From NCBI GenBank assembly GCA_017963805.1, contig JAGCTE010000044.1, positions 5,921-69,920 of the forward strand: DNA of 64,000 nucleotides, given 5' to 3'. The notes under the pieces were generated by a model that was given only the letters and a program-made list of their open reading frames with translations, was not told the DNA's origin and did not search any database. A program made the position numbers and the translations under genes. Source of the stretch: a bacterium (GTDB taxonomy: Bacteria > Auribacterota > UBA3054). Below, in pieces: positions 1-64,000 of the stretch (position 1 is its first letter; each line of letters starts with the position of its first letter).

Positions 1-2871
1 TACACAGTCAAGGGAAGCTCCCCGAAATCTTTCTACGACAACCTTGAGGACACCATCCAGTTCATGAACGGCCGCTACGCCGCCATGAGTTACCCCCTGG
101 CTCCTTACGGCATCATCGACCGCTACAGAGTCGACCATGTTGAAATGATGAACGTGGCCAAGGATCCCACCCGCTTCGAAGGATGCGAGGATTACTACAC
201 TACGGTCAGCTACAGCGAAGGCGACGACTACGGCGGATACCTTGGCAACCCCTACGACTGGATCGGGCAGACCTTCCTTTGGAACGGGAACGGCGTCTTT
301 TCGACCATGGGGCACGGCGCGGTTTGCCACGAGACCGGCCACTCCTTCGGCTTCCCCGACACCTACCGCTTCAACATGCCGGCCGCCAACAACAAAGTCT
401 TCGGAGAAGCCTACACTTGCAACTGGGCCGATCCCAAAGGCAAGGAAGACATCATGCGCTACTGCTACAACGGCACCAGGGACGTCTTCACGGAGCTGGA
501 ATGTGCGACCATCAACCTGAAGGCCGGCTCCCAGCGCCGTTATCCCCCGGAGATGCACAACGGCGTGAAAGGCTGGATGTTCGCCTGCCTTCCCACCAAC
601 ATCTGCATAAAAGCCTACGGCGAAAACGGCCACGAGCTCTGTCTGGCCGAAGTCCTCGTCTACCGCGGGACCGGCAGCAGCTACGAGCTCGCTTTCGGCA
701 ACACCAGCCCGAGCTACACCTTGACATATGATCAGGGCGCCAAATTCAAACCGAATTACAGCTACGACAACAACAATCTTTACTACAACAGCTTCATCTT
801 CAAGCTGCCCGGCGATGACACATCGAACTACAAGATCATCGACAGCCTGAGATTGAACTACGAATACCTGAAAGGCCAGAAAGACGTCTGCTTCTTCTCC
901 TTCACGAACGCGAATTACAAGGCCGCCGAGCCGACTTCCATCGTGATAGGAGACGGCAGCGGCTCCACTTTCACCCTGAAGAACGAACTGCATTTATCTT
1001 ATCCCGCCAACGCCCAAAAGATCCGCTGGGCCTACAACGAAGCCGGCTTAAACGACGCCGAGTGGCTGGACATCTCCGAAGACATGGAAATGATCTTCAC
1101 GAAAAACGGCCGCCTTTCCATCTATTTCCAAACGCTTTCCTATGACTGCGTGCTTTCCGACGTTTACGTAAGGGAAATAACCGTTACGACCGACTGGGAC
1201 ATGGGATTGGCCTGGCTTGAGCGCACGCCGAAATACGGCATCGGCAAATACGACATCGGCAGCACCTACCGTCCGAAGCCGGGCGACAGGCTTACCTGGA
1301 CCGCCAACATCTACTGCAACACTTCGCTGACGAACGATCCCATCGACGTGGTCGTCGACTGGTACGTCAACACGAAAAAGGAAGCATCGCACACCAACAG
1401 CTTCAGGGTCGTCCGCGACCTTTACCAGGACGACTTCCATTGGACCATGCCGGACACTTACGTCTACGATTTCACCAAGCCGCTTACCAACATCGTAAGA
1501 GCCGTCATCAGCTACCCCGAGGGATACGTCGACAACAACGTCAGCAACAACGTGCTGGACGTCTATATGGACGCCCTCAGTTTCGGCGTGACCGTCGTCA
1601 ACTCCACCTTCGACAAGTACACCAAGTCTTCCAAAAAGTCGTTCTACGACCACATGAACGACACTATCAACTACATGAACGCCCAGTACGCCAGGGCCAA
1701 GTCGGTGCTGGCGCCCTACGGCATCATAGACCGCTACCGGGTAGGGTATCTGAAACGCCAGGATTCGGAGTACTTCCCTCTCAACCCGGCTGACAGCACC
1801 AACTGCACCACCCAGCTCGTCTTCAACGAGGGCGGCTCGATGGGCGCCTTCTTCAACGCCCCCTACTACTGGATCGGACAAACCTTCGCCTCCGGCATCT
1901 TCGACATGGCCGGGCACGGCGCGCTCTGCCACGAATCGGGGCACTCGCTGCAGCTGCCCGACACCTACCGTTTCGATCTTTCGGAAGAGAACAACAAGGT
2001 CAACGGCAAGGCCTGGGGCTGCAAATGGATGGATCCAGAAGGCATGCAGGACATCATGCGCTTCTGCTACGACGGCTGGGGCGACATCTTCTGCGGCGTA
2101 GGCCCGGCCGCCGCCAACCTCCAGGCCGGCGTTTACCGCCGCACGCCTCCCGAGATCTACTCCAATGAATTCTGCTATTCAGTCGGCTGGATGTTCCAGT
2201 ATCTACCAACCAGCATCGTCGTGAGAGTCCACCATACGGACGGCCGCGAGCTCGACCAGCTGCCCATCCAGATCTACCGCGGCGGCGGCGAGGGCTACTA
2301 CATGCAGTTCCCCGATTCCCACTACGAATGGCGGAAGATCTATTCGAAGGGCGGCATCCGCTTCGAGCCCAACTGCCGCTACGATAACGCGAGGATCTTC
2401 GAGAACTGCTTCATGATAAGTTTGCGCTGCACCGGAACTCCCTTCGACATCCTTGACGTTCTGCGCCTCAACCACCTCTGCATGCTGCAGGGCAGCACCA
2501 ACACTGTCGTCTTTTCCTACACCAACGATTTCAAGGCCGCCGAGATCACCAGCCTGAAGCTCAACGACGGCGCTTCCGAGACCTTGTCGAGAGACGTTAC
2601 CTTAACTCTCGCCACCGACAACGCCATTAGGAAAGCAAGATGGGCCTATTCGGAGGAGGAGCTTGAGGAGACGGAATGGGAAGAAAGCTTCACCGCCAAA
2701 ACCATAACGCTCCCGGAAGAGGAAAAGAAATACACCGTCTACGCGCAAGTTTTGTCAAGAGACTTTGTCCCCTCTTACACTAAGAGCGCAGAAATAACCC
2801 TCGTCCCGGAACCGGGTTTAATATTCGCGCTTTGGGTACTAGCTGCCTTCGGGCTGCGAAAACGCTTTTAA
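1..2871 (+). CDS. PEP-CTERM-anchored zinc metalloprotease with tandem catalytic repeats (metzincin/M6-like), 5'-truncated by the window edge
   Basis: Frame is open from base 1 (YTVKGSSPKSFYDNLEDTIQFM...). Two HExGHxxxxPDTY motifs (HETGHSFGFPDTY, HESGHSLQLPDTY), each followed by a DIM Met-turn-like motif. C-terminus VPEPG + hydrophobic stretch + RKRF. Confidence 0.8.
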   Translation, partial: YTVKGSSPKSFYDNLEDTIQFMNGRYAAMSYPLAPYGIIDRYRVDHVEMMNVAKDPTRFEGCEDYYTTVSYSEGDDYGGYLGNPYDWIGQTFLWNGNGVFSTMGHGAVCHETGHSFGFPDTYRFNMPAANNKVFGEAYTCNWADPKGKEDIMRYCYNGTRDVFTELECATINLKAGSQRRYPPEMHNGVKGWMFACLPTNICIKAYGENGHELCLAEVLVYRGTGSSYELAFGNTSPSYTLTYDQGAKFKPNYSYDNNNLYYNSFIFKLPGDDTSNYKIIDSLRLNYEYLKGQKDVCFFSFTNANYKAAEPTSIVIGDGSGSTFTLKNELHLSYPANAQKIRWAYNEAGLNDAEWLDISEDMEMIFTKNGRLSIYFQTLSYDCVLSDVYVREITVTTDWDMGLAWLERTPKYGIGKYDIGSTYRPKPGDRLTWTANIYCNTSLTNDPIDVVVDWYVNTKKEASHTNSFRVVRDLYQDDFHWTMPDTYVYDFTKPLTNIVRAVISYPEGYVDNNVSNNVLDVYMDALSFGVTVVNSTFDKYTKSSKKSFYDHMNDTINYMNAQYARAKSVLAPYGIIDRYRVGYLKRQDSEYFPLNPADSTNCTTQLVFNEGGSMGAFFNAPYYWIGQTFASGIFDMAGHGALCHESGHSLQLPDTYRFDLSEENNKVNGKAWGCKWMDPEGMQDIMRFCYDGWGDIFCGVGPAAANLQAGVYRRTPPEIYSNEFCYSVGWMFQYLPTSIVVRVHHTDGRELDQLPIQIYRGGGEGYYMQFPDSHYEWRKIYSKGGIRFEPNCRYDNARIFENCFMISLRCTGTPFDILDVLRLNHLCMLQGSTNTVVFSYTNDFKAAEITSLKLNDGASETLSRDVTLTLATDNAIRKARWAYSEEELEETEWEESFTAKTITLPEEEKKYTVYAQVLSRDFVPSYTKSAEITLVPEPGLIFALWVLAAFGLRKRF
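97..2790 (+). repeat. Intragenic tandem duplication, unit about 1611 bp (537 aa)
   Basis: LAPYGIIDRYRV is encoded at about 97 and 1708. WIGQTF, GHGAxCHExGH, DIMRxCY, GWMF, LRLN, KAAE and RWAY recur in the same order. Confidence 0.85.
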
Positions 2872-3786
2872 GATCTCAGCCAAAGGCGGAAGTTTGCCTG
2901 TGAAGGCGAAAACGAGGCCGGCCCAGACTCCTTTCAAATAAGCTTTGACAAAGGAGGCGGGAGCCTTGTACCAAAGCATGTTGAAAAGATAATAGGCGTG
3001 GTACAGCGGCTGATAGAAAAGCATGAAGACGAGGAACTGGAACATGGTTCCGTAGCGCTTTATCAAAACGGCGCGGTTCCTGGCGAAGATGTAGGTCTGC
3101 AAAGGATTCGTTAATCCGAGTCTTCTGGCGTCTGATCTTTTCACTTCCTGCATGTGGTCGGTCACGGCGTCCAAAAGGAAGAGCGCCTTGAAGCCTCGCT
3201 TTTCCATGCGGCGGCAGTAGTCCTCGTCGGCCATGGTGGAAAAAAGACGGTCGTCCATTAAGCCCGTCGCTTGGGCGGCTTCTTTTTTTATTAGCGTGGC
3301 GTTCGGGATCCTGCGCGTGGGGTAAGTCTTTGTGTCTTTTGTAAAATTCTTGTCGTTGAGAAGATTCCTGCCGCTCCACATGGAGGTTTCTCCCCCGCAG
3401 AAGCAGACCGTCTTGGGATCGTCATAACCGTTCATAAAGAGCGGAAGGACGATGCCGAGGTTGGGATCGGAAAAAAGCTTTCTTTGCAGTTTCTCAAGCA
3501 TGTCTGGTTCTACGATGTTATCGTCGTCGAGAAGCAGAACGGAATCGGTCGTGAAAGTTGAGAGCGCCAGGTTGTGGCAGTAGGAAAGGCCGAAATTCTC
3601 TTTGTTTTCAATGACCTTGACCTGGGGGAATTCATTTTCGAGCATTTCGGCAGTCCCGTCCGTCGAGGCGTTGTCGTAAACTCTCACTTCGTCCGGGACG
3701 AGCGTCCCGGAAAGGACGGAAGCAAGGCACTTCCTTAGGAGTTCCTTCCTGTTGCGGGTTATAACTGCGACCGTGACGCTCGGCAT
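2839..3786 (-). CDS. Glycosyltransferase family 2
   Basis: VAVITRN, DNASTDGT, ENFG, LLLDDD (DxD), DEDYCRR motifs. Confidence 0.9.
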   Translation of the reverse strand: MPSVTVAVITRNRKELLRKCLASVLSGTLVPDEVRVYDNASTDGTAEMLENEFPQVKVIENKENFGLSYCHNLALSTFTTDSVLLLDDDNIVEPDMLEKLQRKLFSDPNLGIVLPLFMNGYDDPKTVCFCGGETSMWSGRNLLNDKNFTKDTKTYPTRRIPNATLIKKEAAQATGLMDDRLFSTMADEDYCRRMEKRGFKALFLLDAVTDHMQEVKRSDARRLGLTNPLQTYIFARNRAVLIKRYGTMFQFLVFMLFYQPLYHAYYLFNMLWYKAPASFVKAYLKGVWAGLVFAFTGKLPPLAEILKAFSQPEGS

Positions 3787-3787
3787 G

Positions 3788-4786
3788 TCAGGGGATCTCC
3801 AGGTAACGTATATCGGCCCTGTTCCTCAGGAAGAGCAGCCATTTGCCGCGGTTCTCGTCCAGCACCTGTTTTATGAGGTACTCCATCAAAACCACCCGCG
3901 ATTCCTCGAAAGAATTGGTATAGGCCGGCGCTTTTCTGGTGACGTAAAGGAGATGCGCGCCGAGAGGAGAGACTACTACGCCGCTCGTGTTGCTTATGGC
4001 CAAAGCGAAAGCGGCGTCGTGGATGACTTTGGGAACGGAGTTGGTGTCCCCCTTCCTCAGTTCGCCCACCATGCCGTCGTGCTGGGATGAGCGGCACTCG
4101 GAATACTCCCTGGCCGCCTTGGCGAAGGTAATGTACTTGTGGTCTATCTGGTCTTTGATGTAATTGAGGTATTCGTCGGCGTAAACTTCCTTGGAACCGT
4201 CAGGAAGGAACCTCTTGTCGAGGGAGACCTGGATATGCGAGAGCCAGAGGCGCTCGGGCAGGATCATGTGATCTTTCAAGAGCTCGTAGGTCTCCCTCAG
4301 CTGCTCCTCCGTGGGAGGGTTTAGATGCATGTCCCTTGTGAAGACCTTAAGGGCTTCAAGATCGGCCTTGACGTCCGCTTCCAATTCCTCTAACGTCACG
4401 TATCCCCTTTCCTGGAGATAGTTGATGAAATTGTCGGAGCCGCCCAGGTCGTCGATCATTTTCGAGATGTGGGCTTTGATCTCCTCGTCGCTGATGGTGG
4501 CAGGAGTTTCCTTGATCCTCTGCTTGACGAGTTCCTCGTTGATCATCTGCTCGAGCTTCTGGCCGCGCATTTTCTTCAAAAGCTCATAGGTCACGGGAGG
4601 ATTGTGCTTCTCGTATTCCTCGCCCCAGTTTGAGATGTAGAGTTCCAGCGTCTCGGACATAAGGGGAACTCCGTTGACCGTCGCTATGACGCGGTTGGTC
4701 AGCGCCGTTTCACGGTCGGCGGGCGTTTCCGGAATGTCGCAGCCCAGAAGGAAGAGCGCGAAAAGCAACGGAATATACTTCACCAT
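3788..4786 (-). CDS. PpiC/parvulin-type peptidyl-prolyl isomerase lipoprotein (SurA/PrsA/EpsD-like)
   Basis: Lipobox LLGC. VIATVNG SurA-type N-terminus. SHIQV, FAKAAREYSE, GVVVSPLGAHLL rotamase motifs. GAGGAGG RBS-like run upstream. Confidence 0.85.
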   Translation of the reverse strand: MVKYIPLLFALFLLGCDIPETPADRETALTNRVIATVNGVPLMSETLELYISNWGEEYEKHNPPVTYELLKKMRGQKLEQMINEELVKQRIKETPATISDEEIKAHISKMIDDLGGSDNFINYLQERGYVTLEELEADVKADLEALKVFTRDMHLNPPTEEQLRETYELLKDHMILPERLWLSHIQVSLDKRFLPDGSKEVYADEYLNYIKDQIDHKYITFAKAAREYSECRSSQHDGMVGELRKGDTNSVPKVIHDAAFALAISNTSGVVVSPLGAHLLYVTRKAPAYTNSFEESRVVLMEYLIKQVLDENRGKWLLFLRNRADIRYLEIP

Positions 4787-4968
4787 TCCTCCTCCTCGCC
4801 GCGGATCTTTTTTGGACGCGGCCTGGGGTCTGGTTTGGCGAAGCGCTCAAGGTCTTCTTTTCTCTTTTTCTCCCTGCGCTCGCTTTTGCAGGCGTGGTAG
4901 CGGCTGCGGCGGCGGGAATGGCGGAAGACTTCCACCTCTTCTGTTTTGACGTCTTCAGGCAAAATCAA
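4780..4968 (-). CDS. Small, highly charged hypothetical protein (about 60 aa)
   Basis: Fills the gap between two genes exactly and overlaps both neighbours. GAGGA lies upstream of TTG starts at 4968/4962. No recognisable family. Confidence 0.45.
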   Translation of the reverse strand: MILPEDVKTEEVEVFRHSRRRSRYHACKSERREKKRKEDLERFAKPDPRPRPKKIRGEEEEW

Positions 4969-6080
4969 TCCTCTGTGAACTGGCGTTTCAGCTGCTCCAT
5001 CTCGCGCTTTTCCCTGTTGGGGTCGGAGACGAGGTTAAGGAAGGTCTTGATCTTTTTCTGCTTCGGCTTGACGGTCACCATGGTGCGCTGGGATCTGAGG
5101 CGCTTGTCGCCGTGCAAGGCTTCCAAATAATAGACGCCGGGCTGCACGTGCTTGAAGATATAGAAGCCTTCCTTACTGTAGGTGTCGGCTTCCATATGGA
5201 TGAGCATGCCGTTGGATCTGGCGTCCCTCAATATAACCCTGGCGTCCAGGTGGCGCAAAGGATTGCCGTCCATGAGAACGTAGCCGTAGAGGTCGCGCCG
5301 GTCGCGGTCAACGCTGATCCTCACGCCTTCGTTGGTCAAGGTGATCGGGAAGTAATAGAATCTTCCCTCGTTGATCCTTTCGTCGATGAAGCGCTTGCGG
5401 CGCTCCAAGACCATCGTGTAGCGGCCGGGCGTGATGTCTTTTATGCAGAAGAGGCCGTTGGTGACGACCAGGCCTCCGGCCTGGGCGCCCTCCTGGTTCA
5501 TGAGGCGCAGAAAGACGCCGCGCTGGGCGTCCTCGCCGTCCACGGTAAGCTTTCCGTAAACGGTCATCGGCATCACGAAGCGGATGTTGACGTCGTAGCG
5601 GTAGCCCGGCAGCAAGACCAGGTTCGTGAAGAAGAACTGGTTCTTGTAATGGGCGGTAAGCGTGTAGTAGTTGGAGGAAGTGATGTAGTAGGCGTAGGTG
5701 CCTTTCCTGGTCGTCAGCATCGACCTTAGGTCCTCGCTGTCCTCGGCGCGGAAGAAAAGCGTCTTTACGTTCGCCATCGGTTCTCCCTTATGGTTCACGA
5801 CTTTGCCGGTAAGCAGCCCGTTGCCGGGAAATTGTTCGCCCAAACTCTTGCCCTGCTTCGATTCGGTGTCGCCTATCATGCTGCTGATGAGCTGATCTAT
5901 CTCGCTGTCATTTGCGGAAGAAGGCTCTTTCGAAAAAGGATCGTCAAGCTGACTCAGCGTGTCCTCAATGAGCTTTAAGTCCATGCTGTCTTTCTTGACG
6001 CTGCTGACTTTGAATTCGGGATCCGCGGCGTCCGCCAGTACGAACCCGCTGAATAGGAAAAGAAAAAGTAGTTTTTTCAT
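4965..6080 (-). CDS. Secreted protein with repeated carboxypeptidase-regulatory-like (prealbumin-fold) domains
   Basis: Signal peptide MKKLLFLFLFSGFVLA. Repeats LTGKVVNHKGEPMANV, GLFCIKDITPGRYTM, GFYIFKHVQPGVYYLEA. Confidence 0.7.
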   Translation of the reverse strand: MKKLLFLFLFSGFVLADAADPEFKVSSVKKDSMDLKLIEDTLSQLDDPFSKEPSSANDSEIDQLISSMIGDTESKQGKSLGEQFPGNGLLTGKVVNHKGEPMANVKTLFFRAEDSEDLRSMLTTRKGTYAYYITSSNYYTLTAHYKNQFFFTNLVLLPGYRYDVNIRFVMPMTVYGKLTVDGEDAQRGVFLRLMNQEGAQAGGLVVTNGLFCIKDITPGRYTMVLERRKRFIDERINEGRFYYFPITLTNEGVRISVDRDRRDLYGYVLMDGNPLRHLDARVILRDARSNGMLIHMEADTYSKEGFYIFKHVQPGVYYLEALHGDKRLRSQRTMVTVKPKQKKIKTFLNLVSDPNREKREMEQLKRQFTED

Positions 6081-6084
6081 GATC

Positions 6085-8184
6085 TTATTTGGTTTTTCTG
6101 CCCAAAAGAAGGGCGATTAAAAGCGCTGACAAAAGGATCGAAGGCTCGGGCACAAGCTCGTCCGCGCCGGAAACGGTCAGGGCGAAAGCTTGGTTCGGGC
6201 GCATAAGGTTGCCGGCCCTGACTATCACCTCGATGTCTTCTCCCGGGGGCAGATCTTCAACGTGCACCTTCTCCGTGTTGTTCAAGGTGTCGGTGCCCGA
6301 TCTCAGGGAATTGGGGAGATAGGTGGTTTCGCCGACTGTGACCGTAAGATCCAGATCGTTGATCAGCGAGACCGCGGCCCCCACGCTGCCCGCGAGGTCA
6401 GTCCAGCAGAGAGTGACGTTTAAGGTGTTTGTTGTGTTGTTGGCGAATACAAACGACGCTTCGTCGCCGGTGTTTTTCAGGCTGCCCTCGAAAGGAAAGA
6501 GCTGCCCGGAACTGGGATTGATGCTCTCGAAAAGATTGACGTGCCCGAACCCGTTCACGCAGTTGGGAGTTCTTTTAGGTATTTCGCTATTGTTGCTGTA
6601 CTGACCGTTCCCCATCGATCTGCATCCGTTTATAAGCACGGACCTGACCAGTGCGGAGGTAGGCTTCTCAAAACCGTTTTCCTTAAGATACTGCATGATG
6701 TCGGCGCAGGCGCCGGCGGTAAGCGGCGTGGACATGGAGGTGCCGGACATGAAGGCGTAGTAGCTCACCCTTGTGCCGTTGTTCAGAGGATCGCAAAGCG
6801 ATTCGGTGGATTTGACCTGGGTGCCGGGGGCGCAGACGTCGGGCTTGATGCGGCCGTCCTTGGCGGGCCCCCTGCTGGAATTCATCATCATCCCCTGCTG
6901 AACGCCGTTGGCGGGGTAGGCAATTTTGTCTTCGTAGAAAATGCTGCCGGGCTGCGCGCCGTATAGGGCGTAAGTCGTGGCAACGTCCGGACGGTAGTTT
7001 TCGGAGGCGCCGACCGTGATGACGTTTTTCGAAACGGCCGCCGAACCCATGGTGCAGTTGTCCTCCGTTATTATGTCCTTGTTGTTGTTGCCGGCGGAGA
7101 AAAGCACCAGATAATCCGGATATTTCTTGCAGATCTGGTCCCAGGCGCGGGCGCTGGAGTTGTATTCCCCGTCGCCGCCGGTGCCGTAGGAGTTGCTCAT
7201 GATGCGGGCGCCCGCGGAATAAGCCAGCTTGACGTCCGTCTCGTCTGGCGCGGCGATCCCGTTGCCGGCTCCGCCGCAGCAGATGAAATAAATGTCGGCG
7301 TCCGGGGCCATGCCGCCCGCGCCGGAATCAATGGTTCCGTTGCCGAGGACCGATCCGGCCACGTGTGTGCCGTGCCCGTTAAGGTCGCTCCATTCGGTCC
7401 TCGCGGTATTGTAGCTGCAGACAACTCCGGTGATCTTTTTGCCTTTGAAATCGGGATGGATGGTGTCGGGGTCGCCGCTGTCGAAGCCGGTGTCGGCAAC
7501 GCAGACTGTCACTCCTTTTCCCGTGTATCCCATCGAATTGACAGGCGTGACGTTCATGAGCGCCGGCGTCTTGGCAACGTCGTTGTTTATCGTCCAGACG
7601 GGCTCCTCCTCAACGTTGACCACCGCGCTAAGACTTGAAAGCTTCGGCACAAGGCCGCTTTTGATCTCCGCCCGAACGAGAGACGCGGTCTCGCTCGCCA
7701 GCGCGCATTTTGAGCAGCCGTTCTCTTTCAAAAACTTCTCCACTTCCCCGTAGGCGGCGCTGGAAACAAGGATAATGAGCGCCGAGAAAGAGTCCTCTTT
7801 CGCCATGAGCGTTTCGCGGAAGGCGCCAGCCGTTTTGTATTCGGGAAGGTATTCCCCGGCATAGAGGATCTCAAAGCGCGCCTTAAGATCATCAAGCGCT
7901 TTTTCTGTGCACAGAACATGGTAGGCGTTGGGCGGGAAAAAGCCGACTATTTCAACGCCGAGTGACTCTACGGCCTCGATGTCGTCGCCGTCAAAATTTC
8001 GGGCGGGCTGGAGGATGTACTGGAATTTGCCCGAGGAAGTCGGGGCGCATTTCGTTATGGAGACAGCCGACAACGCGGCGGCTTCCGGATCGATGACGGT
8101 CTCCCTCAGCCTGATCGGGCCCGGGTCGGCGGGAACGGAGAGGGCGGCGGAACAAAGGAGAAGAATAAGGAACGTTTTTTTCAT
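6085..8184 (-). CDS. S8 subtilase (KP-43-like) with PEP-CTERM anchor, paralog 3
   Basis: Signal peptide. Triad motifs VADTG, HGTHVAG, SGTSMSTP; oxyanion SAGN; NDLDL C-terminal domain. Tail VPEPSILLSALLIALLLGRKTK. Confidence 0.92.
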   Translation of the reverse strand: MKKTFLILLLCSAALSVPADPGPIRLRETVIDPEAAALSAVSITKCAPTSSGKFQYILQPARNFDGDDIEAVESLGVEIVGFFPPNAYHVLCTEKALDDLKARFEILYAGEYLPEYKTAGAFRETLMAKEDSFSALIILVSSAAYGEVEKFLKENGCSKCALASETASLVRAEIKSGLVPKLSSLSAVVNVEEEPVWTINNDVAKTPALMNVTPVNSMGYTGKGVTVCVADTGFDSGDPDTIHPDFKGKKITGVVCSYNTARTEWSDLNGHGTHVAGSVLGNGTIDSGAGGMAPDADIYFICCGGAGNGIAAPDETDVKLAYSAGARIMSNSYGTGGDGEYNSSARAWDQICKKYPDYLVLFSAGNNNKDIITEDNCTMGSAAVSKNVITVGASENYRPDVATTYALYGAQPGSIFYEDKIAYPANGVQQGMMMNSSRGPAKDGRIKPDVCAPGTQVKSTESLCDPLNNGTRVSYYAFMSGTSMSTPLTAGACADIMQYLKENGFEKPTSALVRSVLINGCRSMGNGQYSNNSEIPKRTPNCVNGFGHVNLFESINPSSGQLFPFEGSLKNTGDEASFVFANNTTNTLNVTLCWTDLAGSVGAAVSLINDLDLTVTVGETTYLPNSLRSGTDTLNNTEKVHVEDLPPGEDIEVIVRAGNLMRPNQAFALTVSGADELVPEPSILLSALLIALLLGRKTK

Positions 8185-8188
8185 AGTT

Positions 8189-10276
8189 TTATTTTCTTTT
8201 TCTGCCCAAAAGCAGGGCGAATATAAGGGACGCGAAGAAAAGAGACGGTTCGGGTACGAACTCGTCCATGCCGGAAACGGCCAGGGCGAAGGCCTGGGGC
8301 CCTTTCATGATATTGGCGGCTTTAATTTTCACCTCGATGTTGTCGCCGGTCGGGAAAACATCCATGTATAGTTTTTCAACGTTGTTTATGCTGTCGGTGC
8401 CGCTTTCCAATCCGTTGGGAAGATAGGTGGTCTCGTCGACGGTGACGGTCATGTCAAGGTCGTTGACAAGCGCCTTCCTGGCCGATGTGCTTCCGACGGG
8501 GTCGTTCCAGCACAAGGTGAAGCTTCCGGAGTTGGCCCACCTCTTTTCGAAGGTGTAGGTGACTTCGTCGCCGGTGTTGTTCAAAGTGCCTTCAAAGAAG
8601 AAAAGCTCGCCGTCCGCGGGGTCGATGCTCTCGTTGATGTCAACATGACCGAAGCCGTTGACGCAGTTCGGGGTGACGTCGGGGATCTCCGTGGCGCTCC
8701 TGTACTGGCCGGTGCCCATCGATCTCGCGCCGTTTATAAGAACGGCTTTCACAAGCGCGGAGCTCGGTTTTTCCACGCCGCTCTCAAGAAGGAACTGCAG
8801 TATGTCGGCGCAGCCGCCGGCCGTCAGAGGCGTGGACATGGAGGTGCCTGACATGAAGGTGTAGTAACCGTCCATTTTTCGGGTGCCGTTGTTTTTCGCG
8901 TCGAAAACGGATTCCGTCGATTGGACCAAGGTTCCCGGGGCGCAGACGTCCGGTTTGGCGCGGCCGTCGGTGCAGGGCCCCCTGCTTGAGAACATCGCCA
9001 TGCCCTGGTTGCTGCCGTCGGCGGGATAAGCGATCTTGTCGCTGTAGAAGACCGTCCCCTGCGGAGCCATCTGAAGCTCACCGTATGTCTTGGAATCCTG
9101 GCGGTAGTTCTCGGAGGCGCCGACTGTCAGCACGTTCTTCGCCGACGCCGTGGCGCTGAGGGTGGAGTTGTTTACGGTGCTGATGTTTTCGTTGTCATTG
9201 CCGGCGGAGAAGAGGATCAGCATATCGGGGAATTTGTTGGCGATCCCGTCCCATTTTACGGAGTCGGAAACATAGGCTCCGGCGTTGTAATGGTTCCCCC
9301 AGCTGTTGCTCATGATGCGGGCGCCGGAGTCGTAGGCGCCTTTCACGTCGGCTTCGCTTGGCGGATACACGGATTGTCCCGCTCCCCCGATGGAGATGAA
9401 GTAAAGGGCGGCGTCCGGCGCCATGCCGGCGTTCTGGTAGGTGTAGCTTCCGGTGCCGCAGACGGAGCCGCAGACATGCGTGCCGTGGCCGTTCAGGTCT
9501 TTCCATTCTTCCCTGGGATTGGAGATGCCAACCACGCTCGTTATGTCTTTGTTTTGAAAATCTGGGTGGATGTCGTTAAGGTCGCCGCTGTCCAGCCCGG
9601 AGTCCGCGACGCAGACCTTTACTCCCCTTCCCGTGTAACCGTGACGGTTGGCCTCCTCGACGTTCATTAGAAAATCTTTCTTGGCGACGTCGTTCATAAG
9701 AACAGACTCTTTTTCCTCCTCAACGTTGACTACGGCGCTCAATTTCACAAGCTGCGAGACCTTTTCTTCCGTCACTTCGGCCCTGACCATCACAGGTTCT
9801 TCCAAAACTTTTTCGCATCCGGGAAGAAGAGCGGAAACTTCTTCGTACTCCGCCGCGGAAGTGAGGATTATGAGAGCTTTGAAAGCGCCTTTGCCTTTCG
9901 CCATGAAGGTCTTTGAGGATCCGGTCGTCTTGAATGACGAAGGATATTCGCCGCAATAGAGAAGCTCCGTTCGGGACTTCAAAAACTCCAGCTCCTTTTC
10001 TCCCGCCAGGATCTGGTAGGCGTTCGGCGGTATGATCCCGACGAAAACTACGCCCGCGCGTTCAGCCGTCTTCATCTCTTCGGTCGTGAAATTTTTGGCC
10101 GGTTGGATGACGTACTGGTATTTCCCGCAGGAAGTGGGAGCGCATTCTGGTTTGACATAGCTTTGCGTTTTCGGAGCCGAGGGGTCGATCACGTTTTCCC
10201 TAAGATAAATGAGACCGGGGTCGGCTATGGCGCCTAAAGAGGCGGCAAGAAGTGTGAGAAGAACGATTTTTTTCAT
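8189..10276 (-). CDS. S8 subtilase (KP-43-like) with PEP-CTERM anchor, paralog 2
   Basis: VADSG, HGTHVCG, SAGN, SGTSMSTP. Tail VPEPSLFFASLIFALLLGRKRK. Confidence 0.92.
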   Translation of the reverse strand: MKKIVLLTLLAASLGAIADPGLIYLRENVIDPSAPKTQSYVKPECAPTSCGKYQYVIQPAKNFTTEEMKTAERAGVVFVGIIPPNAYQILAGEKELEFLKSRTELLYCGEYPSSFKTTGSSKTFMAKGKGAFKALIILTSAAEYEEVSALLPGCEKVLEEPVMVRAEVTEEKVSQLVKLSAVVNVEEEKESVLMNDVAKKDFLMNVEEANRHGYTGRGVKVCVADSGLDSGDLNDIHPDFQNKDITSVVGISNPREEWKDLNGHGTHVCGSVCGTGSYTYQNAGMAPDAALYFISIGGAGQSVYPPSEADVKGAYDSGARIMSNSWGNHYNAGAYVSDSVKWDGIANKFPDMLILFSAGNDNENISTVNNSTLSATASAKNVLTVGASENYRQDSKTYGELQMAPQGTVFYSDKIAYPADGSNQGMAMFSSRGPCTDGRAKPDVCAPGTLVQSTESVFDAKNNGTRKMDGYYTFMSGTSMSTPLTAGGCADILQFLLESGVEKPSSALVKAVLINGARSMGTGQYRSATEIPDVTPNCVNGFGHVDINESIDPADGELFFFEGTLNNTGDEVTYTFEKRWANSGSFTLCWNDPVGSTSARKALVNDLDMTVTVDETTYLPNGLESGTDSINNVEKLYMDVFPTGDNIEVKIKAANIMKGPQAFALAVSGMDEFVPEPSLFFASLIFALLLGRKRK

Positions 10277-10279
10277 AGT

Positions 10280-12382
10280 TTATTTGTTTTTGGTTTTTAA
10301 AAGAGCTAAGACAAAAAAAGCGAACAGGAAGAGTCCCGGTTCGGGAACCACTTCGGAATCCACGCCGGAAACGGCAAGCGAAAACGTTTGTGGGCCCTGC
10401 ATGACGTTGTAGCCCTTCACGGCTACCTTTATGTTGCCGCTTGGCAATTCGTCCGACCTGAACCGCTCCACGTTGTTTATGGAGTCGCAGTGTTCGCCTG
10501 AGCCGTCGCAATAGTATTCGTATCCGCCGCAGGAAACTGAGATGTCAAGGTCGTTCACAAGCGCGATCTCGGCGCCGACCGTCCCGGGATAGTCGTTCCA
10601 GACCAAGGTTGCCGAGACCGGCCCGGGGGAGGATTTGGCGAAGACGTAGGCGACTTCGGCGTCCGTGTCGTCAATGACGCCGTCGTGAAGGAAAAGCTTG
10701 CCGACTTTAGGCTTTAAGCTTTCGGCCAGGTCGACGTGCCCGAAGCCGTTGACGCAGTTGGGATCTTCCGCGGGTATCTCCGTGTAGCCCTCGTACTGCC
10801 CGGTCCCCATGTTCCTGGCGCCGTTAATCAGGAGCGCCTTGACAAGCGAGGCGGAGGGATAAGTGAAGCCCTGTTCAATGAGGAACTGCATGGCGTCCGC
10901 CGCGGCTCCCGTCGTCAGGGGCGTCGCCATGGAGGTGCCTTCCATTACGGTGTAGTAGCTGCTCCTGGTCCCGTTGTTTTTACTGTCCCAAAGAGATTCC
11001 GTCGAGATTATCTGGGTCCCGGGAGCGACAATGTCCGGTTTGAATCTTCCGTCCCTGGCGGGACCGCGGGATGAGAAATAAGCCATGCCCTGCTGGGTGC
11101 CGTTCTGCGGGGAAGCAGTGAGGTCCGTATTGAAAGGCGCCGCCACGTTGGAGTAAAGGCTGCCGTAGGTGAAGGGTCTGTCGGGACGGTACGATTCCGC
11201 GGCGCCCACCGTGAGGACGTTTTTGGCGGCGGCCTGGGTGCTTAAGGTGCAGTTGTTTTCCGTATCTATCTTTTTGTTGCTGTTGCCGGCCGCGAAAAGG
11301 ATCAGGAAATCCGGGTTGTTATAGGTGGCAACGTCGTAGAAAAGAGACGAAGTAGTGTATTTCCCGGCGATGTCGGTGCTGTACGCTCCCCAGCTGTTGT
11401 TCATGACGCGGGCGCCGCTGTCGTAGGCGCCGCCCATATCCGCCATTTCGGGAGGATAGACGCTGGAAGAGTTGCCTCCGATGCAGATGAAGTAAAGAGA
11501 CGCATCCGGAGCGGTCCCGGCGTAAGTGCCGTTTTCATGGGCGCCGGTTCCGACCGCGGAGCCGCTGACATGGGTGCCGTGCCCGTTGAGATCGCGCCAG
11601 TCAGTCCTTTCGGTGTTTTTAGAAGCGACGACGCCTATCACGTCCTTGTTCTGGAAGTCCGGATGAATGTCACTTGGGTCTCCGCTGTCAAGACCGGTGT
11701 CCGCGACGCAGACCATGATCCCTTTTCCGGTGTAGCCCAGGGTGTTCATCGCGTCGACGTTCATGACAACTTCGCTTCTGGCGGCGTTGTTAAAGATCTT
11801 CGCCTCTACTTCCTCCTCCACGCTGAGAACGTCGGAACGGAGGACAAGCTTGTCGACAAGATCTATGCCGCAGACCGCCCTTAAGATAGGAGGACGCTCG
11901 CAGAGCAAAGAAACATCCTTCGCGCCTTCTTCCTTGAGGAAAGCGATAACGGTCGCCGTTTCGTCAGGGCCTGTCAAAATAATGTTCAGTTTGACTTCGC
12001 TTCCAGCGCTGAAAAATCTGCCCGTGGGAAGGCCGTTCTTGTATTCCGGAAGATATTCGCTGACGTAAAGCAAAGGATGTTTCTCTTCCAGACTTTTCAG
12101 ATCTTCCGGCGCGGCGAGGACTATGTAGGCGTTGGGGGGAACGAAGCCGATGAAGGAAACGCCCGCTTCTTTCAGCGCGGCGCGCTCCTTGTTCGTGAAA
12201 TTCTTCACGGGCTGTATGAGGTATTGATAGCAGCCGTTCTGGTCGGGGGCGCAGCGCTTTTCTCCCTTCGCCATAATAGAAGGCGCCGAAGGATCAAGGG
12301 AAACATCCCTTAACCTAATGAGGCCTGGATCGGCCGCGGAAATGAGCGCTCCCAAAAGAAGCGGGACAAGTATTTTTTTCAT
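10280..12382 (-). CDS. S8 subtilase (KP-43-like) with PEP-CTERM anchor, paralog 1
   Basis: VADTG, HGTHVSG, AAGN, EGTSMATP. Tail VPEPGLFLFAFFVLALLKTKNK. Start placed at MKKIL (12382) because GGAGG is suitably spaced; alternative ATG at 12391. Confidence 0.92.
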   Translation of the reverse strand: MKKILVPLLLGALISAADPGLIRLRDVSLDPSAPSIMAKGEKRCAPDQNGCYQYLIQPVKNFTNKERAALKEAGVSFIGFVPPNAYIVLAAPEDLKSLEEKHPLLYVSEYLPEYKNGLPTGRFFSAGSEVKLNIILTGPDETATVIAFLKEEGAKDVSLLCERPPILRAVCGIDLVDKLVLRSDVLSVEEEVEAKIFNNAARSEVVMNVDAMNTLGYTGKGIMVCVADTGLDSGDPSDIHPDFQNKDVIGVVASKNTERTDWRDLNGHGTHVSGSAVGTGAHENGTYAGTAPDASLYFICIGGNSSSVYPPEMADMGGAYDSGARVMNNSWGAYSTDIAGKYTTSSLFYDVATYNNPDFLILFAAGNSNKKIDTENNCTLSTQAAAKNVLTVGAAESYRPDRPFTYGSLYSNVAAPFNTDLTASPQNGTQQGMAYFSSRGPARDGRFKPDIVAPGTQIISTESLWDSKNNGTRSSYYTVMEGTSMATPLTTGAAADAMQFLIEQGFTYPSASLVKALLINGARNMGTGQYEGYTEIPAEDPNCVNGFGHVDLAESLKPKVGKLFLHDGVIDDTDAEVAYVFAKSSPGPVSATLVWNDYPGTVGAEIALVNDLDISVSCGGYEYYCDGSGEHCDSINNVERFRSDELPSGNIKVAVKGYNVMQGPQTFSLAVSGVDSEVVPEPGLFLFAFFVLALLKTKNK

Positions 12383-12387
12383 GTCTG

Positions 12388-14367
12388 TCATTCCTCCGTA
12401 AGCTCCGCGTTCAAGTTTTGCAGAAGGACTCCGCTTTCCCTGTGCAGCCTCAGGAAAGCGAAAGGTTCCGGGCTGACCTTCATGGACTGCCTTTTGTTGA
12501 TGTTGAAGTCCAGGGGTTCAAGGGAAAAATTAATGACGGCGTAGTCGAGATAATCGCCCGCGGCTATCTCGAAAACCAGCGCGTCCTTTTCTATTTCAAG
12601 CCTGACAAGGCTTTTAACTTTCGGAACGGAGTCGTAAACTTCGTGCAGCGCGGCGAAGCGGGTCTCCTTGACGTTTTCCCTGCGGGCTATCACCATGTTC
12701 CCGTCGGTCGTGCGGTAATGCGTGATCTCCCCGGTCCTGGCTATGTCGCCGCCGTCCCTGGCGGTTAAAAGCCTTGTCGCGCTCTGGCCCAGCATGATCG
12801 TTCTCAGGCCGTTTCCGAAGTCGCATCCCCACTGCGCCGAAGCCAGCTGCGACGTGACGTCTTCCAAGGTCTGGTAGGCGGGCTCTCTGTAGGCCGCGCC
12901 CAGAAAGCTCTTAGCTATGTCTTTTATCTCGTAGCTGTTTTCGGGAGCGGTCGCGCCGGTAAGGCTCGGGCTCTTTTGACTCTCGGAGTGCATCACCCAA
13001 TCGGCGGTGAAGGGGGAATCCGCTTTCAGCGTGAAGATGTCAAGAAGGTAATCGTCCGTCATGAAGAACGTCCGGCGGTAATTCTTCATGGCGGGATAAG
13101 CGTCGGTCCCGTCCAGGTCGAGGAAGGTTATCCCCTGCTTGCATTGGGAGCGCAGTATCTTCGCGCTCGCGGCGGACTGTCTTTTGAAATCGATGACTGC
13201 GGTGGAGGAAGACAAAGTGTGCGTAGCGAAATCCCTGCCGATCAAAGAGCGCCCGTCCTGCCCCTGGCGGCGTCCCATCTGGGTTTTGCCGCTTCCGGAA
13301 AAGACAAACGACAAAAGATCGCCGAAGCGTCCGCCGCTGGTCTTTATCACTCTAAGGTAGCGCGCCCCGCTTCCTTTTTGCACGCGGGAGCGGGCGGTTA
13401 TCCAGCCGGAACCCGCCGGGCTCTTGAGGAGCGGAAGCCTCGGGTACGCCGCGGCCTTCCTTGCCGAAGCGTAGTAGAAGACCGCGTCAAAGGGAGACTC
13501 CAGCGCCGCAGCCCTCAGGTCTCTCAAGGCCAGGCCGCAGCGCAGCGCCACTATAAAGGAGACAGCGGGCGAAAAAGCGGCGTCCCCTTCCCAGCCGCGT
13601 CCCGGCAGAACGTCGGCGGTATCCTTCAGTTCGTTCAGCGCGCAGGCCCATTTCTTCACGGCGCCGTCCCTGTAAAGGTCGCACCCTTTGCCAAGCAATG
13701 TCTCCGCGGCGAAGCAGACATTCTCCAAAAGGCTCATTGAAACGCCGACTTCCATGGCGGTGAACATGCCGTCTGAGTTGAGCATTGAAAGCATTCCCCT
13801 TATCTCTTCCGGCGCTCCGACGCTCTGGCGCCCGGTTGCGGCCGCGGCCAACGCTTTGAATAAGGTACAGAACCAGCCGGCCGTTTTGTCGTCAAGGTCG
13901 AACTCCTTGTCCTGAGCCCTTGAAACGAGCCAGGAATCCGCCTCTGGTCTTTCCTCCGGCTTCATGGAATTCCTCAGGGCCGCGTGCGATTTGGCAAGCG
14001 TTGCGAAACTTCTTCTCTGGGCCATGGGCTTGGGATAATCCCGCCTGACTTCGCGGTAGAGGGAGAGCGCGTCCTGGATAAGATAGACGTCCTTGTTCTT
14101 CAAGCCGAGCAGAGTCTTGGCCCAGATGCGCTCTATCTTTTCCTCCGTCCCGGTTACGGGATCGAACTTCCCTTTTTCGGTGGCGTTCCCGCCCCTGGAC
14201 AATTCCTCGACCTTGTTCCAGAGAAGCGGGCTCTCGACTTTCCTCAGAGCCGCGGAGAGTTCCTGGGTGTTTTCCACCTTGTATTGGTCGCAAACGGGCC
14301 AGACGGAAGCGTTGGCGCAAAGCGTCAGGACAAAAAGGGAAAGGAATATTGCAAGTTCGCGAAGCAT
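12388..14367 (-). CDS. Secreted heparinase II/III-like (alginate lyase PL15/17-type fold) protein, apparently degenerate
   Basis: Signal peptide and helical N-terminal half. C-terminal AYP...YRRTFFMTDDYLLDIFTLKADSPFTADWVMH resembles the heparinase II/III beta-domain. Confidence 0.55.
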   Translation of the reverse strand: MLRELAIFLSLFVLTLCANASVWPVCDQYKVENTQELSAALRKVESPLLWNKVEELSRGGNATEKGKFDPVTGTEEKIERIWAKTLLGLKNKDVYLIQDALSLYREVRRDYPKPMAQRRSFATLAKSHAALRNSMKPEERPEADSWLVSRAQDKEFDLDDKTAGWFCTLFKALAAAATGRQSVGAPEEIRGMLSMLNSDGMFTAMEVGVSMSLLENVCFAAETLLGKGCDLYRDGAVKKWACALNELKDTADVLPGRGWEGDAAFSPAVSFIVALRCGLALRDLRAAALESPFDAVFYYASARKAAAYPRLPLLKSPAGSGWITARSRVQKGSGARYLRVIKTSGGRFGDLLSFVFSGSGKTQMGRRQGQDGRSLIGRDFATHTLSSSTAVIDFKRQSAASAKILRSQCKQGITFLDLDGTDAYPAMKNYRRTFFMTDDYLLDIFTLKADSPFTADWVMHSESQKSPSLTGATAPENSYEIKDIAKSFLGAAYREPAYQTLEDVTSQLASAQWGCDFGNGLRTIMLGQSATRLLTARDGGDIARTGEITHYRTTDGNMVIARRENVKETRFAALHEVYDSVPKVKSLVRLEIEKDALVFEIAAGDYLDYAVINFSLEPLDFNINKRQSMKVSPEPFAFLRLHRESGVLLQNLNAELTEE

Positions 14368-16001
14368 CAGAGGTATCCGAGGTCTTTCAGTCTTTCCTGA
14401 AGTTTTTCTTCGTTCTCGTCGACGGTCTTTTCCGCCTGCCCGTAGGGCGCCTCTTTGTAACGCCTGACGGTCGGTTCCTCCGTCAGCGCTTCCGCAAGGA
14501 CTTTCCCGTCCAGGTCATCGGACAGCGGAATGCCCATGAGCGCAAGGATCGTAGGCGTCACGTCCATAATGGAGGCAGAGATCGTTTCGCCCTGCCTTAC
14601 GCCTTTCCCCTGCAGCATGTAGATCCCGTACTGGCGGTGGTCGCCGGACCTCGGCTGGCCGTGCTGCGTGGAAGGCATGACGGTCTTTTCCGCGAAGCCC
14701 TGGTTGAAGGAATAGCCTACGGCCGGCTCAAGGTAGAGGTCGGAGGCGTTTTTGACAAAGTCTCCTTTGAAAACTTCCTTCGCCTTGAAAACTTTCGCTA
14801 TGACCTTCGTTCCGTCCTCGTCCCTCATTTCAAGCAGGTCGTTTGCGAGCTTTTCCAAAAACTCGTCGCAGTCTTTTTCATCCATGACGCCGCTCGCTTC
14901 CCTGCCCTTCATGTTCAGCCTGACGGAGCGGGCGGACATGGAGGAGAAATAAGCCTTCGTAGTCTCCCAGTCGACGGCGGAAAGAGCCGTGGCGGAACGC
15001 ACCGTCTCGGCGCCGGCGCCGCCAATGGCGGAACGCTTCTCAAGCTGCGCCCTGCGGTGCTTGAGATAAATTTGCCAGAGCCCGAGTCTGTCGAGCGCGG
15101 ACGCTGTCACAAGTTTCCATTTCGCGACTTTGCCGACGTTCACCGCGTCGAGCCCCTCCTTCACGGAAAGATAGCCCTTGTCCCTCAAATAATTGTTGAC
15201 GTAGATGTCTTTTTTCACCTCACCGAAGCCGTGGTCGCTGATCGCCATGACGTAAACGTTCCCGGGAAGCGTGTCCAGAAATTTCCCCAAAAGGGAATCA
15301 AGGAAAACGAAATGGTCTTTGAAAAGGTTGGCGTACGGCCCCCGCTTCTCCACCATGCTCTCTTTCCAGAAGAAATGGAAAAGCCTGTCCATCTCGACGA
15401 AACAGAACATGGCGAAATGCGGCTTCAGTTCGGCATAGAGTTCCGTGAAAACTTTGAACTGCTCCTCGCAATGGGCGTTGACGCCCTTGACGAAGGAGGC
15501 GAAATCGCCTTCGTGCAGAAAGCGCGAGGGCATGTCGACTTTGAAATTCGGATGCTCCCTTTTTATCCGCTTCTTCAATTCGGGAGGATACGTGTACTCG
15601 CAGTCCCACTCGGGAGTGCCGAAACCGGTAATGAGATATCCGTTCACCGGTTCGGGAGGATAAGTGTGCGGCACGTTCATGACCAAAACTCTCCCGCCTT
15701 CATTGGAGACGTAGTTCCAGACCGCGCGGCAGCGCCTGTCTTTCCTGCTGGTCAGATGCACGTCATAATCGGATCCGCTGTAAGAGAAGAAATCGAATAT
15801 GTTGTGCTTGCCGGGATTGCGCCCTGTTACGGAAGACGTCCAGCCCGGAGGCGTCAGAGGAGGGGTCGTTGAGTCAAGGGGACCGTGGACGCCCTTGTAA
15901 AGTCTCGCGAAATTGGGAAGCGCGCCCTCTTTGATCAAAGGCTCAATGACGGACCAGTCGGCGCCGTCAAGGCCCAGTACAAAAGTTCTTACATCATTCA
16001 T
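14367..16001 (-). CDS. Alkaline phosphatase superfamily nucleotide pyrophosphatase/phosphodiesterase-like protein
   Basis: LGLDGADW, STTPPLTPPGWTSSVTG.NPGKH, DRLFHFFW, SDHGF, GDHR, C-terminal ERLKDLGYL. Confidence 0.88.
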   Translation of the reverse strand: MNDVRTFVLGLDGADWSVIEPLIKEGALPNFARLYKGVHGPLDSTTPPLTPPGWTSSVTGRNPGKHNIFDFFSYSGSDYDVHLTSRKDRRCRAVWNYVSNEGGRVLVMNVPHTYPPEPVNGYLITGFGTPEWDCEYTYPPELKKRIKREHPNFKVDMPSRFLHEGDFASFVKGVNAHCEEQFKVFTELYAELKPHFAMFCFVEMDRLFHFFWKESMVEKRGPYANLFKDHFVFLDSLLGKFLDTLPGNVYVMAISDHGFGEVKKDIYVNNYLRDKGYLSVKEGLDAVNVGKVAKWKLVTASALDRLGLWQIYLKHRRAQLEKRSAIGGAGAETVRSATALSAVDWETTKAYFSSMSARSVRLNMKGREASGVMDEKDCDEFLEKLANDLLEMRDEDGTKVIAKVFKAKEVFKGDFVKNASDLYLEPAVGYSFNQGFAEKTVMPSTQHGQPRSGDHRQYGIYMLQGKGVRQGETISASIMDVTPTILALMGIPLSDDLDGKVLAEALTEEPTVRRYKEAPYGQAEKTVDENEEKLQERLKDLGYL

Positions 16002-16009
16002 ATTTACTT

Positions 16010-16018
16010 ATTTTAGCA
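16010..16018 (-). promoter_or_regulatory. Extended -10 promoter (TGCTAAAAT) for the minus-strand operon; near-leaderless start
   Basis: TGnTAAAAT ends 8 nt before the ATG at 16001, with no Shine-Dalgarno in between. Confidence 0.55.
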
Positions 16019-16104
16019 AAAAAGCGCGGCGTTTTTTCAGGCAGGGAAATGGAGGAAAAAAACAGCCTTTTCCACTTTATCCCACTTTTATCGTCAAAGC
16101 AAAG

Positions 16105-16124
16105 TTAACCACAAGTTATCCACA
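16105..16124 (+). promoter_or_regulatory. Tandem DnaA boxes
   Basis: TTAACCACA (16105-16113, one mismatch) and perfect TTATCCACA (16116-16124), 11-bp period. Confidence 0.6.
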
Positions 16125-16252
16125 AGTAGAAGCGATCATTTTGCCCGTTTTTACCTTTTTCAAGCCCCCTTCCCACCACTTTCTCTTGTTAAAATAAATA
16201 TCGTGTTTTAAATATGTTATTAAGCAAGAAAGCAACACCCTGACCCCTCCTG

Positions 16253-16288
16253 GTGGGAGGGGGGTTGACTTTGTGGGACAAAGTGGGA
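16253..16288 (+). promoter_or_regulatory. MraZ-type operator (GTGGGA direct repeats in 10-bp phase)
   Basis: GTGGGA at 16253, 16273 and 16283, overlapping the promoter directly upstream of mraZ. MraZ is known to bind GTGG/TGGG repeats with 10-bp periodicity. Confidence 0.75.
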
Positions 16289-16294
16289 TATAAT
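16265..16294 (+). promoter_or_regulatory. Sigma70-type promoter of the dcw cluster
   Basis: TTGACT (16265-16270), 18-bp spacer, TATAAT (16289-16294). Confidence 0.75.
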
Positions 16295-16370
16295 AGTGGT
16301 CGAAAATTTACGGAGTGTGTTTTTTTAACAGATTGTGTGTGTTCAAAGCATTTCCAAAATCAATTAACCA

Positions 16371-16820
16371 ATGGCTAAAGAAAGGTACATAGGAACAGCC
16401 TCTTTGAAGGTGGACGCGAAAGGGCGCATAGCCGTTCCGGCATTCTGCCGCGTGAACGACGCCAAGGTCTTTTTCGTCACCTACGGCCGCAAGAGATTTT
16501 TGCGTCTCTACGACTGGGAGGATTTTTCCAAGAGCCTCACGATGCTCGAGGAACTGGACCCTTACGATGCCAGGACCGAGGAAATGAAGCGTGCTTTGCT
16601 GGGCGGCAGCAAACTCGAAATGGACTCCCACTCCAGGCTCACGATTCCCAAGAATCTTAGAGACTGGGCCGGGCTGACAGGAGAGATCGTCGTCGCCGGC
16701 GTCTCCTCTTACATGGAGATCTGGAACAGCGAAGCATACGCGGCGGAATTTGCCGCCAACATCGCCGATCTCGGAAAGAACATGCAGGAAATCGCGGAAA
16801 GCAGAAAAGAACCGAGGTAA
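16371..16820 (+). CDS. mraZ: Division/cell wall cluster transcriptional repressor MraZ
   Basis: Two SpoVT/AbrB repeats (VDAKGRIAVP, MDSHSRLTIP...EIWN). First gene before rsmH. Confidence 0.92.
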   Translation: MAKERYIGTASLKVDAKGRIAVPAFCRVNDAKVFFVTYGRKRFLRLYDWEDFSKSLTMLEELDPYDARTEEMKRALLGGSKLEMDSHSRLTIPKNLRDWAGLTGEIVVAGVSSYMEIWNSEAYAAEFAANIADLGKNMQEIAESRKEPR

Positions 16821-16826
16821 GAAGCT

Positions 16827-17735
16827 ATGGAACATATCCCCGTCATGCTTTCGGAAGTTTGCTCTTCGATGCGGCTTGAAAGCGGCAAAAGATGCCTTGA
16901 CATGACGGTAGGCTTGGCGGGTCACGCCGGCAGGATATTGGAAGCCATCTCCCCCAACGGTTTTCTTCTGGGACTCGATCGCGACAGCGAAACTCTGCCC
17001 AAAGCTTACGAGAAGCTGAAAACGATCGGAAGCAATTTCCGGCTGAGGCACTCTGATTACGGCAAGGTCGCCGAAGTTTGCGCCGAAATGGGCCTGACCG
17101 GTTTTGACGCGATACTCTGCGACTGCGGCATATCCTCCGCGCAGCTCGACGATCCCGAACGCGGTTTCGGATTTTTCGAGAACGCGCCGCTGGACATGCG
17201 CATGGACCGCAACGATCCCTTGACCGCGGCAGATCTTTTGAACACTCTTCCGGAGGGCGAATTGGCGGATATCTTTTTCCGTTACGGCGACGAGAGATTT
17301 TCCAGGCCGATAGCGAGGGCCGTTGTGATGAAAAGGCAGGACAAAAAGTTCTCCTTCAATTCCGAACTGGCCGCGCTGGTCTCGGGGGTCTACTACCGCA
17401 AAGGATTCCGTCATTCGAAAGTTCATCCGGCCACGAAAGTTTTCCAATCCTTGAGGATCGCCGTCAACCACGAAGCCGATTCTCTTACGGAGGGGTTGAA
17501 GGGAGCGGTCTCGCTCCTCGCCCCCGGGGGAAGACTGGTCGTCATAAGCTTTCATTCCGGAGAGGACAGGATTGTCAAAAATCTTTTCAAAGAGTTCAAG
17601 ACCGAAGGATTGGGAACGATCGTCACCAAAAAACCCCAGAAGCCGACCGAAGAGGAAGTCGCGGGGAACCCCAGGTCTAGAAGCGCCCTTTTGAGAGTCT
17701 TTGAAAGGTCAAATACAGGAGAAGAAAATGTCTAA
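16827..17735 (+). CDS. rsmH: 16S rRNA m4C1402 methyltransferase RsmH (MraW)
   Basis: HIPVMLSEV, PLDMRMD, HPATKVFQSLRIAVN, ISFHSGEDRIVK, NPRSRSALLR. Confidence 0.97.
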   Translation: MEHIPVMLSEVCSSMRLESGKRCLDMTVGLAGHAGRILEAISPNGFLLGLDRDSETLPKAYEKLKTIGSNFRLRHSDYGKVAEVCAEMGLTGFDAILCDCGISSAQLDDPERGFGFFENAPLDMRMDRNDPLTAADLLNTLPEGELADIFFRYGDERFSRPIARAVVMKRQDKKFSFNSELAALVSGVYYRKGFRHSKVHPATKVFQSLRIAVNHEADSLTEGLKGAVSLLAPGGRLVVISFHSGEDRIVKNLFKEFKTEGLGTIVTKKPQKPTEEEVAGNPRSRSALLRVFERSNTGEENV

Positions 17736-18132
17736 GGTAATCTACAACAAGCAAAAGACCGCGAGCAAAAAAAGCGACGCCGGAATGAAGGCCTGCGCAG
17801 TTTTGTGCGCCCTGGCGATCGTTTCCGTCACCTACTACGTCGGGTACGTCAACCTTGCGAAGAAGACGACGGACACCGGGCTTAGGATCGCGAAAATAGA
17901 CGGCGAGATAAGCGACCTCCGTCTCCAGAGGGATCTGACGCAGTCGGAGCTCGAGCAGGTCAAGGCTGTCAACTATATAGAGAAAAAACTGGCTGAAAAC
18001 AAGATCTATCTGCGCAAGACCAGGAAGGACCGCACGGTCATCCTCAGCAAACCCTTGGCCATCGACACCGACTACAAGGAAGAGTCGCGTTTGGCCGGCA
18101 AACCCGCGGAAGGAAACGCAGCCCTCCGCTGA
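17728..18132 (+). CDS. ftsL: FtsL-like cell division protein
   Basis: Lies between rsmH and ftsI. Basic N-terminus, one TM helix, leucine coiled coil. AGGAG RBS before ATG 17728. Confidence 0.65.
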   Translation: MSKVIYNKQKTASKKSDAGMKACAVLCALAIVSVTYYVGYVNLAKKTTDTGLRIAKIDGEISDLRLQRDLTQSELEQVKAVNYIEKKLAENKIYLRKTRKDRTVILSKPLAIDTDYKEESRLAGKPAEGNAALR

Positions 18133-18148
18133 AGGAAAAATACCGCAT

Positions 18149-19927
18149 ATGAAGCAAGGCATGCTTAAAATACATTTTACCCTCGGGGCCGTGGCCCTGT
18201 TTATCACCCTTCTTCTGGGCAGGGTGTATTTTTTGCAGTGCACCGACCAGGAAGAATACAACGAGCGCAAGCAGAACCAGCTTCGCTCCACGGTCAAAGT
18301 GGAGGCCAAGCGCGGCCAGATCTGCGACCGCCGCGGGTCCATCCTCGCCCTCTCCACCTCCTCGCCCATGCTCTGGTGCGATCCGAAGCTCGTCAAGGAC
18401 AAGGAGCAGGAAGCCCGTCTGATCTCCGAAGTGGCCGAGATAAACGAGGCCGACATCATAAGGAAGATGTCCCCCACCAACCTGCGCTACTCCGTGATAG
18501 CAAAGGGAATGATGGACACCGAAAGCCACAAGATAAGAGCATTGATCTCGCAGAAGAAGCTTCCGGGCGTCTATGTCAAATACGAAGAGAAGCGCGTCTA
18601 TCCGAAACACGAGCTGTTCGGCGTCCAGATCGGCTTCTGCGACAGCGAAGGCCGGGGGTCTTTCGGAGTTGAGAAAGGGGCCGAATATTACCTTTCCGGC
18701 ATCGACGGCTGGAACACTTTCTGGCGCGACAACCGCAGCCGCCGTTTCTTCACCACGAAGAACATGGACATGATCTTCGATCCCCTGGACGGCCAGAACA
18801 TCTATCTGACCATCGACGAGAAGCTCCAGCAGATCGCCCAGGACGAGCTGGCCAAAGCGGCCGAGGCGTTCACGCCCAAGAGAGCCGGCCTCATCATGCT
18901 TGACCCGAAGACCGGCGACATCCTCGCCATGGCAAGCTGGCCCTTCTTCGACCCGAACAACAGAAACGAATACAGAGAAGGCGTCTTCAACAATCTTCTT
19001 CTGAGCGACCCCTTCGAGCCCGGCTCCATCATGAAGCCCGTCTCAGGCTCCCTGTCCCTCAACGAGGGCATAGTCAACCTCGCCACCCCCGTGAACTGCG
19101 AAAACGGCAGCTGGGTGATCAGCAAGCACCGCACGCTCCACGACGATCACAAAATGGGGACGGTGACCTTCAAGGAAGTCATAAAATACTCCAGCAACAT
19201 CGGCGTCGCGAAAGTGTCGGAAATGCTCGGCGAAGAGAAGCTTTACGAAGGCTTGAGAGCGTTCGGCTTCGGCAGCAAGAGCAACCTTAGGATCTTGGAA
19301 GGCGAATCCAGCGGGCGCTTGCAGAACTACAAGAAGTGGAGCGGCACTTCGATCCATTCCATTCCCATGGGGCAGGAGATATCCGTCACCGCCCTGCAGA
19401 TGGCCTGCGCCTACGCCACGATCGCCAACCGCGGCACCAGGATGAAGCCGAGGCTCGTCAAAAGGCTTTCCATGGCCGACGGCTCGATCTCCCCCGAGGC
19501 CCGCGATTTCAACTACTTTGAGCCGAGCGTGGCCGCTAAAGGCGTCATCTCCGAAAAGGCCGCCCTCGACATGACCGACGCCATGGTCTCCGTGACCGAC
19601 GACGACGGCACGGGCCGCTTGGTCAAGATCCCCGGCTACAAGGTGGCCGGAAAGACGGGCACCGGCCAGAAATGGGACGCCGAGCTTAAGCAATATTCCA
19701 AAAAAGACTACATAGCGTCCTTCGCCGGCTTCCTGCCGGCCTACGATCCCAAGATCGTCTGCATCGTGGTCGTCGACTCCCCCAGGGGGAAAATCTACGG
19801 CGGCACCGTCGCGGCCCCCGTCTTCAGGGAAGCCTGCAAGCAAGCCATGGAATACCTTCAAGTGCCGGCCGATTATGAAACGGAAGAAGACAGTTTAAAA
19901 AGCGAGGCGAATTATGCTGTTGAATGA
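18149..19927 (+). CDS. ftsI: Class B penicillin-binding protein FtsI/PBP3
   Basis: RGQICDRRG, EPGSIMKP (SxxK), YSSN, GKTGTGQK. Confidence 0.95.
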   Translation: MKQGMLKIHFTLGAVALFITLLLGRVYFLQCTDQEEYNERKQNQLRSTVKVEAKRGQICDRRGSILALSTSSPMLWCDPKLVKDKEQEARLISEVAEINEADIIRKMSPTNLRYSVIAKGMMDTESHKIRALISQKKLPGVYVKYEEKRVYPKHELFGVQIGFCDSEGRGSFGVEKGAEYYLSGIDGWNTFWRDNRSRRFFTTKNMDMIFDPLDGQNIYLTIDEKLQQIAQDELAKAAEAFTPKRAGLIMLDPKTGDILAMASWPFFDPNNRNEYREGVFNNLLLSDPFEPGSIMKPVSGSLSLNEGIVNLATPVNCENGSWVISKHRTLHDDHKMGTVTFKEVIKYSSNIGVAKVSEMLGEEKLYEGLRAFGFGSKSNLRILEGESSGRLQNYKKWSGTSIHSIPMGQEISVTALQMACAYATIANRGTRMKPRLVKRLSMADGSISPEARDFNYFEPSVAAKGVISEKAALDMTDAMVSVTDDDGTGRLVKIPGYKVAGKTGTGQKWDAELKQYSKKDYIASFAGFLPAYDPKIVCIVVVDSPRGKIYGGTVAAPVFREACKQAMEYLQVPADYETEEDSLKSEANYAVE

Positions 19928-21383
19928 ATTGTTGAGCAATATCCCGCACGAGATCGTCAAGGGGAACGACAAGGCCGAAATTTCCGGCATTTCCCTTAAC
20001 AGCCGCCAGATCAAGCCCGGCTTCGTTTTCGTGGCCAAGAAAGGCGCGGTCGCCGACGGCAGCTTCTACATCGAGGACGCGGCGGAACGCGGCGCGGCGG
20101 CGGTCTTCGTGACGGAAGTCCCGAAACTGATACCGGAGAACCTGACGGTCGTCAAGCTCTCCCAGGACGAAGACACCCTCTCGCTTCTGGCCCACCGTTT
20201 CTACGGGCAGCCGAAGTGCAGACTGATAGGCGTCACCGGCACCAACGGCAAGACGACCTCGGCGTATGTCATCCGCAATTTCCTCTCCACCGCGGGATTG
20301 ACAGTCGGCCTTATAGGAACCATCTCCTACGAGATAAAGGACCGCAAGAAACCCGCCTCCCGCACCACGCCCGACGTCTTCGAACTCTACGCGCTTCTTT
20401 CGACCATGGACAAGGAGGGCGCCGACGCCGTCGTCATGGAAGTCTCCAGCCACGCCGCCGTGCAGAAGCGCATCGGGAACCTGCTCTTCGATTATCTGAT
20501 CTTCACGAACCTCACCCAGGATCACCTGGACTACCATCACTCCATGGAGGAGTACTACGGCGCCAAACGCCGCTTCTTCGACCACGCTAAGGAGGATTCC
20601 CTGAGCCTCGTCATGATCGACGACGAATGGGGCGAAAGGCTAGCGAAGGAATTAAGGGAAGTCGGGCAGAAAGTCGTGACGATGACGACGACCGGCAAGG
20701 ACGCCGACGTCAAGGCCGAGAACATCAAAGTCAGGCGCGACGGCTCGGAATTCACCCTCCTGGAAAAAGGACAGGATAAGAAGGAAGTCAAGATAAACTT
20801 CCTCGGCCGCCACAACGTGGCCAACGTCATGGGCGCCGTGATCCTCGCCTCCAATTTCGGCATCCCGGAAGAGAAGATCCTCTCCCTCTGCCCGAATCTT
20901 CCGCCCGTGCCGGGAAGATTGGAATTCATGCCGAACAAGCTGGGCGTCGTGATAGTCATCGACTACGCCCACACCGACGACGCCATGCGCAACGTCTTGA
21001 AATGCCTGAGGGAGATCACCGAAAACTCGCTCTGGATCGTCTTCGGCTGCGGCGGCGACCGCGACAAGACAAAGCGCCCGAAAATGGGCCGCGCCGCCGA
21101 GGAGATGGCCGACAAAGTCGTCATAACGACCGACAACCCCAGGACGGAAGATCCCGAGGCGATAGTCAAAGACATCACGGACGGCATGAAGCTCAAGAAG
21201 CACGTCGTCATTTTGGACCGCAAGGAAGCGATAGAGCACGCAGTTAAAGAAGCCAAGGAAGGCGACGTCGTTCTGATCGCCGGCAAAGGTCACGAGACCT
21301 ACCAGGAAATAAACCGCGTCTTCTACGACTGCGACGAACGTATGATAACCAAAGAAATAATCTCGAAGATAGAAAATGCTTAA
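19914..21383 (+). CDS. murE: UDP-MurNAc-tripeptide synthetase MurE (meso-DAP type)
   Basis: GVTGTNGKTT, MEVSSH, NLTQDHLDYH, DYAHT, DNPR, AGKGHE. Confidence 0.97.
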   Translation: MLLNELLSNIPHEIVKGNDKAEISGISLNSRQIKPGFVFVAKKGAVADGSFYIEDAAERGAAAVFVTEVPKLIPENLTVVKLSQDEDTLSLLAHRFYGQPKCRLIGVTGTNGKTTSAYVIRNFLSTAGLTVGLIGTISYEIKDRKKPASRTTPDVFELYALLSTMDKEGADAVVMEVSSHAAVQKRIGNLLFDYLIFTNLTQDHLDYHHSMEEYYGAKRRFFDHAKEDSLSLVMIDDEWGERLAKELREVGQKVVTMTTTGKDADVKAENIKVRRDGSEFTLLEKGQDKKEVKINFLGRHNVANVMGAVILASNFGIPEEKILSLCPNLPPVPGRLEFMPNKLGVVIVIDYAHTDDAMRNVLKCLREITENSLWIVFGCGGDRDKTKRPKMGRAAEEMADKVVITTDNPRTEDPEAIVKDITDGMKLKKHVVILDRKEAIEHAVKEAKEGDVVLIAGKGHETYQEINRVFYDCDERMITKEIISKIENA

Positions 21384-22746
21384 GTTCACTCATGAAGACA
21401 TCAGATCAGCCTTGGGCGAAGCCTTCTCGTTCACCGGGAAGGCCCCGGAAGGCTCTTTTTCGATCTCGACCGACACCAGGAAGCTGGAGCCGGGAGACCT
21501 CTTCGTAGGCATAAGGGGCGGCAACAGCGAAGAAGTTGCTCAGAAAGCCAAGGAAGCGAAAGCCTCCGCCTGCATCCTGAGCTGCGAGGCCCCGGAAGGG
21601 CTCCCCTGCTACCGCGTCGTCGACACCGTAAAAGCCCTGCAGGACCTCGCCGCCTACCAGAGAGCAAGGGTGAAGATCCCCATGATCGGCGTCACAGGCT
21701 CCTGCGGCAAGACCACCACCAAGAACATGCTCGGATCGATCCTGAAGACGCTGGGCGAAACGCTCGTGACGGAAGGAAACCTCAACAACGAGATAGGGCT
21801 TCCCATAACGCTTCTCAAGCTCGGCAAAGAGCACAAAAGCGCCGTGGTCGAGATGGGCATGAACCACAAGGGCGAGATACTGTCTTTGAGCCGCCTGGCG
21901 CGCCCCGACGCGGCCGTCATCACGAACATAGGCAGCGCCCACATCGAGTATCTCGGCAGCAGGGAAAACATCGCCCTGGCCAAAGCCGAGATCTTCCGCG
22001 GCGTCCCGCCCTGCTCAAAAGTCGCCCTTCCCATGGAGAGCGACTTCTTCGAAAAACTGTCGGAAACAGCCAGGCAGCAGGATCTCGCCGTCGTAAGTTT
22101 CGGCAAAGGCGGAGATTTTGAATTCGTGATAAAGGAAGAGACCCCCTCCGGACTGAAAGGCGAATTGAAGACGCCCATTGGCAGCGTCGAGATGACCGTC
22201 CCGGTCATCGGCGCCTACAACGCCCTCAACATAGCCTGCGCGGCGGCCGGCGCCTACGCGCTGATGGGAGATATCAGGCTGGAAAACATCAAAGCCGGGC
22301 TGGAAAACGTCAAGGGCGAAAAGCTCAGGAACGAACTGCACGAACACAAGGGCGCGCGCTTCATCCTGGACTGCTACAACGCCAATCCCGACTCCATGGC
22401 CGCCTCCCTTTCGATGCTGAAAGAAATGGACGTGAAAGGCCGCAAGGCCGCCCTTCTCGGCGACATGCTGGAAATTGGCGACAAAGCCAAGGGCGCCCAC
22501 TACGAGATCGGCAAATTCGCCGCCCAGTTCCTGGACGCTCTCTTCGTCACCGGAAGTTACGCAGAGGATTACGCGAAGGGCGCGAAGGAATCAGGCGGCA
22601 AATGCCGCGTGGCGATCTGCGAACCCAAGGATGTCCTCGAGGCCCTGAAGGCTTACGTCAAGGCCGACGACGCCGTTCTTTTCAAGGGCTCGCGCGCCAA
22701 CAAGCTGGAAGAATACTTTTACGAAATGTTCAAAAACAACCAATGA
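21376..22746 (+). CDS. murF: UDP-MurNAc-pentapeptide synthetase MurF
   Basis: GVTGSCGKTTTK, NLNNEIGLP, EMGMNHKGEI, DCYNANPDSM, GDMLEIG, KGSR. Confidence 0.97.
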   Translation: MLKFTHEDIRSALGEAFSFTGKAPEGSFSISTDTRKLEPGDLFVGIRGGNSEEVAQKAKEAKASACILSCEAPEGLPCYRVVDTVKALQDLAAYQRARVKIPMIGVTGSCGKTTTKNMLGSILKTLGETLVTEGNLNNEIGLPITLLKLGKEHKSAVVEMGMNHKGEILSLSRLARPDAAVITNIGSAHIEYLGSRENIALAKAEIFRGVPPCSKVALPMESDFFEKLSETARQQDLAVVSFGKGGDFEFVIKEETPSGLKGELKTPIGSVEMTVPVIGAYNALNIACAAAGAYALMGDIRLENIKAGLENVKGEKLRNELHEHKGARFILDCYNANPDSMAASLSMLKEMDVKGRKAALLGDMLEIGDKAKGAHYEIGKFAAQFLDALFVTGSYAEDYAKGAKESGGKCRVAICEPKDVLEALKAYVKADDAVLFKGSRANKLEEYFYEMFKNNQ

Positions 22747-22931
22747 AAAACAACAAAAATCAAAACAGGAACGGAATGTGTGCGGTGATTGGCGAACTGC
22801 TTCTCCCTTCCCCCTACACGAACACACACACCAAAAAGGGCAGCGTCTCTACATCCGCATTCCGGTTGCGGTCCGGGGATATTTTGTCTTCGGGCCGCAA
22901 CATCCTGTCAATAAGCGAGGTCAAAGGATAA
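22743..22931 (+). CDS. Putative 62-aa ORF and/or structured RNA between murF and mraY
   Basis: ATG overlaps the murF stop (ATGA) and the stop ends 1 nt before the mraY ATG. MKNNKNQNRNGMCAVIGELLLP...SEVKG. No family recognised. Confidence 0.4.
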   Translation: MKNNKNQNRNGMCAVIGELLLPSPYTNTHTKKGSVSTSAFRLRSGDILSSGRNILSISEVKG

Positions 22932-22932
22932 T

Positions 22933-24024
22933 ATGTTCTACTACGTTTTCTTCGGATGGCTTAGCGAAAGCGTTCCCGCTTTCCATGTCTTCAAGTATAT
23001 CTCGGTTAGATCCGCCATGGCGGCGGTGACCGCCCTTGTCATAAGCCTGATCCTGGCGCCCTCGCTCATCCGCTGGCTGTATATGATGAAGATCGGCCAG
23101 GAGATCAGGCGCGACGAATGCCCGCCTCTGCACCTTCTGCACAAGAACAAGCAGGGCGTCCCCACCATGGGCGGCATACTGATCCTGCTTGCCGTCACCG
23201 TCTCCACGCTTCTCTGGGCGCAGTTCTCCCTCTACACGATGCTCGCCCTGGGAGTCTTCGTGTCACTGGGCCTTCTGGGCTTCGCCGACGACTACACCAA
23301 AGTGAAGCAGAAGAACGCCGCCGGCATCTCCGGCAAGACGAAACTTGTCGTGCAGTCGCTGGTGGCTTTGGCGGCCGCCCTCGTCCTCATCTTCTACGGC
23401 AAGGAGAGCTTCCCCTTCTACGTGCCGTTCTTCAAGAACCCTGTCATCGAGAATCTCGGCTACTATTACATAATCCTCGCCATGCTGGTCATAGTCGGCA
23501 CTTCCAACGCCGTCAACCTGACGGACGGACTTGACGGGCTGGCCATCGGCACGGTCACGATTGCGGCCCTGGCCTACCTTGTCCTGGCCTACTGCGCCGG
23601 CAACGTGAAGATCGCCGAGTACCTCTACATCTATTACGCCAGGGACGCCGCCGAGCTGACGGTCTTTTTGTCCGCCATGGTCGGCGCCGGGCTCGGCTTT
23701 TTGTGGTACAACGCGCACCCGGCCATGGTCTTCATGGGAGACACCGGCAGCCTAGCCTTGGGCGGCGCCATCGGCATCACGGCGCTTTTGGTCAGGAAAG
23801 AAGTGCTGCTTCTCATCATAGGTTTCATCTTCGTCATGGAAGCCTGCTCGGACATCATCCAGGTCGCCTCTTTCAAGCTGACGCAGAAAAGAGTCTTCCG
23901 TATGGCTCCCATTCACCATCATTTCGAAATGCAGGGCTGGCCCGAGACCAGGGTCACCATGCGTTTCTTCATCCTGGCCCTCATCTTCGCGATCCTGGGC
24001 TTGGCGACACTGAAACTGCAATAA
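22933..24024 (+). CDS. mraY: Phospho-MurNAc-pentapeptide transferase MraY
   Basis: PTMGG, GFADDYTK, SNAVNLTDGLDGLA, VFMGDTGSLALG, MAPIHHHFE. Confidence 0.98.
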   Translation: MFYYVFFGWLSESVPAFHVFKYISVRSAMAAVTALVISLILAPSLIRWLYMMKIGQEIRRDECPPLHLLHKNKQGVPTMGGILILLAVTVSTLLWAQFSLYTMLALGVFVSLGLLGFADDYTKVKQKNAAGISGKTKLVVQSLVALAAALVLIFYGKESFPFYVPFFKNPVIENLGYYYIILAMLVIVGTSNAVNLTDGLDGLAIGTVTIAALAYLVLAYCAGNVKIAEYLYIYYARDAAELTVFLSAMVGAGLGFLWYNAHPAMVFMGDTGSLALGGAIGITALLVRKEVLLLIIGFIFVMEACSDIIQVASFKLTQKRVFRMAPIHHHFEMQGWPETRVTMRFFILALIFAILGLATLKLQ

Positions 24025-24037
24025 GGTATAGGTATCC

Positions 24038-25426
24038 ATGCGCATCGCAATAATGGGATTGGCAAAGAGCGGCATGTCCGCCGCCAAACTGGCCCTGGAC
24101 CTGGGCTACGAAGTGAGCGTCAGCGACGCCTGCTTCGATCACGGCCGCGAAACTACGCCGAGCAGGGAAATGCTCGAAAGAGCCGCGGAGCTGAGGAAAA
24201 GGGGCGCCTATGTCGAGATAGGCCGCCATTCGAAGGCTTTCATCGAAGGAGCGGATCTCCTTGTCCTCTCCCCGGGTGTGAAATCTGACAACGAGGCGGT
24301 CGTCTGGGCCGAGGAAATGGGCGTCGAAGCGGTCGGCGAAGTGGAGTTCGCCATAAGGCACTGCAAGGGCAAAGTGGTGGCGATAACCGGCACGAACGGC
24401 AAGACGACGACCACGTCTTTGATCTCCCACATACTCAACGAGGCTAAAGTCCCGCATTTCACGGCCGGCAACATCGGCATCCCTCTGAGCGAATACGCTC
24501 TGCAGACGACCGACGAGCATGTGCTGGTCATAGAGATGAGCTCCTTCCAGCTTGAGACCATCCGGGAATTCTCCCCCTACATATCCGTCTGGCTGAACCT
24601 CACTCCGGACCACCTTGACCGCTACGAAAGCATAGAGGCCTACCGCTCCGCCAAGGAGAACATCTTCCGCCGCCAGAAGCCCGGCACCACCGCGATCATC
24701 TGGCACGCCGAGAAAAAGAACGAAGAGAATCTGGTCTCGGCCTTCAAGCTAAAACCCGTCTTCGTGGACGAGACCGGATCCGACGAGGAGCTCCTCGGCT
24801 TGAACAGGGCCTCCCTGGAAGACGGCCGCTTCACGCTTCACATGGACGGAAAGACGACCTTCTGCGGCGAGCCGGACGGCATGAAGCTGAAAGGGCGCCA
24901 CAACCACATCAACCTGCTCTGCGCCATGGCGGCCTGCAAGCAGCTCGGCGTCGACGAGGAAACGATTAGGAAAGCCTGCGAGAGCTTCACGGGACTGAGC
25001 CACCGCATCGAGACGGTCGCCAAAAAGGACGGCGTTGTCTTCGTGGACGACTCCAAGGGCACGAACCCCGAGGCGACGGTCGAGGCGGTCATGGCTTTCC
25101 ACTACCCGCAGGCCCTCATTCTCGGCGGCTTCGACAAAGGCAGCGATTACGCCATGCTCATTCCTTACATGAAGGGAAGAGTGGCGCACGTTCTGCTTAT
25201 AGGAGCGACAACGGAAAAATTCAAAGTGATCTTCGGCGGAGACTTTCAATGCACGGAAGTCCGCAGCATGAAGGAAGCGGTCGCCAAAGGTTTTGAACTG
25301 CTGCAAGGCGAAGGAGTGGTGCTCCTCTCCCCCGCCTGCGCGTCCTTTGACATGTATAAAAGTTTCGAGGCCAGGGGCGACGATTTCGCCGACTGCGCAC
25401 GCAAATTCTCCCTTAACGAAAATTAA
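24038..25426 (+). CDS. murD: UDP-MurNAc-L-Ala-D-Glu ligase MurD
   Basis: GLAKSG, ITGTNGKTTT, EMSSFQL, NLTPDHLDRY, DDSKGTN, LSPACASFD. Confidence 0.97.
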   Translation: MRIAIMGLAKSGMSAAKLALDLGYEVSVSDACFDHGRETTPSREMLERAAELRKRGAYVEIGRHSKAFIEGADLLVLSPGVKSDNEAVVWAEEMGVEAVGEVEFAIRHCKGKVVAITGTNGKTTTTSLISHILNEAKVPHFTAGNIGIPLSEYALQTTDEHVLVIEMSSFQLETIREFSPYISVWLNLTPDHLDRYESIEAYRSAKENIFRRQKPGTTAIIWHAEKKNEENLVSAFKLKPVFVDETGSDEELLGLNRASLEDGRFTLHMDGKTTFCGEPDGMKLKGRHNHINLLCAMAACKQLGVDEETIRKACESFTGLSHRIETVAKKDGVVFVDDSKGTNPEATVEAVMAFHYPQALILGGFDKGSDYAMLIPYMKGRVAHVLLIGATTEKFKVIFGGDFQCTEVRSMKEAVAKGFELLQGEGVVLLSPACASFDMYKSFEARGDDFADCARKFSLNEN

Positions 25427-25450
25427 CCAACCTTGAAAGAGAGGAACCAT

Positions 25451-26473
25451 ATGAACAAATCATTCTTAATCTTCCTGTTCACGGTAAGCCTTGTGGGCAT
25501 CTTCTTCTTTGGCTGCGCCAAGGAGACCCCCCGCACGGACGTCACCCTTGAACTGACCTCACCGGACACCATCGAAGCGCTGGTCGAAAAGGACCTCAAC
25601 ACCATCGGCACTTCGTACCAGGACATCGACAGCTTCCCCGAATCGACGCCCGCCCAGGTAACGTATGTCGATTCCGTGGAAATGCAAAAGCCCCTGAGAG
25701 TCCAGAACGACGACTCGCTCTACAAAGGGGAAGAGAGCATCGACGACTCCGTCATCACCACAAGCAACGTCTCGCTCTGGGGCCCCGACACCGACAAGAC
25801 GCTCGAGCCGCTCAGCCCCCGCGAGACCGTCTCCGTCGTTCCTCCCCCCTCCGGTGACGTGACGCTTCTCGGGGAAGCCGGCTCCTCGACCCAGCTCTCC
25901 CCCGTCGGCACCGAGGCCGTCTCTACGCCCCAGTCTTCGTCCTTCCTGCAGCCCAAGCCCGCCACGGAAACTTCCGTTGTGACCGCTCCCAACTCCGGCT
26001 ACGTCTATCAGGGCAACCAGAGCTCCTCCGGCGGCTACGTTGGCCAAACGGCTGTCACCTCCGGCAACGCCTACACCGTCCAGGCAGGCGACAACCTTAT
26101 CAAGATCGCCCGCAAATTCGGCGTCAAGGTCAACGATCTCTGCGAAGTCAACGGCATTTCCCGCAGCCAGATCCTGAAAGTCGGCCAGGTCCTCCAGATC
26201 CCCGGCGAAAAGAGCGCCTCAGCCCCGGCCGAGACCGTTCAGCCGAAAGAAGTGAACGCCTCCATCTCCTCTGTCGTCCAGCCCGCCAGCACGCAGACCA
26301 CGACCACTGCCGCTCCCGCTTCCGGAACGCAGAATTACACCGTCCAGGCCGGCGACAGCTACTGGAAACTCGCCAGGCGCTTCAACTCCTCCGTCGAGGA
26401 GCTGATGAGCATGAACGGCACCAGCAGCGACAAGCTTAAGATCGGACAGGTCATCGTAGTTCCCAACCGTTGA
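25451..26473 (+). CDS. Lipoprotein with two LysM peptidoglycan-binding domains and a Ser/Thr/Pro-rich linker
   Basis: GAGG RBS then MNKSFL...FFGC lipobox. YTVQAGDNLIKIARKFGV and YTVQAGDSYWKLARRFN LysM repeats. Confidence 0.88.
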   Translation: MNKSFLIFLFTVSLVGIFFFGCAKETPRTDVTLELTSPDTIEALVEKDLNTIGTSYQDIDSFPESTPAQVTYVDSVEMQKPLRVQNDDSLYKGEESIDDSVITTSNVSLWGPDTDKTLEPLSPRETVSVVPPPSGDVTLLGEAGSSTQLSPVGTEAVSTPQSSSFLQPKPATETSVVTAPNSGYVYQGNQSSSGGYVGQTAVTSGNAYTVQAGDNLIKIARKFGVKVNDLCEVNGISRSQILKVGQVLQIPGEKSASAPAETVQPKEVNASISSVVQPASTQTTTTAAPASGTQNYTVQAGDSYWKLARRFNSSVEELMSMNGTSSDKLKIGQVIVVPNR

Positions 26474-26488
26474 TCATTGACCGCGTAA

Positions 26489-27655
26489 ATGAAAGCCATC
26501 GATAAAATACTGCCCTGGGTGTTTTTCTGCCTCGTTCTCGCGCTCTGCAGTTTCGGAGCGCTGATGGTGTATTCATCCAGCGTTTACGTTGCCGAAAGGG
26601 TATACTCCGGCAACCAGTATCATTACTTCAAAAGAGAAGTGATGTGGCTTATCATGGGATTCGGGGCCATGGCGCTGATGTACAAGATCCCGATAGATCT
26701 TGTGAAACGCCTGGCCCCCATCATCTACCTAGTATCCCTTTTGTGCCTGATCCTGGTCTTCTCCCCTCTCGGCGTGACCGTGAACGGGGCGACGCGCTGG
26801 ATCGGCCTCGAAAAAATCTCGGACAAACTCGGCTTCATCAGATTCCAGCCTTCCGAAGCGCTGAAGTACTCCATGATCATCATTCTCGCCTGGTGGTATG
26901 AGCGCATCAAAAGGGAGTCCGACACATTCATTAAAGGCGCCCTGATCCCGGCGTGCATAATGGGAATGGGCCTGGCCCTGGCTTTGGCCGGCAGAGACCT
27001 CGGCACTCCCCTTCTAATCGCCATGGTCGGCGGAGCCATTTGTTTCGCGGCCGGCATGAAGTTCCGCTATATCGCCGTAGGAATTGTCACTGTCGGCGTG
27101 TTGGGCTGCTACTACGTCACCCACGAAGCTTACAGGGTGAAAAGGATAATGTCGTTCCTTAACCCGATGGAAGATCCTTTGGGCGTCGGCTACCAGAACC
27201 TCCAGGCCCTGATGGCCATCTGTTCCGGAAAGCTCACCGGTCTTGGCATCGGCAATTCGCTCATGAAGATGGAGTACCTGCCGGAAGCCCACACAGACTT
27301 CATCTACGCCGTCATTGGAGAGGAGCTGGGCTTCTGTGGCTGCGCGGCCGTGATCGCGGCCTTCTTCCTCCTTGTGGTGGTCATGTGGCGCCTTGTCTCC
27401 AAGATCGACGACACCTTCTGCCGCCTGACAGCTTTCGGTATCGCGCTGGTCATAGGCAGCCAGGCCATCGCGAACATAGGCGTCGTCACGGCCACGCTCC
27501 CCAACAAGGGCATGGGTCTTCCCTTCATCAGTTACGGCGGATCTTCGATCCTGTTCCTCCTTGGGGCCTGCGGCCTCTTTTTGAACATGGTCAAGAACAA
27601 ACCTAAAGTACAACTCACAAAACGCAGCGTCGTTTCCCGCACTTCGGCCAGATGA
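26489..27655 (+). CDS. ftsW: SEDS peptidoglycan polymerase FtsW
   Basis: MVYSSS, NGATRWI, FQPSE, YLPEAHTDFI, GEELG, LPFISYGGSS. Confidence 0.96.
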   Translation: MKAIDKILPWVFFCLVLALCSFGALMVYSSSVYVAERVYSGNQYHYFKREVMWLIMGFGAMALMYKIPIDLVKRLAPIIYLVSLLCLILVFSPLGVTVNGATRWIGLEKISDKLGFIRFQPSEALKYSMIIILAWWYERIKRESDTFIKGALIPACIMGMGLALALAGRDLGTPLLIAMVGGAICFAAGMKFRYIAVGIVTVGVLGCYYVTHEAYRVKRIMSFLNPMEDPLGVGYQNLQALMAICSGKLTGLGIGNSLMKMEYLPEAHTDFIYAVIGEELGFCGCAAVIAAFFLLVVVMWRLVSKIDDTFCRLTAFGIALVIGSQAIANIGVVTATLPNKGMGLPFISYGGSSILFLLGACGLFLNMVKNKPKVQLTKRSVVSRTSAR

Positions 27656-28767
27656 AAGAATTGCAAAGAATATTGGTGAGCGGAGGAGGAACGGGCGGGC
27701 ACATTATGCCGGCCTTGGCGCTCTGTGAGGAAGTCAGGGAAAAATTCCCCGACGCAGAGATATTTTTCGCGGGCAGAGCGGGCTCCATGGAGGAGCGTCT
27801 GGCCTCAAAGCACGGCCTTGAGTTCTGCCGCATTCCCTCGTCCCCCAAGGGACGCGGCTTTAAGGTCATCAAGAATTTCTTCGTGAACATCGCGGGCTTT
27901 TTTAAAAGCCTCGCGCTTATAATAAAACTGAAGCCCCAGGCCGTCGTGGCTTTCGGAGGCTACACCAGCGCGCCGCTTCTTTCGGCCGCGCTTTTGCTTG
28001 GCAAAAACGCCGTCATCCATGAATCGAACGCCATTCCGGGACGCGTCACCAGGCTTTTGGCCAAAGTCGGCGTCAGGGTCGCCTGCGGTCTCGACTCCGA
28101 CCATCCCATAATGCTGAAGCTGAAGAAAAAGATCAGAAAGGAGACGAGATTCGCCATAACCGGGAATCCCCTGAGGAAAGCCTTTTCAGAGCCAGCCAAC
28201 GACCTAGCGAAAGAGCTTCCCGGCTACAACGAAAGCAGGCCGCTGCTTTTGGTCTTCGGCGGTTCCCAGGGAGCGCACAACATCAACATACTGATCTCCC
28301 GCTCTCTTTCAAGGCTGAAAGACAATTTCCCCACGCTGCAGATAGCCCACCTTTGCGGTGAAAACGACATTGAGACCTTAAGGTCGGCATATGAAAACGT
28401 CAAGCTGACTTACTGGCTCTTCCCCTTCTTCGACGATATCGCCTCGCTTATGAAAAAATCCAATCTTTGCGTGGCGAGGTCTGGCGCCCTCTCCGTGACC
28501 GAGATCTGCGCCTGCAACCTTCCGGCCATCCTCATTCCGCTTCCCTTCGCGGCCGACAACCATCAGCTCGCGAACGCCAGGGTGCTCGAGAAGGCCGGAG
28601 CCGCCGTCATAAGGGAGGAAAAGGAACTGACCGCCGCTTCCCTTTCGGAAACGATACTGGGTCTTTTGAAAGATGAGGAAAAGCGGCGTTCCATGGCGGA
28701 AGCAGGCGAAAAAGTCTTCATAAAGGACGCTTCATTCGAACTTCTGAAATTCATCATGGCGGTATGA
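27652..28767 (+). CDS. murG: Undecaprenyl-PP-MurNAc-pentapeptide GlcNAc transferase MurG
   Basis: GGGTGGHI, FGGY, HESN, GNPLR, GGSQGA, RSGA, HQLANA. Confidence 0.97.
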   Translation: MKELQRILVSGGGTGGHIMPALALCEEVREKFPDAEIFFAGRAGSMEERLASKHGLEFCRIPSSPKGRGFKVIKNFFVNIAGFFKSLALIIKLKPQAVVAFGGYTSAPLLSAALLLGKNAVIHESNAIPGRVTRLLAKVGVRVACGLDSDHPIMLKLKKKIRKETRFAITGNPLRKAFSEPANDLAKELPGYNESRPLLLVFGGSQGAHNINILISRSLSRLKDNFPTLQIAHLCGENDIETLRSAYENVKLTYWLFPFFDDIASLMKKSNLCVARSGALSVTEICACNLPAILIPLPFAADNHQLANARVLEKAGAAVIREEKELTAASLSETILGLLKDEEKRRSMAEAGEKVFIKDASFELLKFIMAV

Positions 28768-30155
28768 AAGAAAACGACAAACTGAGTTTTTACTTCTGCG
28801 GCATCGCCGGCTGCGGCATGGATCCCCTGGCGCGTTTCACGCTGAGGGAAGGATACTCTGTCCGCGGCAGCGATATCAAAGAGTCCGTTGAACTCGAAAA
28901 GCTGCGCTCCGAAGGCATCGAATGCTACGCCAGCCAGGACGGCACCAAACTGAGGCCCGGCGACGTTTTCGTTTACAGCAGCGCCATTCATGACGACAAT
29001 CCCGACATGATGAGAGCGAAGGAGCTTGGCCTTTCAATGCTGCACCGCTCGGAACTTCTGGCGCAGATCGCCAGGCGCCGCAAAGCCGTGACGGTAGCCG
29101 GGATGCACGGCAAGACGACGGTCAGTTCGCTCATCGCCTTCCTTATGGCGGAGTGCGGCCTCGACCCTAACGCCGTGATAGGCGGCTTCGTACCCGCTTT
29201 CGACGGAAACTTCAGGAAAGGAGCGGGCGATTACCTCGTGCTGGAAGCCGACGAGAGCGACGGGACCTTCACAAGGTACGCTTCCACCGTCGCGGTGCTG
29301 TTGAATATCGACGCCGACCACCTCGACCACTACAAGGACATAAAAGAAATAGAGAAGGCCTTCGCGGTCTACGTAAACAACATCGTTCCGGGCGGGACGC
29401 TCGTTTACAACTGCGAGGACGAGATATGCCGCCGCCTTGCCAAGAACGCCAGGGGTGACATCAGAAAAGTAAAATGCGCGCTGGGCGCCCTCGCGACGGA
29501 ATCGGCCGATTATGTCGGAGTAGACATCGCGCTAAGCGACCTCTCCTCAACGTTCACGCTCATAGCGGACGGGAAAGAGAAAAGGTCCCTTCCCGCAGTC
29601 GTCCCGCTGCCCGGAAGCCACAACGTCTTCAACGCCGTCATATCGCTTGCCTGCGCCGAAGTTTGCGGAGCCGACCTTGAAGCAGCCATCAAAGCGCTCC
29701 CCGGGTTCAAGAACGCCCGCAGGCGCTTCGAACTGCTCGGGAAATGGCACGGCGCGGAGATTATAGACGACTACGCCCATCATCCGAAGGAAATAGAGGC
29801 GCTGCTGAGATCCGCCTCAAGGCTGGAGGGCGAGCTCACGGTAGTTTTCCAGCCGCACCGTTTCTCCAGGACGGAGAAACTCCTGCCGGAATTCGCCAAG
29901 GTGCTCTCCAAAGCCCCCAACCTCATCCTGACGGATGTTTACAGCGCGGGCGAAAGCAAGAACAGAATAGGCGGGCGCGAGCTCTACGAAGCCGTCCTCG
30001 CCATGGGCGGCAAAGCCGAGTGGGCCGATACGCCCAAAGAGATACCTGATCTTCTGCTAAAGAGAAGCAAGAACTGGAAATTCCCCCACACCCTTCTTTT
30101 CACGGGCGCAGGGGCGCTCTCCGGTCTCGCTCATGAAATGTTAAAAAAACAATAG
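28764..30155 (+). CDS. murC: UDP-MurNAc-L-alanine ligase MurC
   Basis: GIAGCGM, AGMHGKTT, EADESD, DHLDHY, DDYAHHP, FQPHRFSRT. Confidence 0.97.
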   Translation: MKENDKLSFYFCGIAGCGMDPLARFTLREGYSVRGSDIKESVELEKLRSEGIECYASQDGTKLRPGDVFVYSSAIHDDNPDMMRAKELGLSMLHRSELLAQIARRRKAVTVAGMHGKTTVSSLIAFLMAECGLDPNAVIGGFVPAFDGNFRKGAGDYLVLEADESDGTFTRYASTVAVLLNIDADHLDHYKDIKEIEKAFAVYVNNIVPGGTLVYNCEDEICRRLAKNARGDIRKVKCALGALATESADYVGVDIALSDLSSTFTLIADGKEKRSLPAVVPLPGSHNVFNAVISLACAEVCGADLEAAIKALPGFKNARRRFELLGKWHGAEIIDDYAHHPKEIEALLRSASRLEGELTVVFQPHRFSRTEKLLPEFAKVLSKAPNLILTDVYSAGESKNRIGGRELYEAVLAMGGKAEWADTPKEIPDLLLKRSKNWKFPHTLLFTGAGALSGLAHEMLKKQ

Positions 30156-30163
30156 GGAGTCTT

Positions 30164-30967
30164 ATGTATACGACGAAAAACCAAAAGGCGGCAAGCCGCC
30201 CGGAAGTGCAGAAAGCCCAGTTGCGCGACGCGAGAAACGGTTTTTTGAAAACGTTCCTTTTTATCGCGGCGGTCTTCGCAATCTTTGCCGGGATCTACAA
30301 ACTGGCCGAAAAGGTACTCAGTTCTGACGATTTCCTCGTCAAGAGCATCCGGGTGGAAGGCAACCATTCGGTCAGCAAAGCCGAAATAATAAAGGCCGGC
30401 GGCCTCTACGCCAACATGAACATATACACCCTGAAGACCGATAAGATCAAGCAGGGCATACTGGGTCACCCCGACATAGAGAAAGCGGAGATCGAGCGCG
30501 AGATGCCGACAAATCTGATCATCCGCGTCAAGGAAAGGGAGCCCATGGCGCTTCTGAAAACAAGCGACGGCAAGATCCTTCCCGTAGACCGCCGCGGCCG
30601 CATACTGAGCGAAAACAAGCTTGAGAACGCCAAGGGCATGCCCCTTATCCTGACAGAAGAGGAAACCGGATCACTGGGGCAGGAATGCAAGGATAAGAAA
30701 GTCTTGACCGCCCTCGACTACCTGCTTGTCATCCGCCACGCTCCCGAAAGGAATTTCCTCAAGATCAAGACAGTGGACGTCAGGCCAAAAGACGCCCTCG
30801 TCTTCAAGACCGTCTCCATAGACGAAATAATTTTCAGCGAACAATACTCCAGCGACGAAGTCGCCAAGATCTTCGAAATAATCAAGAACTTGCGCGAAAA
30901 CGGCCGCGGAGCCTCTAAAATCGACGCCCGCTACGAAGACGTGGCGGTTGTCTGCAAATACCTCTGA
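30164..30967 (+). CDS. ftsQ: Cell division protein FtsQ/DivIB (POTRA domain)
   Basis: One TM helix, VKSIRVEGN, REMPTNLIIRVKEREP, terminal IDARY. Position before ftsA. Confidence 0.85.
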   Translation: MYTTKNQKAASRPEVQKAQLRDARNGFLKTFLFIAAVFAIFAGIYKLAEKVLSSDDFLVKSIRVEGNHSVSKAEIIKAGGLYANMNIYTLKTDKIKQGILGHPDIEKAEIEREMPTNLIIRVKEREPMALLKTSDGKILPVDRRGRILSENKLENAKGMPLILTEEETGSLGQECKDKKVLTALDYLLVIRHAPERNFLKIKTVDVRPKDALVFKTVSIDEIIFSEQYSSDEVAKIFEIIKNLRENGRGASKIDARYEDVAVVCKYL

Positions 30968-30970
30968 CCT

Positions 30971-32203
30971 ATGGCAAAAGAAAAGATCTATTCGGCAATC
31001 GACCTAGGGTCCCAGACGATCAGGGCGGCCATCGGCAGGCTGCTTGAAGACGGCTCCCTCGAAGTTATCGGCTACGGGACGGCATCCAGCGAAGGCATCA
31101 TCAAAGGGCGCATCGAGGACGCCAACGCGGCTCAGGAAGCGGTCAAGAAAGCCGTTTTGGCCGCCGAGAACGACGTCAAGGCCCGACTCCCCTTCCGCAT
31201 GGAGGAAGTCGTCGCCAGCGTGACGGGATCCATAATCTCGGGAGAGCAGGACGTCACGACCGTCTCCAACAACGCGAAAGACGGGAAGATCGGCGAGAAG
31301 CTTCTCTTTGACATCGACAGCGCCTTCGAGGAACGCTTCACCCACAAGGACCGCAAGCCCATTCACATCTACGTCACCGAATACAACGTCGACAACGTGA
31401 GGGAGACGAGCCAGGCCAGCGTCCTGGAGATGCAGGGCGAAAAGATCGGCGCGAAAGGCTTCGGCATTCTTGGCGATTCGGCCAACCTCGACAAAACGGC
31501 GGGAGCTTTGAACAACGCCGGGCACACCGTCGACATATTCTGCTTCGACGTGGTTGCGGACGGATATTCCGTTTTGACTCCCGAGCAGCGTCAGATCGGC
31601 TCGGTCATCATAAACGCCGGAGCCGGCAGCACCGATTTCGCCTTCTGGAAAAACGGCATCGTCCAGTTCATAGGAAGCTTCCCCGTAGGCGGCGACCATA
31701 TAACCAACGATCTGGCCTTGGGCCTCAACATGCCCTTCAAGGCGGCCGAGGAGCTGAAGTGCCAGTACGACAAGAACGAACCGGAAGTCAGAGTCGGCGG
31801 CAAACTCTACAAGACCCGCTCGGTCGACACCATCGTCCAGGCCAGGACCGAGGAGACGGTCCGCTACATAGCCGACCAGATCAAGCAGAACGGCATGCTA
31901 AGCCAGATCCAGGGCGGGATCTTTCTGACAGGCAACGCGGCCAGGAGCAGTTTCATAAGCTACATGCGCCGCGAATTCTCGAGCCTGGAAGTCAGAAACG
32001 CCTATCCGATCATCCCCGCGGAAGCGGACAATTCGGATCCCTTGGAGACAGGCAGGCTATTCTCCCCGTACTACGGCAACAAGTTCCAGACCGACTCCGG
32101 CTCCTCAACGATCCTCGGCATGCTGGCCTACGCTGCCAGAGAAGACCTTCACACCACTAAAAAAAGCTCCTCCGGGCTCTTCAAATTCTTCAATCTGCTA
32201 TGA
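30971..32203 (+). CDS. ftsA: Cell division protein FtsA (divergent)
   Basis: AIDLGS, SEGIIKG, PVGGDHITNDLA, AEELK, C-terminal amphipathic GLFKFFNLL. Confidence 0.9.
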   Translation: MAKEKIYSAIDLGSQTIRAAIGRLLEDGSLEVIGYGTASSEGIIKGRIEDANAAQEAVKKAVLAAENDVKARLPFRMEEVVASVTGSIISGEQDVTTVSNNAKDGKIGEKLLFDIDSAFEERFTHKDRKPIHIYVTEYNVDNVRETSQASVLEMQGEKIGAKGFGILGDSANLDKTAGALNNAGHTVDIFCFDVVADGYSVLTPEQRQIGSVIINAGAGSTDFAFWKNGIVQFIGSFPVGGDHITNDLALGLNMPFKAAEELKCQYDKNEPEVRVGGKLYKTRSVDTIVQARTEETVRYIADQIKQNGMLSQIQGGIFLTGNAARSSFISYMRREFSSLEVRNAYPIIPAEADNSDPLETGRLFSPYYGNKFQTDSGSSTILGMLAYAAREDLHTTKKSSSGLFKFFNLL

Positions 32204-33324
32204 AAGACAACAAACTTTTGATAAAAGTGATAGGCGTCGGCGGCTGCGGCTGCAACACTGTTTCCAACATCGAGCAGCAGTACGCCGGAACGCTGGGCGA
32301 CAACTTTGAGTTCTACGGAGTCGACACCGACTTCATAAGCCTTGCGAACCAGTCCGTCTCCCACAAGGTCCAAATAGGCTCCAGCGGCATCGGGACGGCC
32401 AAGGATCCCATGAAAGGCGCGGAAGCCGCCCAGAAGAGCATCAACGAGCTCAAATCGATGCTCCAGGGCGTTGACATCGCCATATTGTGCGCCGGATTAA
32501 GCGGCGGCACGGGCTCGGGCGCCACGGGCGTCATCGCCCAGGCGGCCGCCGGCAACCCCGGCTGCGTCGTCATGGCCTCCGTCACCCTTCCCTTCTACTA
32601 CGACGACCAGAAGAAGCAGGAAGCGGCGAAAACCGCTTTGAAAAACATCAGGGAAGTCGTGCCGGTCGTTCTGCCCGTGCAGAACGGCGTCGGAATAGAG
32701 GACGAGAACGTCCCCTTCCTGGACGTCCTGAGAGCCACCGACAGAAACGTCATATCGCTCCTTGAGATGATAAAGGTCATCACAAGCTCCGCCAGCACCG
32801 TGAGCCTTGATTTCAGCGAATTTTTAAACGTCGCCTCCACTCCCGGCAACGCCATGATAGGGATCGGCGAAGCGGACGGCGAGCAGGCCGTCTCCGTCGC
32901 CATAAGCCTGGCGCGCTCTCCCAAGAACACCTCCTACGGCGACTATTCCCTGAAAGACGCCTCGAAGCTGGCGCTCGTCATTATGGGCAACGGGTCAATA
33001 TCCTACAAGCAGATAAAGGACGCCAGGACCACTTTGCAAAACGAGATCGGCTACCAGACGGAAGTCTTCAACGGCTTGTACGTCAACAACGACCTCGCGA
33101 ACGTGAAAGTCATTATGTTCGCGACCGGCATGAACGATCCCAAGGAAATGTCCGAACCGATCTTCCAGACGGAAATGACAGTCGCCGGCCCCGGCGACCA
33201 GGTCGAGATGGGATTTCTGTCAGCCGACGACGGCTACTTCAAGGGAACGGCCCCCGCTTACTTCGAGGGCATAAACTACGACAGGCCGACGTTCCTGAGA
33301 AAAAACCTCAGGATCGAGCAGTAA
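32200..33324 (+). CDS. ftsZ: Cell division protein FtsZ (divergent)
   Basis: IKVIGVGGCG, AGLSGGTGSGA, AMIGIGEADG, MFATG, C-terminal DRPTFLRK. Confidence 0.9.
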   Translation: MKDNKLLIKVIGVGGCGCNTVSNIEQQYAGTLGDNFEFYGVDTDFISLANQSVSHKVQIGSSGIGTAKDPMKGAEAAQKSINELKSMLQGVDIAILCAGLSGGTGSGATGVIAQAAAGNPGCVVMASVTLPFYYDDQKKQEAAKTALKNIREVVPVVLPVQNGVGIEDENVPFLDVLRATDRNVISLLEMIKVITSSASTVSLDFSEFLNVASTPGNAMIGIGEADGEQAVSVAISLARSPKNTSYGDYSLKDASKLALVIMGNGSISYKQIKDARTTLQNEIGYQTEVFNGLYVNNDLANVKVIMFATGMNDPKEMSEPIFQTEMTVAGPGDQVEMGFLSADDGYFKGTAPAYFEGINYDRPTFLRKNLRIEQ

Positions 33325-33326
33325 CC

Positions 33327-33869
33327 CTACTCGATGAAAACAGCCGCGGCGACGACCGTCTTCCAAAGGCCATTCTTGTCGCCCCTGGCCGATTGGGTGC
33401 AGTTGGTGGTCCTCACGAAACGTCCGCTCATGCGGTACATCTCTTTCCTTTCGTCCCAGTCGGCGTCCGGGTCCATGTCCACGCCCAAAGTGGTGGCCAG
33501 CATCGTGGCCGCCAGATCCTCGGCGTATTCGCCGGCCGTCTCGTCCGTTTCGCCGTAGGTGTGGTGTTCCGAAAGGTAGCCGTAGTGGTTGCCGTCGGCG
33601 GGCTGGGCCAAGCCTACGGAGGCGACGATCTGGCGCCCGGGCTCGTTGGTGTCTATCCTGGCCATGACGGTGAACGTTATCTCTCCGGGATTAAGCAAAG
33701 CTATGCCTTTGTGTCTGGGAATGATCTTGCAGCGGGGCGGCAGAATGCTTGAAACCGTAACTAGATTGCAAGCCTGTATGCCGGCCATGCGCAGCGCGTC
33801 TTCAAAACTGCTGAGGCGGTCCTTGTGGACGCCAACGCCCTTGGTAAAGAAAACCTGGCTGGGAATCAT
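33327..33869 (-). CDS. pdaD: Pyruvoyl-dependent arginine decarboxylase
   Basis: [29 protein letters not shown] (Ser-Ser cleavage site), [17 protein letters not shown]. Alternative TTG start at 33887. Confidence 0.93.
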
Positions 33870-33923
33870 CTTATCTCGGAGCTCCAAATTATTGAAAGTT
33901 AAAAAGTTTTATTTTCGAGGGAT

Positions 33924-33952
33924 ATTGTAATATAACCTTCACTTTATGTCAA
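33924..33952 (-). promoter_or_regulatory. Near-consensus sigma70 promoter for pdaD
   Basis: Minus strand TTGACA (33952-33947), 17-bp spacer, TACAAT (33929-33924). Confidence 0.8.
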
Positions 33953-33956
33953 AAGG

Positions 33957-34766
33957 CTAGATGTAAGCCATGAGAAGCTTTATGAGCGAATCGCCGCCTT
34001 TCGCGCACGCTTCGGCCACGCTCTCGTGGGTGATCTTCGGCCCGCCCTTTTTCGCCGCGGGGTTCGAGACCAGCGTTATGCCGCTGACAATAGCTCCCAT
34101 GTGGTGGGCCGCCTCCGCCTCCAAGACCGTCGACATTCCGACTACGTCGGCGCCCAGGATCCTGAGCATGTTCACTTCCGCCGGCGTTTCGAAAGAGGGG
34201 CCGTGCATGCCGGCGTAAACGCCGCGGTGAAGCTTGACGCCGACGGATTTGGCGCAGGCCATGATGTCGGTGTTGCAGTCCTCGTTGTAAAGCGTCGTCA
34301 TGTCCGGGAAACGCGTGCCCATCCTTTCGTCGTTGAAGCCGGTCAGGGAGGAGACGCCCTGGTTGTTTATCTGGTCCTCTATCAGCATAAGGTCTCCGGG
34401 CGCCAGATGAGGGGCTATGCCGCCGGCGGCGTTCGTCAATATGACGTGCGAGGCGCCCCAGATTATTATGGAGCGCAGAAGCCTGACCACGTCAGCGGGC
34501 GCGTTGCCTTCGTAAAGATGCACTCTCCCCCGCATCACGGCGATCACTTTTCCGTTCAGCCGCCCTACAAGAAGCGAGCCGACGTGTGACTGAACGGTCG
34601 AAACCGGAACGTAGGGTATGTCGGAATAAGGGATCTCGTTTATCGGCTCCACGGCTTGGCTGAATTTGTCGAGCCCGGAGCCTAGGACGACGGCCTTCTC
34701 GGGCTCGACGTCGCATTTGTCGTTCAGAAACGAGCAGATCTGTCTGATTTTTTCGTACTCCAGCAT
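33957..34766 (-). CDS. punA: Purine nucleoside phosphorylase (trimeric type)
   Basis: VLGSGL, GRVHLYEG, TNAAGG, GPSFETPAE, GADVVGMSTV, HESV. Confidence 0.93.
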   Translation of the reverse strand: MLEYEKIRQICSFLNDKCDVEPEKAVVLGSGLDKFSQAVEPINEIPYSDIPYVPVSTVQSHVGSLLVGRLNGKVIAVMRGRVHLYEGNAPADVVRLLRSIIIWGASHVILTNAAGGIAPHLAPGDLMLIEDQINNQGVSSLTGFNDERMGTRFPDMTTLYNEDCNTDIMACAKSVGVKLHRGVYAGMHGPSFETPAEVNMLRILGADVVGMSTVLEAEAAHHMGAIVSGITLVSNPAAKKGGPKITHESVAEACAKGGDSLIKLLMAYI

Positions 34767-34775
34767 ATGTCTCCT

Positions 34776-36083
34776 TTAGGAAATTTTCAATTGACGAACG
34801 CAGGAAGGCCGCGTTTCCGGCTCCTCGCCCACTAAGAAAAGTTCCGGCAGCTCAGATACGTCAAAAGGTTTGGAGGAATAGACCTCCATGATAGTCTCGC
34901 CTTTTTCGACCTTGTCGCCCAATTTCTTGTTGAAGCGCAGCCCGGGCTTGTGGTCTATTTTGTCAGTCAAAACACGGCGCCCGGCGCCCAGGCGAATGAG
35001 AAGCTGCCCCAGGCCGAAGGTGTCTATCTTCCTTATGAATCCGCTCTCTTTGGCCTTGTATTCCGTCAGGTTGCCGGCCGGGGAAAGGATCATGTCCAGA
35101 TTTTCCACGGCCCATTTTTCCGCGCCCTGGGAAGAGATGATCTTGAGGAAGCGCTCGTAGGCTTCCCCGCTTTTTATAAGCTTCTCCAATTCGGGACGGA
35201 AATCCCTCTTCTTATCTTCGGGGAACGCCAGCCTGCACATGGATTCAGCCAGGCTAATGGTGACCAGGCGGAAGCGCTCCTCAGTCTTTTCACCTCTCAG
35301 CATCCTTACAGCTTCCATGACTTCCACGCCGTTGCCGGCCCATTCACCCAAAGGCTCGTTCATGTCCGTAAGCAATACTTCCGTGCGCACGCCGAAAGAG
35401 GTGGAAGTCCTGAAAAGCGACATGGCAAGCGCCTCGGCGTCGCTTACGGTCCGCATGAAGGCGCCGCTGCCGTATTTCACGTCCAAAACAAGCCCGTCCA
35501 GCGTTTCGCAGAGTTTTTTCCCGAGGATCGAAGCGGTGATGAGGCCCACGGAATCAACGGTGCCGGTCACGTCCCTCAGGGCGTAGAGCCTTTTGTCAAG
35601 TTTCGCCACGTCGTCGGTCTGAGTCATGAAGATCGCGCCGTTCTCCCTTAGGAATCCCCTGGCCTCCTCCCAGGTGAACTGCTGGAACAGTCCCGGGATT
35701 GATTCAAGCTTGTCGACCGTCCCGCCTGTGTGGCCCAATCCCCTGCCGGCCAAAGTCGGCACCAGCGCTCCCATGCAGGCGAGGAGCGGGAGGAGAACGA
35801 TGGTCGGCTTGTCCCCCACGCCGCCCGTGGAATGCTTGTCGACGACAGGCTTGCCGTAGTAACTTTCCTTAGGGCGCCGTCTGCCGCTCTCCACGATGCA
35901 CTCCGTCATGCAAAGGACTTCCGAGGGGTCCAGCCCCTTTATGCAGGCGGCCATTAGCCAGGCGGACATCTGGTAGTCCGCCACCTCGCCCGACATGTAA
36001 CCGGCGAAAAAGCGCCGCAGGTCGTCAGCTTTTATGATCTCGCCGCGCTTTTTGGCCTCTATCACTTCAACGGGAGTTTTCAT
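34776..36083 (-). CDS. pdp: Pyrimidine-nucleoside/thymidine phosphorylase
   Basis: DYQMSAWLMA, VDKHSTGGVGDK, GRGLGHTGGTVDKLESIPG, LYALRDVTGTV, LDVKYGSGAFM. Confidence 0.95.
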   Translation of the reverse strand: MKTPVEVIEAKKRGEIIKADDLRRFFAGYMSGEVADYQMSAWLMAACIKGLDPSEVLCMTECIVESGRRRPKESYYGKPVVDKHSTGGVGDKPTIVLLPLLACMGALVPTLAGRGLGHTGGTVDKLESIPGLFQQFTWEEARGFLRENGAIFMTQTDDVAKLDKRLYALRDVTGTVDSVGLITASILGKKLCETLDGLVLDVKYGSGAFMRTVSDAEALAMSLFRTSTSFGVRTEVLLTDMNEPLGEWAGNGVEVMEAVRMLRGEKTEERFRLVTISLAESMCRLAFPEDKKRDFRPELEKLIKSGEAYERFLKIISSQGAEKWAVENLDMILSPAGNLTEYKAKESGFIRKIDTFGLGQLLIRLGAGRRVLTDKIDHKPGLRFNKKLGDKVEKGETIMEVYSSKPFDVSELPELFLVGEEPETRPSCVRQLKIS

Positions 36084-37246
36084 GACAGCACGCTCCTTCC
36101 GAAGGCAAGGTGAGGAAGATCCAATATCTCGGCGACCGTGGCTCCTAGGTCGGCGTACGTCTCCCTAGTCCCGAGATCCCTGGGCTCCTCGGCCGGCGAA
36201 TAGAAAAGCAGGGGCACCCTTTCCCTCGTGTGGTCCGTGCCCTTGTAAGTGGGATCCAGCCCGTGGTCCGCCGAGATAAAGAGATAGTCGTTTCTTCCGA
36301 GGCTCAAAAGCAGCGGCCCCAAAAGCTCGTCGAATTCCTTCAGGCACTTCGCGTATCCCAATGGATCGCGCCTGTGGCCGTAGAGCATGTCGAAGTCCAC
36401 GAGGTTCGCGAAGATCAAGCCGTTCTTCTGCTCCTTCAGGGCTTCCATAACTTTCGCCATGCCGTCCCTGTTGGAAACGGTGTGGACGGCTTTCGTCACG
36501 CCGACTTTGGCGTAGATGTCCTCGATCTTGCCGATGGCGTAGAAAGGCAGCCCCTTGTCCCTGAGGTGCGTGAGAAGGTTCGGCTCCGGCGGGCTCATCG
36601 AATAATCCCTTCTCCTCGGGGTGCGCGTGAAATCGTCCGCCTTCGTTCCGACAAAGGGCCTGGCTATGACCCTACCGATGTTCAGCTCATACGCCATGGC
36701 CCTGGTCGCGGGGCAGACTTCGTAAAGCCTTTCAAGGCCGAATCGCTCTTAGTGCGCGGCGATCTGGAAGACGGAGTCGGCCGAAGTGTAAACTATGGGG
36801 AAGCCTGTCTTCAAATGCTCTTCGCCAAGCTCCTTTATGACGACCGTCCCGCTGATCGGCCTGTTGCAAAGGTAGCCCGGAACGCCCGCCGCCTTCATCC
36901 ATCTTCTCAAAAAGTCCTCCGGAAAGCCGTCCGGGAAAGTGGCGAAGGGCTGCTCCATGCGGCAGCCTATCATCTCCCAATGCCCGGTGGTGGTGTCCTT
37001 GCCGCAGTTTATTTCCGTCATGCGGCCATAGCTGGCGATGGGATGATCGCTCGGCGGGCAGCCCAATATTTCCCTCGGCTCTATGCTGCCCAGACCCATT
37101 TTCTGAAGGTTGGGAATCTTCAGACCGCCGACTTTTTCCGCGGTATGGGCGAGCGTCGAGGCCCCCGGATCGCCGTAATTGGCGGCGTCCGGAGCGTGCC
37201 CTATCCCGACGGAGTCGAGGATTATTATGATAACGCGCTTATCCAT
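36080..37246 (-). pseudogene. deoB: Phosphopentomutase interrupted by one in-frame TAA (36749-36751); pseudogene or sequence error
   Basis: Both ORF halves are in the same frame. LDSVGIG, GKDTTTGHWE, YTSADSVFQIAAH*ERFGLERLY, RVIARPF, NLVDFDMLYGHRRD, ADHG.DP, TDHTRERVP. Confidence 0.85.
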
Positions 37247-38967
37247 CAGTTGTCTATGCTCCAGTAAGATTCGAACTGCCCGGGCAGGTATCTCTCAAGG
37301 GACGAGCCGCCCACGAATTCCCTCAGTATGCTGTTTTCCGGAATAAGCGACGAGCCCATCGGCTCGAAGAAGCTGAGCAGCTGCAGAAGGCCTTTCGCCT
37401 TGGGGTACGCCGGGCTGTCGTGTTTTATCTGCAGAAGAAGCGGCTCGGCGATGGGCTTCAGAACGCACAGCTCGTAGAGGAACATGGAGTTGAAGATGGC
37501 GTCCGCGTGCTCCTGGTACGGGAAGATGTTCTTATATTCGCCGCGCCTGATGCTCGCCCACCTCATGATCGTCTGCTCGGCCGAATGCCCCCTGGTCCTG
37601 GCGTCGCGGACGATCCTCCTTATCATGCGGGAGTCGCTGGTGGAGATGTGATGGTGGCGGTCGAGGTTCAGGGGCGTCAGGGGCGAAATGTAAATATGGA
37701 AAACGTTTTCTTTGGGGATCCCCTGCGTCAGGAGCGGATTGAGGCCGTGGATGCCCTCGGCGATCAGTATCTGGCTCTCCTTCAAGTGCAGTTTCGGACC
37801 CACGCCCCTTGTCCCGGTTATGAAATCGTACTTGGGCAGCACGACTTCCCTGCCCTTTATAAGCTCGTTGATGTCGCTGTCGAGGAGCTCAATGTCCATG
37901 GCGTGGATGCTCTCGAAGTCATACTCGCCGTTTTCATCCCTGGGAGTTTTGTCGCGCTCCACGAAATAGCGGTCCATCTCCAAGGTGACCGGCTTGATGC
38001 CGCAGGTCTGCAGCGCGATGGCCAAGCGTTTCGAGAAGGTGGTCTTGCCGGAAGAGGACGGGCCGGCTATAAGGACCAGTTTCACCGTTTCCTTTTTCGC
38101 GATCTCCCTTGCGATGGAGGTTATCTGGGAAGCCTGGGCCGACTCCGAGACCAGTATCCCCTCGTGCGTTTCGCCTTTCTTTATGATGGCGTTCAGCTGC
38201 GGGACCGTGCCGACGTCGAGCTGGTTCGCGAGCTTGACGGCTTTTTTGAAAGCGTTGTCAACCAGCGTGATCTTCTCGGCCAGGGCTTCGGCCCTTTGGA
38301 TGTCCGTCCGGCTCGGCACCAAAACGAATCCCATGGCGGACGGCCGGAGCGCCAGCCTCCTCAGGTATCCCATGGAGATGACCAGCGGGCCGTGGAAATA
38401 ATCGAAGTATTTCCCCACCCTGACGAAGTAGGCTTTCTCATCCTTGGCAAGCTTTTTCAAAAAATAGATCTTGTCTTCCTCGTTTTCCTCGGTCAATATC
38501 CTCTCGCCCTCTTCGACGGTTTTCTGTTCGAAGACTACGGGGACGTCGGCTTCGACCATCTCCCGCATTTTGTCCTCGACCTTTTTGAGTTCTTCCTTCG
38601 AGACGGGCAGGGAGGAGCGGCAGAAAAGCCCGCCCATGGGCTGGCGGTAATCAGTGAAGATCTTGTGGTCCGGCAGGACTTCCTTGAACGCCGTGACAAG
38701 CAGAAGCACCAGACTGCGGTTGTAGAGAAGCCTGCCGATCTCATGCTTCCTCGTGAGGGGCTCGAGGCAAACGTCCTTTGGAGGAGCGTAGTTCAGGGTA
38801 TGCAGCTCGTTGTCGCACAGCGCCGCGAGGTAAAGGTAGGGGTCTTCCGGGTAAGCGGCGGCGATTATATCCTTGAGTTTCGTTCCCAAGGGGGCGCAGA
38901 ATGTCCTTCCGTCGGGAAGCGTGACGTAAATATTCGTCCTGGGAGACGTTTCTTTTATTTCCGGCAT
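37246..38967 (-). CDS. Long-form uridine/nucleoside kinase with N-terminal TGS/ThrRS-like region
   Basis: IAGPSSSGKTT, EGIHGLN, RRIVRDARTRG, IFPYQEHAD.IFNS. Heads the salvage operon. Confidence 0.88.
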   Translation of the reverse strand: MPEIKETSPRTNIYVTLPDGRTFCAPLGTKLKDIIAAAYPEDPYLYLAALCDNELHTLNYAPPKDVCLEPLTRKHEIGRLLYNRSLVLLLVTAFKEVLPDHKIFTDYRQPMGGLFCRSSLPVSKEELKKVEDKMREMVEADVPVVFEQKTVEEGERILTEENEEDKIYFLKKLAKDEKAYFVRVGKYFDYFHGPLVISMGYLRRLALRPSAMGFVLVPSRTDIQRAEALAEKITLVDNAFKKAVKLANQLDVGTVPQLNAIIKKGETHEGILVSESAQASQITSIAREIAKKETVKLVLIAGPSSSGKTTFSKRLAIALQTCGIKPVTLEMDRYFVERDKTPRDENGEYDFESIHAMDIELLDSDINELIKGREVVLPKYDFITGTRGVGPKLHLKESQILIAEGIHGLNPLLTQGIPKENVFHIYISPLTPLNLDRHHHISTSDSRMIRRIVRDARTRGHSAEQTIMRWASIRRGEYKNIFPYQEHADAIFNSMFLYELCVLKPIAEPLLLQIKHDSPAYPKAKGLLQLLSFFEPMGSSLIPENSILREFVGGSSLERYLPGQFESYWSIDN

Positions 38968-39005
38968 GGTTTCTCCTCTTCAAGTTTAATGAATCAGACG
39001 ATTAA

Positions 39006-39077
39006 ATTTTAGCATTTTTTGAAACGCGCGCGCCCTTTTGGCGCCTATACCAAAACGCGCGCCGTTTTTAGTATAAT
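39006..39077. promoter_or_regulatory. Divergent promoters for the nucleoside kinase operon and asnS
   Basis: Minus-strand TGCTAAAAT (39014-39006) and plus-strand TATAAT (39072-39077). Confidence 0.55.
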
Positions 39078-39117
39078 TCATAAGTTAATTTAACATTTCA
39101 ACCTCGCATCTAAAATT

Positions 39118-40524
39118 ATGTCTTCTTCTCTGCCACGCACGAAAATCAAGGAACTGTTCCGTTCCTTTTCCGAATCCAAAGAAGTCCTTGTCAAGGGCTG
39201 GGTGAGGACCCGCCGCGACAGCAAGGGCGGTTTCTCATTCCTTGAAATAAACGACGGCTCCTGCTTCGACAACATCCAGGCCGTCGTTCCCAATACGCTT
39301 CCCAACTACGAGAGCGAAGTTTTGAAGCTGACGACCGGCGCCAGCGTCGCCGTAAGAGGCAAAGCCGTGGCGGCCGAGGGACGCAAGCAGAGCGTCGAGA
39401 TCCAGGCGGAGGAAGTTCTGGTCTACGGCTTCGCCGACCCCAACGAATATCCGCTCTTCAAGCAGAGGATGTCGGTAGAGTACCTCCGCGACATAGCGCA
39501 CCTCCGCCCCCGCACCAACATAATCGGCGCCATGGAGAGGGTGAGGAACTGCGCCGCCATGGCCATCCACGAATTCTTCCAGAGCAGGGGCTTCGTCTGG
39601 GTGCACACGCCGCTCATCACGACCGCCGACTGCGAAGGCGCCGGGCAGATGTTCAAGGTCACCACTCTCGATCTCAACGCGCTTCCCAGAACCGAGGACG
39701 GCGCCGTCGACTACAAGGAGGACTTCTTCGGCAAGCCTTCCTTTCTGACAGTATCGGGGCAGCTGGACGCCGAGAACTACGCCTGCGCCCTTGGCGACGT
39801 CTACACTTTCGGCCCGACCTTCAGGGCCGAGAATTCCAACACGCCGCGCCACCTCGCCGAGTTCTGGATGGTGGAGCCGGAAATGGCTTTCGCGGACCTC
39901 AACGACAACATGGAGATCGCGGAGGCTTTCGTAAAGCACATCGTCAGGACCGTGCTGGAAAAATGCCCCGACGAGATCGCTTTCTTCGACCAGCGCGTGC
40001 AGCCCGGACTTAAATCCCAGCTAGAAGAGATACTGGGCCAGGAATTCGAGCGCTGCACCTACACGAGGGCCCTGGAGATCCTTTCCGCATCCGGCCGCAA
40101 GTGGGAGTTCCCCATCAATTGGGGCGACGATCTGCAGACCGAGCACGAGCGCTATCTCACGGAAGAATATTTCAAGAAGCCCGTCTTCGTCATCGACTGG
40201 CCGGCCTCCCTGAAGCCCTTCTACATGAAAGTGAACGACGACGGCAAGACCGTGCGCGCCATGGACTGCCTTGTCCCCCGCTTCGGCGAAATAATTGGCG
40301 GCAGCCAGCGCGAGGAAGACCTTTCCGTCATGGATAGGCGCATAGAGGAGCTCGGCATGAAGAAAGAGGAGTACTGGTGGTACAGGGACCTCAGGCGCTT
40401 CGGCACCGTCCCCCACTCCGGCTTCGGCTTGGGATTCGAGAGGATCATTCTCTTCGTCACCGGCATCGCCAACATCAGGGACGTCATCCCATTCCCCAGG
40501 ACTCCCAGGAACGCCAATTTCTAA
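39118..40524 (+). CDS. asnS: Asparagine--tRNA ligase
   Basis: [63 protein letters not shown]. Confidence 0.98.
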
Positions 40525-40527
40525 AAA

Positions 40528-41136
40528 ATGAGCGAAGAGAAAAACATCGTCTGGCACAAGCAGAGCGTGACTAGGGAGCTCAGGGAAAAAGCGAACGGCC
40601 ACAAGGGCTGCGTCCTTTGGTACACCGGGTTGTCGGGCAGCGGCAAATCGACCGTCGCCAACGAGGTCGAGAAAAAGCTTATGGCTCTCGGCGTGAAAAG
40701 CTACCTCCTTGACGGCGACAACATAAGGCACGGTTTGAATTCCGACCTCGGCTTCACCAAGGAGGACCGCGAGGAGAACATAAGGCGCATCGGCGAAGTG
40801 GCGAAACTCTTCGCGGATTCCGGAACGGTGACCGGGGTGGCTTTCATCTCCCCCTACAGATCCGACAGGAAAAGGGCCAGGGACATAGTGGAGAGCTCCG
40901 GGCTGGATTTCATAGAGATCTATGTGAAGTGCCCCCTTGAAGTCTGCGAGCAAAGAGACCCTAAGGGACTCTACAAAAAAGCCAGGCTCGGGGAGATCAA
41001 AAACTTCACCGGGCTCGACGCTCCCTACGAGGAGCCGACGACATGCGAGCTGGTCCTCATGAGCTCTTCGGCCCCGCCGGCGGAGCTTGCGGACAAAGTC
41101 TTAGAAACGTTAAAGCAAAAACACATTTTGTTGTAA
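40528..41136 (+). CDS. cysC: Adenylyl-sulfate kinase
   Basis: [46 protein letters not shown]. Confidence 0.96.
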
Positions 41137-41181
41137 AATAGACTTGTGGCCCCTTTAAAAACCAGGCGGCCCCTAAAAAAG

Positions 41182-42117
41182 ATGCTCAAGTATTTCAACA
41201 TTTCAGTTTTGGCAATGCTTCTTGTTTTCTCGCTCGACGGCTGCAAGAAAGAAAAGAACGAACCGGAGAAGCCCGTTGGCGAAGTTAAAGAGACCAAAGA
41301 CATGGGCGCGAGAGCTCCCCGCAAAAAGATCAAGGACACTCTTTCCGGCCTCGAGGAAGAGGACCGCGCCGCGGCCCTGAAGCTTCTCAGGGAAGAACAC
41401 CGCGAGCAAAAGAACAAGAAGGAGGAAGAGGAGAACGTCGAGATGACGCCCGGCTTCTTCCCCGTCTCGGACGGCGCCAAGCAGCTTATCGACGAAGCCA
41501 ACCTCCTGCTGCGCCAGGGCGCCGACACGGACAGCAAGATAGAAGCCCTGGAAAATCTGATCGGTATCGACCATCCTGACATACTGCCGACCATAGAGCT
41601 CGCCCTTGACGACGAAGACCCCGTCGTCAGGGAAGTGGCGCTGGACGCCATCATGAACATCAACAGCGAGGAAGTCGTCCCTGTCGTCGTGAAAGCGCTC
41701 GACGACCCCGAACCGGATCTCAGGCTAGTCTCACTGGACGCCTTGATGGACGTAAAAAGCCCGAGCATCAACGACGCCCTGCAGAAGGCCATGAAGGACG
41801 AGAGCGAGGAAGTGAGGGAAGGCGTCATGGACCTGCTCTTCATCTCCGAAAACCCCGCGGCGCTCCCGACCATCAAGACGGCCTTCGCCGATTCCAGCCC
41901 GGCCATCAGGGAAGGCGCGCTGATGTGCATCGAGGACATAAGGGACAAGGGCGCGCTCGACATCCTCATCTACGACGGCATGCTCAGCGATTACGAGGAC
42001 GTCAGGGAGGCGAGCAAGGAAGCGCTGGAGTTCATCACCGACGAAGAGTTCGAGACTTACGACGAAGCCAAGGACTGGTGGAGCAAGAACCGCGACTCCT
42101 TCGAGTTTGATTTTTAA
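41182..42117 (+). CDS. Acidic HEAT-repeat lipoprotein
   Basis: MLKYF...LDGC lipobox. Repeats ALDDEDPVVREVA, ALDDPEPDLRLVS, MKDESEEVREGV, ADSSPAIREGA, SDYEDVREAS. Confidence 0.8.
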   Translation: MLKYFNISVLAMLLVFSLDGCKKEKNEPEKPVGEVKETKDMGARAPRKKIKDTLSGLEEEDRAAALKLLREEHREQKNKKEEEENVEMTPGFFPVSDGAKQLIDEANLLLRQGADTDSKIEALENLIGIDHPDILPTIELALDDEDPVVREVALDAIMNINSEEVVPVVVKALDDPEPDLRLVSLDALMDVKSPSINDALQKAMKDESEEVREGVMDLLFISENPAALPTIKTAFADSSPAIREGALMCIEDIRDKGALDILIYDGMLSDYEDVREASKEALEFITDEEFETYDEAKDWWSKNRDSFEFDF

Positions 42118-42119
42118 AG

Positions 42120-43607
42120 ATGAAGATCTCCATAAGCTATCCTCCCCTTCCGAGCGAGCTGGGAGTTCCGCTCCTTGGTCAGAACCGCCAGTTCCAGTAC
42201 TTCCACAAGCCGACCTACATCTACCCGATGGTGCCGGCTTACGCCGCTTCGCTCCTTAAGGAAAACGGCCACGAAGTATTTTGGCAGGACGGCATAGCGG
42301 AGAAAAAAACTTACGACGAATGGGAAAAGGAGCTGCTTGGCGTTTCCCCCGACATCGTCGTCTTCGAGAGCAAGTGTCCGGTAATAGAGAAGCACTGGAA
42401 ACTTATAGACAGCCTTAAGGAAAAACTTCCGGAAACGCTTTTCGTTTTGGTCGGCGACCACGTCACGGCAAGGCCATTGGAATCTTTTTCCAATTCCAAG
42501 GTCGACATCGTCATAACTGGCGGCGACTACGATTTCCTGCTTCTCGACCTAGCAAATCATCTGGAAAAAGGAACGCCGCTCCCTCCCGGCTTCTACGTAA
42601 GCGAAATCGCGAAGCGCGTAAAAGTTGAGAACGCGGAAGAAAAGGACGGCGTTTTCTTCACCGGGAAAGCGCTTCTTGATCACGACGTCAACTCCCTCCC
42701 CTTCATCGACAGGGATCTGACCAAATGGCGTCTCTACGCCTACGAGAACGGCAACTTCAAATACCCGCCGGGGACCTACACTTATTCCGGCCGCGACTGC
42801 TGGTGGGGAAAGTGCACCTTCTGCGTCTGGGACAACACCATTAATCCCTGCGGCAGCTACCGCAGCTTTTCTCCCGAGCGGCTTTTCGCCGAAGTGAAGC
42901 ATATAATCGACAATTATCACGTGAAAGAGATCTTCGACGACGCCGGCAGCATGTTCGCCGGGGACAGGATGAAGAAATTCTGCCGCCTTTTGATCGAGAG
43001 CGGCTACAATAAGAAGGCGGTCTTCGGCTGCAACATGCGCTTCGACGGCATGGACAAAGAAGGCTACGACCTTATGAAGAAAGCCAATTTCCGCTTCGTC
43101 CTCTTCGGCCTCGAATCCGGCAACCAGAAGACCCTGGACCGCATAAATAAGGGCATCACTCTCGAGCAGATCGAAAAGGGCGCCAAGCTCTGCAAAGAAG
43201 CCGGGCTCCAGCCGCACGTGACCTTGATGCTCGGCTACCCTTGGGAGACTCTGGAGGATGCCAAAAGGACCGTCGATTTCGCGAAACGGCTTTTCAAGCT
43301 CGGCTACATCGACACGTTGCAAGCGACCGTCTGCATTCCCTATCCCGGAACGCCTCTTTACAAAGAATGCGAGGAAAACGGATGGCTGCTGACGAAAAAT
43401 TATTCCGACTACGATATGCGCGGCATGGTCATGAAGTCCCCCATCAGCGAAAAAGAGCTCATGGATCTCACGCGCCAGATATACCGCTCTTTTATGAGCC
43501 CCTCCTTCATCTGGCGCAAAATTATCGGGATCCGCTCGTTTTCCGACATAAAATTCCTCTTTACGGCCAGCCTTAGGGTTCTGGGACATCTTACTGATTT
43601 CAGCTAA
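42120..43607 (+). CDS. Cobalamin-binding radical SAM protein
   Basis: CWWGKCTFC (CxxxCxxC), N-terminal B12-binding-like region, FGLESGNQ, GYPWET, PYPGTPLY. Confidence 0.9.
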   Translation: MKISISYPPLPSELGVPLLGQNRQFQYFHKPTYIYPMVPAYAASLLKENGHEVFWQDGIAEKKTYDEWEKELLGVSPDIVVFESKCPVIEKHWKLIDSLKEKLPETLFVLVGDHVTARPLESFSNSKVDIVITGGDYDFLLLDLANHLEKGTPLPPGFYVSEIAKRVKVENAEEKDGVFFTGKALLDHDVNSLPFIDRDLTKWRLYAYENGNFKYPPGTYTYSGRDCWWGKCTFCVWDNTINPCGSYRSFSPERLFAEVKHIIDNYHVKEIFDDAGSMFAGDRMKKFCRLLIESGYNKKAVFGCNMRFDGMDKEGYDLMKKANFRFVLFGLESGNQKTLDRINKGITLEQIEKGAKLCKEAGLQPHVTLMLGYPWETLEDAKRTVDFAKRLFKLGYIDTLQATVCIPYPGTPLYKECEENGWLLTKNYSDYDMRGMVMKSPISEKELMDLTRQIYRSFMSPSFIWRKIIGIRSFSDIKFLFTASLRVLGHLTDFS

Positions 43608-43656
43608 GATAAGCGTTAATCGCCCGTTCCCGAAATTTTGTAATTATGTGATGGGC

Positions 43657-43686
43657 TTGATTTTAAGTCATACCTTATAGTATAAT
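43657..43686 (+). promoter_or_regulatory. Sigma70-type promoter for CotH paralog 1
   Basis: TTGATT (43657-43662), 18-bp spacer, TATAAT (43681-43686). Confidence 0.6.
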
Positions 43687-43721
43687 CGGACGCTGGTTTT
43701 ATCAATTTGGAAAAAATCCCA

Positions 43722-46391
43722 ATGAAATCAGTGCTCAAAACAATTCTCTTTCTGGGCCTTAGCGCCCTCTCAGTTCGCTCAGAACTTCCCTCCAATCTCG
43801 TCTCAGCCAACTGGATCGAATCCGAAGGCGGCTACATCAACACCGGCATCAACCAGTACGGCTCTTCCCTTTCCGAACTTGACTGCGTTTTAGAGTTCAC
43901 CACCCTCAATTACCCCAAGCGGCGCCTTATGGGTTTCAACGGCGCCGGCCCGAAGAACTACGTGGGCATCAGCCCCGACAACAAGTTCGACCTTTGGAAC
44001 GTTTCCCAAATGGAAGCCGAGTCGAACGTCAAATACCACTTGCATCTTACACAGGACCCCGTGGTCGCCGTGCTTGACATATATAGTTATAACGAAAATC
44101 CCGAGAACGAAGTCCTTCTGGAGAAGATGGTCTGCAACGCCAACGGCATCAACAATAGCGAATGCCAGCTCTTCATCATCGCCTCCAATCCGAACTACCA
44201 CTGCTACGACGTCAGGCTCTACAACTTCAAGATCCTTCTTGACGGCGAGCTGAAAAGGGATTTCTCCCCTGTCATGGACATAGAATCCCACAAGGCCGGA
44301 ATGTATGACAGCGTGAGCGGCGAGACCTTTTACGCCAGCAACGAAGGCAAACTGATCTGCGACGCCCTTGATTACTCTTACGGTGAAGGCGAAAGCAAGG
44401 TCTGCCCTGACGGCGACACCCTCTACCTCCCCTCCTACGCCGACTACTCCAACCTCGACGCTCTCCGCTTCCCCGCCGGCACCGTTCTTTCCGGCACCAC
44501 CGGCGAAAACCTGACCGTGGGCACGGACGCCCTTGACATGCGCGTGCTTTTCGGCGACGACATGGAAGCCGGCGAAAGGTATCCTGTGACTGTCAGCTTC
44601 CCCTCCGGCGCCGCGACGAGCTTCTACCTCGCCAAGAGCGCCAACATCCCCGCCCTCTTCGTCAACCTCGACGCCACAAGCGTTGAGATGATCAACAAGA
44701 GCAAGGCCAATTCCGCTTCCGGCGCGGCGCTGAAGATCGCCCCCGACGGCACCGCATCCCCGCTTCTCGAGGTCAAGAAGTTCGCGGGCCGCGGCAACAC
44801 GAGCTGGACTTATTCCGGCGACAAGAAGCCTTACAAGATCAACCTGGCCGAGAAATACAATTTGATCGCTTCCAAAAGCCCCAACAAAAAATTCGCCCTG
44901 CTCTCGCTTAACCTGCAGGACAGAAAAGACCGCAGCTGCCTCAAGGAATTCGTCGCCCACGAGCTGGCTGAGTCTATGGACATGAGCTTTGTCCCTGGCA
45001 TGGAATTCGTCGACCTCTACGTCAACGGTTCCTACCGCGGCATCTATGTCATCAAGGAACGCATAACCATCGGGTCCGACAGGATCAACATCCACGAACC
45101 GAAATTCCTCTATGAGGACGAAACTTCCACCACGAGAGTGGTGCAGCAAAGCGGCATCAAGGGCGTTGACGGAGCCGAGGGCGACGAGGGCGATGAGGAG
45201 CCCTTCAAAGTCTCCAGCTGGAACGTTCCGGCAGCCACCGAGACCATCTTAAGCGAGAACGACGATGAAGACCCCGCTTTGAAAGCCGGCATCCAGGCTT
45301 ACCAGTACGCCACCGGCTCACAGCTCCAGGGCGGCAAGGACGGCGGCGTGATCATCGAAATGAACGTCTGCTATTCCGCCTACTTATATGACGAGCCCAG
45401 CTTTTTCATCACCAGGAGAGGCCAGATATTCAACCTGAAGACCTCCGAGTGCGGCACCAAGGAGCAAGTCCAGAGGATCGCGATCTTCGTGCAGGAAATG
45501 GAGGACGCCCTCTTCAGCGAGACCGGCTTCAACGCCAAGGGCAAACATTATTCGAAATACATCGATGTCGCCAGCATGGCCAAGCACGTCGCTCTGGACG
45601 GCTTCATGGCCAACTCCGACTTCTGCATCATCAGCACTTACTTCTACATCGACGCCAACCCCGCTACCGGCGAATATATCGGAAAGCTCAAGGCCGAGCC
45701 GGTTTGGGACTACGATTTCGCCCAGGTCAATTCCAGCCACATCTACGTCAACAGCGCCAGCAGGATGTGCTACGTTCCCCACTTCTTCAACAAGGCGGAC
45801 TTCGTCAAGGCCCTCTATGAGATCCAGAATGACGAGACCGGCTTCACTAAGAGGATCGCCGAACTGAACGGCGGCGAACTGGACGATCTGGCCGCTAAGC
45901 TTATGCCCACCTACAAACTGAATTTCCTCAGATGGGGCAGCGACTCCGTATTCGACAGCGAAGTCCTCAGGAACAGCATGAGGACCAGAGAGGCCAGCTG
46001 GAACAGCCTCTGGAAACCGGATACACAGCTCCTGGGCGCCTGGGTGGACGAAGCCCCCGCTCCCCAGTATTCCTTCTTCTCCTTCAACGCTTCCGAATCC
46101 GCTGACATTTCCGTCTTCAATTACGGCACCGCCGGCGAATACCAGTGGTACAAGCTTGATGAGGAAGACAACTCCCTGAAAGCCATCGAGGGCGAGACGG
46201 AAGCGACCATAGATCCCACCTATTACGGCAAAGGCGAATACGTCTGCGCCATCAGCGGCGTCAACCTGGAGCCCCAGGCCGGCGGTCAGAACGTGACGCT
46301 CTACACCGCTCCCTTTGTTTTCGGCGCTCCGGAGCCCGGAATGATCGGAATGCTCCTTGCCGCGACGGCTTTTTTGCTTCGCAGAAAGTGA
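43722..46391 (+). CDS. CotH-family kinase with N-terminal lectin/LamG-like domain and PEP-CTERM anchor, paralog 1
   Basis: Signal peptide MKSVLKTILFLGLSALSVRS. GRGNTSW, KKPYKINL, FVDLYVNGSYRGIY..KER, NSD, PVWDYD. Tail APEPGMIGMLLAATAFLLRRK. Confidence 0.85.
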   Translation: MKSVLKTILFLGLSALSVRSELPSNLVSANWIESEGGYINTGINQYGSSLSELDCVLEFTTLNYPKRRLMGFNGAGPKNYVGISPDNKFDLWNVSQMEAESNVKYHLHLTQDPVVAVLDIYSYNENPENEVLLEKMVCNANGINNSECQLFIIASNPNYHCYDVRLYNFKILLDGELKRDFSPVMDIESHKAGMYDSVSGETFYASNEGKLICDALDYSYGEGESKVCPDGDTLYLPSYADYSNLDALRFPAGTVLSGTTGENLTVGTDALDMRVLFGDDMEAGERYPVTVSFPSGAATSFYLAKSANIPALFVNLDATSVEMINKSKANSASGAALKIAPDGTASPLLEVKKFAGRGNTSWTYSGDKKPYKINLAEKYNLIASKSPNKKFALLSLNLQDRKDRSCLKEFVAHELAESMDMSFVPGMEFVDLYVNGSYRGIYVIKERITIGSDRINIHEPKFLYEDETSTTRVVQQSGIKGVDGAEGDEGDEEPFKVSSWNVPAATETILSENDDEDPALKAGIQAYQYATGSQLQGGKDGGVIIEMNVCYSAYLYDEPSFFITRRGQIFNLKTSECGTKEQVQRIAIFVQEMEDALFSETGFNAKGKHYSKYIDVASMAKHVALDGFMANSDFCIISTYFYIDANPATGEYIGKLKAEPVWDYDFAQVNSSHIYVNSASRMCYVPHFFNKADFVKALYEIQNDETGFTKRIAELNGGELDDLAAKLMPTYKLNFLRWGSDSVFDSEVLRNSMRTREASWNSLWKPDTQLLGAWVDEAPAPQYSFFSFNASESADISVFNYGTAGEYQWYKLDEEDNSLKAIEGETEATIDPTYYGKGEYVCAISGVNLEPQAGGQNVTLYTAPFVFGAPEPGMIGMLLAATAFLLRRK

Positions 46392-46406
46392 TCGCTCTGC
46401 AAAAAT

Positions 46407-46437
46407 GCCCCCGGCTCAAACCGGGGGCTTTTTGTTT
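46407..46437 (+). terminator. Rho-independent terminator
   Basis: GCCCCCGG-CTCAAA-CCGGGGGC followed by TTTTTGTTT, 15 nt after the stop codon. Confidence 0.88.
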
Positions 46438-46443
46438 GACAAT

Positions 46444-46472
46444 TTGATTTTTCCCCTTAAAAGAAATATAAT
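46444..46472 (+). promoter_or_regulatory. Sigma70-type promoter for CotH paralog 2
   Basis: TTGATT (46444-46449), 17-bp spacer, TATAAT (46467-46472); same hexamers as paralog 1. Confidence 0.65.
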
Positions 46473-46503
46473 TTTAGACAAGAGATATCGCCGTAAAAGC
46501 CGC

Positions 46504-49146
46504 ATGGAAACCCAAAAGATCATAATATCCGTCCTTTTCCTCGCCTGCTGCGCCCTTGGCGCCAGATGCGAGCTACCCAATGGCCTTGCTCCCGCAAACT
46601 GGATCGAGACCAAGGGCGGATACATCCCCACGGGCATAACCCAATCCGGCGCGACGACGGTCGAGCTTGACTGTCTTCTGGAAGTCACCTCTCTCTACTA
46701 TTCGAAAAGACGCCTGATGGGTTTTGACGGCGCCGGTCCCAAGAACTATTTCGGCGTGACCACCAACAATCATTTCGAGATCTGGAACCCCACCGTCCTT
46801 ACAGCCGAATTAGGCGTCAAATACCGCCTGCACATGACCCAGAACAAGACCACCACCCTGCTGGAAGTCTTCTCCGAGGCAGGCGCGCTCCTAGATTCCG
46901 TCACCGGCAACGCCAAGGGCATCAACAGCAGCGAATGCCAGATCTTCACCATCAACTCAAGCTCCGCCTACACTTGCTACGGAATTAGAGTCTACGATTT
47001 CAAGATCATAATAGACGGAGACGTCAAAAGGGACCTCGTCCCGGTCTTCGACTATACGGCGGGAAAGCCAGGCATGTACGACAGCATCAGCCAAACAACG
47101 CTCTACGCCTACGGCAGCGGCAAGCTTGACTGCGACGCCCTTGATTTTCACTACGGTTCCGGTGACACCAAGATATTGCTTGAAGAGGGAGCCATGTATT
47201 TCCCCTCCCACATCGGCTTCGAAGACCTCGGCGAATTTTCCTTCCCGGAGGGCACCGTTTTGAGAGGGACCGAAGGGGGAGCCAGCCTGACCGTGGGCGA
47301 AGACACTCTGGATATGCGGACCATTTTCGGCGCTGACATGCGGCCCGGGGAAAGGTATCCCCTTAGCGTGGAATTCACCTTCGGCCTGGTGACGAATTTC
47401 TATATCGCAAAAAGCGCAAACATTCCTTCGCTTTTCGTGAACCTTATAGACGCCGATCTGGCTTTCATACACAGGAACAAGAAAAACGAAGCCGCCGCCG
47501 TCGCCCTGAAGATCGAGCCTGACGGAACTTCCTCCGAGCTTCTCCCTGTCAAAAAGTTCGCCGGCCGCGGCAACGCCACCTGGACTTATTCCGGCGACAA
47601 GAAGCCCTACAAGATCAACCTGGAATCGAAATACGCCCTCATATCCTCCGCCCCCAAAAGCAAAAAATTCGCCCTGCTCTCCCTGAACCTTCAAAACAAC
47701 AAGGACCGCAGCGGGCTCAAGGAATACGCGGCCCACGAGCTGGGGGATGCCATGGGCATGGGCTTCAATCCTGACTCTGAATTTGTTGACCTTTACGTCA
47801 ACGGTTCGTACCGCGGTTTCTACATGATAAAAGAACGCGTGACCATCGATCCCGACAGGATCAACATCAACGAGCCGAAATACAGTTTTGAGGACGAGGA
47901 GTCCACCACAAGAGTCGTTCAGCGAAACGGCATCAAGGGCGTCAAAGGCGCCGCGGGCGATCCCGACGACGGCGAGCCCGTCTCAGCCTCCAGCTGGAAC
48001 GTCCCCTCCCCCACGGAGACGATCACGAGCGAGAACGACGATGATGATCCCGCGCTCAAGGCCGGGATCCAGGCTTACCAATATGCCACAGGTTCCCGCC
48101 TAAAAACGGATAAGGAAGGCGGCGCGGTCATCGAGATGAACGCCTGCTACAGTCAGTACATGCAGGATGAGCACGTCTTCTTCATCACCAGGCGCGGCCA
48201 GATCTTCACCCTGAAGATCCCCGAAGTCGCAACGAAGGAACAGGTCCGGAGGATCGCGATCTTCGTCCAGGAATTCGAAGACGCCCTCTTCGGGGAAAAA
48301 GGTTTCAACTCGCTTGGCAAACATTATTCCGAATATCTGGACGTAGAGATCATGGCCAAGCACGTGATGGTGGACGGCTTCATGTACAACTCGGATTTCT
48401 GCATCCTCTCCACCTTCTTCTACATCGACGCCGATCCCGTAAGCGGTGAATTAAGGGGCAAACTCATAGCCGAGCCCATCTGGGATTACGATTTCGCCCA
48501 GATCAATTCCAGCCATATCTACGCCTCCAATTCCAATCCCATGAACTATCTGCCGCAATTCTTTTCCAAGGCTGATTTCATAAAGGCCCTGTACGAATTG
48601 CAAACGGATCCTTATGGTTTCCAATCAAGAGTCGCGCGGTTGAATTCCAACGACCTTTCCGCTCTGGGCGACAAGCTCAAGGCCGCGCATCAATTGAATT
48701 ATTTCCGCTGGGGCAGCGATTCCCAATCAGACGTGGCGACCATCAAAAGCAGGATGAGCTCGAGAGCGGGAAACTGGAACAATATTTTCAACCCGAACCA
48801 AAAGCTTTTGGGCGCCTGGGTGGAACAGGCCCAAACAAGGTCCCGCGCTATAATAGGCCCGCTGACCGTGGAGACCTACGGCACGCCGATATCGTACCAA
48901 TGGTACAAGCAGGACGCTGAGAGCGGCGAATTGACTGAGCTTGAGGGCGAGACAGGCTCAACTCTTGATCAGGAACAGTACGGCAAGGGACAGTACGTCT
49001 GCGGCGTCTACGGAAAAAATCTGGAGCCTCAGGCGGGCGGAACGTACGTGACGCTTTACACCGCGCCTTTCGCCTACGGACTTCCGGAGCCAGGACTGCT
49101 CGCTACTCTTCTTGCTTCCGCGGCCTTTCTACTCCGCAGGAAGTGA
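46504..49146 (+). CDS. CotH-family kinase with N-terminal lectin/LamG-like domain and PEP-CTERM anchor, paralog 2
   Basis: Start moved to METQKIIISVLFLACCALGARC, downstream of the terminator and promoter. GRGNATW, KKPYKINL, YVNGSYRGFY, PIWDYD. Tail LPEPGLLATLLASAAFLLRRK. Confidence 0.85.
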   Translation: METQKIIISVLFLACCALGARCELPNGLAPANWIETKGGYIPTGITQSGATTVELDCLLEVTSLYYSKRRLMGFDGAGPKNYFGVTTNNHFEIWNPTVLTAELGVKYRLHMTQNKTTTLLEVFSEAGALLDSVTGNAKGINSSECQIFTINSSSAYTCYGIRVYDFKIIIDGDVKRDLVPVFDYTAGKPGMYDSISQTTLYAYGSGKLDCDALDFHYGSGDTKILLEEGAMYFPSHIGFEDLGEFSFPEGTVLRGTEGGASLTVGEDTLDMRTIFGADMRPGERYPLSVEFTFGLVTNFYIAKSANIPSLFVNLIDADLAFIHRNKKNEAAAVALKIEPDGTSSELLPVKKFAGRGNATWTYSGDKKPYKINLESKYALISSAPKSKKFALLSLNLQNNKDRSGLKEYAAHELGDAMGMGFNPDSEFVDLYVNGSYRGFYMIKERVTIDPDRININEPKYSFEDEESTTRVVQRNGIKGVKGAAGDPDDGEPVSASSWNVPSPTETITSENDDDDPALKAGIQAYQYATGSRLKTDKEGGAVIEMNACYSQYMQDEHVFFITRRGQIFTLKIPEVATKEQVRRIAIFVQEFEDALFGEKGFNSLGKHYSEYLDVEIMAKHVMVDGFMYNSDFCILSTFFYIDADPVSGELRGKLIAEPIWDYDFAQINSSHIYASNSNPMNYLPQFFSKADFIKALYELQTDPYGFQSRVARLNSNDLSALGDKLKAAHQLNYFRWGSDSQSDVATIKSRMSSRAGNWNNIFNPNQKLLGAWVEQAQTRSRAIIGPLTVETYGTPISYQWYKQDAESGELTELEGETGSTLDQEQYGKGQYVCGVYGKNLEPQAGGTYVTLYTAPFAYGLPEPGLLATLLASAAFLLRRK

Positions 49147-49155
49147 AACTTACGC

Positions 49156-49242
49156 TTTGTCTCGGACGAAAAGTCATGCTCCCGTAAGCAAACTTAGCGA
49201 AGCCTGTTTGCCAAGGGAACATGACTTTTCGTCCGAGACAAA
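49156..49242. repeat. 87-bp palindromic element with perfect 23-bp terminal inverted repeats (MITE/REP-like or bidirectional terminator)
   Basis: TTTGTCTCGGACGAAAAGTCATG (49156-49178) and its exact reverse complement (49220-49242). Inner GCAAAC/GTTTGC pairing extends the stem. Confidence 0.85.
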
Positions 49243-49248
49243 CCAGAA

Positions 49249-51294
49249 TTACTTCCAGTCGACGATGATGTAGGAGTAGGGCTCCAGCTCGCATTCGAAA
49301 GCGGCGGCCCCTACCGTTATGTTCTCCGCCACCGGGACGGGATGGATGTTCAAAACGAAGGCCTTGCCGTTCGCTTTCGGTATCACCCTCAGAAGATCCT
49401 GGCCTTCCACCGTCGGCTTCCTGCCGAGCCTGGCGATCAGCTTCTTGATGAGAACGGATTGGCTCTTGAAATGGTTGGCGAACATCACCGGGAAGATCTG
49501 GGCCGTGCCGGTCCCCTTCCTGACGGAGACGATCGCGGGACGTCCGGCTTCCGTGCGGCCAAGCGTTTCGCCCTTCTTGTCGATGTCGATGTTCTGGATC
49601 GTCTTGCCGAGATAATACTCCTGGCCTTCGAAGAGGACCTTCTCCTGGTCCACGCTCTTTTTGGGGAAAGTTCCGCCGAGAACGCCGAGCTCGTCAGCCA
49701 GGACGTGGCAGTAACGGTCGCTCTCGTCCTTGGTCGGCAGCGAGCCTATAAGCAGCAGGTTTCCGCCCGCCTCGACGTAGGCGGCAAGTTTTTCCTGGAC
49801 TTTCCGGGCCATCCAGCGGTCGTTCACAACGACGAGCACGGGATGAGTTAACAGTTCTTCCGGCGACGCGCTTTCAAAATCGACGAGCTTGGGCAGGAAG
49901 CCCTGCGACCTTAAGGCGCAGAAAACTTCCGTGGTGGCCGGGCCGACCGGCTTTATGTTGACTACCGGTTCCCTCTTCACGCCGAGAGCGATGTCGTAGA
50001 AAGATTCGGAACGGAAATCCTCCGCGTGCTTTTTGATCTCGGCAAACGAGCGCTGGATCGCGTCGAAGGAAGGCTTTCTCGCGCCGTTCTGATCGACCGG
50101 GGCCTGCCAGTTGTGGTCAGTCCCGTAGAAGCCGAGGCCCTGCCTGTTGACGCCGGAGCAGAAGAGATACATGTTGAGACCCCTGTATCCGCCCGCGGCC
50201 GCCCAGACGTTCCAGATGAAAAGTTCGGGGGCGTAGACTTTGGGGAAGTCGAACCAATAACCGCTCTCCTGCTCAATGACCCAGGGAGTGCTCCCTAGGA
50301 TGCTCTTGAGATATTCGGGCCCGTACTCGCAGAGATACGTGCCGCTGGTGAGATTCAGATTGCCGTCCATGGAGTAGTAGCAGTCCACTCCGATGTTGAG
50401 CCAGGGGTTCTGCTCCTTGTTTTTGATGTGCAGCGACAGCGCGCGCGGGCAGTAGGCGTTGTGCGTCATGGGCGTGGTTATGCCGCAAGCCTTGAGTATG
50501 TCCCTCAGTTTCTGGAAATACTTCGGATAATAGCAGCCGTAGTAGTATTCCCTCCGCTCGATCTCGTAGAGCGTCTTGTTCGCCTGCTCAAGCATGTAGG
50601 GAGGGATCCTCGAGAAGTCGCCGAAGCTGCAGCCGTAGACGTTGTTGATCTTTTCGAGCGTTCCGTATTTCTCCCTGAGGTACGTCGGCCAGATGCCGTC
50701 TTTCTTTTCGAGGCCCAGGTTGACGGGATTCTCGTCGTCGAAATCGTCGCCGGGTATTTCGTTGCAAAGCTGCGTCATGACGACGAAGCCGTCGGGCGCC
50801 AGGTAAGGCTTTATTATTTCCGTCACGGCGGCGTACCATTTCTCGACGGCCGCGAGGAAATCTCCGTTCATGTGCGCGACGGCGTTGACGGCCGAGCTTG
50901 GAATATATTCCCCGTCCTCATAGCGCATGACCATGCTCTGGGGGTTTTTCTTGGTGAACCATTTCGGGATCCCGAGGTCGGTGGCCTCGGCGTAGATATA
51001 GGGTCCCGGACGCCAGTAGCAGAGGAGCCCGCTCTTTTTGACCAGTTCCAGAAAAGCGGCCAGGTCGTTGCAGGGATGGTAGAGACCGGTGAAGTCGAAG
51101 CGGCCTTCCTCCGGTTCGTGCACGAGCCAGGGCGTGTAGAAGGAGACGGCGTTGCAGCCGGCTTCCTTGACGCTTTGCAAAACTTTTTCCCAGTTTTCCC
51201 TCGGAGTCCTGAAATAATGGACTTCCGCGGAGGTCAGGAAGATCTCCCTGCCGTCGAGGAAAAACGAGCCTTTCTCAATCTTTAATTCCGCCAT
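49249..51294 (-). CDS. Glycoside hydrolase family 35 (beta-galactosidase-like) with GH42-type C-terminal domain
   Basis: SAEVHYFRTP, GCNAVSFYTPW..HEP.EG.FDF, RPGPYIYAE, QLCNE, EQESG, NMYLF. No signal peptide. Confidence 0.88.
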   Translation of the reverse strand: MAELKIEKGSFFLDGREIFLTSAEVHYFRTPRENWEKVLQSVKEAGCNAVSFYTPWLVHEPEEGRFDFTGLYHPCNDLAAFLELVKKSGLLCYWRPGPYIYAEATDLGIPKWFTKKNPQSMVMRYEDGEYIPSSAVNAVAHMNGDFLAAVEKWYAAVTEIIKPYLAPDGFVVMTQLCNEIPGDDFDDENPVNLGLEKKDGIWPTYLREKYGTLEKINNVYGCSFGDFSRIPPYMLEQANKTLYEIERREYYYGCYYPKYFQKLRDILKACGITTPMTHNAYCPRALSLHIKNKEQNPWLNIGVDCYYSMDGNLNLTSGTYLCEYGPEYLKSILGSTPWVIEQESGYWFDFPKVYAPELFIWNVWAAAGGYRGLNMYLFCSGVNRQGLGFYGTDHNWQAPVDQNGARKPSFDAIQRSFAEIKKHAEDFRSESFYDIALGVKREPVVNIKPVGPATTEVFCALRSQGFLPKLVDFESASPEELLTHPVLVVVNDRWMARKVQEKLAAYVEAGGNLLLIGSLPTKDESDRYCHVLADELGVLGGTFPKKSVDQEKVLFEGQEYYLGKTIQNIDIDKKGETLGRTEAGRPAIVSVRKGTGTAQIFPVMFANHFKSQSVLIKKLIARLGRKPTVEGQDLLRVIPKANGKAFVLNIHPVPVAENITVGAAAFECELEPYSYIIVDWK

Positions 51295-51303
51295 AAACTT
51301 GCT

Positions 51304-53910
51304 TTATTTTGATTTATCGGTAAGGTATTCTATTATCTTACCAAAAAGGTACGTCCCGAAGACATTGTTTCCGAATCCCAAAGCTTCCCTGCCCCTGCCG
51401 CCGGACAGTTTCAGCGTCGTTGCCACAAGCGTCCCCTTCCCCAGGGCATATTCCGCCAGGTACTCCGTGATTTTCCAGTTCCTGGCGTCGCAGCGCCTCA
51501 ATATGGGGCGTTTCAAAGCGAAGCCCATCTCGGATGCCTCCTTTGGGAGAACGGCCCTTTCCGGGGCGACTGAGAAGTATCTGAGGTCCTCCGTGAAACG
51601 GATCCGCCTGATCCCGGACATTACGGGATGAGGGGAACGCACCGGGAAGCTCTCGCGCCAAAAGGAGACCTCTTCCGTCGGGAAAGACGGATCGTTCACC
51701 TGCATAAGGAAAACCTTCCCTCCCTCGGAAAGGAATTTCCTCACGCAGTCGTCAAGCTGGTCCGTCACTATGATCTTCGCGTCCTCCCCTTTTCCGCTCA
51801 TTCCCCGGAAAACGCCGGAGTGGTCCCTGATCAGGAAGTTTTCCTTTTCCAAATCCGGCTTCGGATAAACGAAGACCGGCCAGAAATTGCAGCGTTTCCC
51901 CACGCGGGCGGTCAGTTTGAGTTCTGAGGGGGCGGACACTTCCGGAAGGACGGCGTTGAAATAACAGACTTCCCTTATTTCTCCCCTTGTCACGCCCGGC
52001 AGCAGACGCTCCTCCCAGGCGACTAACTTTTCGTTTTCGTCGGAAAGCTCAACCCTAAGCATCTCCCCTTTCATGTCTGAACCGGAAAAATTCGAGAGCA
52101 GGATGTGCAGATCGTAAGGTGCGCCGCCCCAGAAACTGTAGCGCTCCTTCGGGCAGACGCGGTCGCCGCAGATCCAATTCCTCCTCAGGTCCCAGGCCGG
52201 CAGAAGCGCGGCGTCGGAATTGAAGCGGATGAATTCCTCCGCGGGAAACTTCATGTTTCCGAGGTCGTCGAAAAGCCCGCTGGTCGCGATCGGAACGTCC
52301 CTTATCGCCGTGATGTCGTAGCCCGAGATCTCATGATAGCCCCTCGTCTCTTCTATGGTGACCTTGCGGTGCGTCAGGGCATGGTCTACCGAGGCCGCCC
52401 TTAATTTCTCAAAATCTTTCCTGATGTTCGTTTCCTTGACCGCCTTTTCAAAGGTGTCGAGGTAGAAGTCAGGTTTCAGTTTCTTTATGGGATTTTTCCT
52501 AATGTCGCCGCTTTCCCACCAAAGGGAGGCCGCCTTCTTTCCCTCCCTGATCCTTTTGGGGTCCCTTAGGGTGTCGCTGTCGCAATATTCGCCGTAGAGC
52601 CAGGGCTTCCCGGCGCGATAAGAGGGCGTGAAGTGATCCATCAGATCCTCCATGTTCTGGAGCTCCCCGTAAAAATGATAGTCGTAGAAATCGCCGTAGG
52701 AAACTTTCAGGCCGCCGTAGCATTCGCCGGACCCGGAATTGTCTTTTACGGGAACGCCGAGCTTCTTTTTCAGCTTCAGGTACGTTTCCTTGAGGATGTC
52801 CCCCTTTACGACGGAATTCATCTCGCAGCCCAAAGTGAGAAGGGCGACGCAGGGGTGTCCCAAGAGCTCGTTTCCTATGGCGTCGTATTCCCTTCTGATC
52901 CTCTCATCCAGAAGAGGATCGGGTTCGGGGAGCCACAGGGGAAGCTCTATCCAGCAGAGCATCCCCTCCTCGTCGCAGATGTCGAGGTATTTTTCCCGCG
53001 GGATGTAGAGGCAGTGCTTCACGGCGTTGAAGCCCATCTTTTTGAGTTCCTTCAGCTCGGCGCGGATAACGTCTTCGCTCGGGTTCGGCGCGATCAGTTC
53101 GTCGTAGAAGCCCCAGTGAAGGGCTCCCCGCCAGTAAACAGGCTCACCGTTGAGGAGCAGGTGATTGTCCTTGCAGAAGATCTCGCGGCGCGCCCAGAAG
53201 GCCTTGCCTTCCACGCGGTCTTTGGCGCCTTTCAGCTTGAAGCTGATCTCATACCTTTTCGGGTCAACGGGAGACCATTTCCTTATCCTTCCGGAATTCA
53301 GCGGCACCGTGACTTCCCTCGAACCTTTTTTCAGCTCCCACTTTCCCCTTATTTCCCCCAGTCCTTTTATTTTTCCTTCCAGGCGGTAGACGCCGGCTTT
53401 TTTTATTTCCAGCTCCAGTTTGAGGGCGCAGTTGTTTGAGTAGCAGCGCTTCAAAAGAACTTCGTCGTAGCCTTCCAATGTTATGTCGTCCCAGATCCCG
53501 CCGAAGGAGCAGCAGACGTCCGGCACGAAGCCGGACAGAACTTTCCTCAGAGGATACTGGTCGCTGTCATAATAGCCGGGCTTGGCTATTTTGAAAACGA
53601 GCTCGTTCTCGCCGTCTAATAGGAAACGCGTGGCGTCGAAGGAGAATTCGTCCCACATTCCTTCGTGGGATCCGATCAATTTTCCGTTCAGCGTTATTTC
53701 GCAAAAGTAGCTGACGGCCTTGCAGCGCAGAAGGTAAAACTTGAAGCGTTTTTTCAGGGAAAAAGTTTTTCTCAGCGTAAAGAATCCGCCGAAATCTTTC
53801 CTTTCCGTGAATCTTTCTATCGCGCAGGGAACCTCTACGGCGAACGTTTCGCCGTCCATTTCCGCCTGCCAGGGCCCGCCGAGGCCGACAATGTTCGAAA
53901 CAGCTTTCAT
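51304..53910 (-). CDS. Glycoside hydrolase family 2
   Basis: LNGKLIGSHEGMW, GGIWDDI, LLNGEPVYWRG, MGFNAVK, CDEEGMLCWIE, LGCE, YGEY. No signal peptide. Confidence 0.85.
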   Translation of the reverse strand: MKAVSNIVGLGGPWQAEMDGETFAVEVPCAIERFTERKDFGGFFTLRKTFSLKKRFKFYLLRCKAVSYFCEITLNGKLIGSHEGMWDEFSFDATRFLLDGENELVFKIAKPGYYDSDQYPLRKVLSGFVPDVCCSFGGIWDDITLEGYDEVLLKRCYSNNCALKLELEIKKAGVYRLEGKIKGLGEIRGKWELKKGSREVTVPLNSGRIRKWSPVDPKRYEISFKLKGAKDRVEGKAFWARREIFCKDNHLLLNGEPVYWRGALHWGFYDELIAPNPSEDVIRAELKELKKMGFNAVKHCLYIPREKYLDICDEEGMLCWIELPLWLPEPDPLLDERIRREYDAIGNELLGHPCVALLTLGCEMNSVVKGDILKETYLKLKKKLGVPVKDNSGSGECYGGLKVSYGDFYDYHFYGELQNMEDLMDHFTPSYRAGKPWLYGEYCDSDTLRDPKRIREGKKAASLWWESGDIRKNPIKKLKPDFYLDTFEKAVKETNIRKDFEKLRAASVDHALTHRKVTIEETRGYHEISGYDITAIRDVPIATSGLFDDLGNMKFPAEEFIRFNSDAALLPAWDLRRNWICGDRVCPKERYSFWGGAPYDLHILLSNFSGSDMKGEMLRVELSDENEKLVAWEERLLPGVTRGEIREVCYFNAVLPEVSAPSELKLTARVGKRCNFWPVFVYPKPDLEKENFLIRDHSGVFRGMSGKGEDAKIIVTDQLDDCVRKFLSEGGKVFLMQVNDPSFPTEEVSFWRESFPVRSPHPVMSGIRRIRFTEDLRYFSVAPERAVLPKEASEMGFALKRPILRRCDARNWKITEYLAEYALGKGTLVATTLKLSGGRGREALGFGNNVFGTYLFGKIIEYLTDKSK

Positions 53911-54257
53911 TCCCGGTCTTGATTCCTCATGACTTCCGCGGCCTCGCTCAGGTACTCCTCTATGAGTTCTTCGTCGAAGCCCTTCCTTACGAGATAGGCC
54001 GCCAGCGAGGAGAGCGTCGACGGTTTCAGGGCTTTCCCCTTTTTCAGGAGGTATTCCCTGGCCGCGGATCTCAGCGCCTCGCGGTCGCCGCCCGAGATCT
54101 TTATCAATCCAAGCTCGACCAAACGCGCGGCCGCGGCGCGGCTCTCTTCCGCAGAGTAGCCGCGGCGCGTCAGTCTCTCCGCCATTTCCTTTTCGGAATA
54201 GTCGCGCATTGCCAGGAGCTCCGCTCCCAGCCGCACGGCGTCCTTATCCGGCCTCAT
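53907..54257 (-). CDS. recX: RecX-like regulatory protein (short form)
   Basis: [36 protein letters not shown]. Directly downstream of recA. Confidence 0.82.
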
Positions 54258-55309
54258 TTTTCTTTCTTGCTTTCCTTGGTTTCTTCTTTCTCGGGAAGCT
54301 CGCCCTTGAGAAGCCCGTATTTCTCCCTGATCATGCCTTCCACTTTCTTGGCGAATTCGGGATCGTTCTTAAGGTATTCCTTGCAGGCGTCGCGGCCCTG
54401 GGCCAGGCGCTGGTCGCCGAAAGAGAACCAGGCGCCGCGCTTCTGGATGATGTCCATGGCGGTGGCGACGTCGACGAGCGTTCCCTCGTAAGAGATGCCT
54501 TCGTCGTACATGATGTCGAACTCCGCTTCCTGGAAGGGAGCGGCGACTTTGTTCTTCACGACTTTGACTTTGGCTCTGATGCCGTTGGAATTACCCTCGT
54601 TGTCTTTCAGGGTGCTCATCCTGCGGATGTCGAGGCGGCAGGAGGAGTAGAACTTCAGCGCGCGGCCGCCGGTCGTCGTTTCGGGGTTGCCGAACATCAC
54701 GCCGATCTTTTCCCTGATCTGGTTGATGAAGATGCAGGCGCAGCGGGAGCGTCCGATTATGGAGGTGAGTTTCCTCAGGGCCTGCGACATCAGCCTCGCC
54801 TGCAGCCCGACGAAAGAGTCGCCGATCTCGCCCTGGATCTCAGCCTTGGGAACAAGAGCGGCCACGGAGTCGATAACGACGACGTCCACGGCGTTCGAGC
54901 GCACGAGCGTCTCGGCGATGGAGAGGGCGTCCTCGCCGCAGTCAGGCTGGGAAATGAGAAGGCTGTCAAGGTCGACGCCGATCCTTCTGGCGTACCCGGG
55001 GTCGACCGCGTGCTCGGCGTCGATGTAAGCCGCCACGCCGCCCATCTTCTGGGCGTTGGCCACCACGCTAAGGGCCAAAGTGGTCTTGCCGCTGGATTCG
55101 GGGCCGTAGACTTCCGTGATCCTGCTTCTCGGAATGCCGCCCACGCCCAGAGCCAGATCCAGCGTCAAGGCGCCCGTCGGGATGACGGGAATGTTAGCCA
55201 CATGGTTTTCCCCGAGGCGCATGATCGACCCCTGGCCGAACTGCTTTTCGATTTGCCCGATGGCAGCTTCCAAGGCCTTCAGTTTTTCGTTTTTTTCAGC
55301 TGTTGCCAT
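54254..55309 (-). CDS. recA: Recombinase RecA
   Basis: [56 protein letters not shown]. Confidence 0.99.
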
Positions 55310-55329
55310 AATTTATCTCCTGATGTTTT

Positions 55330-55821
55330 TTAAATAATTTCTTCCCAGATCATGGAGAGCGCCTCCATGATGGTCAAATGTCTGATCTTTTCCCGGCTGC
55401 CTTTGAAATGGAAGCATTTCGTCTTCGTTTCGAAGGAGAGCGCTATCGCAATCCAGACGGTCCCGACAGGATTGTCCGAACCGTCGCCGTCCGGGCCGGC
55501 GATGCCGCTTACGGCGACCGCCATGTCCGTGTCGAAAATTCTCCTGGCTCCCTCCGCCATGGCGGCCGCGCACTCTTTGCTCACCGCTCCGTTCAGGCGG
55601 ATTATCTCCTCGTCCACGCCCAGAAGGTCCCTTTTTATCTCGTTTTGGTAGGCCACCGCCGAGCCCTTGAACCAGGAGGAGCTTCCCGGCACGGAAACGA
55701 AGCAGGCGGAAATCCCGCCGCCGGTGCAGGACTCCGCCGTGCTGATCGTCACGCCCCTGAACTTCATGGCTTCCCCGATCTTCGCGGCCTGCTCTGTCTC
55801 CCGCGGTCCGTATATCATCAT
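55330..55821 (-). CDS. cinA: CinA C-terminal domain protein / NMN deamidase PncC
   Basis: TAESCTGG, PGSSSWF, GAVSKECAAAMAEGA, SGIAGPDG, PVGTVWI. Confidence 0.92.
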   Translation of the reverse strand: MMIYGPRETEQAAKIGEAMKFRGVTISTAESCTGGGISACFVSVPGSSSWFKGSAVAYQNEIKRDLLGVDEEIIRLNGAVSKECAAAMAEGARRIFDTDMAVAVSGIAGPDGDGSDNPVGTVWIAIALSFETKTKCFHFKGSREKIRHLTIMEALSMIWEEII

Positions 55822-58358
55822 TTATTCACCTCGCAGATCACGTTTGTGACGGCCGGCTGCCAAGATTCCAGCGCGACGGCCACGCCCAGCTCCCGGTCGT
55901 CCGAAAAACCGTAGTGCCTCGGCATCCACTGCCTGGAGGCGATCAGTTCGACAAGATTGGTCTTCCTCAAGGGGATGTCGTCCGGTATGTCGTACTCGAA
56001 TAAGCGCCAAAGTTTGTCGCCCAAAACCACCGTGTCGAGATAGTGGCCGTTGACGTAGATCGCCGCGGACAAGGGACGGTAGCGCAAAAAAGGATTGCCG
56101 GCCCTGAGTTTCAGTTTGAAGTCGCGGCGGTTCCCCAAGTATTCGAAATGCGCCTGCGCCTTCGTCCAGGAGAAGACCACGCCCTTGGGATCGGTCTCTT
56201 TGCCGTAGAAGCCTCCTTCCGGATCCTTTTCCTTGTGCCAGCGTATGTTGCTCATGGCAACGCCAAGGGTCCTTTCGTCGTCCGGAACGCCGTAGTCGCA
56301 GGGCCTCCAGGTCTTCTCGCACGAGAGGCGGAAAGACACGCACTGGTCCGCCACCGAGTCGAAAGGCAGAGCGTAGCCTGTCGCCACCGTCACCTTGCAC
56401 GGTTCGCCCGGAGCGGACAATGTGACGTTCGTCACAGCTTCGCCGTTGACATAGACCGTCACCTTCTGCGGATCCTCGCCGAGTTTCGGGAAATTGCTGA
56501 TCAGATCGAAGGAGGCGTAGTTGTTCATTTTCTTGACGCAGACGACGCCGTTCCTGCCGCACCATCTCCAGGGCTTGGACTGGGCGTGCCAGTTCTCCCA
56601 GCCGTAAAAGCCTTCGTCACCCTGAACGCCGATGGAGGCCCGCCTCCTTTCGCTGTTGAGGTCCGTGGCGTTCAGGTTTCGGTAGCAAACGAACGACGCT
56701 CCCGCAAGCAGAATGACGCCGATTAAAGCCATGGCCCTGGCCTCGTGATGTATTGGGATCAAAAGGCGGGATTTCGCGGCAAGGTAAGCAAGGGAAAGCC
56801 CCAAAAGGATATGCCAGGAAACGTTCACTTCCATAACTTCCTGGTGCACTCCCAAAAAAAGCAGCAGGGCGAAGACCGCCAAAGGCGAAACGACGGTCCA
56901 GAGCCTGACCAGCTCGTCCTCGTCGCCTCTCAGCTTAATCCAGGACACGGCGAAGGCGAGGAAGATCCCGCCGATGAAGAGTCCGACGCCCAGCATTCCG
57001 AAAAGCCCGCTCTCGGCTTTGACCTGGAGATAGAAGTTGCAGGCGTTGTCGGGAGCCCTGAGGTTTTCCTCCTCGTATTTCGCGAAGTTGGGAAGCTCGA
57101 CCACGAAGCTGCCTATGCCTACGCCGGAGGGCCAGGTCCTCTCGGCCGTCAGCTGCGCGAACCTCGGATACAGCTGGCGCCTGCTGTCGTTGAAGATCCT
57201 TGAGATGCTGCCGGAATTCCTTATGCTTCTGATGTCTTTCTTCAGCCTTCTTTGCAGGGCGGGGCTCTTGGTCGTTCCCACAAGGATGTTGTCGGCCTTC
57301 TTCACAAGGTACATGCTGTACATGCCCGCGCCGCAGAAAAAAACCGTGAGCATCAGCGCCACTATGCCGAGCCTTACGAGAGGCCGCGCCCGCAGTATCT
57401 TTTTCGTATTGATGAAAAAGCCTACGGTGAAAAGGAAAAGGGAGGCTACGATCGCCAAAAAGCCGCTGCGGGAACCGGAATAATTTATGCCAAGCGCGCA
57501 GACGGCGAGCCAAACGATCATCAGTATCAGCCTAAGGTATCCCTTTTCCCTCCTGAAGGAGGAAAGGAAGGAAAGGCCGAAGCAGAAAGCCAATCCAAGC
57601 ACCACGCCCAGGGCGTTGGGATCCTGGCAGGTGCCGTTCACCCTGCCCATCCTCATCCAGTAGAAGGAGCGGTTGGCGCAGAGCTCGATGGAAAAATGAC
57701 GCTGGAAAAAAGCCGCCGCGATGGCAAGAGTGCAGCCGGCGGCGAACAGCAGCCACATCTCAAAAAACAGTTTCAGCGCGTCGCCGCCCTTCCGCTCCTC
57801 AAGGTTTCCCAAACGGAAAGCGAAGGGAACGAGCATAAGTCCCGCGATAAGCTGGGTGGCGTTGAAGGTGATGTAGGTGAGCGCCTTCCCGCGGCTCCAT
57901 TCCTTGTCGTTGACTATTTGGGAGAAAAAGGAGCCGTCGCTGAAGACCCATTCCGGAGCGTAGCGCGAGACGCTGGCGTAAGTTCCTATCACGGCGACGG
58001 AAATCCAGAGCAGCCAGCCTATCTGGCCCGGGAAAGGCTCGAAACTTTCTTTTACGAAGATCTCGCGGAAGCAAAGCCCGGACAAAACCGCCAGAAGAAC
58101 GAAAACATGCATGGGATGAGTGCTGCCGCCCGTCGCCAGCAAAGGTATCGAAACAAGCCAGGGGGAGGTGAAGAGCAGGAATCCGAAAGCCCATTTGGGG
58201 CGCAGCAAAGAGAGCGCGAATCCAAAAAGCGTAAACGCGGCAAGAAAAGGCCAGACAAGGTTGTTGCCCGGCGCGAAACGGCTGTAAAGGGCCGCGTCCC
58301 ACCCCAAAAAGAGCGAGCCGAGCAGCGCGAAGAAAACTTTACACACCATAGTACCCAT
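55818..58358 (-). CDS. O-antigen ligase/oligosaccharyltransferase-like polytopic membrane protein with two repeated C-terminal extracytoplasmic domains
   Basis: Many TM helices. RVNGTCQDPNALG, SGSRSG, GVGIGSF, NFYLQ..AESGLFG. Repeats GFYGWE...DDERTLGVA and GFYGKE...DDRELGVA. Confidence 0.8.
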   Translation of the reverse strand: MGTMVCKVFFALLGSLFLGWDAALYSRFAPGNNLVWPFLAAFTLFGFALSLLRPKWAFGFLLFTSPWLVSIPLLATGGSTHPMHVFVLLAVLSGLCFREIFVKESFEPFPGQIGWLLWISVAVIGTYASVSRYAPEWVFSDGSFFSQIVNDKEWSRGKALTYITFNATQLIAGLMLVPFAFRLGNLEERKGGDALKLFFEMWLLFAAGCTLAIAAAFFQRHFSIELCANRSFYWMRMGRVNGTCQDPNALGVVLGLAFCFGLSFLSSFRREKGYLRLILMIVWLAVCALGINYSGSRSGFLAIVASLFLFTVGFFINTKKILRARPLVRLGIVALMLTVFFCGAGMYSMYLVKKADNILVGTTKSPALQRRLKKDIRSIRNSGSISRIFNDSRRQLYPRFAQLTAERTWPSGVGIGSFVVELPNFAKYEEENLRAPDNACNFYLQVKAESGLFGMLGVGLFIGGIFLAFAVSWIKLRGDEDELVRLWTVVSPLAVFALLLFLGVHQEVMEVNVSWHILLGLSLAYLAAKSRLLIPIHHEARAMALIGVILLAGASFVCYRNLNATDLNSERRRASIGVQGDEGFYGWENWHAQSKPWRWCGRNGVVCVKKMNNYASFDLISNFPKLGEDPQKVTVYVNGEAVTNVTLSAPGEPCKVTVATGYALPFDSVADQCVSFRLSCEKTWRPCDYGVPDDERTLGVAMSNIRWHKEKDPEGGFYGKETDPKGVVFSWTKAQAHFEYLGNRRDFKLKLRAGNPFLRYRPLSAAIYVNGHYLDTVVLGDKLWRLFEYDIPDDIPLRKTNLVELIASRQWMPRHYGFSDDRELGVAVALESWQPAVTNVICEVNK

Positions 58359-58368
58359 AATATAGAGA

Positions 58369-58377
58369 ATTATACCA
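58369..58377 (-). promoter_or_regulatory. Extended -10 promoter (TGGTATAAT) upstream of the ligase-cinA-recA run
   Basis: TGnTATAAT ends 10 nt before the ATG at 58358. Confidence 0.55.
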
Positions 58378-58379
58378 TA

Positions 58380-58907
58380 TTAGCGGCCTTCTATCCTCGC
58401 TTCCAGTTTGCCGAGGATCTTCTTCAGACGGCGCATTATGGTCGTGGCGTGCACGCCCCTTTTCGCGGCCAGCTCGTCCAAAGTGCGGTTCTTGAAGTAA
58501 TACTCTTCCAGGAGCTTTTTCTCTTCTCCTTTCAATTCCAACCTCGCCTTGCCCAAAAGCGCGTAGATCTCCTCTTCCTCCGCCAAAACCGAAGCGGAGG
58601 GCGCCAGGGCGTGCTCTTCGTAAATGAGAACGGTGCTGCGCCTTTTGGCCTTGTGCATGTAGGTGCTGACGATGTCGGAAAAACTTCTCATGACAAGCTC
58701 TTTTAGGGGCCTCTCCCCTTTGTAGCGCGCAAGGTCCCTTTTCATAAGCCTGTAGATGAGGTCCGAGAAGAATTCCTCGAAATGCCTGTGGCAGCGGTAG
58801 CGTTTCGAAAGCGCGTAGCAGGGCGAGCGAAAATCGGCGATGAATTTCCGCCAGGCAGAATCGTCGCCTTTGAGCAGGGCGCGCGCCGCTAATAGGTCTT
58901 CGTTCAT
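58380..58907 (-). CDS. Sigma-70 family (ECF-like) RNA polymerase sigma factor, divergent
   Basis: EDLLAARALLKGDDSAWRKF region-2-like start, LARYKG, and region-4 HTH YYFKNRTLDELAAKRGVHATTIMRRL. Confidence 0.7.
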   Translation of the reverse strand: MNEDLLAARALLKGDDSAWRKFIADFRSPCYALSKRYRCHRHFEEFFSDLIYRLMKRDLARYKGERPLKELVMRSFSDIVSTYMHKAKRRSTVLIYEEHALAPSASVLAEEEEIYALLGKARLELKGEEKKLLEEYYFKNRTLDELAAKRGVHATTIMRRLKKILGKLEARIEGR

Positions 58908-59035
58908 GGCTGTACAAATCACGTTGCGCCATAAACGGGAATCATTTTATTTCCTTTTTCGGCAGAATTCAAGCTTTTCTTCTTTTTCTCCCCATTTCGG
59001 TGGCGTTTGTCTCCAATTAAAAGCAAGGGCGCTTT

Positions 59036-59044
59036 TGCTATAAT
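59036..59044 (+). promoter_or_regulatory. Extended -10 promoter (TGCTATAAT) for the GT2-cstA operon
   Basis: TGCTATAAT, with an AGGAG RBS at 59073-59077 before ATG 59084. Confidence 0.65.
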
Positions 59045-59083
59045 AAAAAGAATAAATGTAAAACTTTAAAAGAGGAGTTCTAT

Positions 59084-59998
59084 ATGGATGTTTCCTTTGT
59101 CATTCCCGTCTTCAATGAGGAAGGCGACCTAAGGCAGCTTCACTCCGAAATTACGGAAGTGATGGGAAAGACAGGCCTCAGCTACGAGATCTTTTTCATC
59201 AACGACGGCAGCAAAGACACCAGTTGGGAGATCATAAAAGACCTGGCCGATTCCGACGGACACGTCCACGGCGTTTCGTTTAGGCGCAATTTCGGCAAAT
59301 CGGAAGCTCTTTCCGCCGGCTTCAGGAGAGTTTCCGGCAAATACGTCTTCACGATGGACGCCGACCTTCAGGACGACCCGCACGAGATCCCGGCTTTCCT
59401 TGACATGATGAAGCAGGGCTATGGTCTTGTGTCGGGCTGGAAAAAAGAGCGCCACGACCCCCTGGAAAAGCGCCTGCCCTCCAAACTTTTCAACGCGGCG
59501 GTCTCCTACATGACGGGCGTCAGGCTCCACGACTTCAACTGCGGCTTCAAGTGCTACACGCTGGAATGCGCGAAAGAAATAGACTGCTACGGGGAACGCC
59601 ACCGCTTCATGCCGGCCCTTGCCCACGAAAGGGGCTTTCTGGTCGGCGAGCTGGTCGTCAACCACCGCGCCAGGATCCACGGCAGATCGAAATTCGGATT
59701 CGAGCGCTACATGAGAGGCTTCATGGATCTTCTCACCGTCACTTTTCTCGCGACCTACACCCGCCGCCCGGCCCATCTTCTGGGCGGGCTCGGAGTTCTG
59801 GCCCTTTTCTTGGGTTTCCTTCTGATGGCCGTCAGCACGCTCCTCCGCTTCCGCTTCAATCCGTTCTTCGCCGTTCTGGGGCTCGCGCTCTTCATTCTGG
59901 GCGGACAGGCGGTGATCATGGGTCTCGTTTCCGAACTGATCGTGGCGCGCTCCCGCACCCCTCAGAAAACCATACATTCAGTTAAGGAGGAATTCTAA
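59084..59998 (+). CDS. Polyprenol-phosphate glycosyltransferase (GT2, ArnC/GtrB/DPM-synthase-like)
   Basis: VIPVFNEE, NDGSKD, RRNFGKS, MDADLQDDP, DFNCGFK, HRFMP, two C-terminal TM helices. Confidence 0.92.
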   Translation: MDVSFVIPVFNEEGDLRQLHSEITEVMGKTGLSYEIFFINDGSKDTSWEIIKDLADSDGHVHGVSFRRNFGKSEALSAGFRRVSGKYVFTMDADLQDDPHEIPAFLDMMKQGYGLVSGWKKERHDPLEKRLPSKLFNAAVSYMTGVRLHDFNCGFKCYTLECAKEIDCYGERHRFMPALAHERGFLVGELVVNHRARIHGRSKFGFERYMRGFMDLLTVTFLATYTRRPAHLLGGLGVLALFLGFLLMAVSTLLRFRFNPFFAVLGLALFILGGQAVIMGLVSELIVARSRTPQKTIHSVKEEF

Positions 59999-60006
59999 GC
60001 AAGGCT

Positions 60007-61434
60007 ATGACGACTTTTCTGACTGGACTTGGAATACTCCTCATAGGGGGCTTCTTCTACGGCCTCTTCATGGAGAGATTTTTCGGCGCCGACGAAAGGA
60101 AAACGCCCGCCGTCGCAAGAAACGACGGATCTGAATACGTTCCCATGCCGACCTGGAAGTGCGCGCTCGTGCATCTTCTCAACATCGCGGGCACGGGCCC
60201 GGTCCTTGGACCCATCCAGGGCATACTCTTCGGGCCGGTAGTCTTCATAACGATCCCTTTGGGCTGCGTTCTCGCGGGAGCGGTGCACGATTACATGATC
60301 GGCATGATCTCCTTGAGGGACGACGGCGCGCAGATGCAGGACCTCGTCAGAAGCTACCTCGGCAAACACGTGGCCTGGCTGTTCAACGTCTTCATCTGCG
60401 TCATGGCGCTTCTCGTGGTGGTGGCCTTCACCTACTCGCCCGGCGACATCTTCGTCATCAGTTTCATGAAGCAGCAGGCCGCCGTGACCAACCCCTGGAC
60501 CTGGGCGGCCTACGCCGTCGTCTTCGTCTACTACCTTCTGGCGACGTACATGCCGATCGACAAGCTGATAGGCAGGGTGTATCCCGTAATAGGAAGCCTT
60601 TTCATCGTTTCGGCTATTCTGATCTTCATCATGATCTTCACCAAGCATCTGCCGCTCCAGGATCTCACGCTTGAAAACTGGCGCGGACTCAGGCCCAACA
60701 TGATCCCCCTCTTCTTCGTGACCGTGGCCTGCGGCATAGCAAGCGGTTTCCACTCCACGCAGGCGACTCTGATCGCCCGCTCCCTGAAGCGGGAAAAATG
60801 CGGCCGCAAAGTCTTTTTCAACATGATGCTCATGGAAGGCTTCATCGCCATGATCTGGGCGGCCGTCGCGATGGGCGTCATGGGCAAATACGGGCTCAGC
60901 AACGCCGGCAACGCCAACAGGACTCTCGTGGAGATCGTGAACACGCTGATGGGAGACAAGGCCGGCTTCATCGTCATGGCGGGCTTCATAGTCCTGCCCA
61001 TCACCACGGGCGGCACGACGATGAGGATACTGCGCATCATGCTCTGCGAGCTCCTCAATATCGGTTCCAGCAGAATCGGCAAGACGCTTGTGGGAGCCGG
61101 CATGGTCGCAGCCTCGCTCGCTTTGCTTTTCATCGTGAAGTTCCAGCCGGACGGGTTCGCCATAATCTGGCGCTATTTCGCCTGGAGCAACCAGATACTC
61201 GTCGTCTTCACGCTGGCGGTCGCGACCAGCTGGTGCGTCAAGCAAAACAAGAGCATTCTCTTCACGGTCGTTCCCGGCGCTTTCTACCTTTACGTCGTCT
61301 CGAGCTTCATACTGAACGCCAAGGTCGGCTTCAACTTGAGCTGGGACGCAAGCTATCTTATCTCGGGGCTTCTTAGCCTTGTTTTCATCGCGTTCTTCAG
61401 TTTTAAAAAACTAACAAGTAAAAAATCGCTATGA
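60007..61434 (+). CDS. cstA: Carbon starvation protein A family transporter, paralog 1
   Basis: LNIAGTGPVLGPI, AGAVHDY, FVTVACGIASGFHSTQ, MLMEGFIAMIW, WRYFAWSNQ. Confidence 0.92.
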   Translation: MTTFLTGLGILLIGGFFYGLFMERFFGADERKTPAVARNDGSEYVPMPTWKCALVHLLNIAGTGPVLGPIQGILFGPVVFITIPLGCVLAGAVHDYMIGMISLRDDGAQMQDLVRSYLGKHVAWLFNVFICVMALLVVVAFTYSPGDIFVISFMKQQAAVTNPWTWAAYAVVFVYYLLATYMPIDKLIGRVYPVIGSLFIVSAILIFIMIFTKHLPLQDLTLENWRGLRPNMIPLFFVTVACGIASGFHSTQATLIARSLKREKCGRKVFFNMMLMEGFIAMIWAAVAMGVMGKYGLSNAGNANRTLVEIVNTLMGDKAGFIVMAGFIVLPITTGGTTMRILRIMLCELLNIGSSRIGKTLVGAGMVAASLALLFIVKFQPDGFAIIWRYFAWSNQILVVFTLAVATSWCVKQNKSILFTVVPGAFYLYVVSSFILNAKVGFNLSWDASYLISGLLSLVFIAFFSFKKLTSKKSL

Positions 61435-62894
61435 TCACATTCTTAATCGGTCTCGCTATTTTAGGTTTCGGAGGCTTCGCCTACGGTCTTTTCATCGAAC
61501 GTTTCTTCGGAGTGTCGAACCGCAGGCCGCCGGCTGTCACGAAAAGGGACGGCGTGGACTACGTCCCCATGGCTTCCTGGCGCAACGGCCTCATACACCT
61601 TTTGAACATCGCCGGAACGGGCCCGATCCTCGGCCCCATCCAGGGCATCCTCTTCGGGCCTCTGGCCTTCATCACGATACCTGTGGGCTGCATTTTGGCC
61701 GGCGCCGTCCAGGATTACATGGTCGGCATGATCTCCGTCAGGAACGACGGCGAGCAGATCCAAAGCCTGGTGAAACGCTACCTTGGCAAACGCGTGGCGG
61801 TCTTCTTCGGGATCTTCGTCTGCTTGGCCGTGCTTTTGTTCGGCGTGACCTGCGTCTATACTCCGGGCGACATTTTCATCAGGGCCGTCATGCACCAGGA
61901 AGCCGTTCTCTCCAACCAATGGCTCTGGGTGGTCTACGGCGTCATCTTCACCTATTATCTCATCGCCACGCTCCTGCCGATCGACAAGATCATAGGCCGC
62001 GTCTATCCCTTCATCGGGGCTTTCTTCATCTTCACGGCGCTTTTGCTTTTCCTGTACATCTTCATCATGAGGCTTCCGCTGACCGAGCTGTCCCTTTCCA
62101 ACTGGAAGGGCCTGAAGCCGCACTTCTTCCCGATCTTCTTCGTGACGGTGGCCTGCGGCATAGCCTCGGGTTTCCACTCAACGCAGGCAACCATCATCTC
62201 CCGCACTCTCAAAAGGGAAAAAAGCGGCCGCTTCGTTTTCTACAACATGATGCTGCTCGAGGGGTTCATCGCCATGATCTGGGCGGCCGTCACCATGGGC
62301 TGCATCAAGCTTTTCGAGCTCGATCCCAACCAGAGCGCGAACGCGCTTCTGGCCTCCATAATCAAGGACGTGACCTTGATCTTCAAATTCGAGCACATGA
62401 ATCCCCTGAGCAACGCCATATTCCAGCTCGTCAACGCCACGGTCGTCATCGGCGTGATAGTGCTGCCTATTTCCAGCGGCGACACGGCTTTGAGAGGATT
62501 AAGGCTGATGTTGGGCGAAATGTTTTCCCTGGATCAGAGCAAGTCGAAAAACCGCCTTGTCTTGAGCATCGTTATTTTTGTCCTTACCGCGGCGCTCCTT
62601 CTTACCGCAAAGTTCAGTTCCAAGGGCTTCGCCACGCTCTGGAGATACTTCGCCTGGGCCAACCAGACCATCGTGGTCTTCTCTCTAGCCATGGCCACGG
62701 CCTGGTGCATAAATGAAGGCAAAAAGATCTGGTTCACGGTCCTGCCCGGAGCCTTCTACCTTGGCGTCACGTCAAGCTTCATCCTGAACGCTAAAATAGG
62801 CTTCAATCTTCCCTGGACAGCCTCTTACTCCATCGCGGCCGTCCTTGTCATAGCCTACATTTCCTATTTCATCTACAAGAAAAAGCAAGCTTAA
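61431..62894 (+). CDS. cstA: Carbon starvation protein A family transporter, paralog 2
   Basis: DGVDYVPM, LNIAGTGPILGPI, ACGIASGFHSTQ, PISSGDTALR, WRYFAWANQ. Confidence 0.92.
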   Translation: MITFLIGLAILGFGGFAYGLFIERFFGVSNRRPPAVTKRDGVDYVPMASWRNGLIHLLNIAGTGPILGPIQGILFGPLAFITIPVGCILAGAVQDYMVGMISVRNDGEQIQSLVKRYLGKRVAVFFGIFVCLAVLLFGVTCVYTPGDIFIRAVMHQEAVLSNQWLWVVYGVIFTYYLIATLLPIDKIIGRVYPFIGAFFIFTALLLFLYIFIMRLPLTELSLSNWKGLKPHFFPIFFVTVACGIASGFHSTQATIISRTLKREKSGRFVFYNMMLLEGFIAMIWAAVTMGCIKLFELDPNQSANALLASIIKDVTLIFKFEHMNPLSNAIFQLVNATVVIGVIVLPISSGDTALRGLRLMLGEMFSLDQSKSKNRLVLSIVIFVLTAALLLTAKFSSKGFATLWRYFAWANQTIVVFSLAMATAWCINEGKKIWFTVLPGAFYLGVTSSFILNAKIGFNLPWTASYSIAAVLVIAYISYFIYKKKQA

Positions 62895-62897
62895 ACA

Positions 62898-64000
62898 GTG
62901 ACCGTACGGGAAAAAATTCTCGCTTTCCTTGAGGAGCGCGGCGCCGAGATCGTCTTCTGGTCGGCCGCGGCGCTTTTCTTGTCATTGCGTCTGAGCTTCT
63001 TCTTCCGCTACGGCCTCACCCAGGACGAAGTCCTCATCATATCCCAGATAAAGACCTGGGATCCCCTTAAGATCTGGCACTACTACGGCTTCAAGGGGCA
63101 GGGCTTTTTCCTTCAGCACTACATCTTCTACGTCCTGACTCTCCTTGGAACGCTGGCGAACGTCAGTTACCTGCGCCTCATCTGCCTTGCCGAGTCGTTC
63201 ATTGGCTTCTGCCTCCTGTACAAGCTCGCGAAAAACAATTTCGGGAGCTTCGCGGCGCTTGGCGCGCTTCTTATTTACGCCGTCAATCCGTACCAGATCC
63301 TTTATACGCTCTACATCCGCTTTTACGCCCTCGTGATGACGCTCGTAATAGCGGAGTGCTTCTTCTACTTCGAAGCCCTGAGGGAGGAGAACTGGAAGAA
63401 GCTTTGGCTGCCGGCGCTCTTCGCTTTGCTCGCATACTGCACGCACCAGTTCAGCGTTTTCATTCAGCCGGTCTTTCTTCTGCACTTCCTTATCTTCTGC
63501 CTTGCTCGCCGCCCAAACAAGGCAAACGCGCAATGGTTCCTCTGGGGCGCCCTGACGCTGGCTTTCATTGCCTGCCTCGCTTTCTGCGCTCCCGCATTGG
63601 CAAAAAAGGCCGGACTCATTTTCGGCGCCCGGGACGCCTGGCTGCCCTCTAACCTCGGCCTTTCTTCCCAAAGGCTCCAGCTCTTTTTCTGGAAGAACGC
63701 CGTGAGCGTCAAGTGCTGCAGCCTTGTCTTCCTCTGGGTCTCGATCGGGCTTTCCGCCTCGGCAAGGATAGCGCGCCGCCAGATGCTCGACAAAGAGCTT
63801 TTCCTTGTCCTTGCCATAGCCGTCCCCTTTTATTTTCTGAGCCACTTTCACTTCTCCCACTTTTTCGCGGAGCGCTACCTCGCCTTCTGGCTCCCCGTCT
63901 GGTGTCTGGCCTGGTCGTGTTTTCTGGAATTCCCGGCCGCCATGCTGGAGAATTTGAAAGCTTTGGAAAACAAGAAAGCTTTGAGGAACATCTGCTACGG
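62898..64000 (+). CDS. GT-C fold membrane glycosyltransferase (GT39/PMT/ArnT-like), 3'-truncated; absent from the ORF track
   Basis: Manual translation from GTG 62898: MTVREKILAFLEERGAEIVFWSAAALFLSLRLSFFFRYGLTQDEV...AVNPYQILYTLYIRFYAL. DE motif after TM1; hydrophobic; appears to run off the window end. Confidence 0.72.
   Translation, partial: MTVREKILAFLEERGAEIVFWSAAALFLSLRLSFFFRYGLTQDEVLIISQIKTWDPLKIWHYYGFKGQGFFLQHYIFYVLTLLGTLANVSYLRLICLAESFIGFCLLYKLAKNNFGSFAALGALLIYAVNPYQILYTLYIRFYALVMTLVIAECFFYFEALREENWKKLWLPALFALLAYCTHQFSVFIQPVFLLHFLIFCLARRPNKANAQWFLWGALTLAFIACLAFCAPALAKKAGLIFGARDAWLPSNLGLSSQRLQLFFWKNAVSVKCCSLVFLWVSIGLSASARIARRQMLDKELFLVLAIAVPFYFLSHFHFSHFFAERYLAFWLPVWCLAWSCFLEFPAAMLENLKALENKKALRNICY

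Follow-up and report, generated by a model that had tools for sequence, protein, structure and literature searches.

Two earlier reports describe 65 PEP-CTERM proteins in Verrucomicrobium spinosum, and 23 together with one EpsH-like gene in Akkermansia muciniphila (PMC1569441, PMC4960237). These PVC systems combine many secreted tail proteins with an exosortase located outside any exopolysaccharide locus, and their cargo carries an N-terminal signal peptide along with a tail made of PEP, a helix and a basic cluster. In Haft et al. 2006, enzyme homologues are described as rare among PEP-CTERM proteins, with <10% matching Pfam (PMC1569441). The XrtA-type systems of EPS loci comprise EpsH, EpsI, PrsK/PrsR/PrsT and EpsD, while XrtD, XrtW and XrtT are single polypeptides with the exosortase at the N-terminus and an EpsI-like domain at the C-terminus. 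Secreted proteases are also held at the surface via a cleaved C-terminal signal among LPXTG/sortase subtilases and type IX secretion CTD proteases, which we use as a working analogy only: signal, sorting enzyme and envelope are different, and the tails are not homologous to those described below.

The genome studied here shares the features listed above for the PVC systems. It differs from them in devoting ~71 tails to just 2.05 Mb, in the protease or kinase-like domains found in ~19/71 of these proteins, and in an exosortase whose fused EpsI-like domain is separated from the catalytic part by ~230 residues. Our analysis began with a window of 64,000 nucleotides (the whole stretch of DNA analysed), whose sequence is matched in sequencing runs annotated as gut or bovine gut metagenome (14 rows, spread over 6 studies, contain half or more of its words; 7 of these rows, from two studies, may be the DNA's own source). 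The initial annotation described six ORFs within positions 1-49146 as ending in [VAL]PEP[GS] followed by a hydrophobic helix and a basic tail, and this arrangement is present in 6/6 of them:

1-2871, plus strand: metalloprotease, tail VPEPGLIFALWVLAAFGLRKRF
6085-8184, minus strand: subtilase S8a, tail VPEPSILLSALLIALLLGRKTK
8189-10276, minus strand: subtilase S8b, tail VPEPSLFFASLIFALLLGRKRK
10280-12391, minus strand: subtilase S8c, tail VPEPGLFLFAFFVLALLKTKNK
43722-46391, plus strand: CotH-1, tail APEPGMIGMLLAATAFLLRRK
46504-49146, plus strand: CotH-2, tail LPEPGLLATLLASAAFLLRRK

We consider it highly probable that these six secreted enzymes, with intact motifs and PEP-CTERM-type tails, are part of a genome-wide cargo of ~71 proteins, with one exosortase encoded elsewhere and no self-contained local system. 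The pattern seen in the window is that of an ordinary lineage-wide sorting pathway, not of a special local gene system.

The tails are uniform in construction. Mean Kyte-Doolittle hydropathy across the 13-14 residues following PEP is 2.03-2.66, arginine or lysine occupies 3-4 of the last five positions in each tail, and the P-E-P near the C-terminus, present in 6/6 window ORFs, is invariant in 55/55 aligned genome tails. All six proteins begin with a signal peptide, judged by eye and not by a predictor from an M-K/R-rich start followed by a hydrophobic run. Among the 5804 genome ORFs of at least 80 aa, PEP lies 13-24 residues before the C-terminus in 87, and the hydrophobic-plus-basic arrangement follows in 67/87. 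Twelve control tripeptides (EPP, PPE, PDP, PQP, PAP, PKP, AEA, PEA, AEP, GEG, PSP and PTP) put through the same genome-wide ORF test yielded 0 or 1 full tails each, compared with 67 for PEP, and a chance origin of the tails was rejected on this basis. A tail HMM built from the genome itself (trained on 60 tails, with the window's contig left out) scored the six window tails at 17.5-25.2 bits, including 21.6 for the metalloprotease, 21.4 for S8a, 17.5 for S8b, 22.5 for S8c and 24.0 for CotH-2; among ORFs without PEP, one reached 15.8 bits and all others scored 10.2 or less.

Applied to the whole genome (93% complete), this leave-contig-out HMM identified the ~71 tail-bearing ORFs, the six in the window among them, and a six-frame search with the tail model gave 77 matches. 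The 66 tail ORFs not fully inside the window include Pfam families S8 (seven), CotH (three), reprolysin-like (three), BACON_2 (14), LTD (four), GLUG (three), Kelch (two) and PKD (three), and 30/66 match no family. The count of enzymatic against other substrates that the initial annotation proposed, which gave the ~19/71 above, describes an unusually enzyme-rich cargo set; it should be noted that the contrast with Haft et al. 2006 is partly due to date, because Pfam has since grown. Tails are carried by 10/12 S8 loci and 5/5 CotH genes of the genome, and in this lineage subtilases and CotH proteins receive the tail by default. Per genome, the tail model finds 43-83 matches in the genus and 17-105 in the order, compared with 0-16 in 13 genomes from the rest of the phylum.

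A genome scan for an exosortase, of which the window itself contains none, found a single gene on another contig:

G000:C20:3351-5411: exosortase with fused EpsI-like C-terminal domain, 686 aa (PF09721, TIGR04178)

The protein scored 118.5 bits with PF09721 (cut-off 25.7) and 55.8 with TIGR04178 (cut-off 23), and its EpsI-like C-terminal region scored 31.5, under the cut-off of 42.8. A second exosortase was sought in the same genome and rejected (2 candidates, 1 match). Residues R158, C203, N245, R248 and H282 are invariant across 8 aligned homologues, and among them are the Cys/Arg/His-type residues that we take to be catalytic. None of the subtype HMMs XrtA, XrtC, XrtD, XrtT, XrtV and XrtW was matched over its cut-off (XrtD 121.6/400, XrtW 114.2/425, XrtA 98.2/208, XrtT 33.4/250; TIGR02602 77.6/105.55). 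The fused architecture is that of XrtD, XrtW and XrtT, which are also the best-scoring subtype models, but the scores are far under cut-off, the protein is 686 aa long compared with model lengths of 472-494, and the cargo motif is plain PEP and not VPLPA. With the XrtA-type systems the genome shares an exosortase core, an EpsI-like domain and PEP tails; unlike them, its exosortase scores less than half the XrtA cut-off and is flanked by pyrF and panE, a housekeeping setting, and the genome has 0 matches to TIGR02925 (EpsD isomerase) and TIGR03097 (PEP-CTERM-type O-antigen-ligase-like protein) and five to TIGR02916 (PrsK), all under cut-off and covering the C-terminal kinase part only. The full-length fusion was found in 8/8 genus and 9/9 order genomes (3 of the 17 matches are partial), and all 17 of these relatives are also tail-rich. 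Elsewhere in the phylum exosortases are 280-290 aa long, some adjoined by a separate EpsI-like ORF, and the query matched nothing in four of 31 genomes (G024, G026, G027 and G030).

Based on what is known of exosortases, the N-terminal signal peptide would direct Sec export, the tail helix and basic cluster would retain the protein transiently in the inner membrane, the exosortase would recognise Pro-Glu-Pro and then cleave, and the mature enzyme would be released or attached at the cell surface. It is by this analogy that we infer cleavage, surface exposure and sorting of the cargo proteins.

All the window's tail-bearing enzymes carry the catalytic motifs originally reported for them. The metalloprotease is represented by its 3' 956 codons (1-2871, plus strand); the full ORF spans G000:C16:5144-8791, with a start upstream of the window, probably at M98 and followed by the signal peptide. 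Its HEXXH motifs, at ORF residues 369 and 903, sit in two tandem repeats of ~530 aa with 43% identity. The M6 (immune inhibitor A) HMMs stayed under cut-off (PF05547 21.7 vs 22; TIGR03296 45.7 vs 110.8), the full ORF matched no Pfam family at E 1e-4, and a search against solved structures gave no match. Because only the two HEXXH motifs are in evidence and the M6 models missed, we class the protein as a zinc metallopeptidase of no named family.

The subtilases lie in a tightly packed set of minus-strand genes, listed here in order of position:

2839-3786, minus strand: GT2 glycosyltransferase, the array's last gene (PF00535, 80.6 bits; 88% identity and same place in UBA3054)
3788-4786, minus strand: SurA/PpiC-type peptidyl-prolyl isomerase lipoprotein, PpiC below (PF00639 and SurA_N_3)
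4965-6080, minus strand: secreted CarboxypepD_reg-like beta-sandwich protein, CPDreg below (PF13620, 33.4 bits)
6085-8184, minus strand: subtilase S8a, comprising a signal peptide, a propeptide, a catalytic domain, a C-terminal beta domain and the PEP tail (PF00082, 152.8 bits)
8189-10276, minus strand: subtilase S8b, architecture as S8a (PF00082, 160.6 bits)
10280-12391, minus strand: subtilase S8c, architecture as S8a, KP-43/SubHal type (PF00082, 160.8 bits)
12388-14367, minus strand: secreted 659-aa protein (no Pfam or NCBIfam match)
14367-16001, minus strand: type I phosphodiesterase / nucleotide pyrophosphatase family protein, NPP below, the array's first gene (PF01663, 127.3 bits; 92% identity in UBA3054)

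Three tail-bearing S8 genes had indeed been placed at 6085-12382, but the three genes span 6085-12391 and lie on the minus strand. All three exceed the PF00082 cut-off of 21.8 by a wide margin (152.8-160.8 bits) and carry the D/H/S triad; D231, H271, S483 and N366 (the oxyanion Asn) are invariant in 5/5 aligned subtilase paralogues. S8c aligns over residues 203-674 with PDB 5fax (E 5e-59) and 1wmd (E 1e-58), that is, with the catalytic and C-terminal beta-barrel domains of SubHal and KP-43, the triad being conserved. The subtilases described here differ from these enzymes in ~200 extra N-terminal residues, the PEP tail and their occurrence in tandem, fast-diverging arrays. The catalytic part also gave weak matches to an NCBIfam family of LPXTG-anchored serine peptidases. 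As for the 659-aa protein, an atlas feature score of 0.97 to heparinase II/III clusters provides no more than a lead towards a heparinase II/III or alginate-lyase-like fold, and comparison with the sequences of solved structures in the PDB gave chance-level matches only.

Gene order is kept on a UBA3054 contig (NPP, 659-aa protein, four to five S8 genes, CPDreg, PpiC, GT2, metalloprotease), where the flanking genes are 81-92% identical to those of the window and the S8 genes 44-67%, with one exception (94/83%). CPDreg is highly conserved (85-94% identity in the genus, 41-53% in the order), and in 3/3 order-level loci examined it adjoins the PpiC gene without adjacent subtilases. We infer that a conserved envelope or degradative operon may have received the subtilase array by insertion, and divergence and turnover appear to be faster in the cargo genes than in the genes around them. 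A promoter and terminator scan of 1-18200 gave counts (10 vs 6.3 and 31 vs 25.8 in shuffles) not above the shuffled background. RNA-library contigs fall on the operon, a weak hint of expression (four runs, no silent control); other parts are not covered by any such contig in these runs (6982-8055 in X15, for example), which says nothing on expression.

The third array consists of the two CotH genes:

42120-43607, plus strand: B12-binding radical SAM protein, encoded immediately upstream of the CotH pair (PF04055, 66.2 bits)
43722-46391, plus strand: CotH-family kinase-like protein 1 (CotH-1), 889 aa, with signal peptide and PEP tail (PF08757, 63.8 bits)
46400-46436, plus strand: terminator-like GC-rich hairpin with a trailing T run, located between the CotH genes (read from sequence)
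46504-49146, plus strand: CotH-family kinase-like protein 2 (CotH-2), 880 aa, with signal peptide and PEP tail (PF08757, 56.2 bits)

CotH-2 is 59% identical to CotH-1 and starts at 46504, not at the automated ORF start of 46357. With this query the subfamily was found in 8/8 genus genomes and 0/22 others, and the radical SAM gene (87-97% identity) precedes CotH in 4/4 genus loci with enough flank. Both proteins contain N631-x-D633 and W662-D663-x-D665 (NSD and WDYD in CotH-1). Profile alignment to the Bacillus spore-coat kinase CotH (PDB 5jd9; residues 52-353, E 2.7e-17) placed D633 and D663 at the two catalytic Asp positions, and the Asp residues of both proteins align with the NFD and WDYD motifs of B. 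cereus CotH. In B. subtilis CotH, mutation of D228 and D251 is reported to inactivate the kinase (PMC7821199); the match to this numbering rests on equal 23-residue spacing. The proteins described here differ from Bacillus CotH in being secreted and tail-bearing, in belonging to an outer-membrane-type envelope, and in being longer by ~340 residues at the N-terminus and ~130 at the C-terminus. In searches against solved structures a five-paralogue profile gave 0 matches, and a distant homologue aligned over the N-lobe only.

Whether fold implies activity is where an alternative survives best: it is possible, though we doubt it, that the CotH proteins have kept the fold only and act as binding or structural surface proteins rather than kinases. 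The PF08757 matches, although above the cut-off of 23.8, are modest and split in two stretches, and a phmmer search with CotH-1 matched no solved structure (0 matches). The Asp pair is nevertheless retained in both proteins with the spacing of D228-D251, and G356-R-G-N and K368 are near-invariant in the CotH alignment, even though two close homologues, P0011 and P0012, carry N at the position of the first catalytic Asp, and ATP is scarce outside cells.

A further alternative, which we regard as improbable, holds that the tails are plain C-terminal anchors that keep the enzymes on the periplasm-facing side of the inner membrane, and that they are not exosortase substrates. Curated models leave room for this: with 40-aa tails, the TIGR02595 cut-off of 16 was passed by 1/6 window tails (CotH-1, 20.1) and missed by the metalloprotease (15.3), CotH-2 (13.7) and S8a (10.0), with S8b and S8c absent from the matches, and PF07589 was passed by 0/6 (best 16.9 vs cut-off 20.7). 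Several tails score comparably low with other C-terminal sorting models such as MYXO-CTERM, and the exosortase fits no curated subtype. TIGR02595, at 24 positions, is a short model whose scores hover near the cut-off, and it was passed by 24/66 tails elsewhere in the genome and by 25/71 in all. A mere anchor, however, would have no use for the tripeptide that is invariant in 55/55 tails and far outnumbers its controls; tail abundance tracks the exosortase fusion across genus and order, and the tail is present in all 13 close CotH homologues whose C-terminus is complete, with PEP in place although the helix sequence varies. Because the curated cut-offs are mostly missed, we base the assignment to PEP-CTERM on the invariance of PEP, on the way the tails are built and on the co-occurrence of an exosortase; in these respects the original reading of the tails stands, and in its expected agreement with the PEP-CTERM HMMs it does not (5/6 miss TIGR02595, 6/6 miss PF07589).

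The initial annotation went on to treat 1-49146 as one dedicated system, in which PpiC, the GT2s, a GT-C and a ligase-like protein fold and glycosylate the six sorted enzymes to give a coat that both cleaves and phosphorylates. The PpiC and GT2 genes point the same way as the subtilase genes and are closely packed with them, an arrangement kept in the genus, and their products could play a local helper role. PpiC, however, is not matched by the EpsD-type model and has homologues in 27/31 genomes, including all four without an exosortase match. The ligase-like Wzy_C protein does not match TIGR03097, and both its gene and that of the GT-C lie outside 1-49146; its distribution (17/17 genomes in the order, 0/13 outside) is as restricted as that of the exosortase fusion, which would fit a link and would equally fit plain phylogeny. 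Paralogues of the PpiC, CPDreg, 659-aa and NPP proteins were sought by tblastn (E 1e-5, at least 80 residues) and none was found. The six tails compare with 1.7 expected per 49 kb from the genome mean (Poisson P = 0.008, counting genes singly), yet 21/485 sliding windows hold at least six tails and contig C28 has 10 within one 49 kb span. The six genes form three separate tandem arrays, of which there are 40 genome-wide; at this level the probability of three or more in 49 kb is 0.07, and clustering past tandem duplication is not significant. With the arrays divided by the dcw (cell-division) cluster at 18149-33324 and by nucleoside, tRNA-synthetase and further housekeeping genes, with ~65 more tail genes elsewhere without these neighbours, and with CPDreg-PpiC pairs persisting apart from subtilases, we consider a dedicated local system very improbable.

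Based on our findings, we favour the genome-wide pathway, in which the cargo likely represents proteins for digestion and binding that are held at the surface of an animal-gut degrader of glycans and proteins. A small gut-associated genome commits ~71 genes to exosortase cargo, and what looked like a striking local pattern is one small part of a sorting pathway that spans the genome, which bears on the reading of such windows. Since the curated PEP-CTERM models detect only about one third of the tails, standard annotation will undercount cargo in this lineage.

We also speculate, while thinking it rather unlikely, that in this uncultured gut lineage (a relative is labelled UBP3) the exosortase is the main route of enzyme display and the genus-restricted surface CotH kinases phosphorylate host, dietary or own surface proteins, in a manner resembling the secretory-pathway kinases of animals. 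A limited literature search found no published link between CotH and PEP-CTERM. If true, this would be the first case of an extracellular protein kinase sorted by an exosortase, and with ten tethered subtilases the CotH kinases would form a surface on which proteins are both cut and phosphorylated. Should the CotH proteins turn out to have kinase activity at the surface, extracellular phosphorylation could be put to the test in a gut bacterium of Gram-negative type.

Six ORFs in the window (positions 5921-69920 of contig C16) have C-termini in which [VAL]PEP[GS] precedes a hydrophobic run of 13-14 residues and then a cluster of basic ones, with a tail hydropathy of 2.03-2.66 and R or K at three or four of the final five positions.

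Tail-bearing genes (window coordinates, strand, product)
1-2871, +, metalloprotease, 3' part
6085-8184, -, subtilase S8a
8189-10276, -, subtilase S8b
10280-12391, -, subtilase S8c
43722-46391, +, CotH-family protein 1 (CotH-1)
46504-49146, +, CotH-family protein 2 (CotH-2)

The metalloprotease ORF extends upstream of the window to C16:5144; translation probably begins at its third Met, ahead of a signal peptide. Directly upstream lies an untagged metalloprotease of 492 aa (C16:3913-5391) with a single repeat, a signal peptide and no PEP tail. The CotH-2 start lies at 46504, where a clear signal peptide follows, not at the 46357 of the automatic ORF listing. Between the two CotH genes, a GC-rich hairpin precedes a run of T (46400-46436, +), suggesting that these genes may be separate transcription units.

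A chance origin of such tails is ruled out by tripeptide controls. Among the 5804 ORFs of at least 80 aa in the analysed genome (2.05 Mb, 74 contigs, 93% complete), 87 have PEP 13-24 residues from the C-terminus and 67 of these meet the hydrophobic-plus-basic rule, versus 0 or 1 for each of 12 control tripeptides in the same test. A tail HMM built from the genome itself (60 training tails, all outside contig C16) gave the six window tails 17.5-25.2 bits; of the ORFs lacking PEP, a single one scored 15.8 bits and the rest at most 10.2. P-E-P is invariant in all 55 aligned tails of the genome. Motif, hydropathy, control tripeptides and the genome's own HMM thus confirm the six PEP tails noticed in the initial annotation, which had also held that tails failing the PEP-CTERM HMM would speak against its reading. 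On isolated 40-residue window tails, TIGR02595 places one of six over its cut-off (20.1 vs 16), three below it and two unlisted, and none of the six reaches the PF07589 cut-off. Five of six therefore formally fail on TIGR02595, but most tails of the genome fail likewise, with 24 of the other 66 tail ORFs over the cut-off, 13 listed below it and 29 missed. The curated PEP-CTERM models are much less sensitive on these tails than the genome's own HMM.

Approximately 71 ORFs in the genome bear the tail (70 at ≥15.5 bits plus one borderline ORF), and a six-frame search with a 55-tail model returned 77 matches at E ≤0.01. Pfam, applied at E 1e-4 to the 66 tail ORFs not fully inside the window, assigned at least one family to 36 of them: BACON_2 in 14, S8 in seven, LTD in four, CotH, reprolysin-like, GLUG and PKD in three each, Kelch in two, and PQQ_2 and beta-helix in one each. 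About 19 of the 71 cargo proteins are enzymes, including the five genes fully contained in the window and the metalloprotease, which is counted by motif only. The tail is carried by 10 of 12 S8 loci and by all five CotH genes; untagged subtilase loci were seen at C68:16808-19435 (875 aa) and at C41:976-1707. Per genome, the genus has 43-83 tail-model matches, the order 17-105 and a further 13 genomes 0-16, as counted with a model trained on the analysed genome, whose sensitivity drops with distance.

The initial annotation had seen no exosortase in the window and proposed a genome scan. That scan yields a single match, on another contig (C20:3351-5411; PF09721 own-genome search, 118.5 bits vs a cut-off of 25.7). 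The protein, of 686 residues, passes the exosortase/archaeosortase signature (55.8 vs 23) and falls below every subtype cut-off (XrtD 121.6 vs 400, XrtW 114.2 vs 425, XrtA 98.2 vs 208), and its C-terminal end is EpsI-like at 31.5 bits, under the cut-off of 42.8. A Cys and an Arg are catalytic in the exosortase superfamily. When the protein is aligned with homologues from the genus (one), the order (three) and the phylum (three), R158, C203, N245, R248 and H282 do not vary. The gene is flanked by pyrF and a panE-type reductase, not by polysaccharide genes. Some 230 unassigned residues separate the catalytic core (to ~320) from the EpsI-like domain (from ~545), and the protein shares with its order-level homologues an insertion of 13 residues that the phylum's stand-alone exosortases lack. 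The full fusion occurs in all eight genus and all nine order genomes (three of the 17 matches are partial); elsewhere in the phylum, exosortases have 280-290 residues, some with a separate EpsI-like ORF adjoining. Compared with known types, this is an unclassified exosortase-EpsI fusion. Secretion signals, tails and catalytic motifs are present in the six proteins, and one exosortase accompanies them, with co-occurrence across the lineage. The cargo would be exported by Sec, retained by its tail, cleaved at PEP by the exosortase and displayed on the surface. The initial interpretation is partly supported: the six proteins are exosortase-type cargo, of the same kind as in known PEP-CTERM sorting, but they do not make up a local system with its own maturation genes.

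Positions 1-49146 had been proposed as one local system with candidate maturation genes. Against an expectation of 1.7 tail genes per 49,146 bp, 485 sliding windows fit on sufficiently long contigs; 21 of them hold at least six, and contig C28 has ten. Most tail genes sit in arrays of tandem paralogues, 40 in all and none with more than six genes, and three arrays fall within one 49 kb span with P = 0.07. The arrays of the window are separated by the dcw cluster and by genes for nucleoside metabolism and a tRNA synthetase, among others. A phosphopentomutase-like gene (36080-37246, -) has a 389-codon frame interrupted by one in-frame stop, TAA at 36749-36751 (H-stop-E); a pseudogene, a variant of the strain or a mistake in the assembly could each explain it. 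Given the intervening dcw and housekeeping genes, this P value and the ~71 tails genome-wide, the proposal of one local system fails, and we conclude that the span is an ordinary stretch of chromosome that happens to hold three cargo arrays.

The proposed maturation genes are not supported either. The PpiC lipoprotein, one of these candidates, matches general PpiC/SurA models; the EpsD isomerase model TIGR02925 does not match it at E 0.1 and matches nothing else in the genome, and PpiC homologues occur in 27 of 31 genomes, including four (G024, G026, G027 and G030) without an exosortase-query match. The gene upstream of it encodes a secreted CarboxypepD_reg-like protein (4965-6080, -) that is unusually conserved, with 85-94% identity in the genus and 41-53% in the order, and the two are adjacent in all three order-level loci examined, with no subtilases beside them. 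This conservation and kept adjacency suggest that they may form a conserved envelope pair. At one of these three loci (L088 of genome G015), the ORF after the PpiC gene (11508-13025) carries a PEP-like tail of VPEP and a hydrophobic run, then a longer, less basic end. The O-antigen-ligase-like Wzy_C protein (846 aa; 55818-58358, -), also proposed for maturation, has no TIGR03097 match, and its gene, like that of GT-C, lies outside 1-49146. With this query it is found in all 17 genus and order genomes (4-6 Wzy_C matches per order-level genome) and in none of 13 others of the phylum. This is the distribution of the exosortase fusion, but as the genomes are related and not independent, it cannot separate a functional link from phylogeny. 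PrsK has no match above cut-off in the genome. An ArnC-like GT2 gene and a GT-C/PMT_2 gene enclose a tandem pair of CstA-family transporter genes (60007-62894, +; 475 and 487 aa).

Catalytic motifs are present in all six proteins, as initially described: one HEXXH in each of two ~530-residue, 43% identical repeats of the metalloprotease, the subtilase triads and the CotH Asp motifs. The three subtilases score 153-161 bits on PF00082 and align with KP-43/SubHal-type subtilases across residues 203-674 (E ~1e-58), and D231, H271, S483 and N366 are invariant in five of five aligned paralogues. On PF08757, CotH-1 scores 63.8 and CotH-2 56.2 bits. Direct CotH searches against solved structures gave no match; a 36-sequence family profile matches Bacillus cereus CotH (5jd9) over residues 52-353 (E 2.7e-17), with its NFD and WDYD aligned on N631-S-D633 and W662-D663-Y-D665 in both window proteins. 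The two Asp of the 5jd9 chain are 23 residues apart, as are D228 and D251 of B. subtilis CotH; the mapping onto B. subtilis numbering uses this spacing, not direct alignment. Substitutions of D228 and D251 are described as inactivating the B. subtilis kinase (PMC7821199).

A related contig, labelled "bacterium UBP3_UBA3054" and placed by NCBI taxonomy in unclassified candidate phyla, keeps the array of phosphodiesterase, 659-aa protein, four to five subtilases, CarboxypepD_reg-like protein, PpiC and GT2, with a convergent metalloprotease. Flanking genes are 81-92% identical to those of the window and subtilases 44-67%, except for the first, which is split there by a frame break (94/83% identical). 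In four of four genus loci, CotH is 55-99% identical and its upstream radical SAM gene 87-97%, with values of 55-58% and 87-90%, respectively, in two genomes. Copy number also varies within the genus (against loci L068 and L070-L074), with three subtilases here vs four to five, and two CotH genes vs one in two genomes. Divergence and turnover are thus faster in cargo genes than in the genes beside them, as the lower identity of subtilases and CotH than of their flanks shows. The query used for the CotH subfamily matched in all eight genus genomes and in none of 22 others, and the tail is kept in 13 of 13 protein-database CotH homologues with ≥49% identity and a complete C-terminus, and in none of 36 distant ones.

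At least half of the window's words are present in 14 sequencing runs from six studies, which bear gut or bovine gut metagenome labels; seven of these runs may be the source itself. Neighbouring genes encode an NPP-type phosphodiesterase and GH35 and GH2 glycosidases, and many cargo proteins have BACON domains. From these labels, neighbours and cargo we infer that the tagged enzymes would be surface-held digestive and binding proteins. Also among the neighbours behind this reading is the 659-aa secreted protein (12388-14367, -), which matches no Pfam or NCBIfam family and no solved structure by sequence; in a language-model search it groups with heparinase II/III and alginate-lyase clusters (0.97), a lead only. 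At ≥95% identity, RNA-library contigs of one sheep gut run reach 18 of the 30 bins into which 1-16100 is divided, and those of three further runs cover the third subtilase, a weak hint that the operon may be expressed.

Haft et al. (2006; PMC1569441) reported the tail, connected it with EpsH and counted 65 cases in V. spinosum; in their account enzyme homologues are rare among the cargo and fewer than 10% match Pfam. For Akkermansia, Ottman et al. (2016; PMC4960237) report 23 PEP-CTERM proteins, nine of them seen by mass spectrometry, and one EpsH-like gene. The present case is of the same kind as these systems, but denser and richer in enzymes. In the paper collection searched, none links CotH with PEP-CTERM, and the more interesting prospect is that tail-sorted CotH proteins may act as extracellular kinases.

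Follow-up and report, generated by a model that had tools for sequence, protein, structure and literature searches.

Two tandem genes of a rumen bacterium, here called A and B, code for paralogs in which a CotH kinase fold is preceded by a lectin-like domain and followed by a PEP-CTERM-like tail. They are best explained as extracytoplasmic phosphotransferases sorted by an exosortase, which would act on a component of the surface or matrix that the amino-terminal domain selects and would be tied to a VTC-DUF4956 module, the duplication having widened their target range. We put the probability of this explanation at roughly 0.55. In bacteria that do not sporulate, in archaea and in rumen fungi CotH domains are widespread, often on secreted or anchored proteins. 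Extracellular members are already known from cellulosomal and secreted streptococcal proteins (accessible parts of PMC12484212 and PMC12345266). The novelty here is the combination of PEP-CTERM anchoring with a private lectin-like targeting domain on an extracellular CotH protein, which adds a third kind of anchor for the CotH module, in an uncultured candidate-phylum bacterium.

Organization and history of the gene pair

Positions are those of the window, the whole stretch of 64,000 nucleotides that was analysed, and the features are collected in Table 1. The two open reading frames lie collinearly on the + strand (43707..46391 and 46357..49146), with likely ATG starts at 43722 and 46504. Their products are 58% identical over their full length (893 alignment columns), in agreement with the tandem paralogs recognized in an earlier sequence-only reading of this DNA. 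Protein A is 99% identical to a public protein of 889 residues (P0001). The similarity between A and B is uneven, amounting to 62–71% identity in the kinase parts, 54% in the LamG-like domain and 50% in the pre-domain that separates them. The amino-terminal domain, the pre-domain and the Ig-like domain have no paralog in the genome other than those of A and B themselves (phmmer), and the whole architecture is kept in 13/13 family members.

Gene A is a young duplicate of an ancestral gene B. Among nine genomes of the genus the tandem pair is found in three and a single copy in five, none being seen in the remaining one, and the single-copy orthologues of related genomes are nearer to B than to A (62–72% identity). 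These values are lower than those of the flanking genes, which are 73–99% identical between the related genomes. The recent origin of gene A argues for a widened target range rather than for a two-part machine.

Table 1. Features of genes A and B, in window positions
Feature	Position	Strand	Basis
Promoter-like site of A, TTGATT-N18-TATAAT	43657..43686	+	consensus scan, 10/12 matches
Gene A, 889 aa: signal peptide, LamG-like domain, beta pre-domain, CotH kinase fold, Ig-like domain, PEP-CTERM tail	43722..46391	+	ORF; Pfam CotH; model
Signal-peptide-like amino terminus of A, residues 1–20	43722..43781	+	MKSVLKTILFLGLSALSVRS, then ELP
ConA/LamG-like jelly-roll domain of A, residues 26–216	43797..44369	+	fold search
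Beta-rich pre-kinase domain of A, residues 226–305	44397..44636	+	strands in model
CotH atypical-kinase fold of A, residues 308–772, insert ~447–540	44643..46037	+	fold match, Pfam
Codon of D633 of A, equivalent of catalytic Asp (B. subtilis D228)	45618..45620	+	profile alignment to 5jd9
Codon of D663 of A (WDYD), equivalent of metal-binding Asp (B. subtilis D251)	45708..45710	+	profile alignment
Ig-like domain of A, residues 795–868 (QWYK...Y-x-C)	46104..46325	+	profile match, model
PEP-CTERM-like tail of A, PEPGMIGMLLAATAFLLRRK	46326..46388	+	sequence
Hairpin resembling an intrinsic terminator, then T run, between the two genes	46407..46438	+	sequence
Promoter-like site of B, TTGATT-N17-TATAAT	46444..46472	+	consensus scan, 10/12 matches
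Gene B, 880 aa, architecture as gene A	46504..49146	+	ORF; Pfam CotH
Codon of D631 of B, equivalent of D633 of A	48394–48396	+	A-B and family alignments
Codon of D661 of B, equivalent of D663 of A	48484–48486	+	A-B and family alignments
PEP-CTERM-like tail of B, PEPGLLATLLASAAFLLRRK		+	sequence

The CotH domain and its active site

Both proteins score well above the gathering cut-off of the Pfam CotH family PF08757 (63.8 bits for A and 56.2 bits for B; cut-off 23.8). The match to A is made of two stretches, HMM positions 4–98 and about 130–263, which are split by an insert of ~90 residues. In the AlphaFold model of A (pLDDT 88.2, pTM 0.78), residues 308–772 superpose on Bacillus cereus CotH 5jd9 with Z 19.1 and rmsd 3.1 (324/358 residues aligned), and Foldseek retrieves 5jda with the same model (E 1.5e-9, TM 0.64). 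PDB sequence searches with A alone or with a profile of its 13-member family alignment (A1) gave no match, while the profile of a 60-sequence alignment that includes distant relatives (A2) reached 5jd9 with E 1.6e-4. The family profile places both genes in the CotH family, as the sequence-only reading had proposed from their motifs, and the predicted fold of A agrees with this.

Each of those motifs is present. R357-G-N..W362, K368-P-Y-K-I, L432-Y-V-N-G-S-Y-R-G-x-Y..E446 and P660-x-W-D-Y-D665 are invariant in A1, in which N631-x-D633 is also found, with Asp at the D633 position in 11/13 members. The profile alignment to 5jd9 places N631-S-D633 on B. cereus N222-F-D224 and the WDYD motif on W246-D247-Y-D249. 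The corresponding residues of B. subtilis CotH, judged from the equal 23-residue spacing in the two Bacillus proteins, would be the catalytic D228 and the metal-binding D251 (available text of PMC7821199). Across A2, W662 and D663 are kept in 60/60 sequences and Asp occupies the D633 position in 50/60; R357, K368, K389 and E446 are near-invariant. In two members of A1, P0011 and P0012, the catalytic position is occupied by Asn. The D228Q substitution inactivates B. subtilis CotH (same partial source), so that not every member of the family needs to be catalytic.

The pre-kinase domain is common to a wider CotH subfamily, whose matches begin at about query residue 230. From the sequence we infer that A and B are ecto-kinases, in which a CotH domain with intact catalytic and metal-binding Asp would phosphorylate a surface or matrix component.

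The lectin-like and Ig-like domains

With the exception of CotH, no Pfam family matches A or B at E up to 0.1. By fold only, the modelled amino-terminal domain is a member of the ConA-like lectin/LamG superfamily. A VIA-align search with the whole model of A found 4dqa (Z 13.7, rmsd 3.2, 168 aligned), followed by laminin G, PAPP-A and pentraxins at Z 12–13. The domain folded alone and compared with 48,161 chains matched the lectin wing of the V. cholerae sialidase (Z 10.3) and again 4dqa (Z 9.7), in a set of 21 chains with a Z of at least 8. Two independent searches therefore agree with the lectin-like domain that had been suspected. Its ligand is probably a glycan or another molecule, binding of a sugar being a guess that the fold suggests. 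This domain is confined to the close family, P0005 being the only protein that covers it among the 150 matches listed.

The Ig-like region forms a beta sandwich in the model, and the A2 profile matches PDB 9ncf_S, annotated as “Immunoglobulin-like domain protein”, at E 1.1e-6 over 4 repeats. The fast-evolving ConA/LamG-like domain may target the kinase domain, for which the Ig-like part would be a spacer.

Probable export and anchoring, and the host envelope

The amino termini of A and B were called Sec signal peptides by eye, as in the sequence-only reading, and the model of A has a helix at residues 2–16, ahead of the first domain. A lipoprotein signal was considered for gene B and discarded, the residues that precede the Cys being unlike a lipobox when inspected by eye.

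Both proteins end in a tripartite PEPG-hydrophobic-RRK tail at their extreme carboxyl terminus. TIGR02595 scores 14.4 bits on A, under its cut-off of 16, and does not match B; this HMM has 24 positions only and its cut-off is a naming threshold, not a biological definition. In the family 2/13 members match it at E up to 10, and all family matches to TIGR02595 and NF038126 are under cut-off. A PEP-CTERM-like tail is recognized in 12/14 close family members. The 2-Mb genome codes for five CotH proteins, all with such a tail, among 67 PEP-CTERM-like ORFs identified by regular expression. It also codes for one exosortase (EpsH PF09721, 118.5 bits; TIGR04178, 55.9 bits against a cut-off of 23) with a fused EpsI domain. 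This arrangement of one exosortase and many tripartite tails is that of the PEP-CTERM/exosortase (EpsH) system, with the reservation of the sub-threshold TIGR02595 scores, and the tail reported earlier for both proteins is thereby upheld. The association of CotH with PEP-CTERM holds in the close family and in all five CotH genes of the genome, but it does not extend to outside relatives, where the tail was found in 0/149 representatives and 0/37 distant matches.

Omp85 and LpxC were found in this genome (93% complete) and Spo0A_C was not, which fits the probably non-sporulating diderm previously envisaged. Proteins A and B would be exported via Sec and sorted by the exosortase to the Gram-negative-type cell envelope of this bacterium, probably to its outer surface.

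Relation to known CotH and secretory kinases

The spore-coat kinase CotH of Bacillus (PF08757; 5JD9/5JDA) has the same fold and the same NxD and WDYD motifs as A and B, but only about 12–15% identity to them. It lacks their ~90-residue insert and their LamG, pre-domain, Ig and PEP-CTERM parts. A and B differ further in being predicted exported proteins of a probably non-sporulating diderm in which no CotB/CotG-like substrates were found: a regular-expression scan of the genome gave no credible ORF with CotB/CotG-like Ser-Lys-Arg repeats. The 10 ORFs that it retrieved with stretches rich in Ser and Lys/Arg were set aside, all of them being apparently off-frame artefacts. The missing Spo0A_C and the lack of credible repeat ORFs argue that A and B are not functional orthologues of the spore-coat protein.

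The closest outside relatives are surface-anchored CotH proteins of gut Firmicutes and cellulosomal CotH proteins, which are 33–40% identical over residues ~230–870, a span that takes in both the insert and the Ig-like end. Among the best 30 representatives, the anchor is an SLH domain in 10 and a dockerin in 1. Cellulosomal CotH proteins are described as extracellular and anchored (excerpts of PMC12484212). A report that joins CotH with PEP-CTERM was not found in the literature searched; one apparent co-mention was dismissed, “CotH” there being part of an author's name. The secretory-pathway kinases Fam20C and Fam20B are alike in principle: their kinase-like fold, too, works beyond the cytosol, and its targets are secreted proteins or glycans. 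Kinases of this type use ATP in the Golgi lumen. A distant relationship between CotH and these kinases has been described (PMC7821199, in the part available).

Association with VTC and DUF4956

The genome codes for a VTC protein, which resembles polyphosphate polymerases (140.3 bits), and for a DUF4956 membrane protein (59.9 bits), the two genes being adjacent on contig C46. The CotH genes lie on contigs C16, C18 and C68, so that none is beside this module. In this bacterial order, VTC-DUF4956 is preceded by genes for an HlyD-like adaptor and a PEP-CTERM protein with a lamin-tail domain (LTD). Among 60 genomes of the phylum, 23 have both CotH and VTC, 1 has CotH only, none has VTC only and 36 have neither; related genomes are not independent and these counts overstate the association. 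CotH and VTC are at most 5 kb apart in 9 of the 23 genomes that have both. In one genome (G026) the gene row is VTC-CotH-DUF4956-CotH, and one of the CotH proteins encoded there has a LamG domain. The link is looser in 81 genomes of Bacteroidales (both, 36; CotH only, 17; VTC only, 7; neither, 21), where the CotH-VTC-DUF4956 neighbourhood recurs. The B. subtilis control has CotH without VTC.

A related set is found in Streptococcus intermedius, where SIR_1592–1594, beside pel, code for a membrane protein, a polyP polymerase domain and a secreted CotH-FN3 protein, and where deletion of SIR_1592 or SIR_1594 leads to less Pel and less aggregation (available sections of PMC12345266 and PMC7112168). 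The same sections place CotH-VTC-DUF4956 also in Firmicutes. The likeness is that of a secreted CotH protein in a non-sporulator together with a VTC-type domain and a 4-TM DUF4956/MgtC-like protein, VTC and DUF4956 being present here too. S. intermedius is however a monoderm with the three genes adjacent, whereas the CotH genes studied here are unlinked from VTC-DUF4956. DUF4956 is rarely mentioned in the literature searched, and the CotH-VTC-DUF4956 module is consequently essentially unstudied.

The co-occurrence, which the sequence-only reading had not seen, is a lead that the CotH set is functionally tied to the VTC-DUF4956 module for donor supply, and it makes the choice between ATP and polyphosphate as donor approachable by experiment. 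To our knowledge, there is no ATP supply for the bacterial periplasm or cell surface. It is conceivable, if rather doubtful, that polyphosphate made by VTC is exported and then is either the donor for CotH or attached to surface polymers. VTC would turn cytoplasmic ATP into polyphosphate, which the DUF4956 protein with its 3–4 TM segments would move through the inner membrane, like the yeast VTC complex at the vacuole, and which the HlyD-like adaptor of this diderm order would take over the periplasm. At the PEP-CTERM-anchored CotH proteins, polyphosphate might then replace ATP as phosphoryl donor or be joined to surface polymers, with the choice of acceptor set by the LamG, LTD and other amino-terminal domains of the five CotH paralogs. 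Such a route, if true, would explain how a kinase fold works outside the bacterial cell.

Alternative explanations

CotH proteins of Mucorales are proposed invasins. A and B could likewise be non-catalytic adhesins or matrix organizers in which CotH is a binding or scaffold module and the LamG and Ig parts attach to feed particles, host glycans or microbes. The Asn at the catalytic position of P0011 and P0012, in which the rest of the protein is kept, is in line with this possibility, as is a divergence faster than that of neighbouring genes, which is expected for exposed binding proteins; “structural components” is one of two roles considered for cellulosomal CotH in the excerpts of PMC12484212. 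We consider it unlikely, given that the kinase core is the best conserved part of A and B, ahead of the amino-terminal domains (50–54%), and that the invariance of W662/D663 and the near-invariance of the four other residues fit a kept active site.

Retention of the catalytic residues in A and B also suits ATP-dependent ecto-protein kinases that would use extracellular or leaked ATP on Ser/Thr of other PEP-CTERM surface proteins, in the manner of spore-coat CotH acting on CotB and CotG, with no role for VTC or polyphosphate. At least 67 PEP-CTERM-like proteins of the genome are candidate substrates, and the biochemically defined CotH proteins are all ATP-dependent Ser kinases (as far as the available part of PMC7821199 goes). 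This explanation appears quite improbable: it assumes ATP at a site with no supply known to us, it leaves the near-perfect co-occurrence of CotH and VTC in the phylum unexplained, no credible ORF with Ser-Lys-Arg repeats was found in the genome, and the lectin-like domain is no less compatible with a glycan than with a protein as target. PEP-CTERM proteins had been suggested as substrates by the sequence-only reading, and nothing in the analysis points to them. The remaining option, that in the rumen the enzymes phosphorylate foreign material, whether plant or host glycans or the surfaces of phages and rival microbes, draws on the convergent GH35-like and GH2-like glycosidase neighbours with conserved synteny and on language-model features of the amino-terminal domain, whose nearest neighbours are phage hypothetical proteins (0.94–0.95; a lead only). 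CotH is moreover combined with diversified ligand-binding ends in variable proteins of Bacteroides DGRs (accessible portion of bioRxiv 10.1101/2024.11.15.621889). The glycosidase genes are however on the opposite strand, with no operon link, and the PEP-CTERM system goes with the exopolysaccharide and biofilm of the cell itself (Haft 2006, as cited in the available part of PMC6491731), making this the case of a long shot. Modification of a component of the cell's own surface or matrix is the reading that we retain.

Possible transcription signals and expression

The proposal that each gene has its own promoter, with a terminator in between, holds in part. The promoter-like sites and the hairpin were located, the latter (46407–46428) with 8 G-C pairs (all GC) and a loop of 6, then TTTTTGTTTG. 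Promoter-like sites are no more frequent in this region than expected by chance (5 observed against 3.0 ± 2.0 in shuffles); only where the two sites lie, shortly before the start of each gene, is suggestive. The upstream regions are too divergent in alignment to prove a conserved promoter.

No RNA-library contig lies on the A-B spacer (46415–46816) or bridges both genes, which is uninformative on separate transcripts. Contigs from 4 studies map on gene A in 4/4 runs and on gene B in 3/4, these contigs being unstranded and possibly including DNA contamination. Note that the single-copy orthologues have TTGC-like and TAAAAT-like elements ahead of their start.

Architecture and predicted activity of the CotH pair

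The tandem CotH pair is real and was described correctly in the sequence-only reading, its kinase activity being predicted. Genes A and B (Table) code for proteins with 58% identity over a full-length alignment. With 63.8 (A) and 56.2 bits (B), both exceed the Pfam CotH cut-off of 23.8; the domain is interrupted by an insert of ~90 residues, so that the match consists of two segments. The CotH motifs quoted earlier were all found and show little or no variation in an alignment of 13 close-family members. In an AlphaFold2 model of the gene A product built from a 60-sequence alignment that includes distant relatives (mean pLDDT 88.2, pTM 0.78), residues 308-772 superpose on the Bacillus cereus CotH kinase (5jd9; Z 19.1, rmsd 3.1 Å, 324/358 residues aligned), and Foldseek matches the model to the CotH kinase structure with an E-value of 1.5e-9.

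Sequence searches of the PDB with a single sequence or the close-family profile returned nothing, while the 60-sequence profile reached 5jd9 (E 1.6e-4). Its alignment pairs N631-S-D633 of A with N222-F-D224 of the B. cereus enzyme, and W662-D663-Y-D665 with W246-D247-Y-D249. The B. subtilis CotH mutants D228Q and D251A are reported to be catalytically dead (PMC7821199). The spacing of 23 shared by B. subtilis D228/D251 and B. cereus D224/D247 suggests, through a presumed correspondence of the two numberings, that D633 is the catalytic Asp and D663 the metal-binding one. Gene B retains both (D631, D661). W662 and D663 are conserved in 60/60 sequences; at the D633 position 50 sequences have D, 8 have E and 2 have N. 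The latter two proteins, P0011 and P0012, are the most divergent of the close family and keep WDYD and the entire architecture; judged from this substitution, they may be inactive pseudokinases.

A beta-rich pre-domain (226-305) precedes the kinase, which is followed by an Ig-like domain (795-868; profile match to PDB 9ncf_S, E 1.1e-6). Structure comparison of the model identifies residues 28-216 as a ConA/LamG/pentraxin-type jelly roll, which resembles most closely a putative carbohydrate-binding protein from Bacteroides ovatus (4dqa; Z 13.7), followed by laminin G, PAPP-A and pentraxins (Z 12-13). The same superfamily was retrieved when the domain was modelled on its own (pLDDT 75) and searched without Foldseek against 48,161 chains: V. 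cholerae sialidase, through its lectin wing, ranks first (Z 10.3) and 4dqa second (Z 9.7), ahead of laminin G, pentraxins, CBM66, galectins and legume lectins. The "lectin-like" label given to this domain is good for the fold alone because no Pfam family matches it, and sugar binding is putative. Note that its language-model features in A are nearest to clusters of ~200-240-aa hypothetical proteins of phages (Uroviricota; 0.94-0.95), which hints at a receptor-binding-type jelly roll in common with phages.

Sorting signal and cell type

At their extreme carboxyl termini A and B carry PEPG, 13-14 hydrophobic residues and RRK. The TIGR02595 HMM scores A at 14.4 bits, under the cut-off of 16, has no match in B, and matches 2/13 family members at E up to 10. 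The proposed PEP-CTERM anchor therefore rests on the tripartite tails and on the genomic context. A single exosortase gene, fused to an EpsI part (EpsH 118.5 bits; TIGR04178 signature 55.9 bits versus 23), is present in the genome of the window (2.05 Mb, 74 contigs, 93% complete), together with 67 ORFs whose PEP-CTERM-like tails were identified by regular expression. The same expression finds such tails on all five of its CotH ORFs. Omp85 and LpxC were found and Spo0A_C was not found in this 93% complete genome, supporting the assignment to a non-sporulating diderm. All 18 searched genomes of the order are CotH-positive (2-17 matches each); in the rest of the phylum only 3/23 genomes of the same sample are.

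Coordinates of the features discussed
Feature	Location	Strand	Remarks
AsnRS, APS kinase (CysC), HEAT-repeat lipoprotein-like ORF, radical SAM enzyme	window 39118-43607	+	upstream of CotH pair; synteny in 6 related loci
Gene A ORF	window 43707..46391	+	start probably ATG 43722 (MKSVLK...), read from DNA; 889 residues
N-domain of A	window 43782-44399
Gene B ORF	window 46357..49146	+	start probably ATG 46504 (METQKI...), read from DNA; 880 residues
Second tandem CotH pair	contig C18 (L009 1865-7807)		1169 and 809 aa; lamin-tail (LTD), CHB_HEX_C/Fn3_assoc domains; PEP-CTERM tails
Fifth CotH protein	contig C68 (L010 90-5675)		1861 aa; three LTD domains + Laminin_G_3; PEP-CTERM tail
2xLTD PEP-CTERM protein, HlyD/MFP-like adaptor, VTC (one in genome), DUF4956	contig C46 (L029 6603-10634)	-	row of four genes in the order given
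Split gene A orthologue	L013 5965-8758		UBP3_UBA3054 assembly
Three S8 subtilase paralogs	window 6085-12391	-	tandem, ~700 aa
PF01663 enzyme	window 14367-16001	-	adjoins subtilase cluster
935-aa ORF	window 64-2871	+	PEP-CTERM-like tail

Gene organization, expression and relatives

Where a terminator was proposed between the genes, a terminator-like hairpin of 8 bp, all of them G-C pairs, and a T run lie 3' of the gene A stop. Of the promoters proposed for each gene, TTGATT-N18-TATAAT (A) and TTGATT-N17-TATAAT (B) lie 35-60 bases upstream of the starts. The 5 promoter-like sites of the region are not above chance (3.0 +/- 2.0 in shuffles); their placement, not their number, is suggestive of promoters. 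Four RNA-library studies of animal guts (sheep, bovine and others) contributed contigs of 150-315 nt, ≥95% alike, which fall on A in 4/4 runs and on B in 3/4; these contigs carry neither strand nor transcript ends and could come from DNA carry-over.

Related loci come from ruminant-gut MAGs and from 'bacterium UBP3_UBA3054' (NCBI: unclassified candidate phyla). Their conserved gene order is AsnRS, APS kinase, HEAT protein, radical SAM, CotH, then convergent GH35-like, GH2-like and RecA genes. The two genes are present together in L012 and L013. The gene A orthologue of L013 falls into two pieces, a match of 753 residues and, in a different frame, a fragment of 119 residues; the cause is a frameshift or else an error of assembly. 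Four loci (L014, L015, L016, L018) have one CotH gene, nearer B (62-67% identity), between neighbours of 73-99% identity. L017 and L020 break off within their first copy, also nearer B (72% and 61%), and so have at least one. Across nine genomes of the genus the pair is present in 3, a single copy in 5 and none was seen in 1 (83% complete). Together with the single-copy orthologues nearer B, this distribution marks A as a young, fast-diverging duplicate. Identity between A and B is 62-71% in the kinase, 54% in the LamG domain and 50% in the pre-domain.

A search of 1.84 billion representative sequences gave 6907 matches at E up to 0.001. Among the 150 best, P0005 alone covers the N-domain, all others beginning at query residue ≥207. 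The nearest relatives outside the close family share 33-40% identity and are surface proteins with multiple domains; the best 30 scanned include ten with SLH and one with a dockerin. The CotH plus PEP-CTERM architecture characterizes 12/14 close-family members and was found in 0/149 representatives and 0/37 distant matches, so this is one CotH subfamily with lineage-typical anchors.

The literature search found no report joining CotH with PEP-CTERM. Extracellular CotH proteins are in print from cellulosomes, where their role is called unclear (PMC12484212), and among Bacteroides DGR variable proteins (bioRxiv 10.1101/2024.11.15.621889). A and B belong to the same class and differ in anchor and targeting part; they add these to an already known, unexplained class of extracellular CotH and are no new kind of system. 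The locus offers a compact testable case, and the association described below a lead for the donor problem.

Association with VTC and DUF4956

A gene set of cotH, polyphosphate polymerase and the seldom mentioned membrane protein family DUF4956 is reported in streptococci, clostridia and bifidobacteria, and loss of the secreted CotH-FN3 gene or of the 4-TM gene in S. intermedius to lower Pel-dependent aggregation (PMC7112168, PMC12345266). In the genome of the window the polyphosphate-polymerase (VTC) and DUF4956 products have 0 and 3-4 hydrophobic spans, respectively, and the neighbouring HlyD/MFP-like adaptor is a weak match (~36 bits). The four-gene order LTD PEP-CTERM/HlyD-like/VTC/DUF4956 recurs in genome G009 (L032), from the same bacterial order, and may code for an envelope-spanning polyphosphate module. 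Genome G026 has a row of VTC, CotH (LamG_3 + aBig_2 + CotH), DUF4956 and CotH.

CotH and VTC occur together in 18 of 41 relatives, CotH only in 3 (64-80% complete genomes), VTC only in 0 and neither in 20. The corresponding numbers in an overlapping sample of 60 phylum genomes (≥85% complete) are 23, 1, 0 and 36, with agreeing within-genus splits (g14, g33) and the two genes ≤5 kb apart in 9/23 double-positive genomes. The link is weaker in a second phylum: 81 Bacteroidales genomes divide into 36, 17, 7 and 21, with a distance ≤5 kb in at least 11 (coordinates read by hand). Four of 14 control genomes have CotH and three of these have VTC, the exception being B. subtilis. Because related genomes are not independent, these counts are descriptive and do not amount to a statistical test. 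Many non-spore CotH proteins are likely tied functionally to VTC-DUF4956, a tie that is not obligatory, and we hypothesize that polyphosphate is their phosphate donor.

Other genes of the window

The APS kinase upstream of the pair, with no sulfate-activation partners visible nearby, may have a role in sulfation. The subtilase paralogs each bear a PEP-CTERM-like tail; the flanking genes code for a CarboxypepD_reg-like protein and a 658-aa product that has no Pfam domains. The 935-aa ORF has no Pfam domain at E up to 1e-5. The type I phosphodiesterase/nucleotide pyrophosphatase (PF01663, 127 bits) could, if exported, target extracellular nucleotides.
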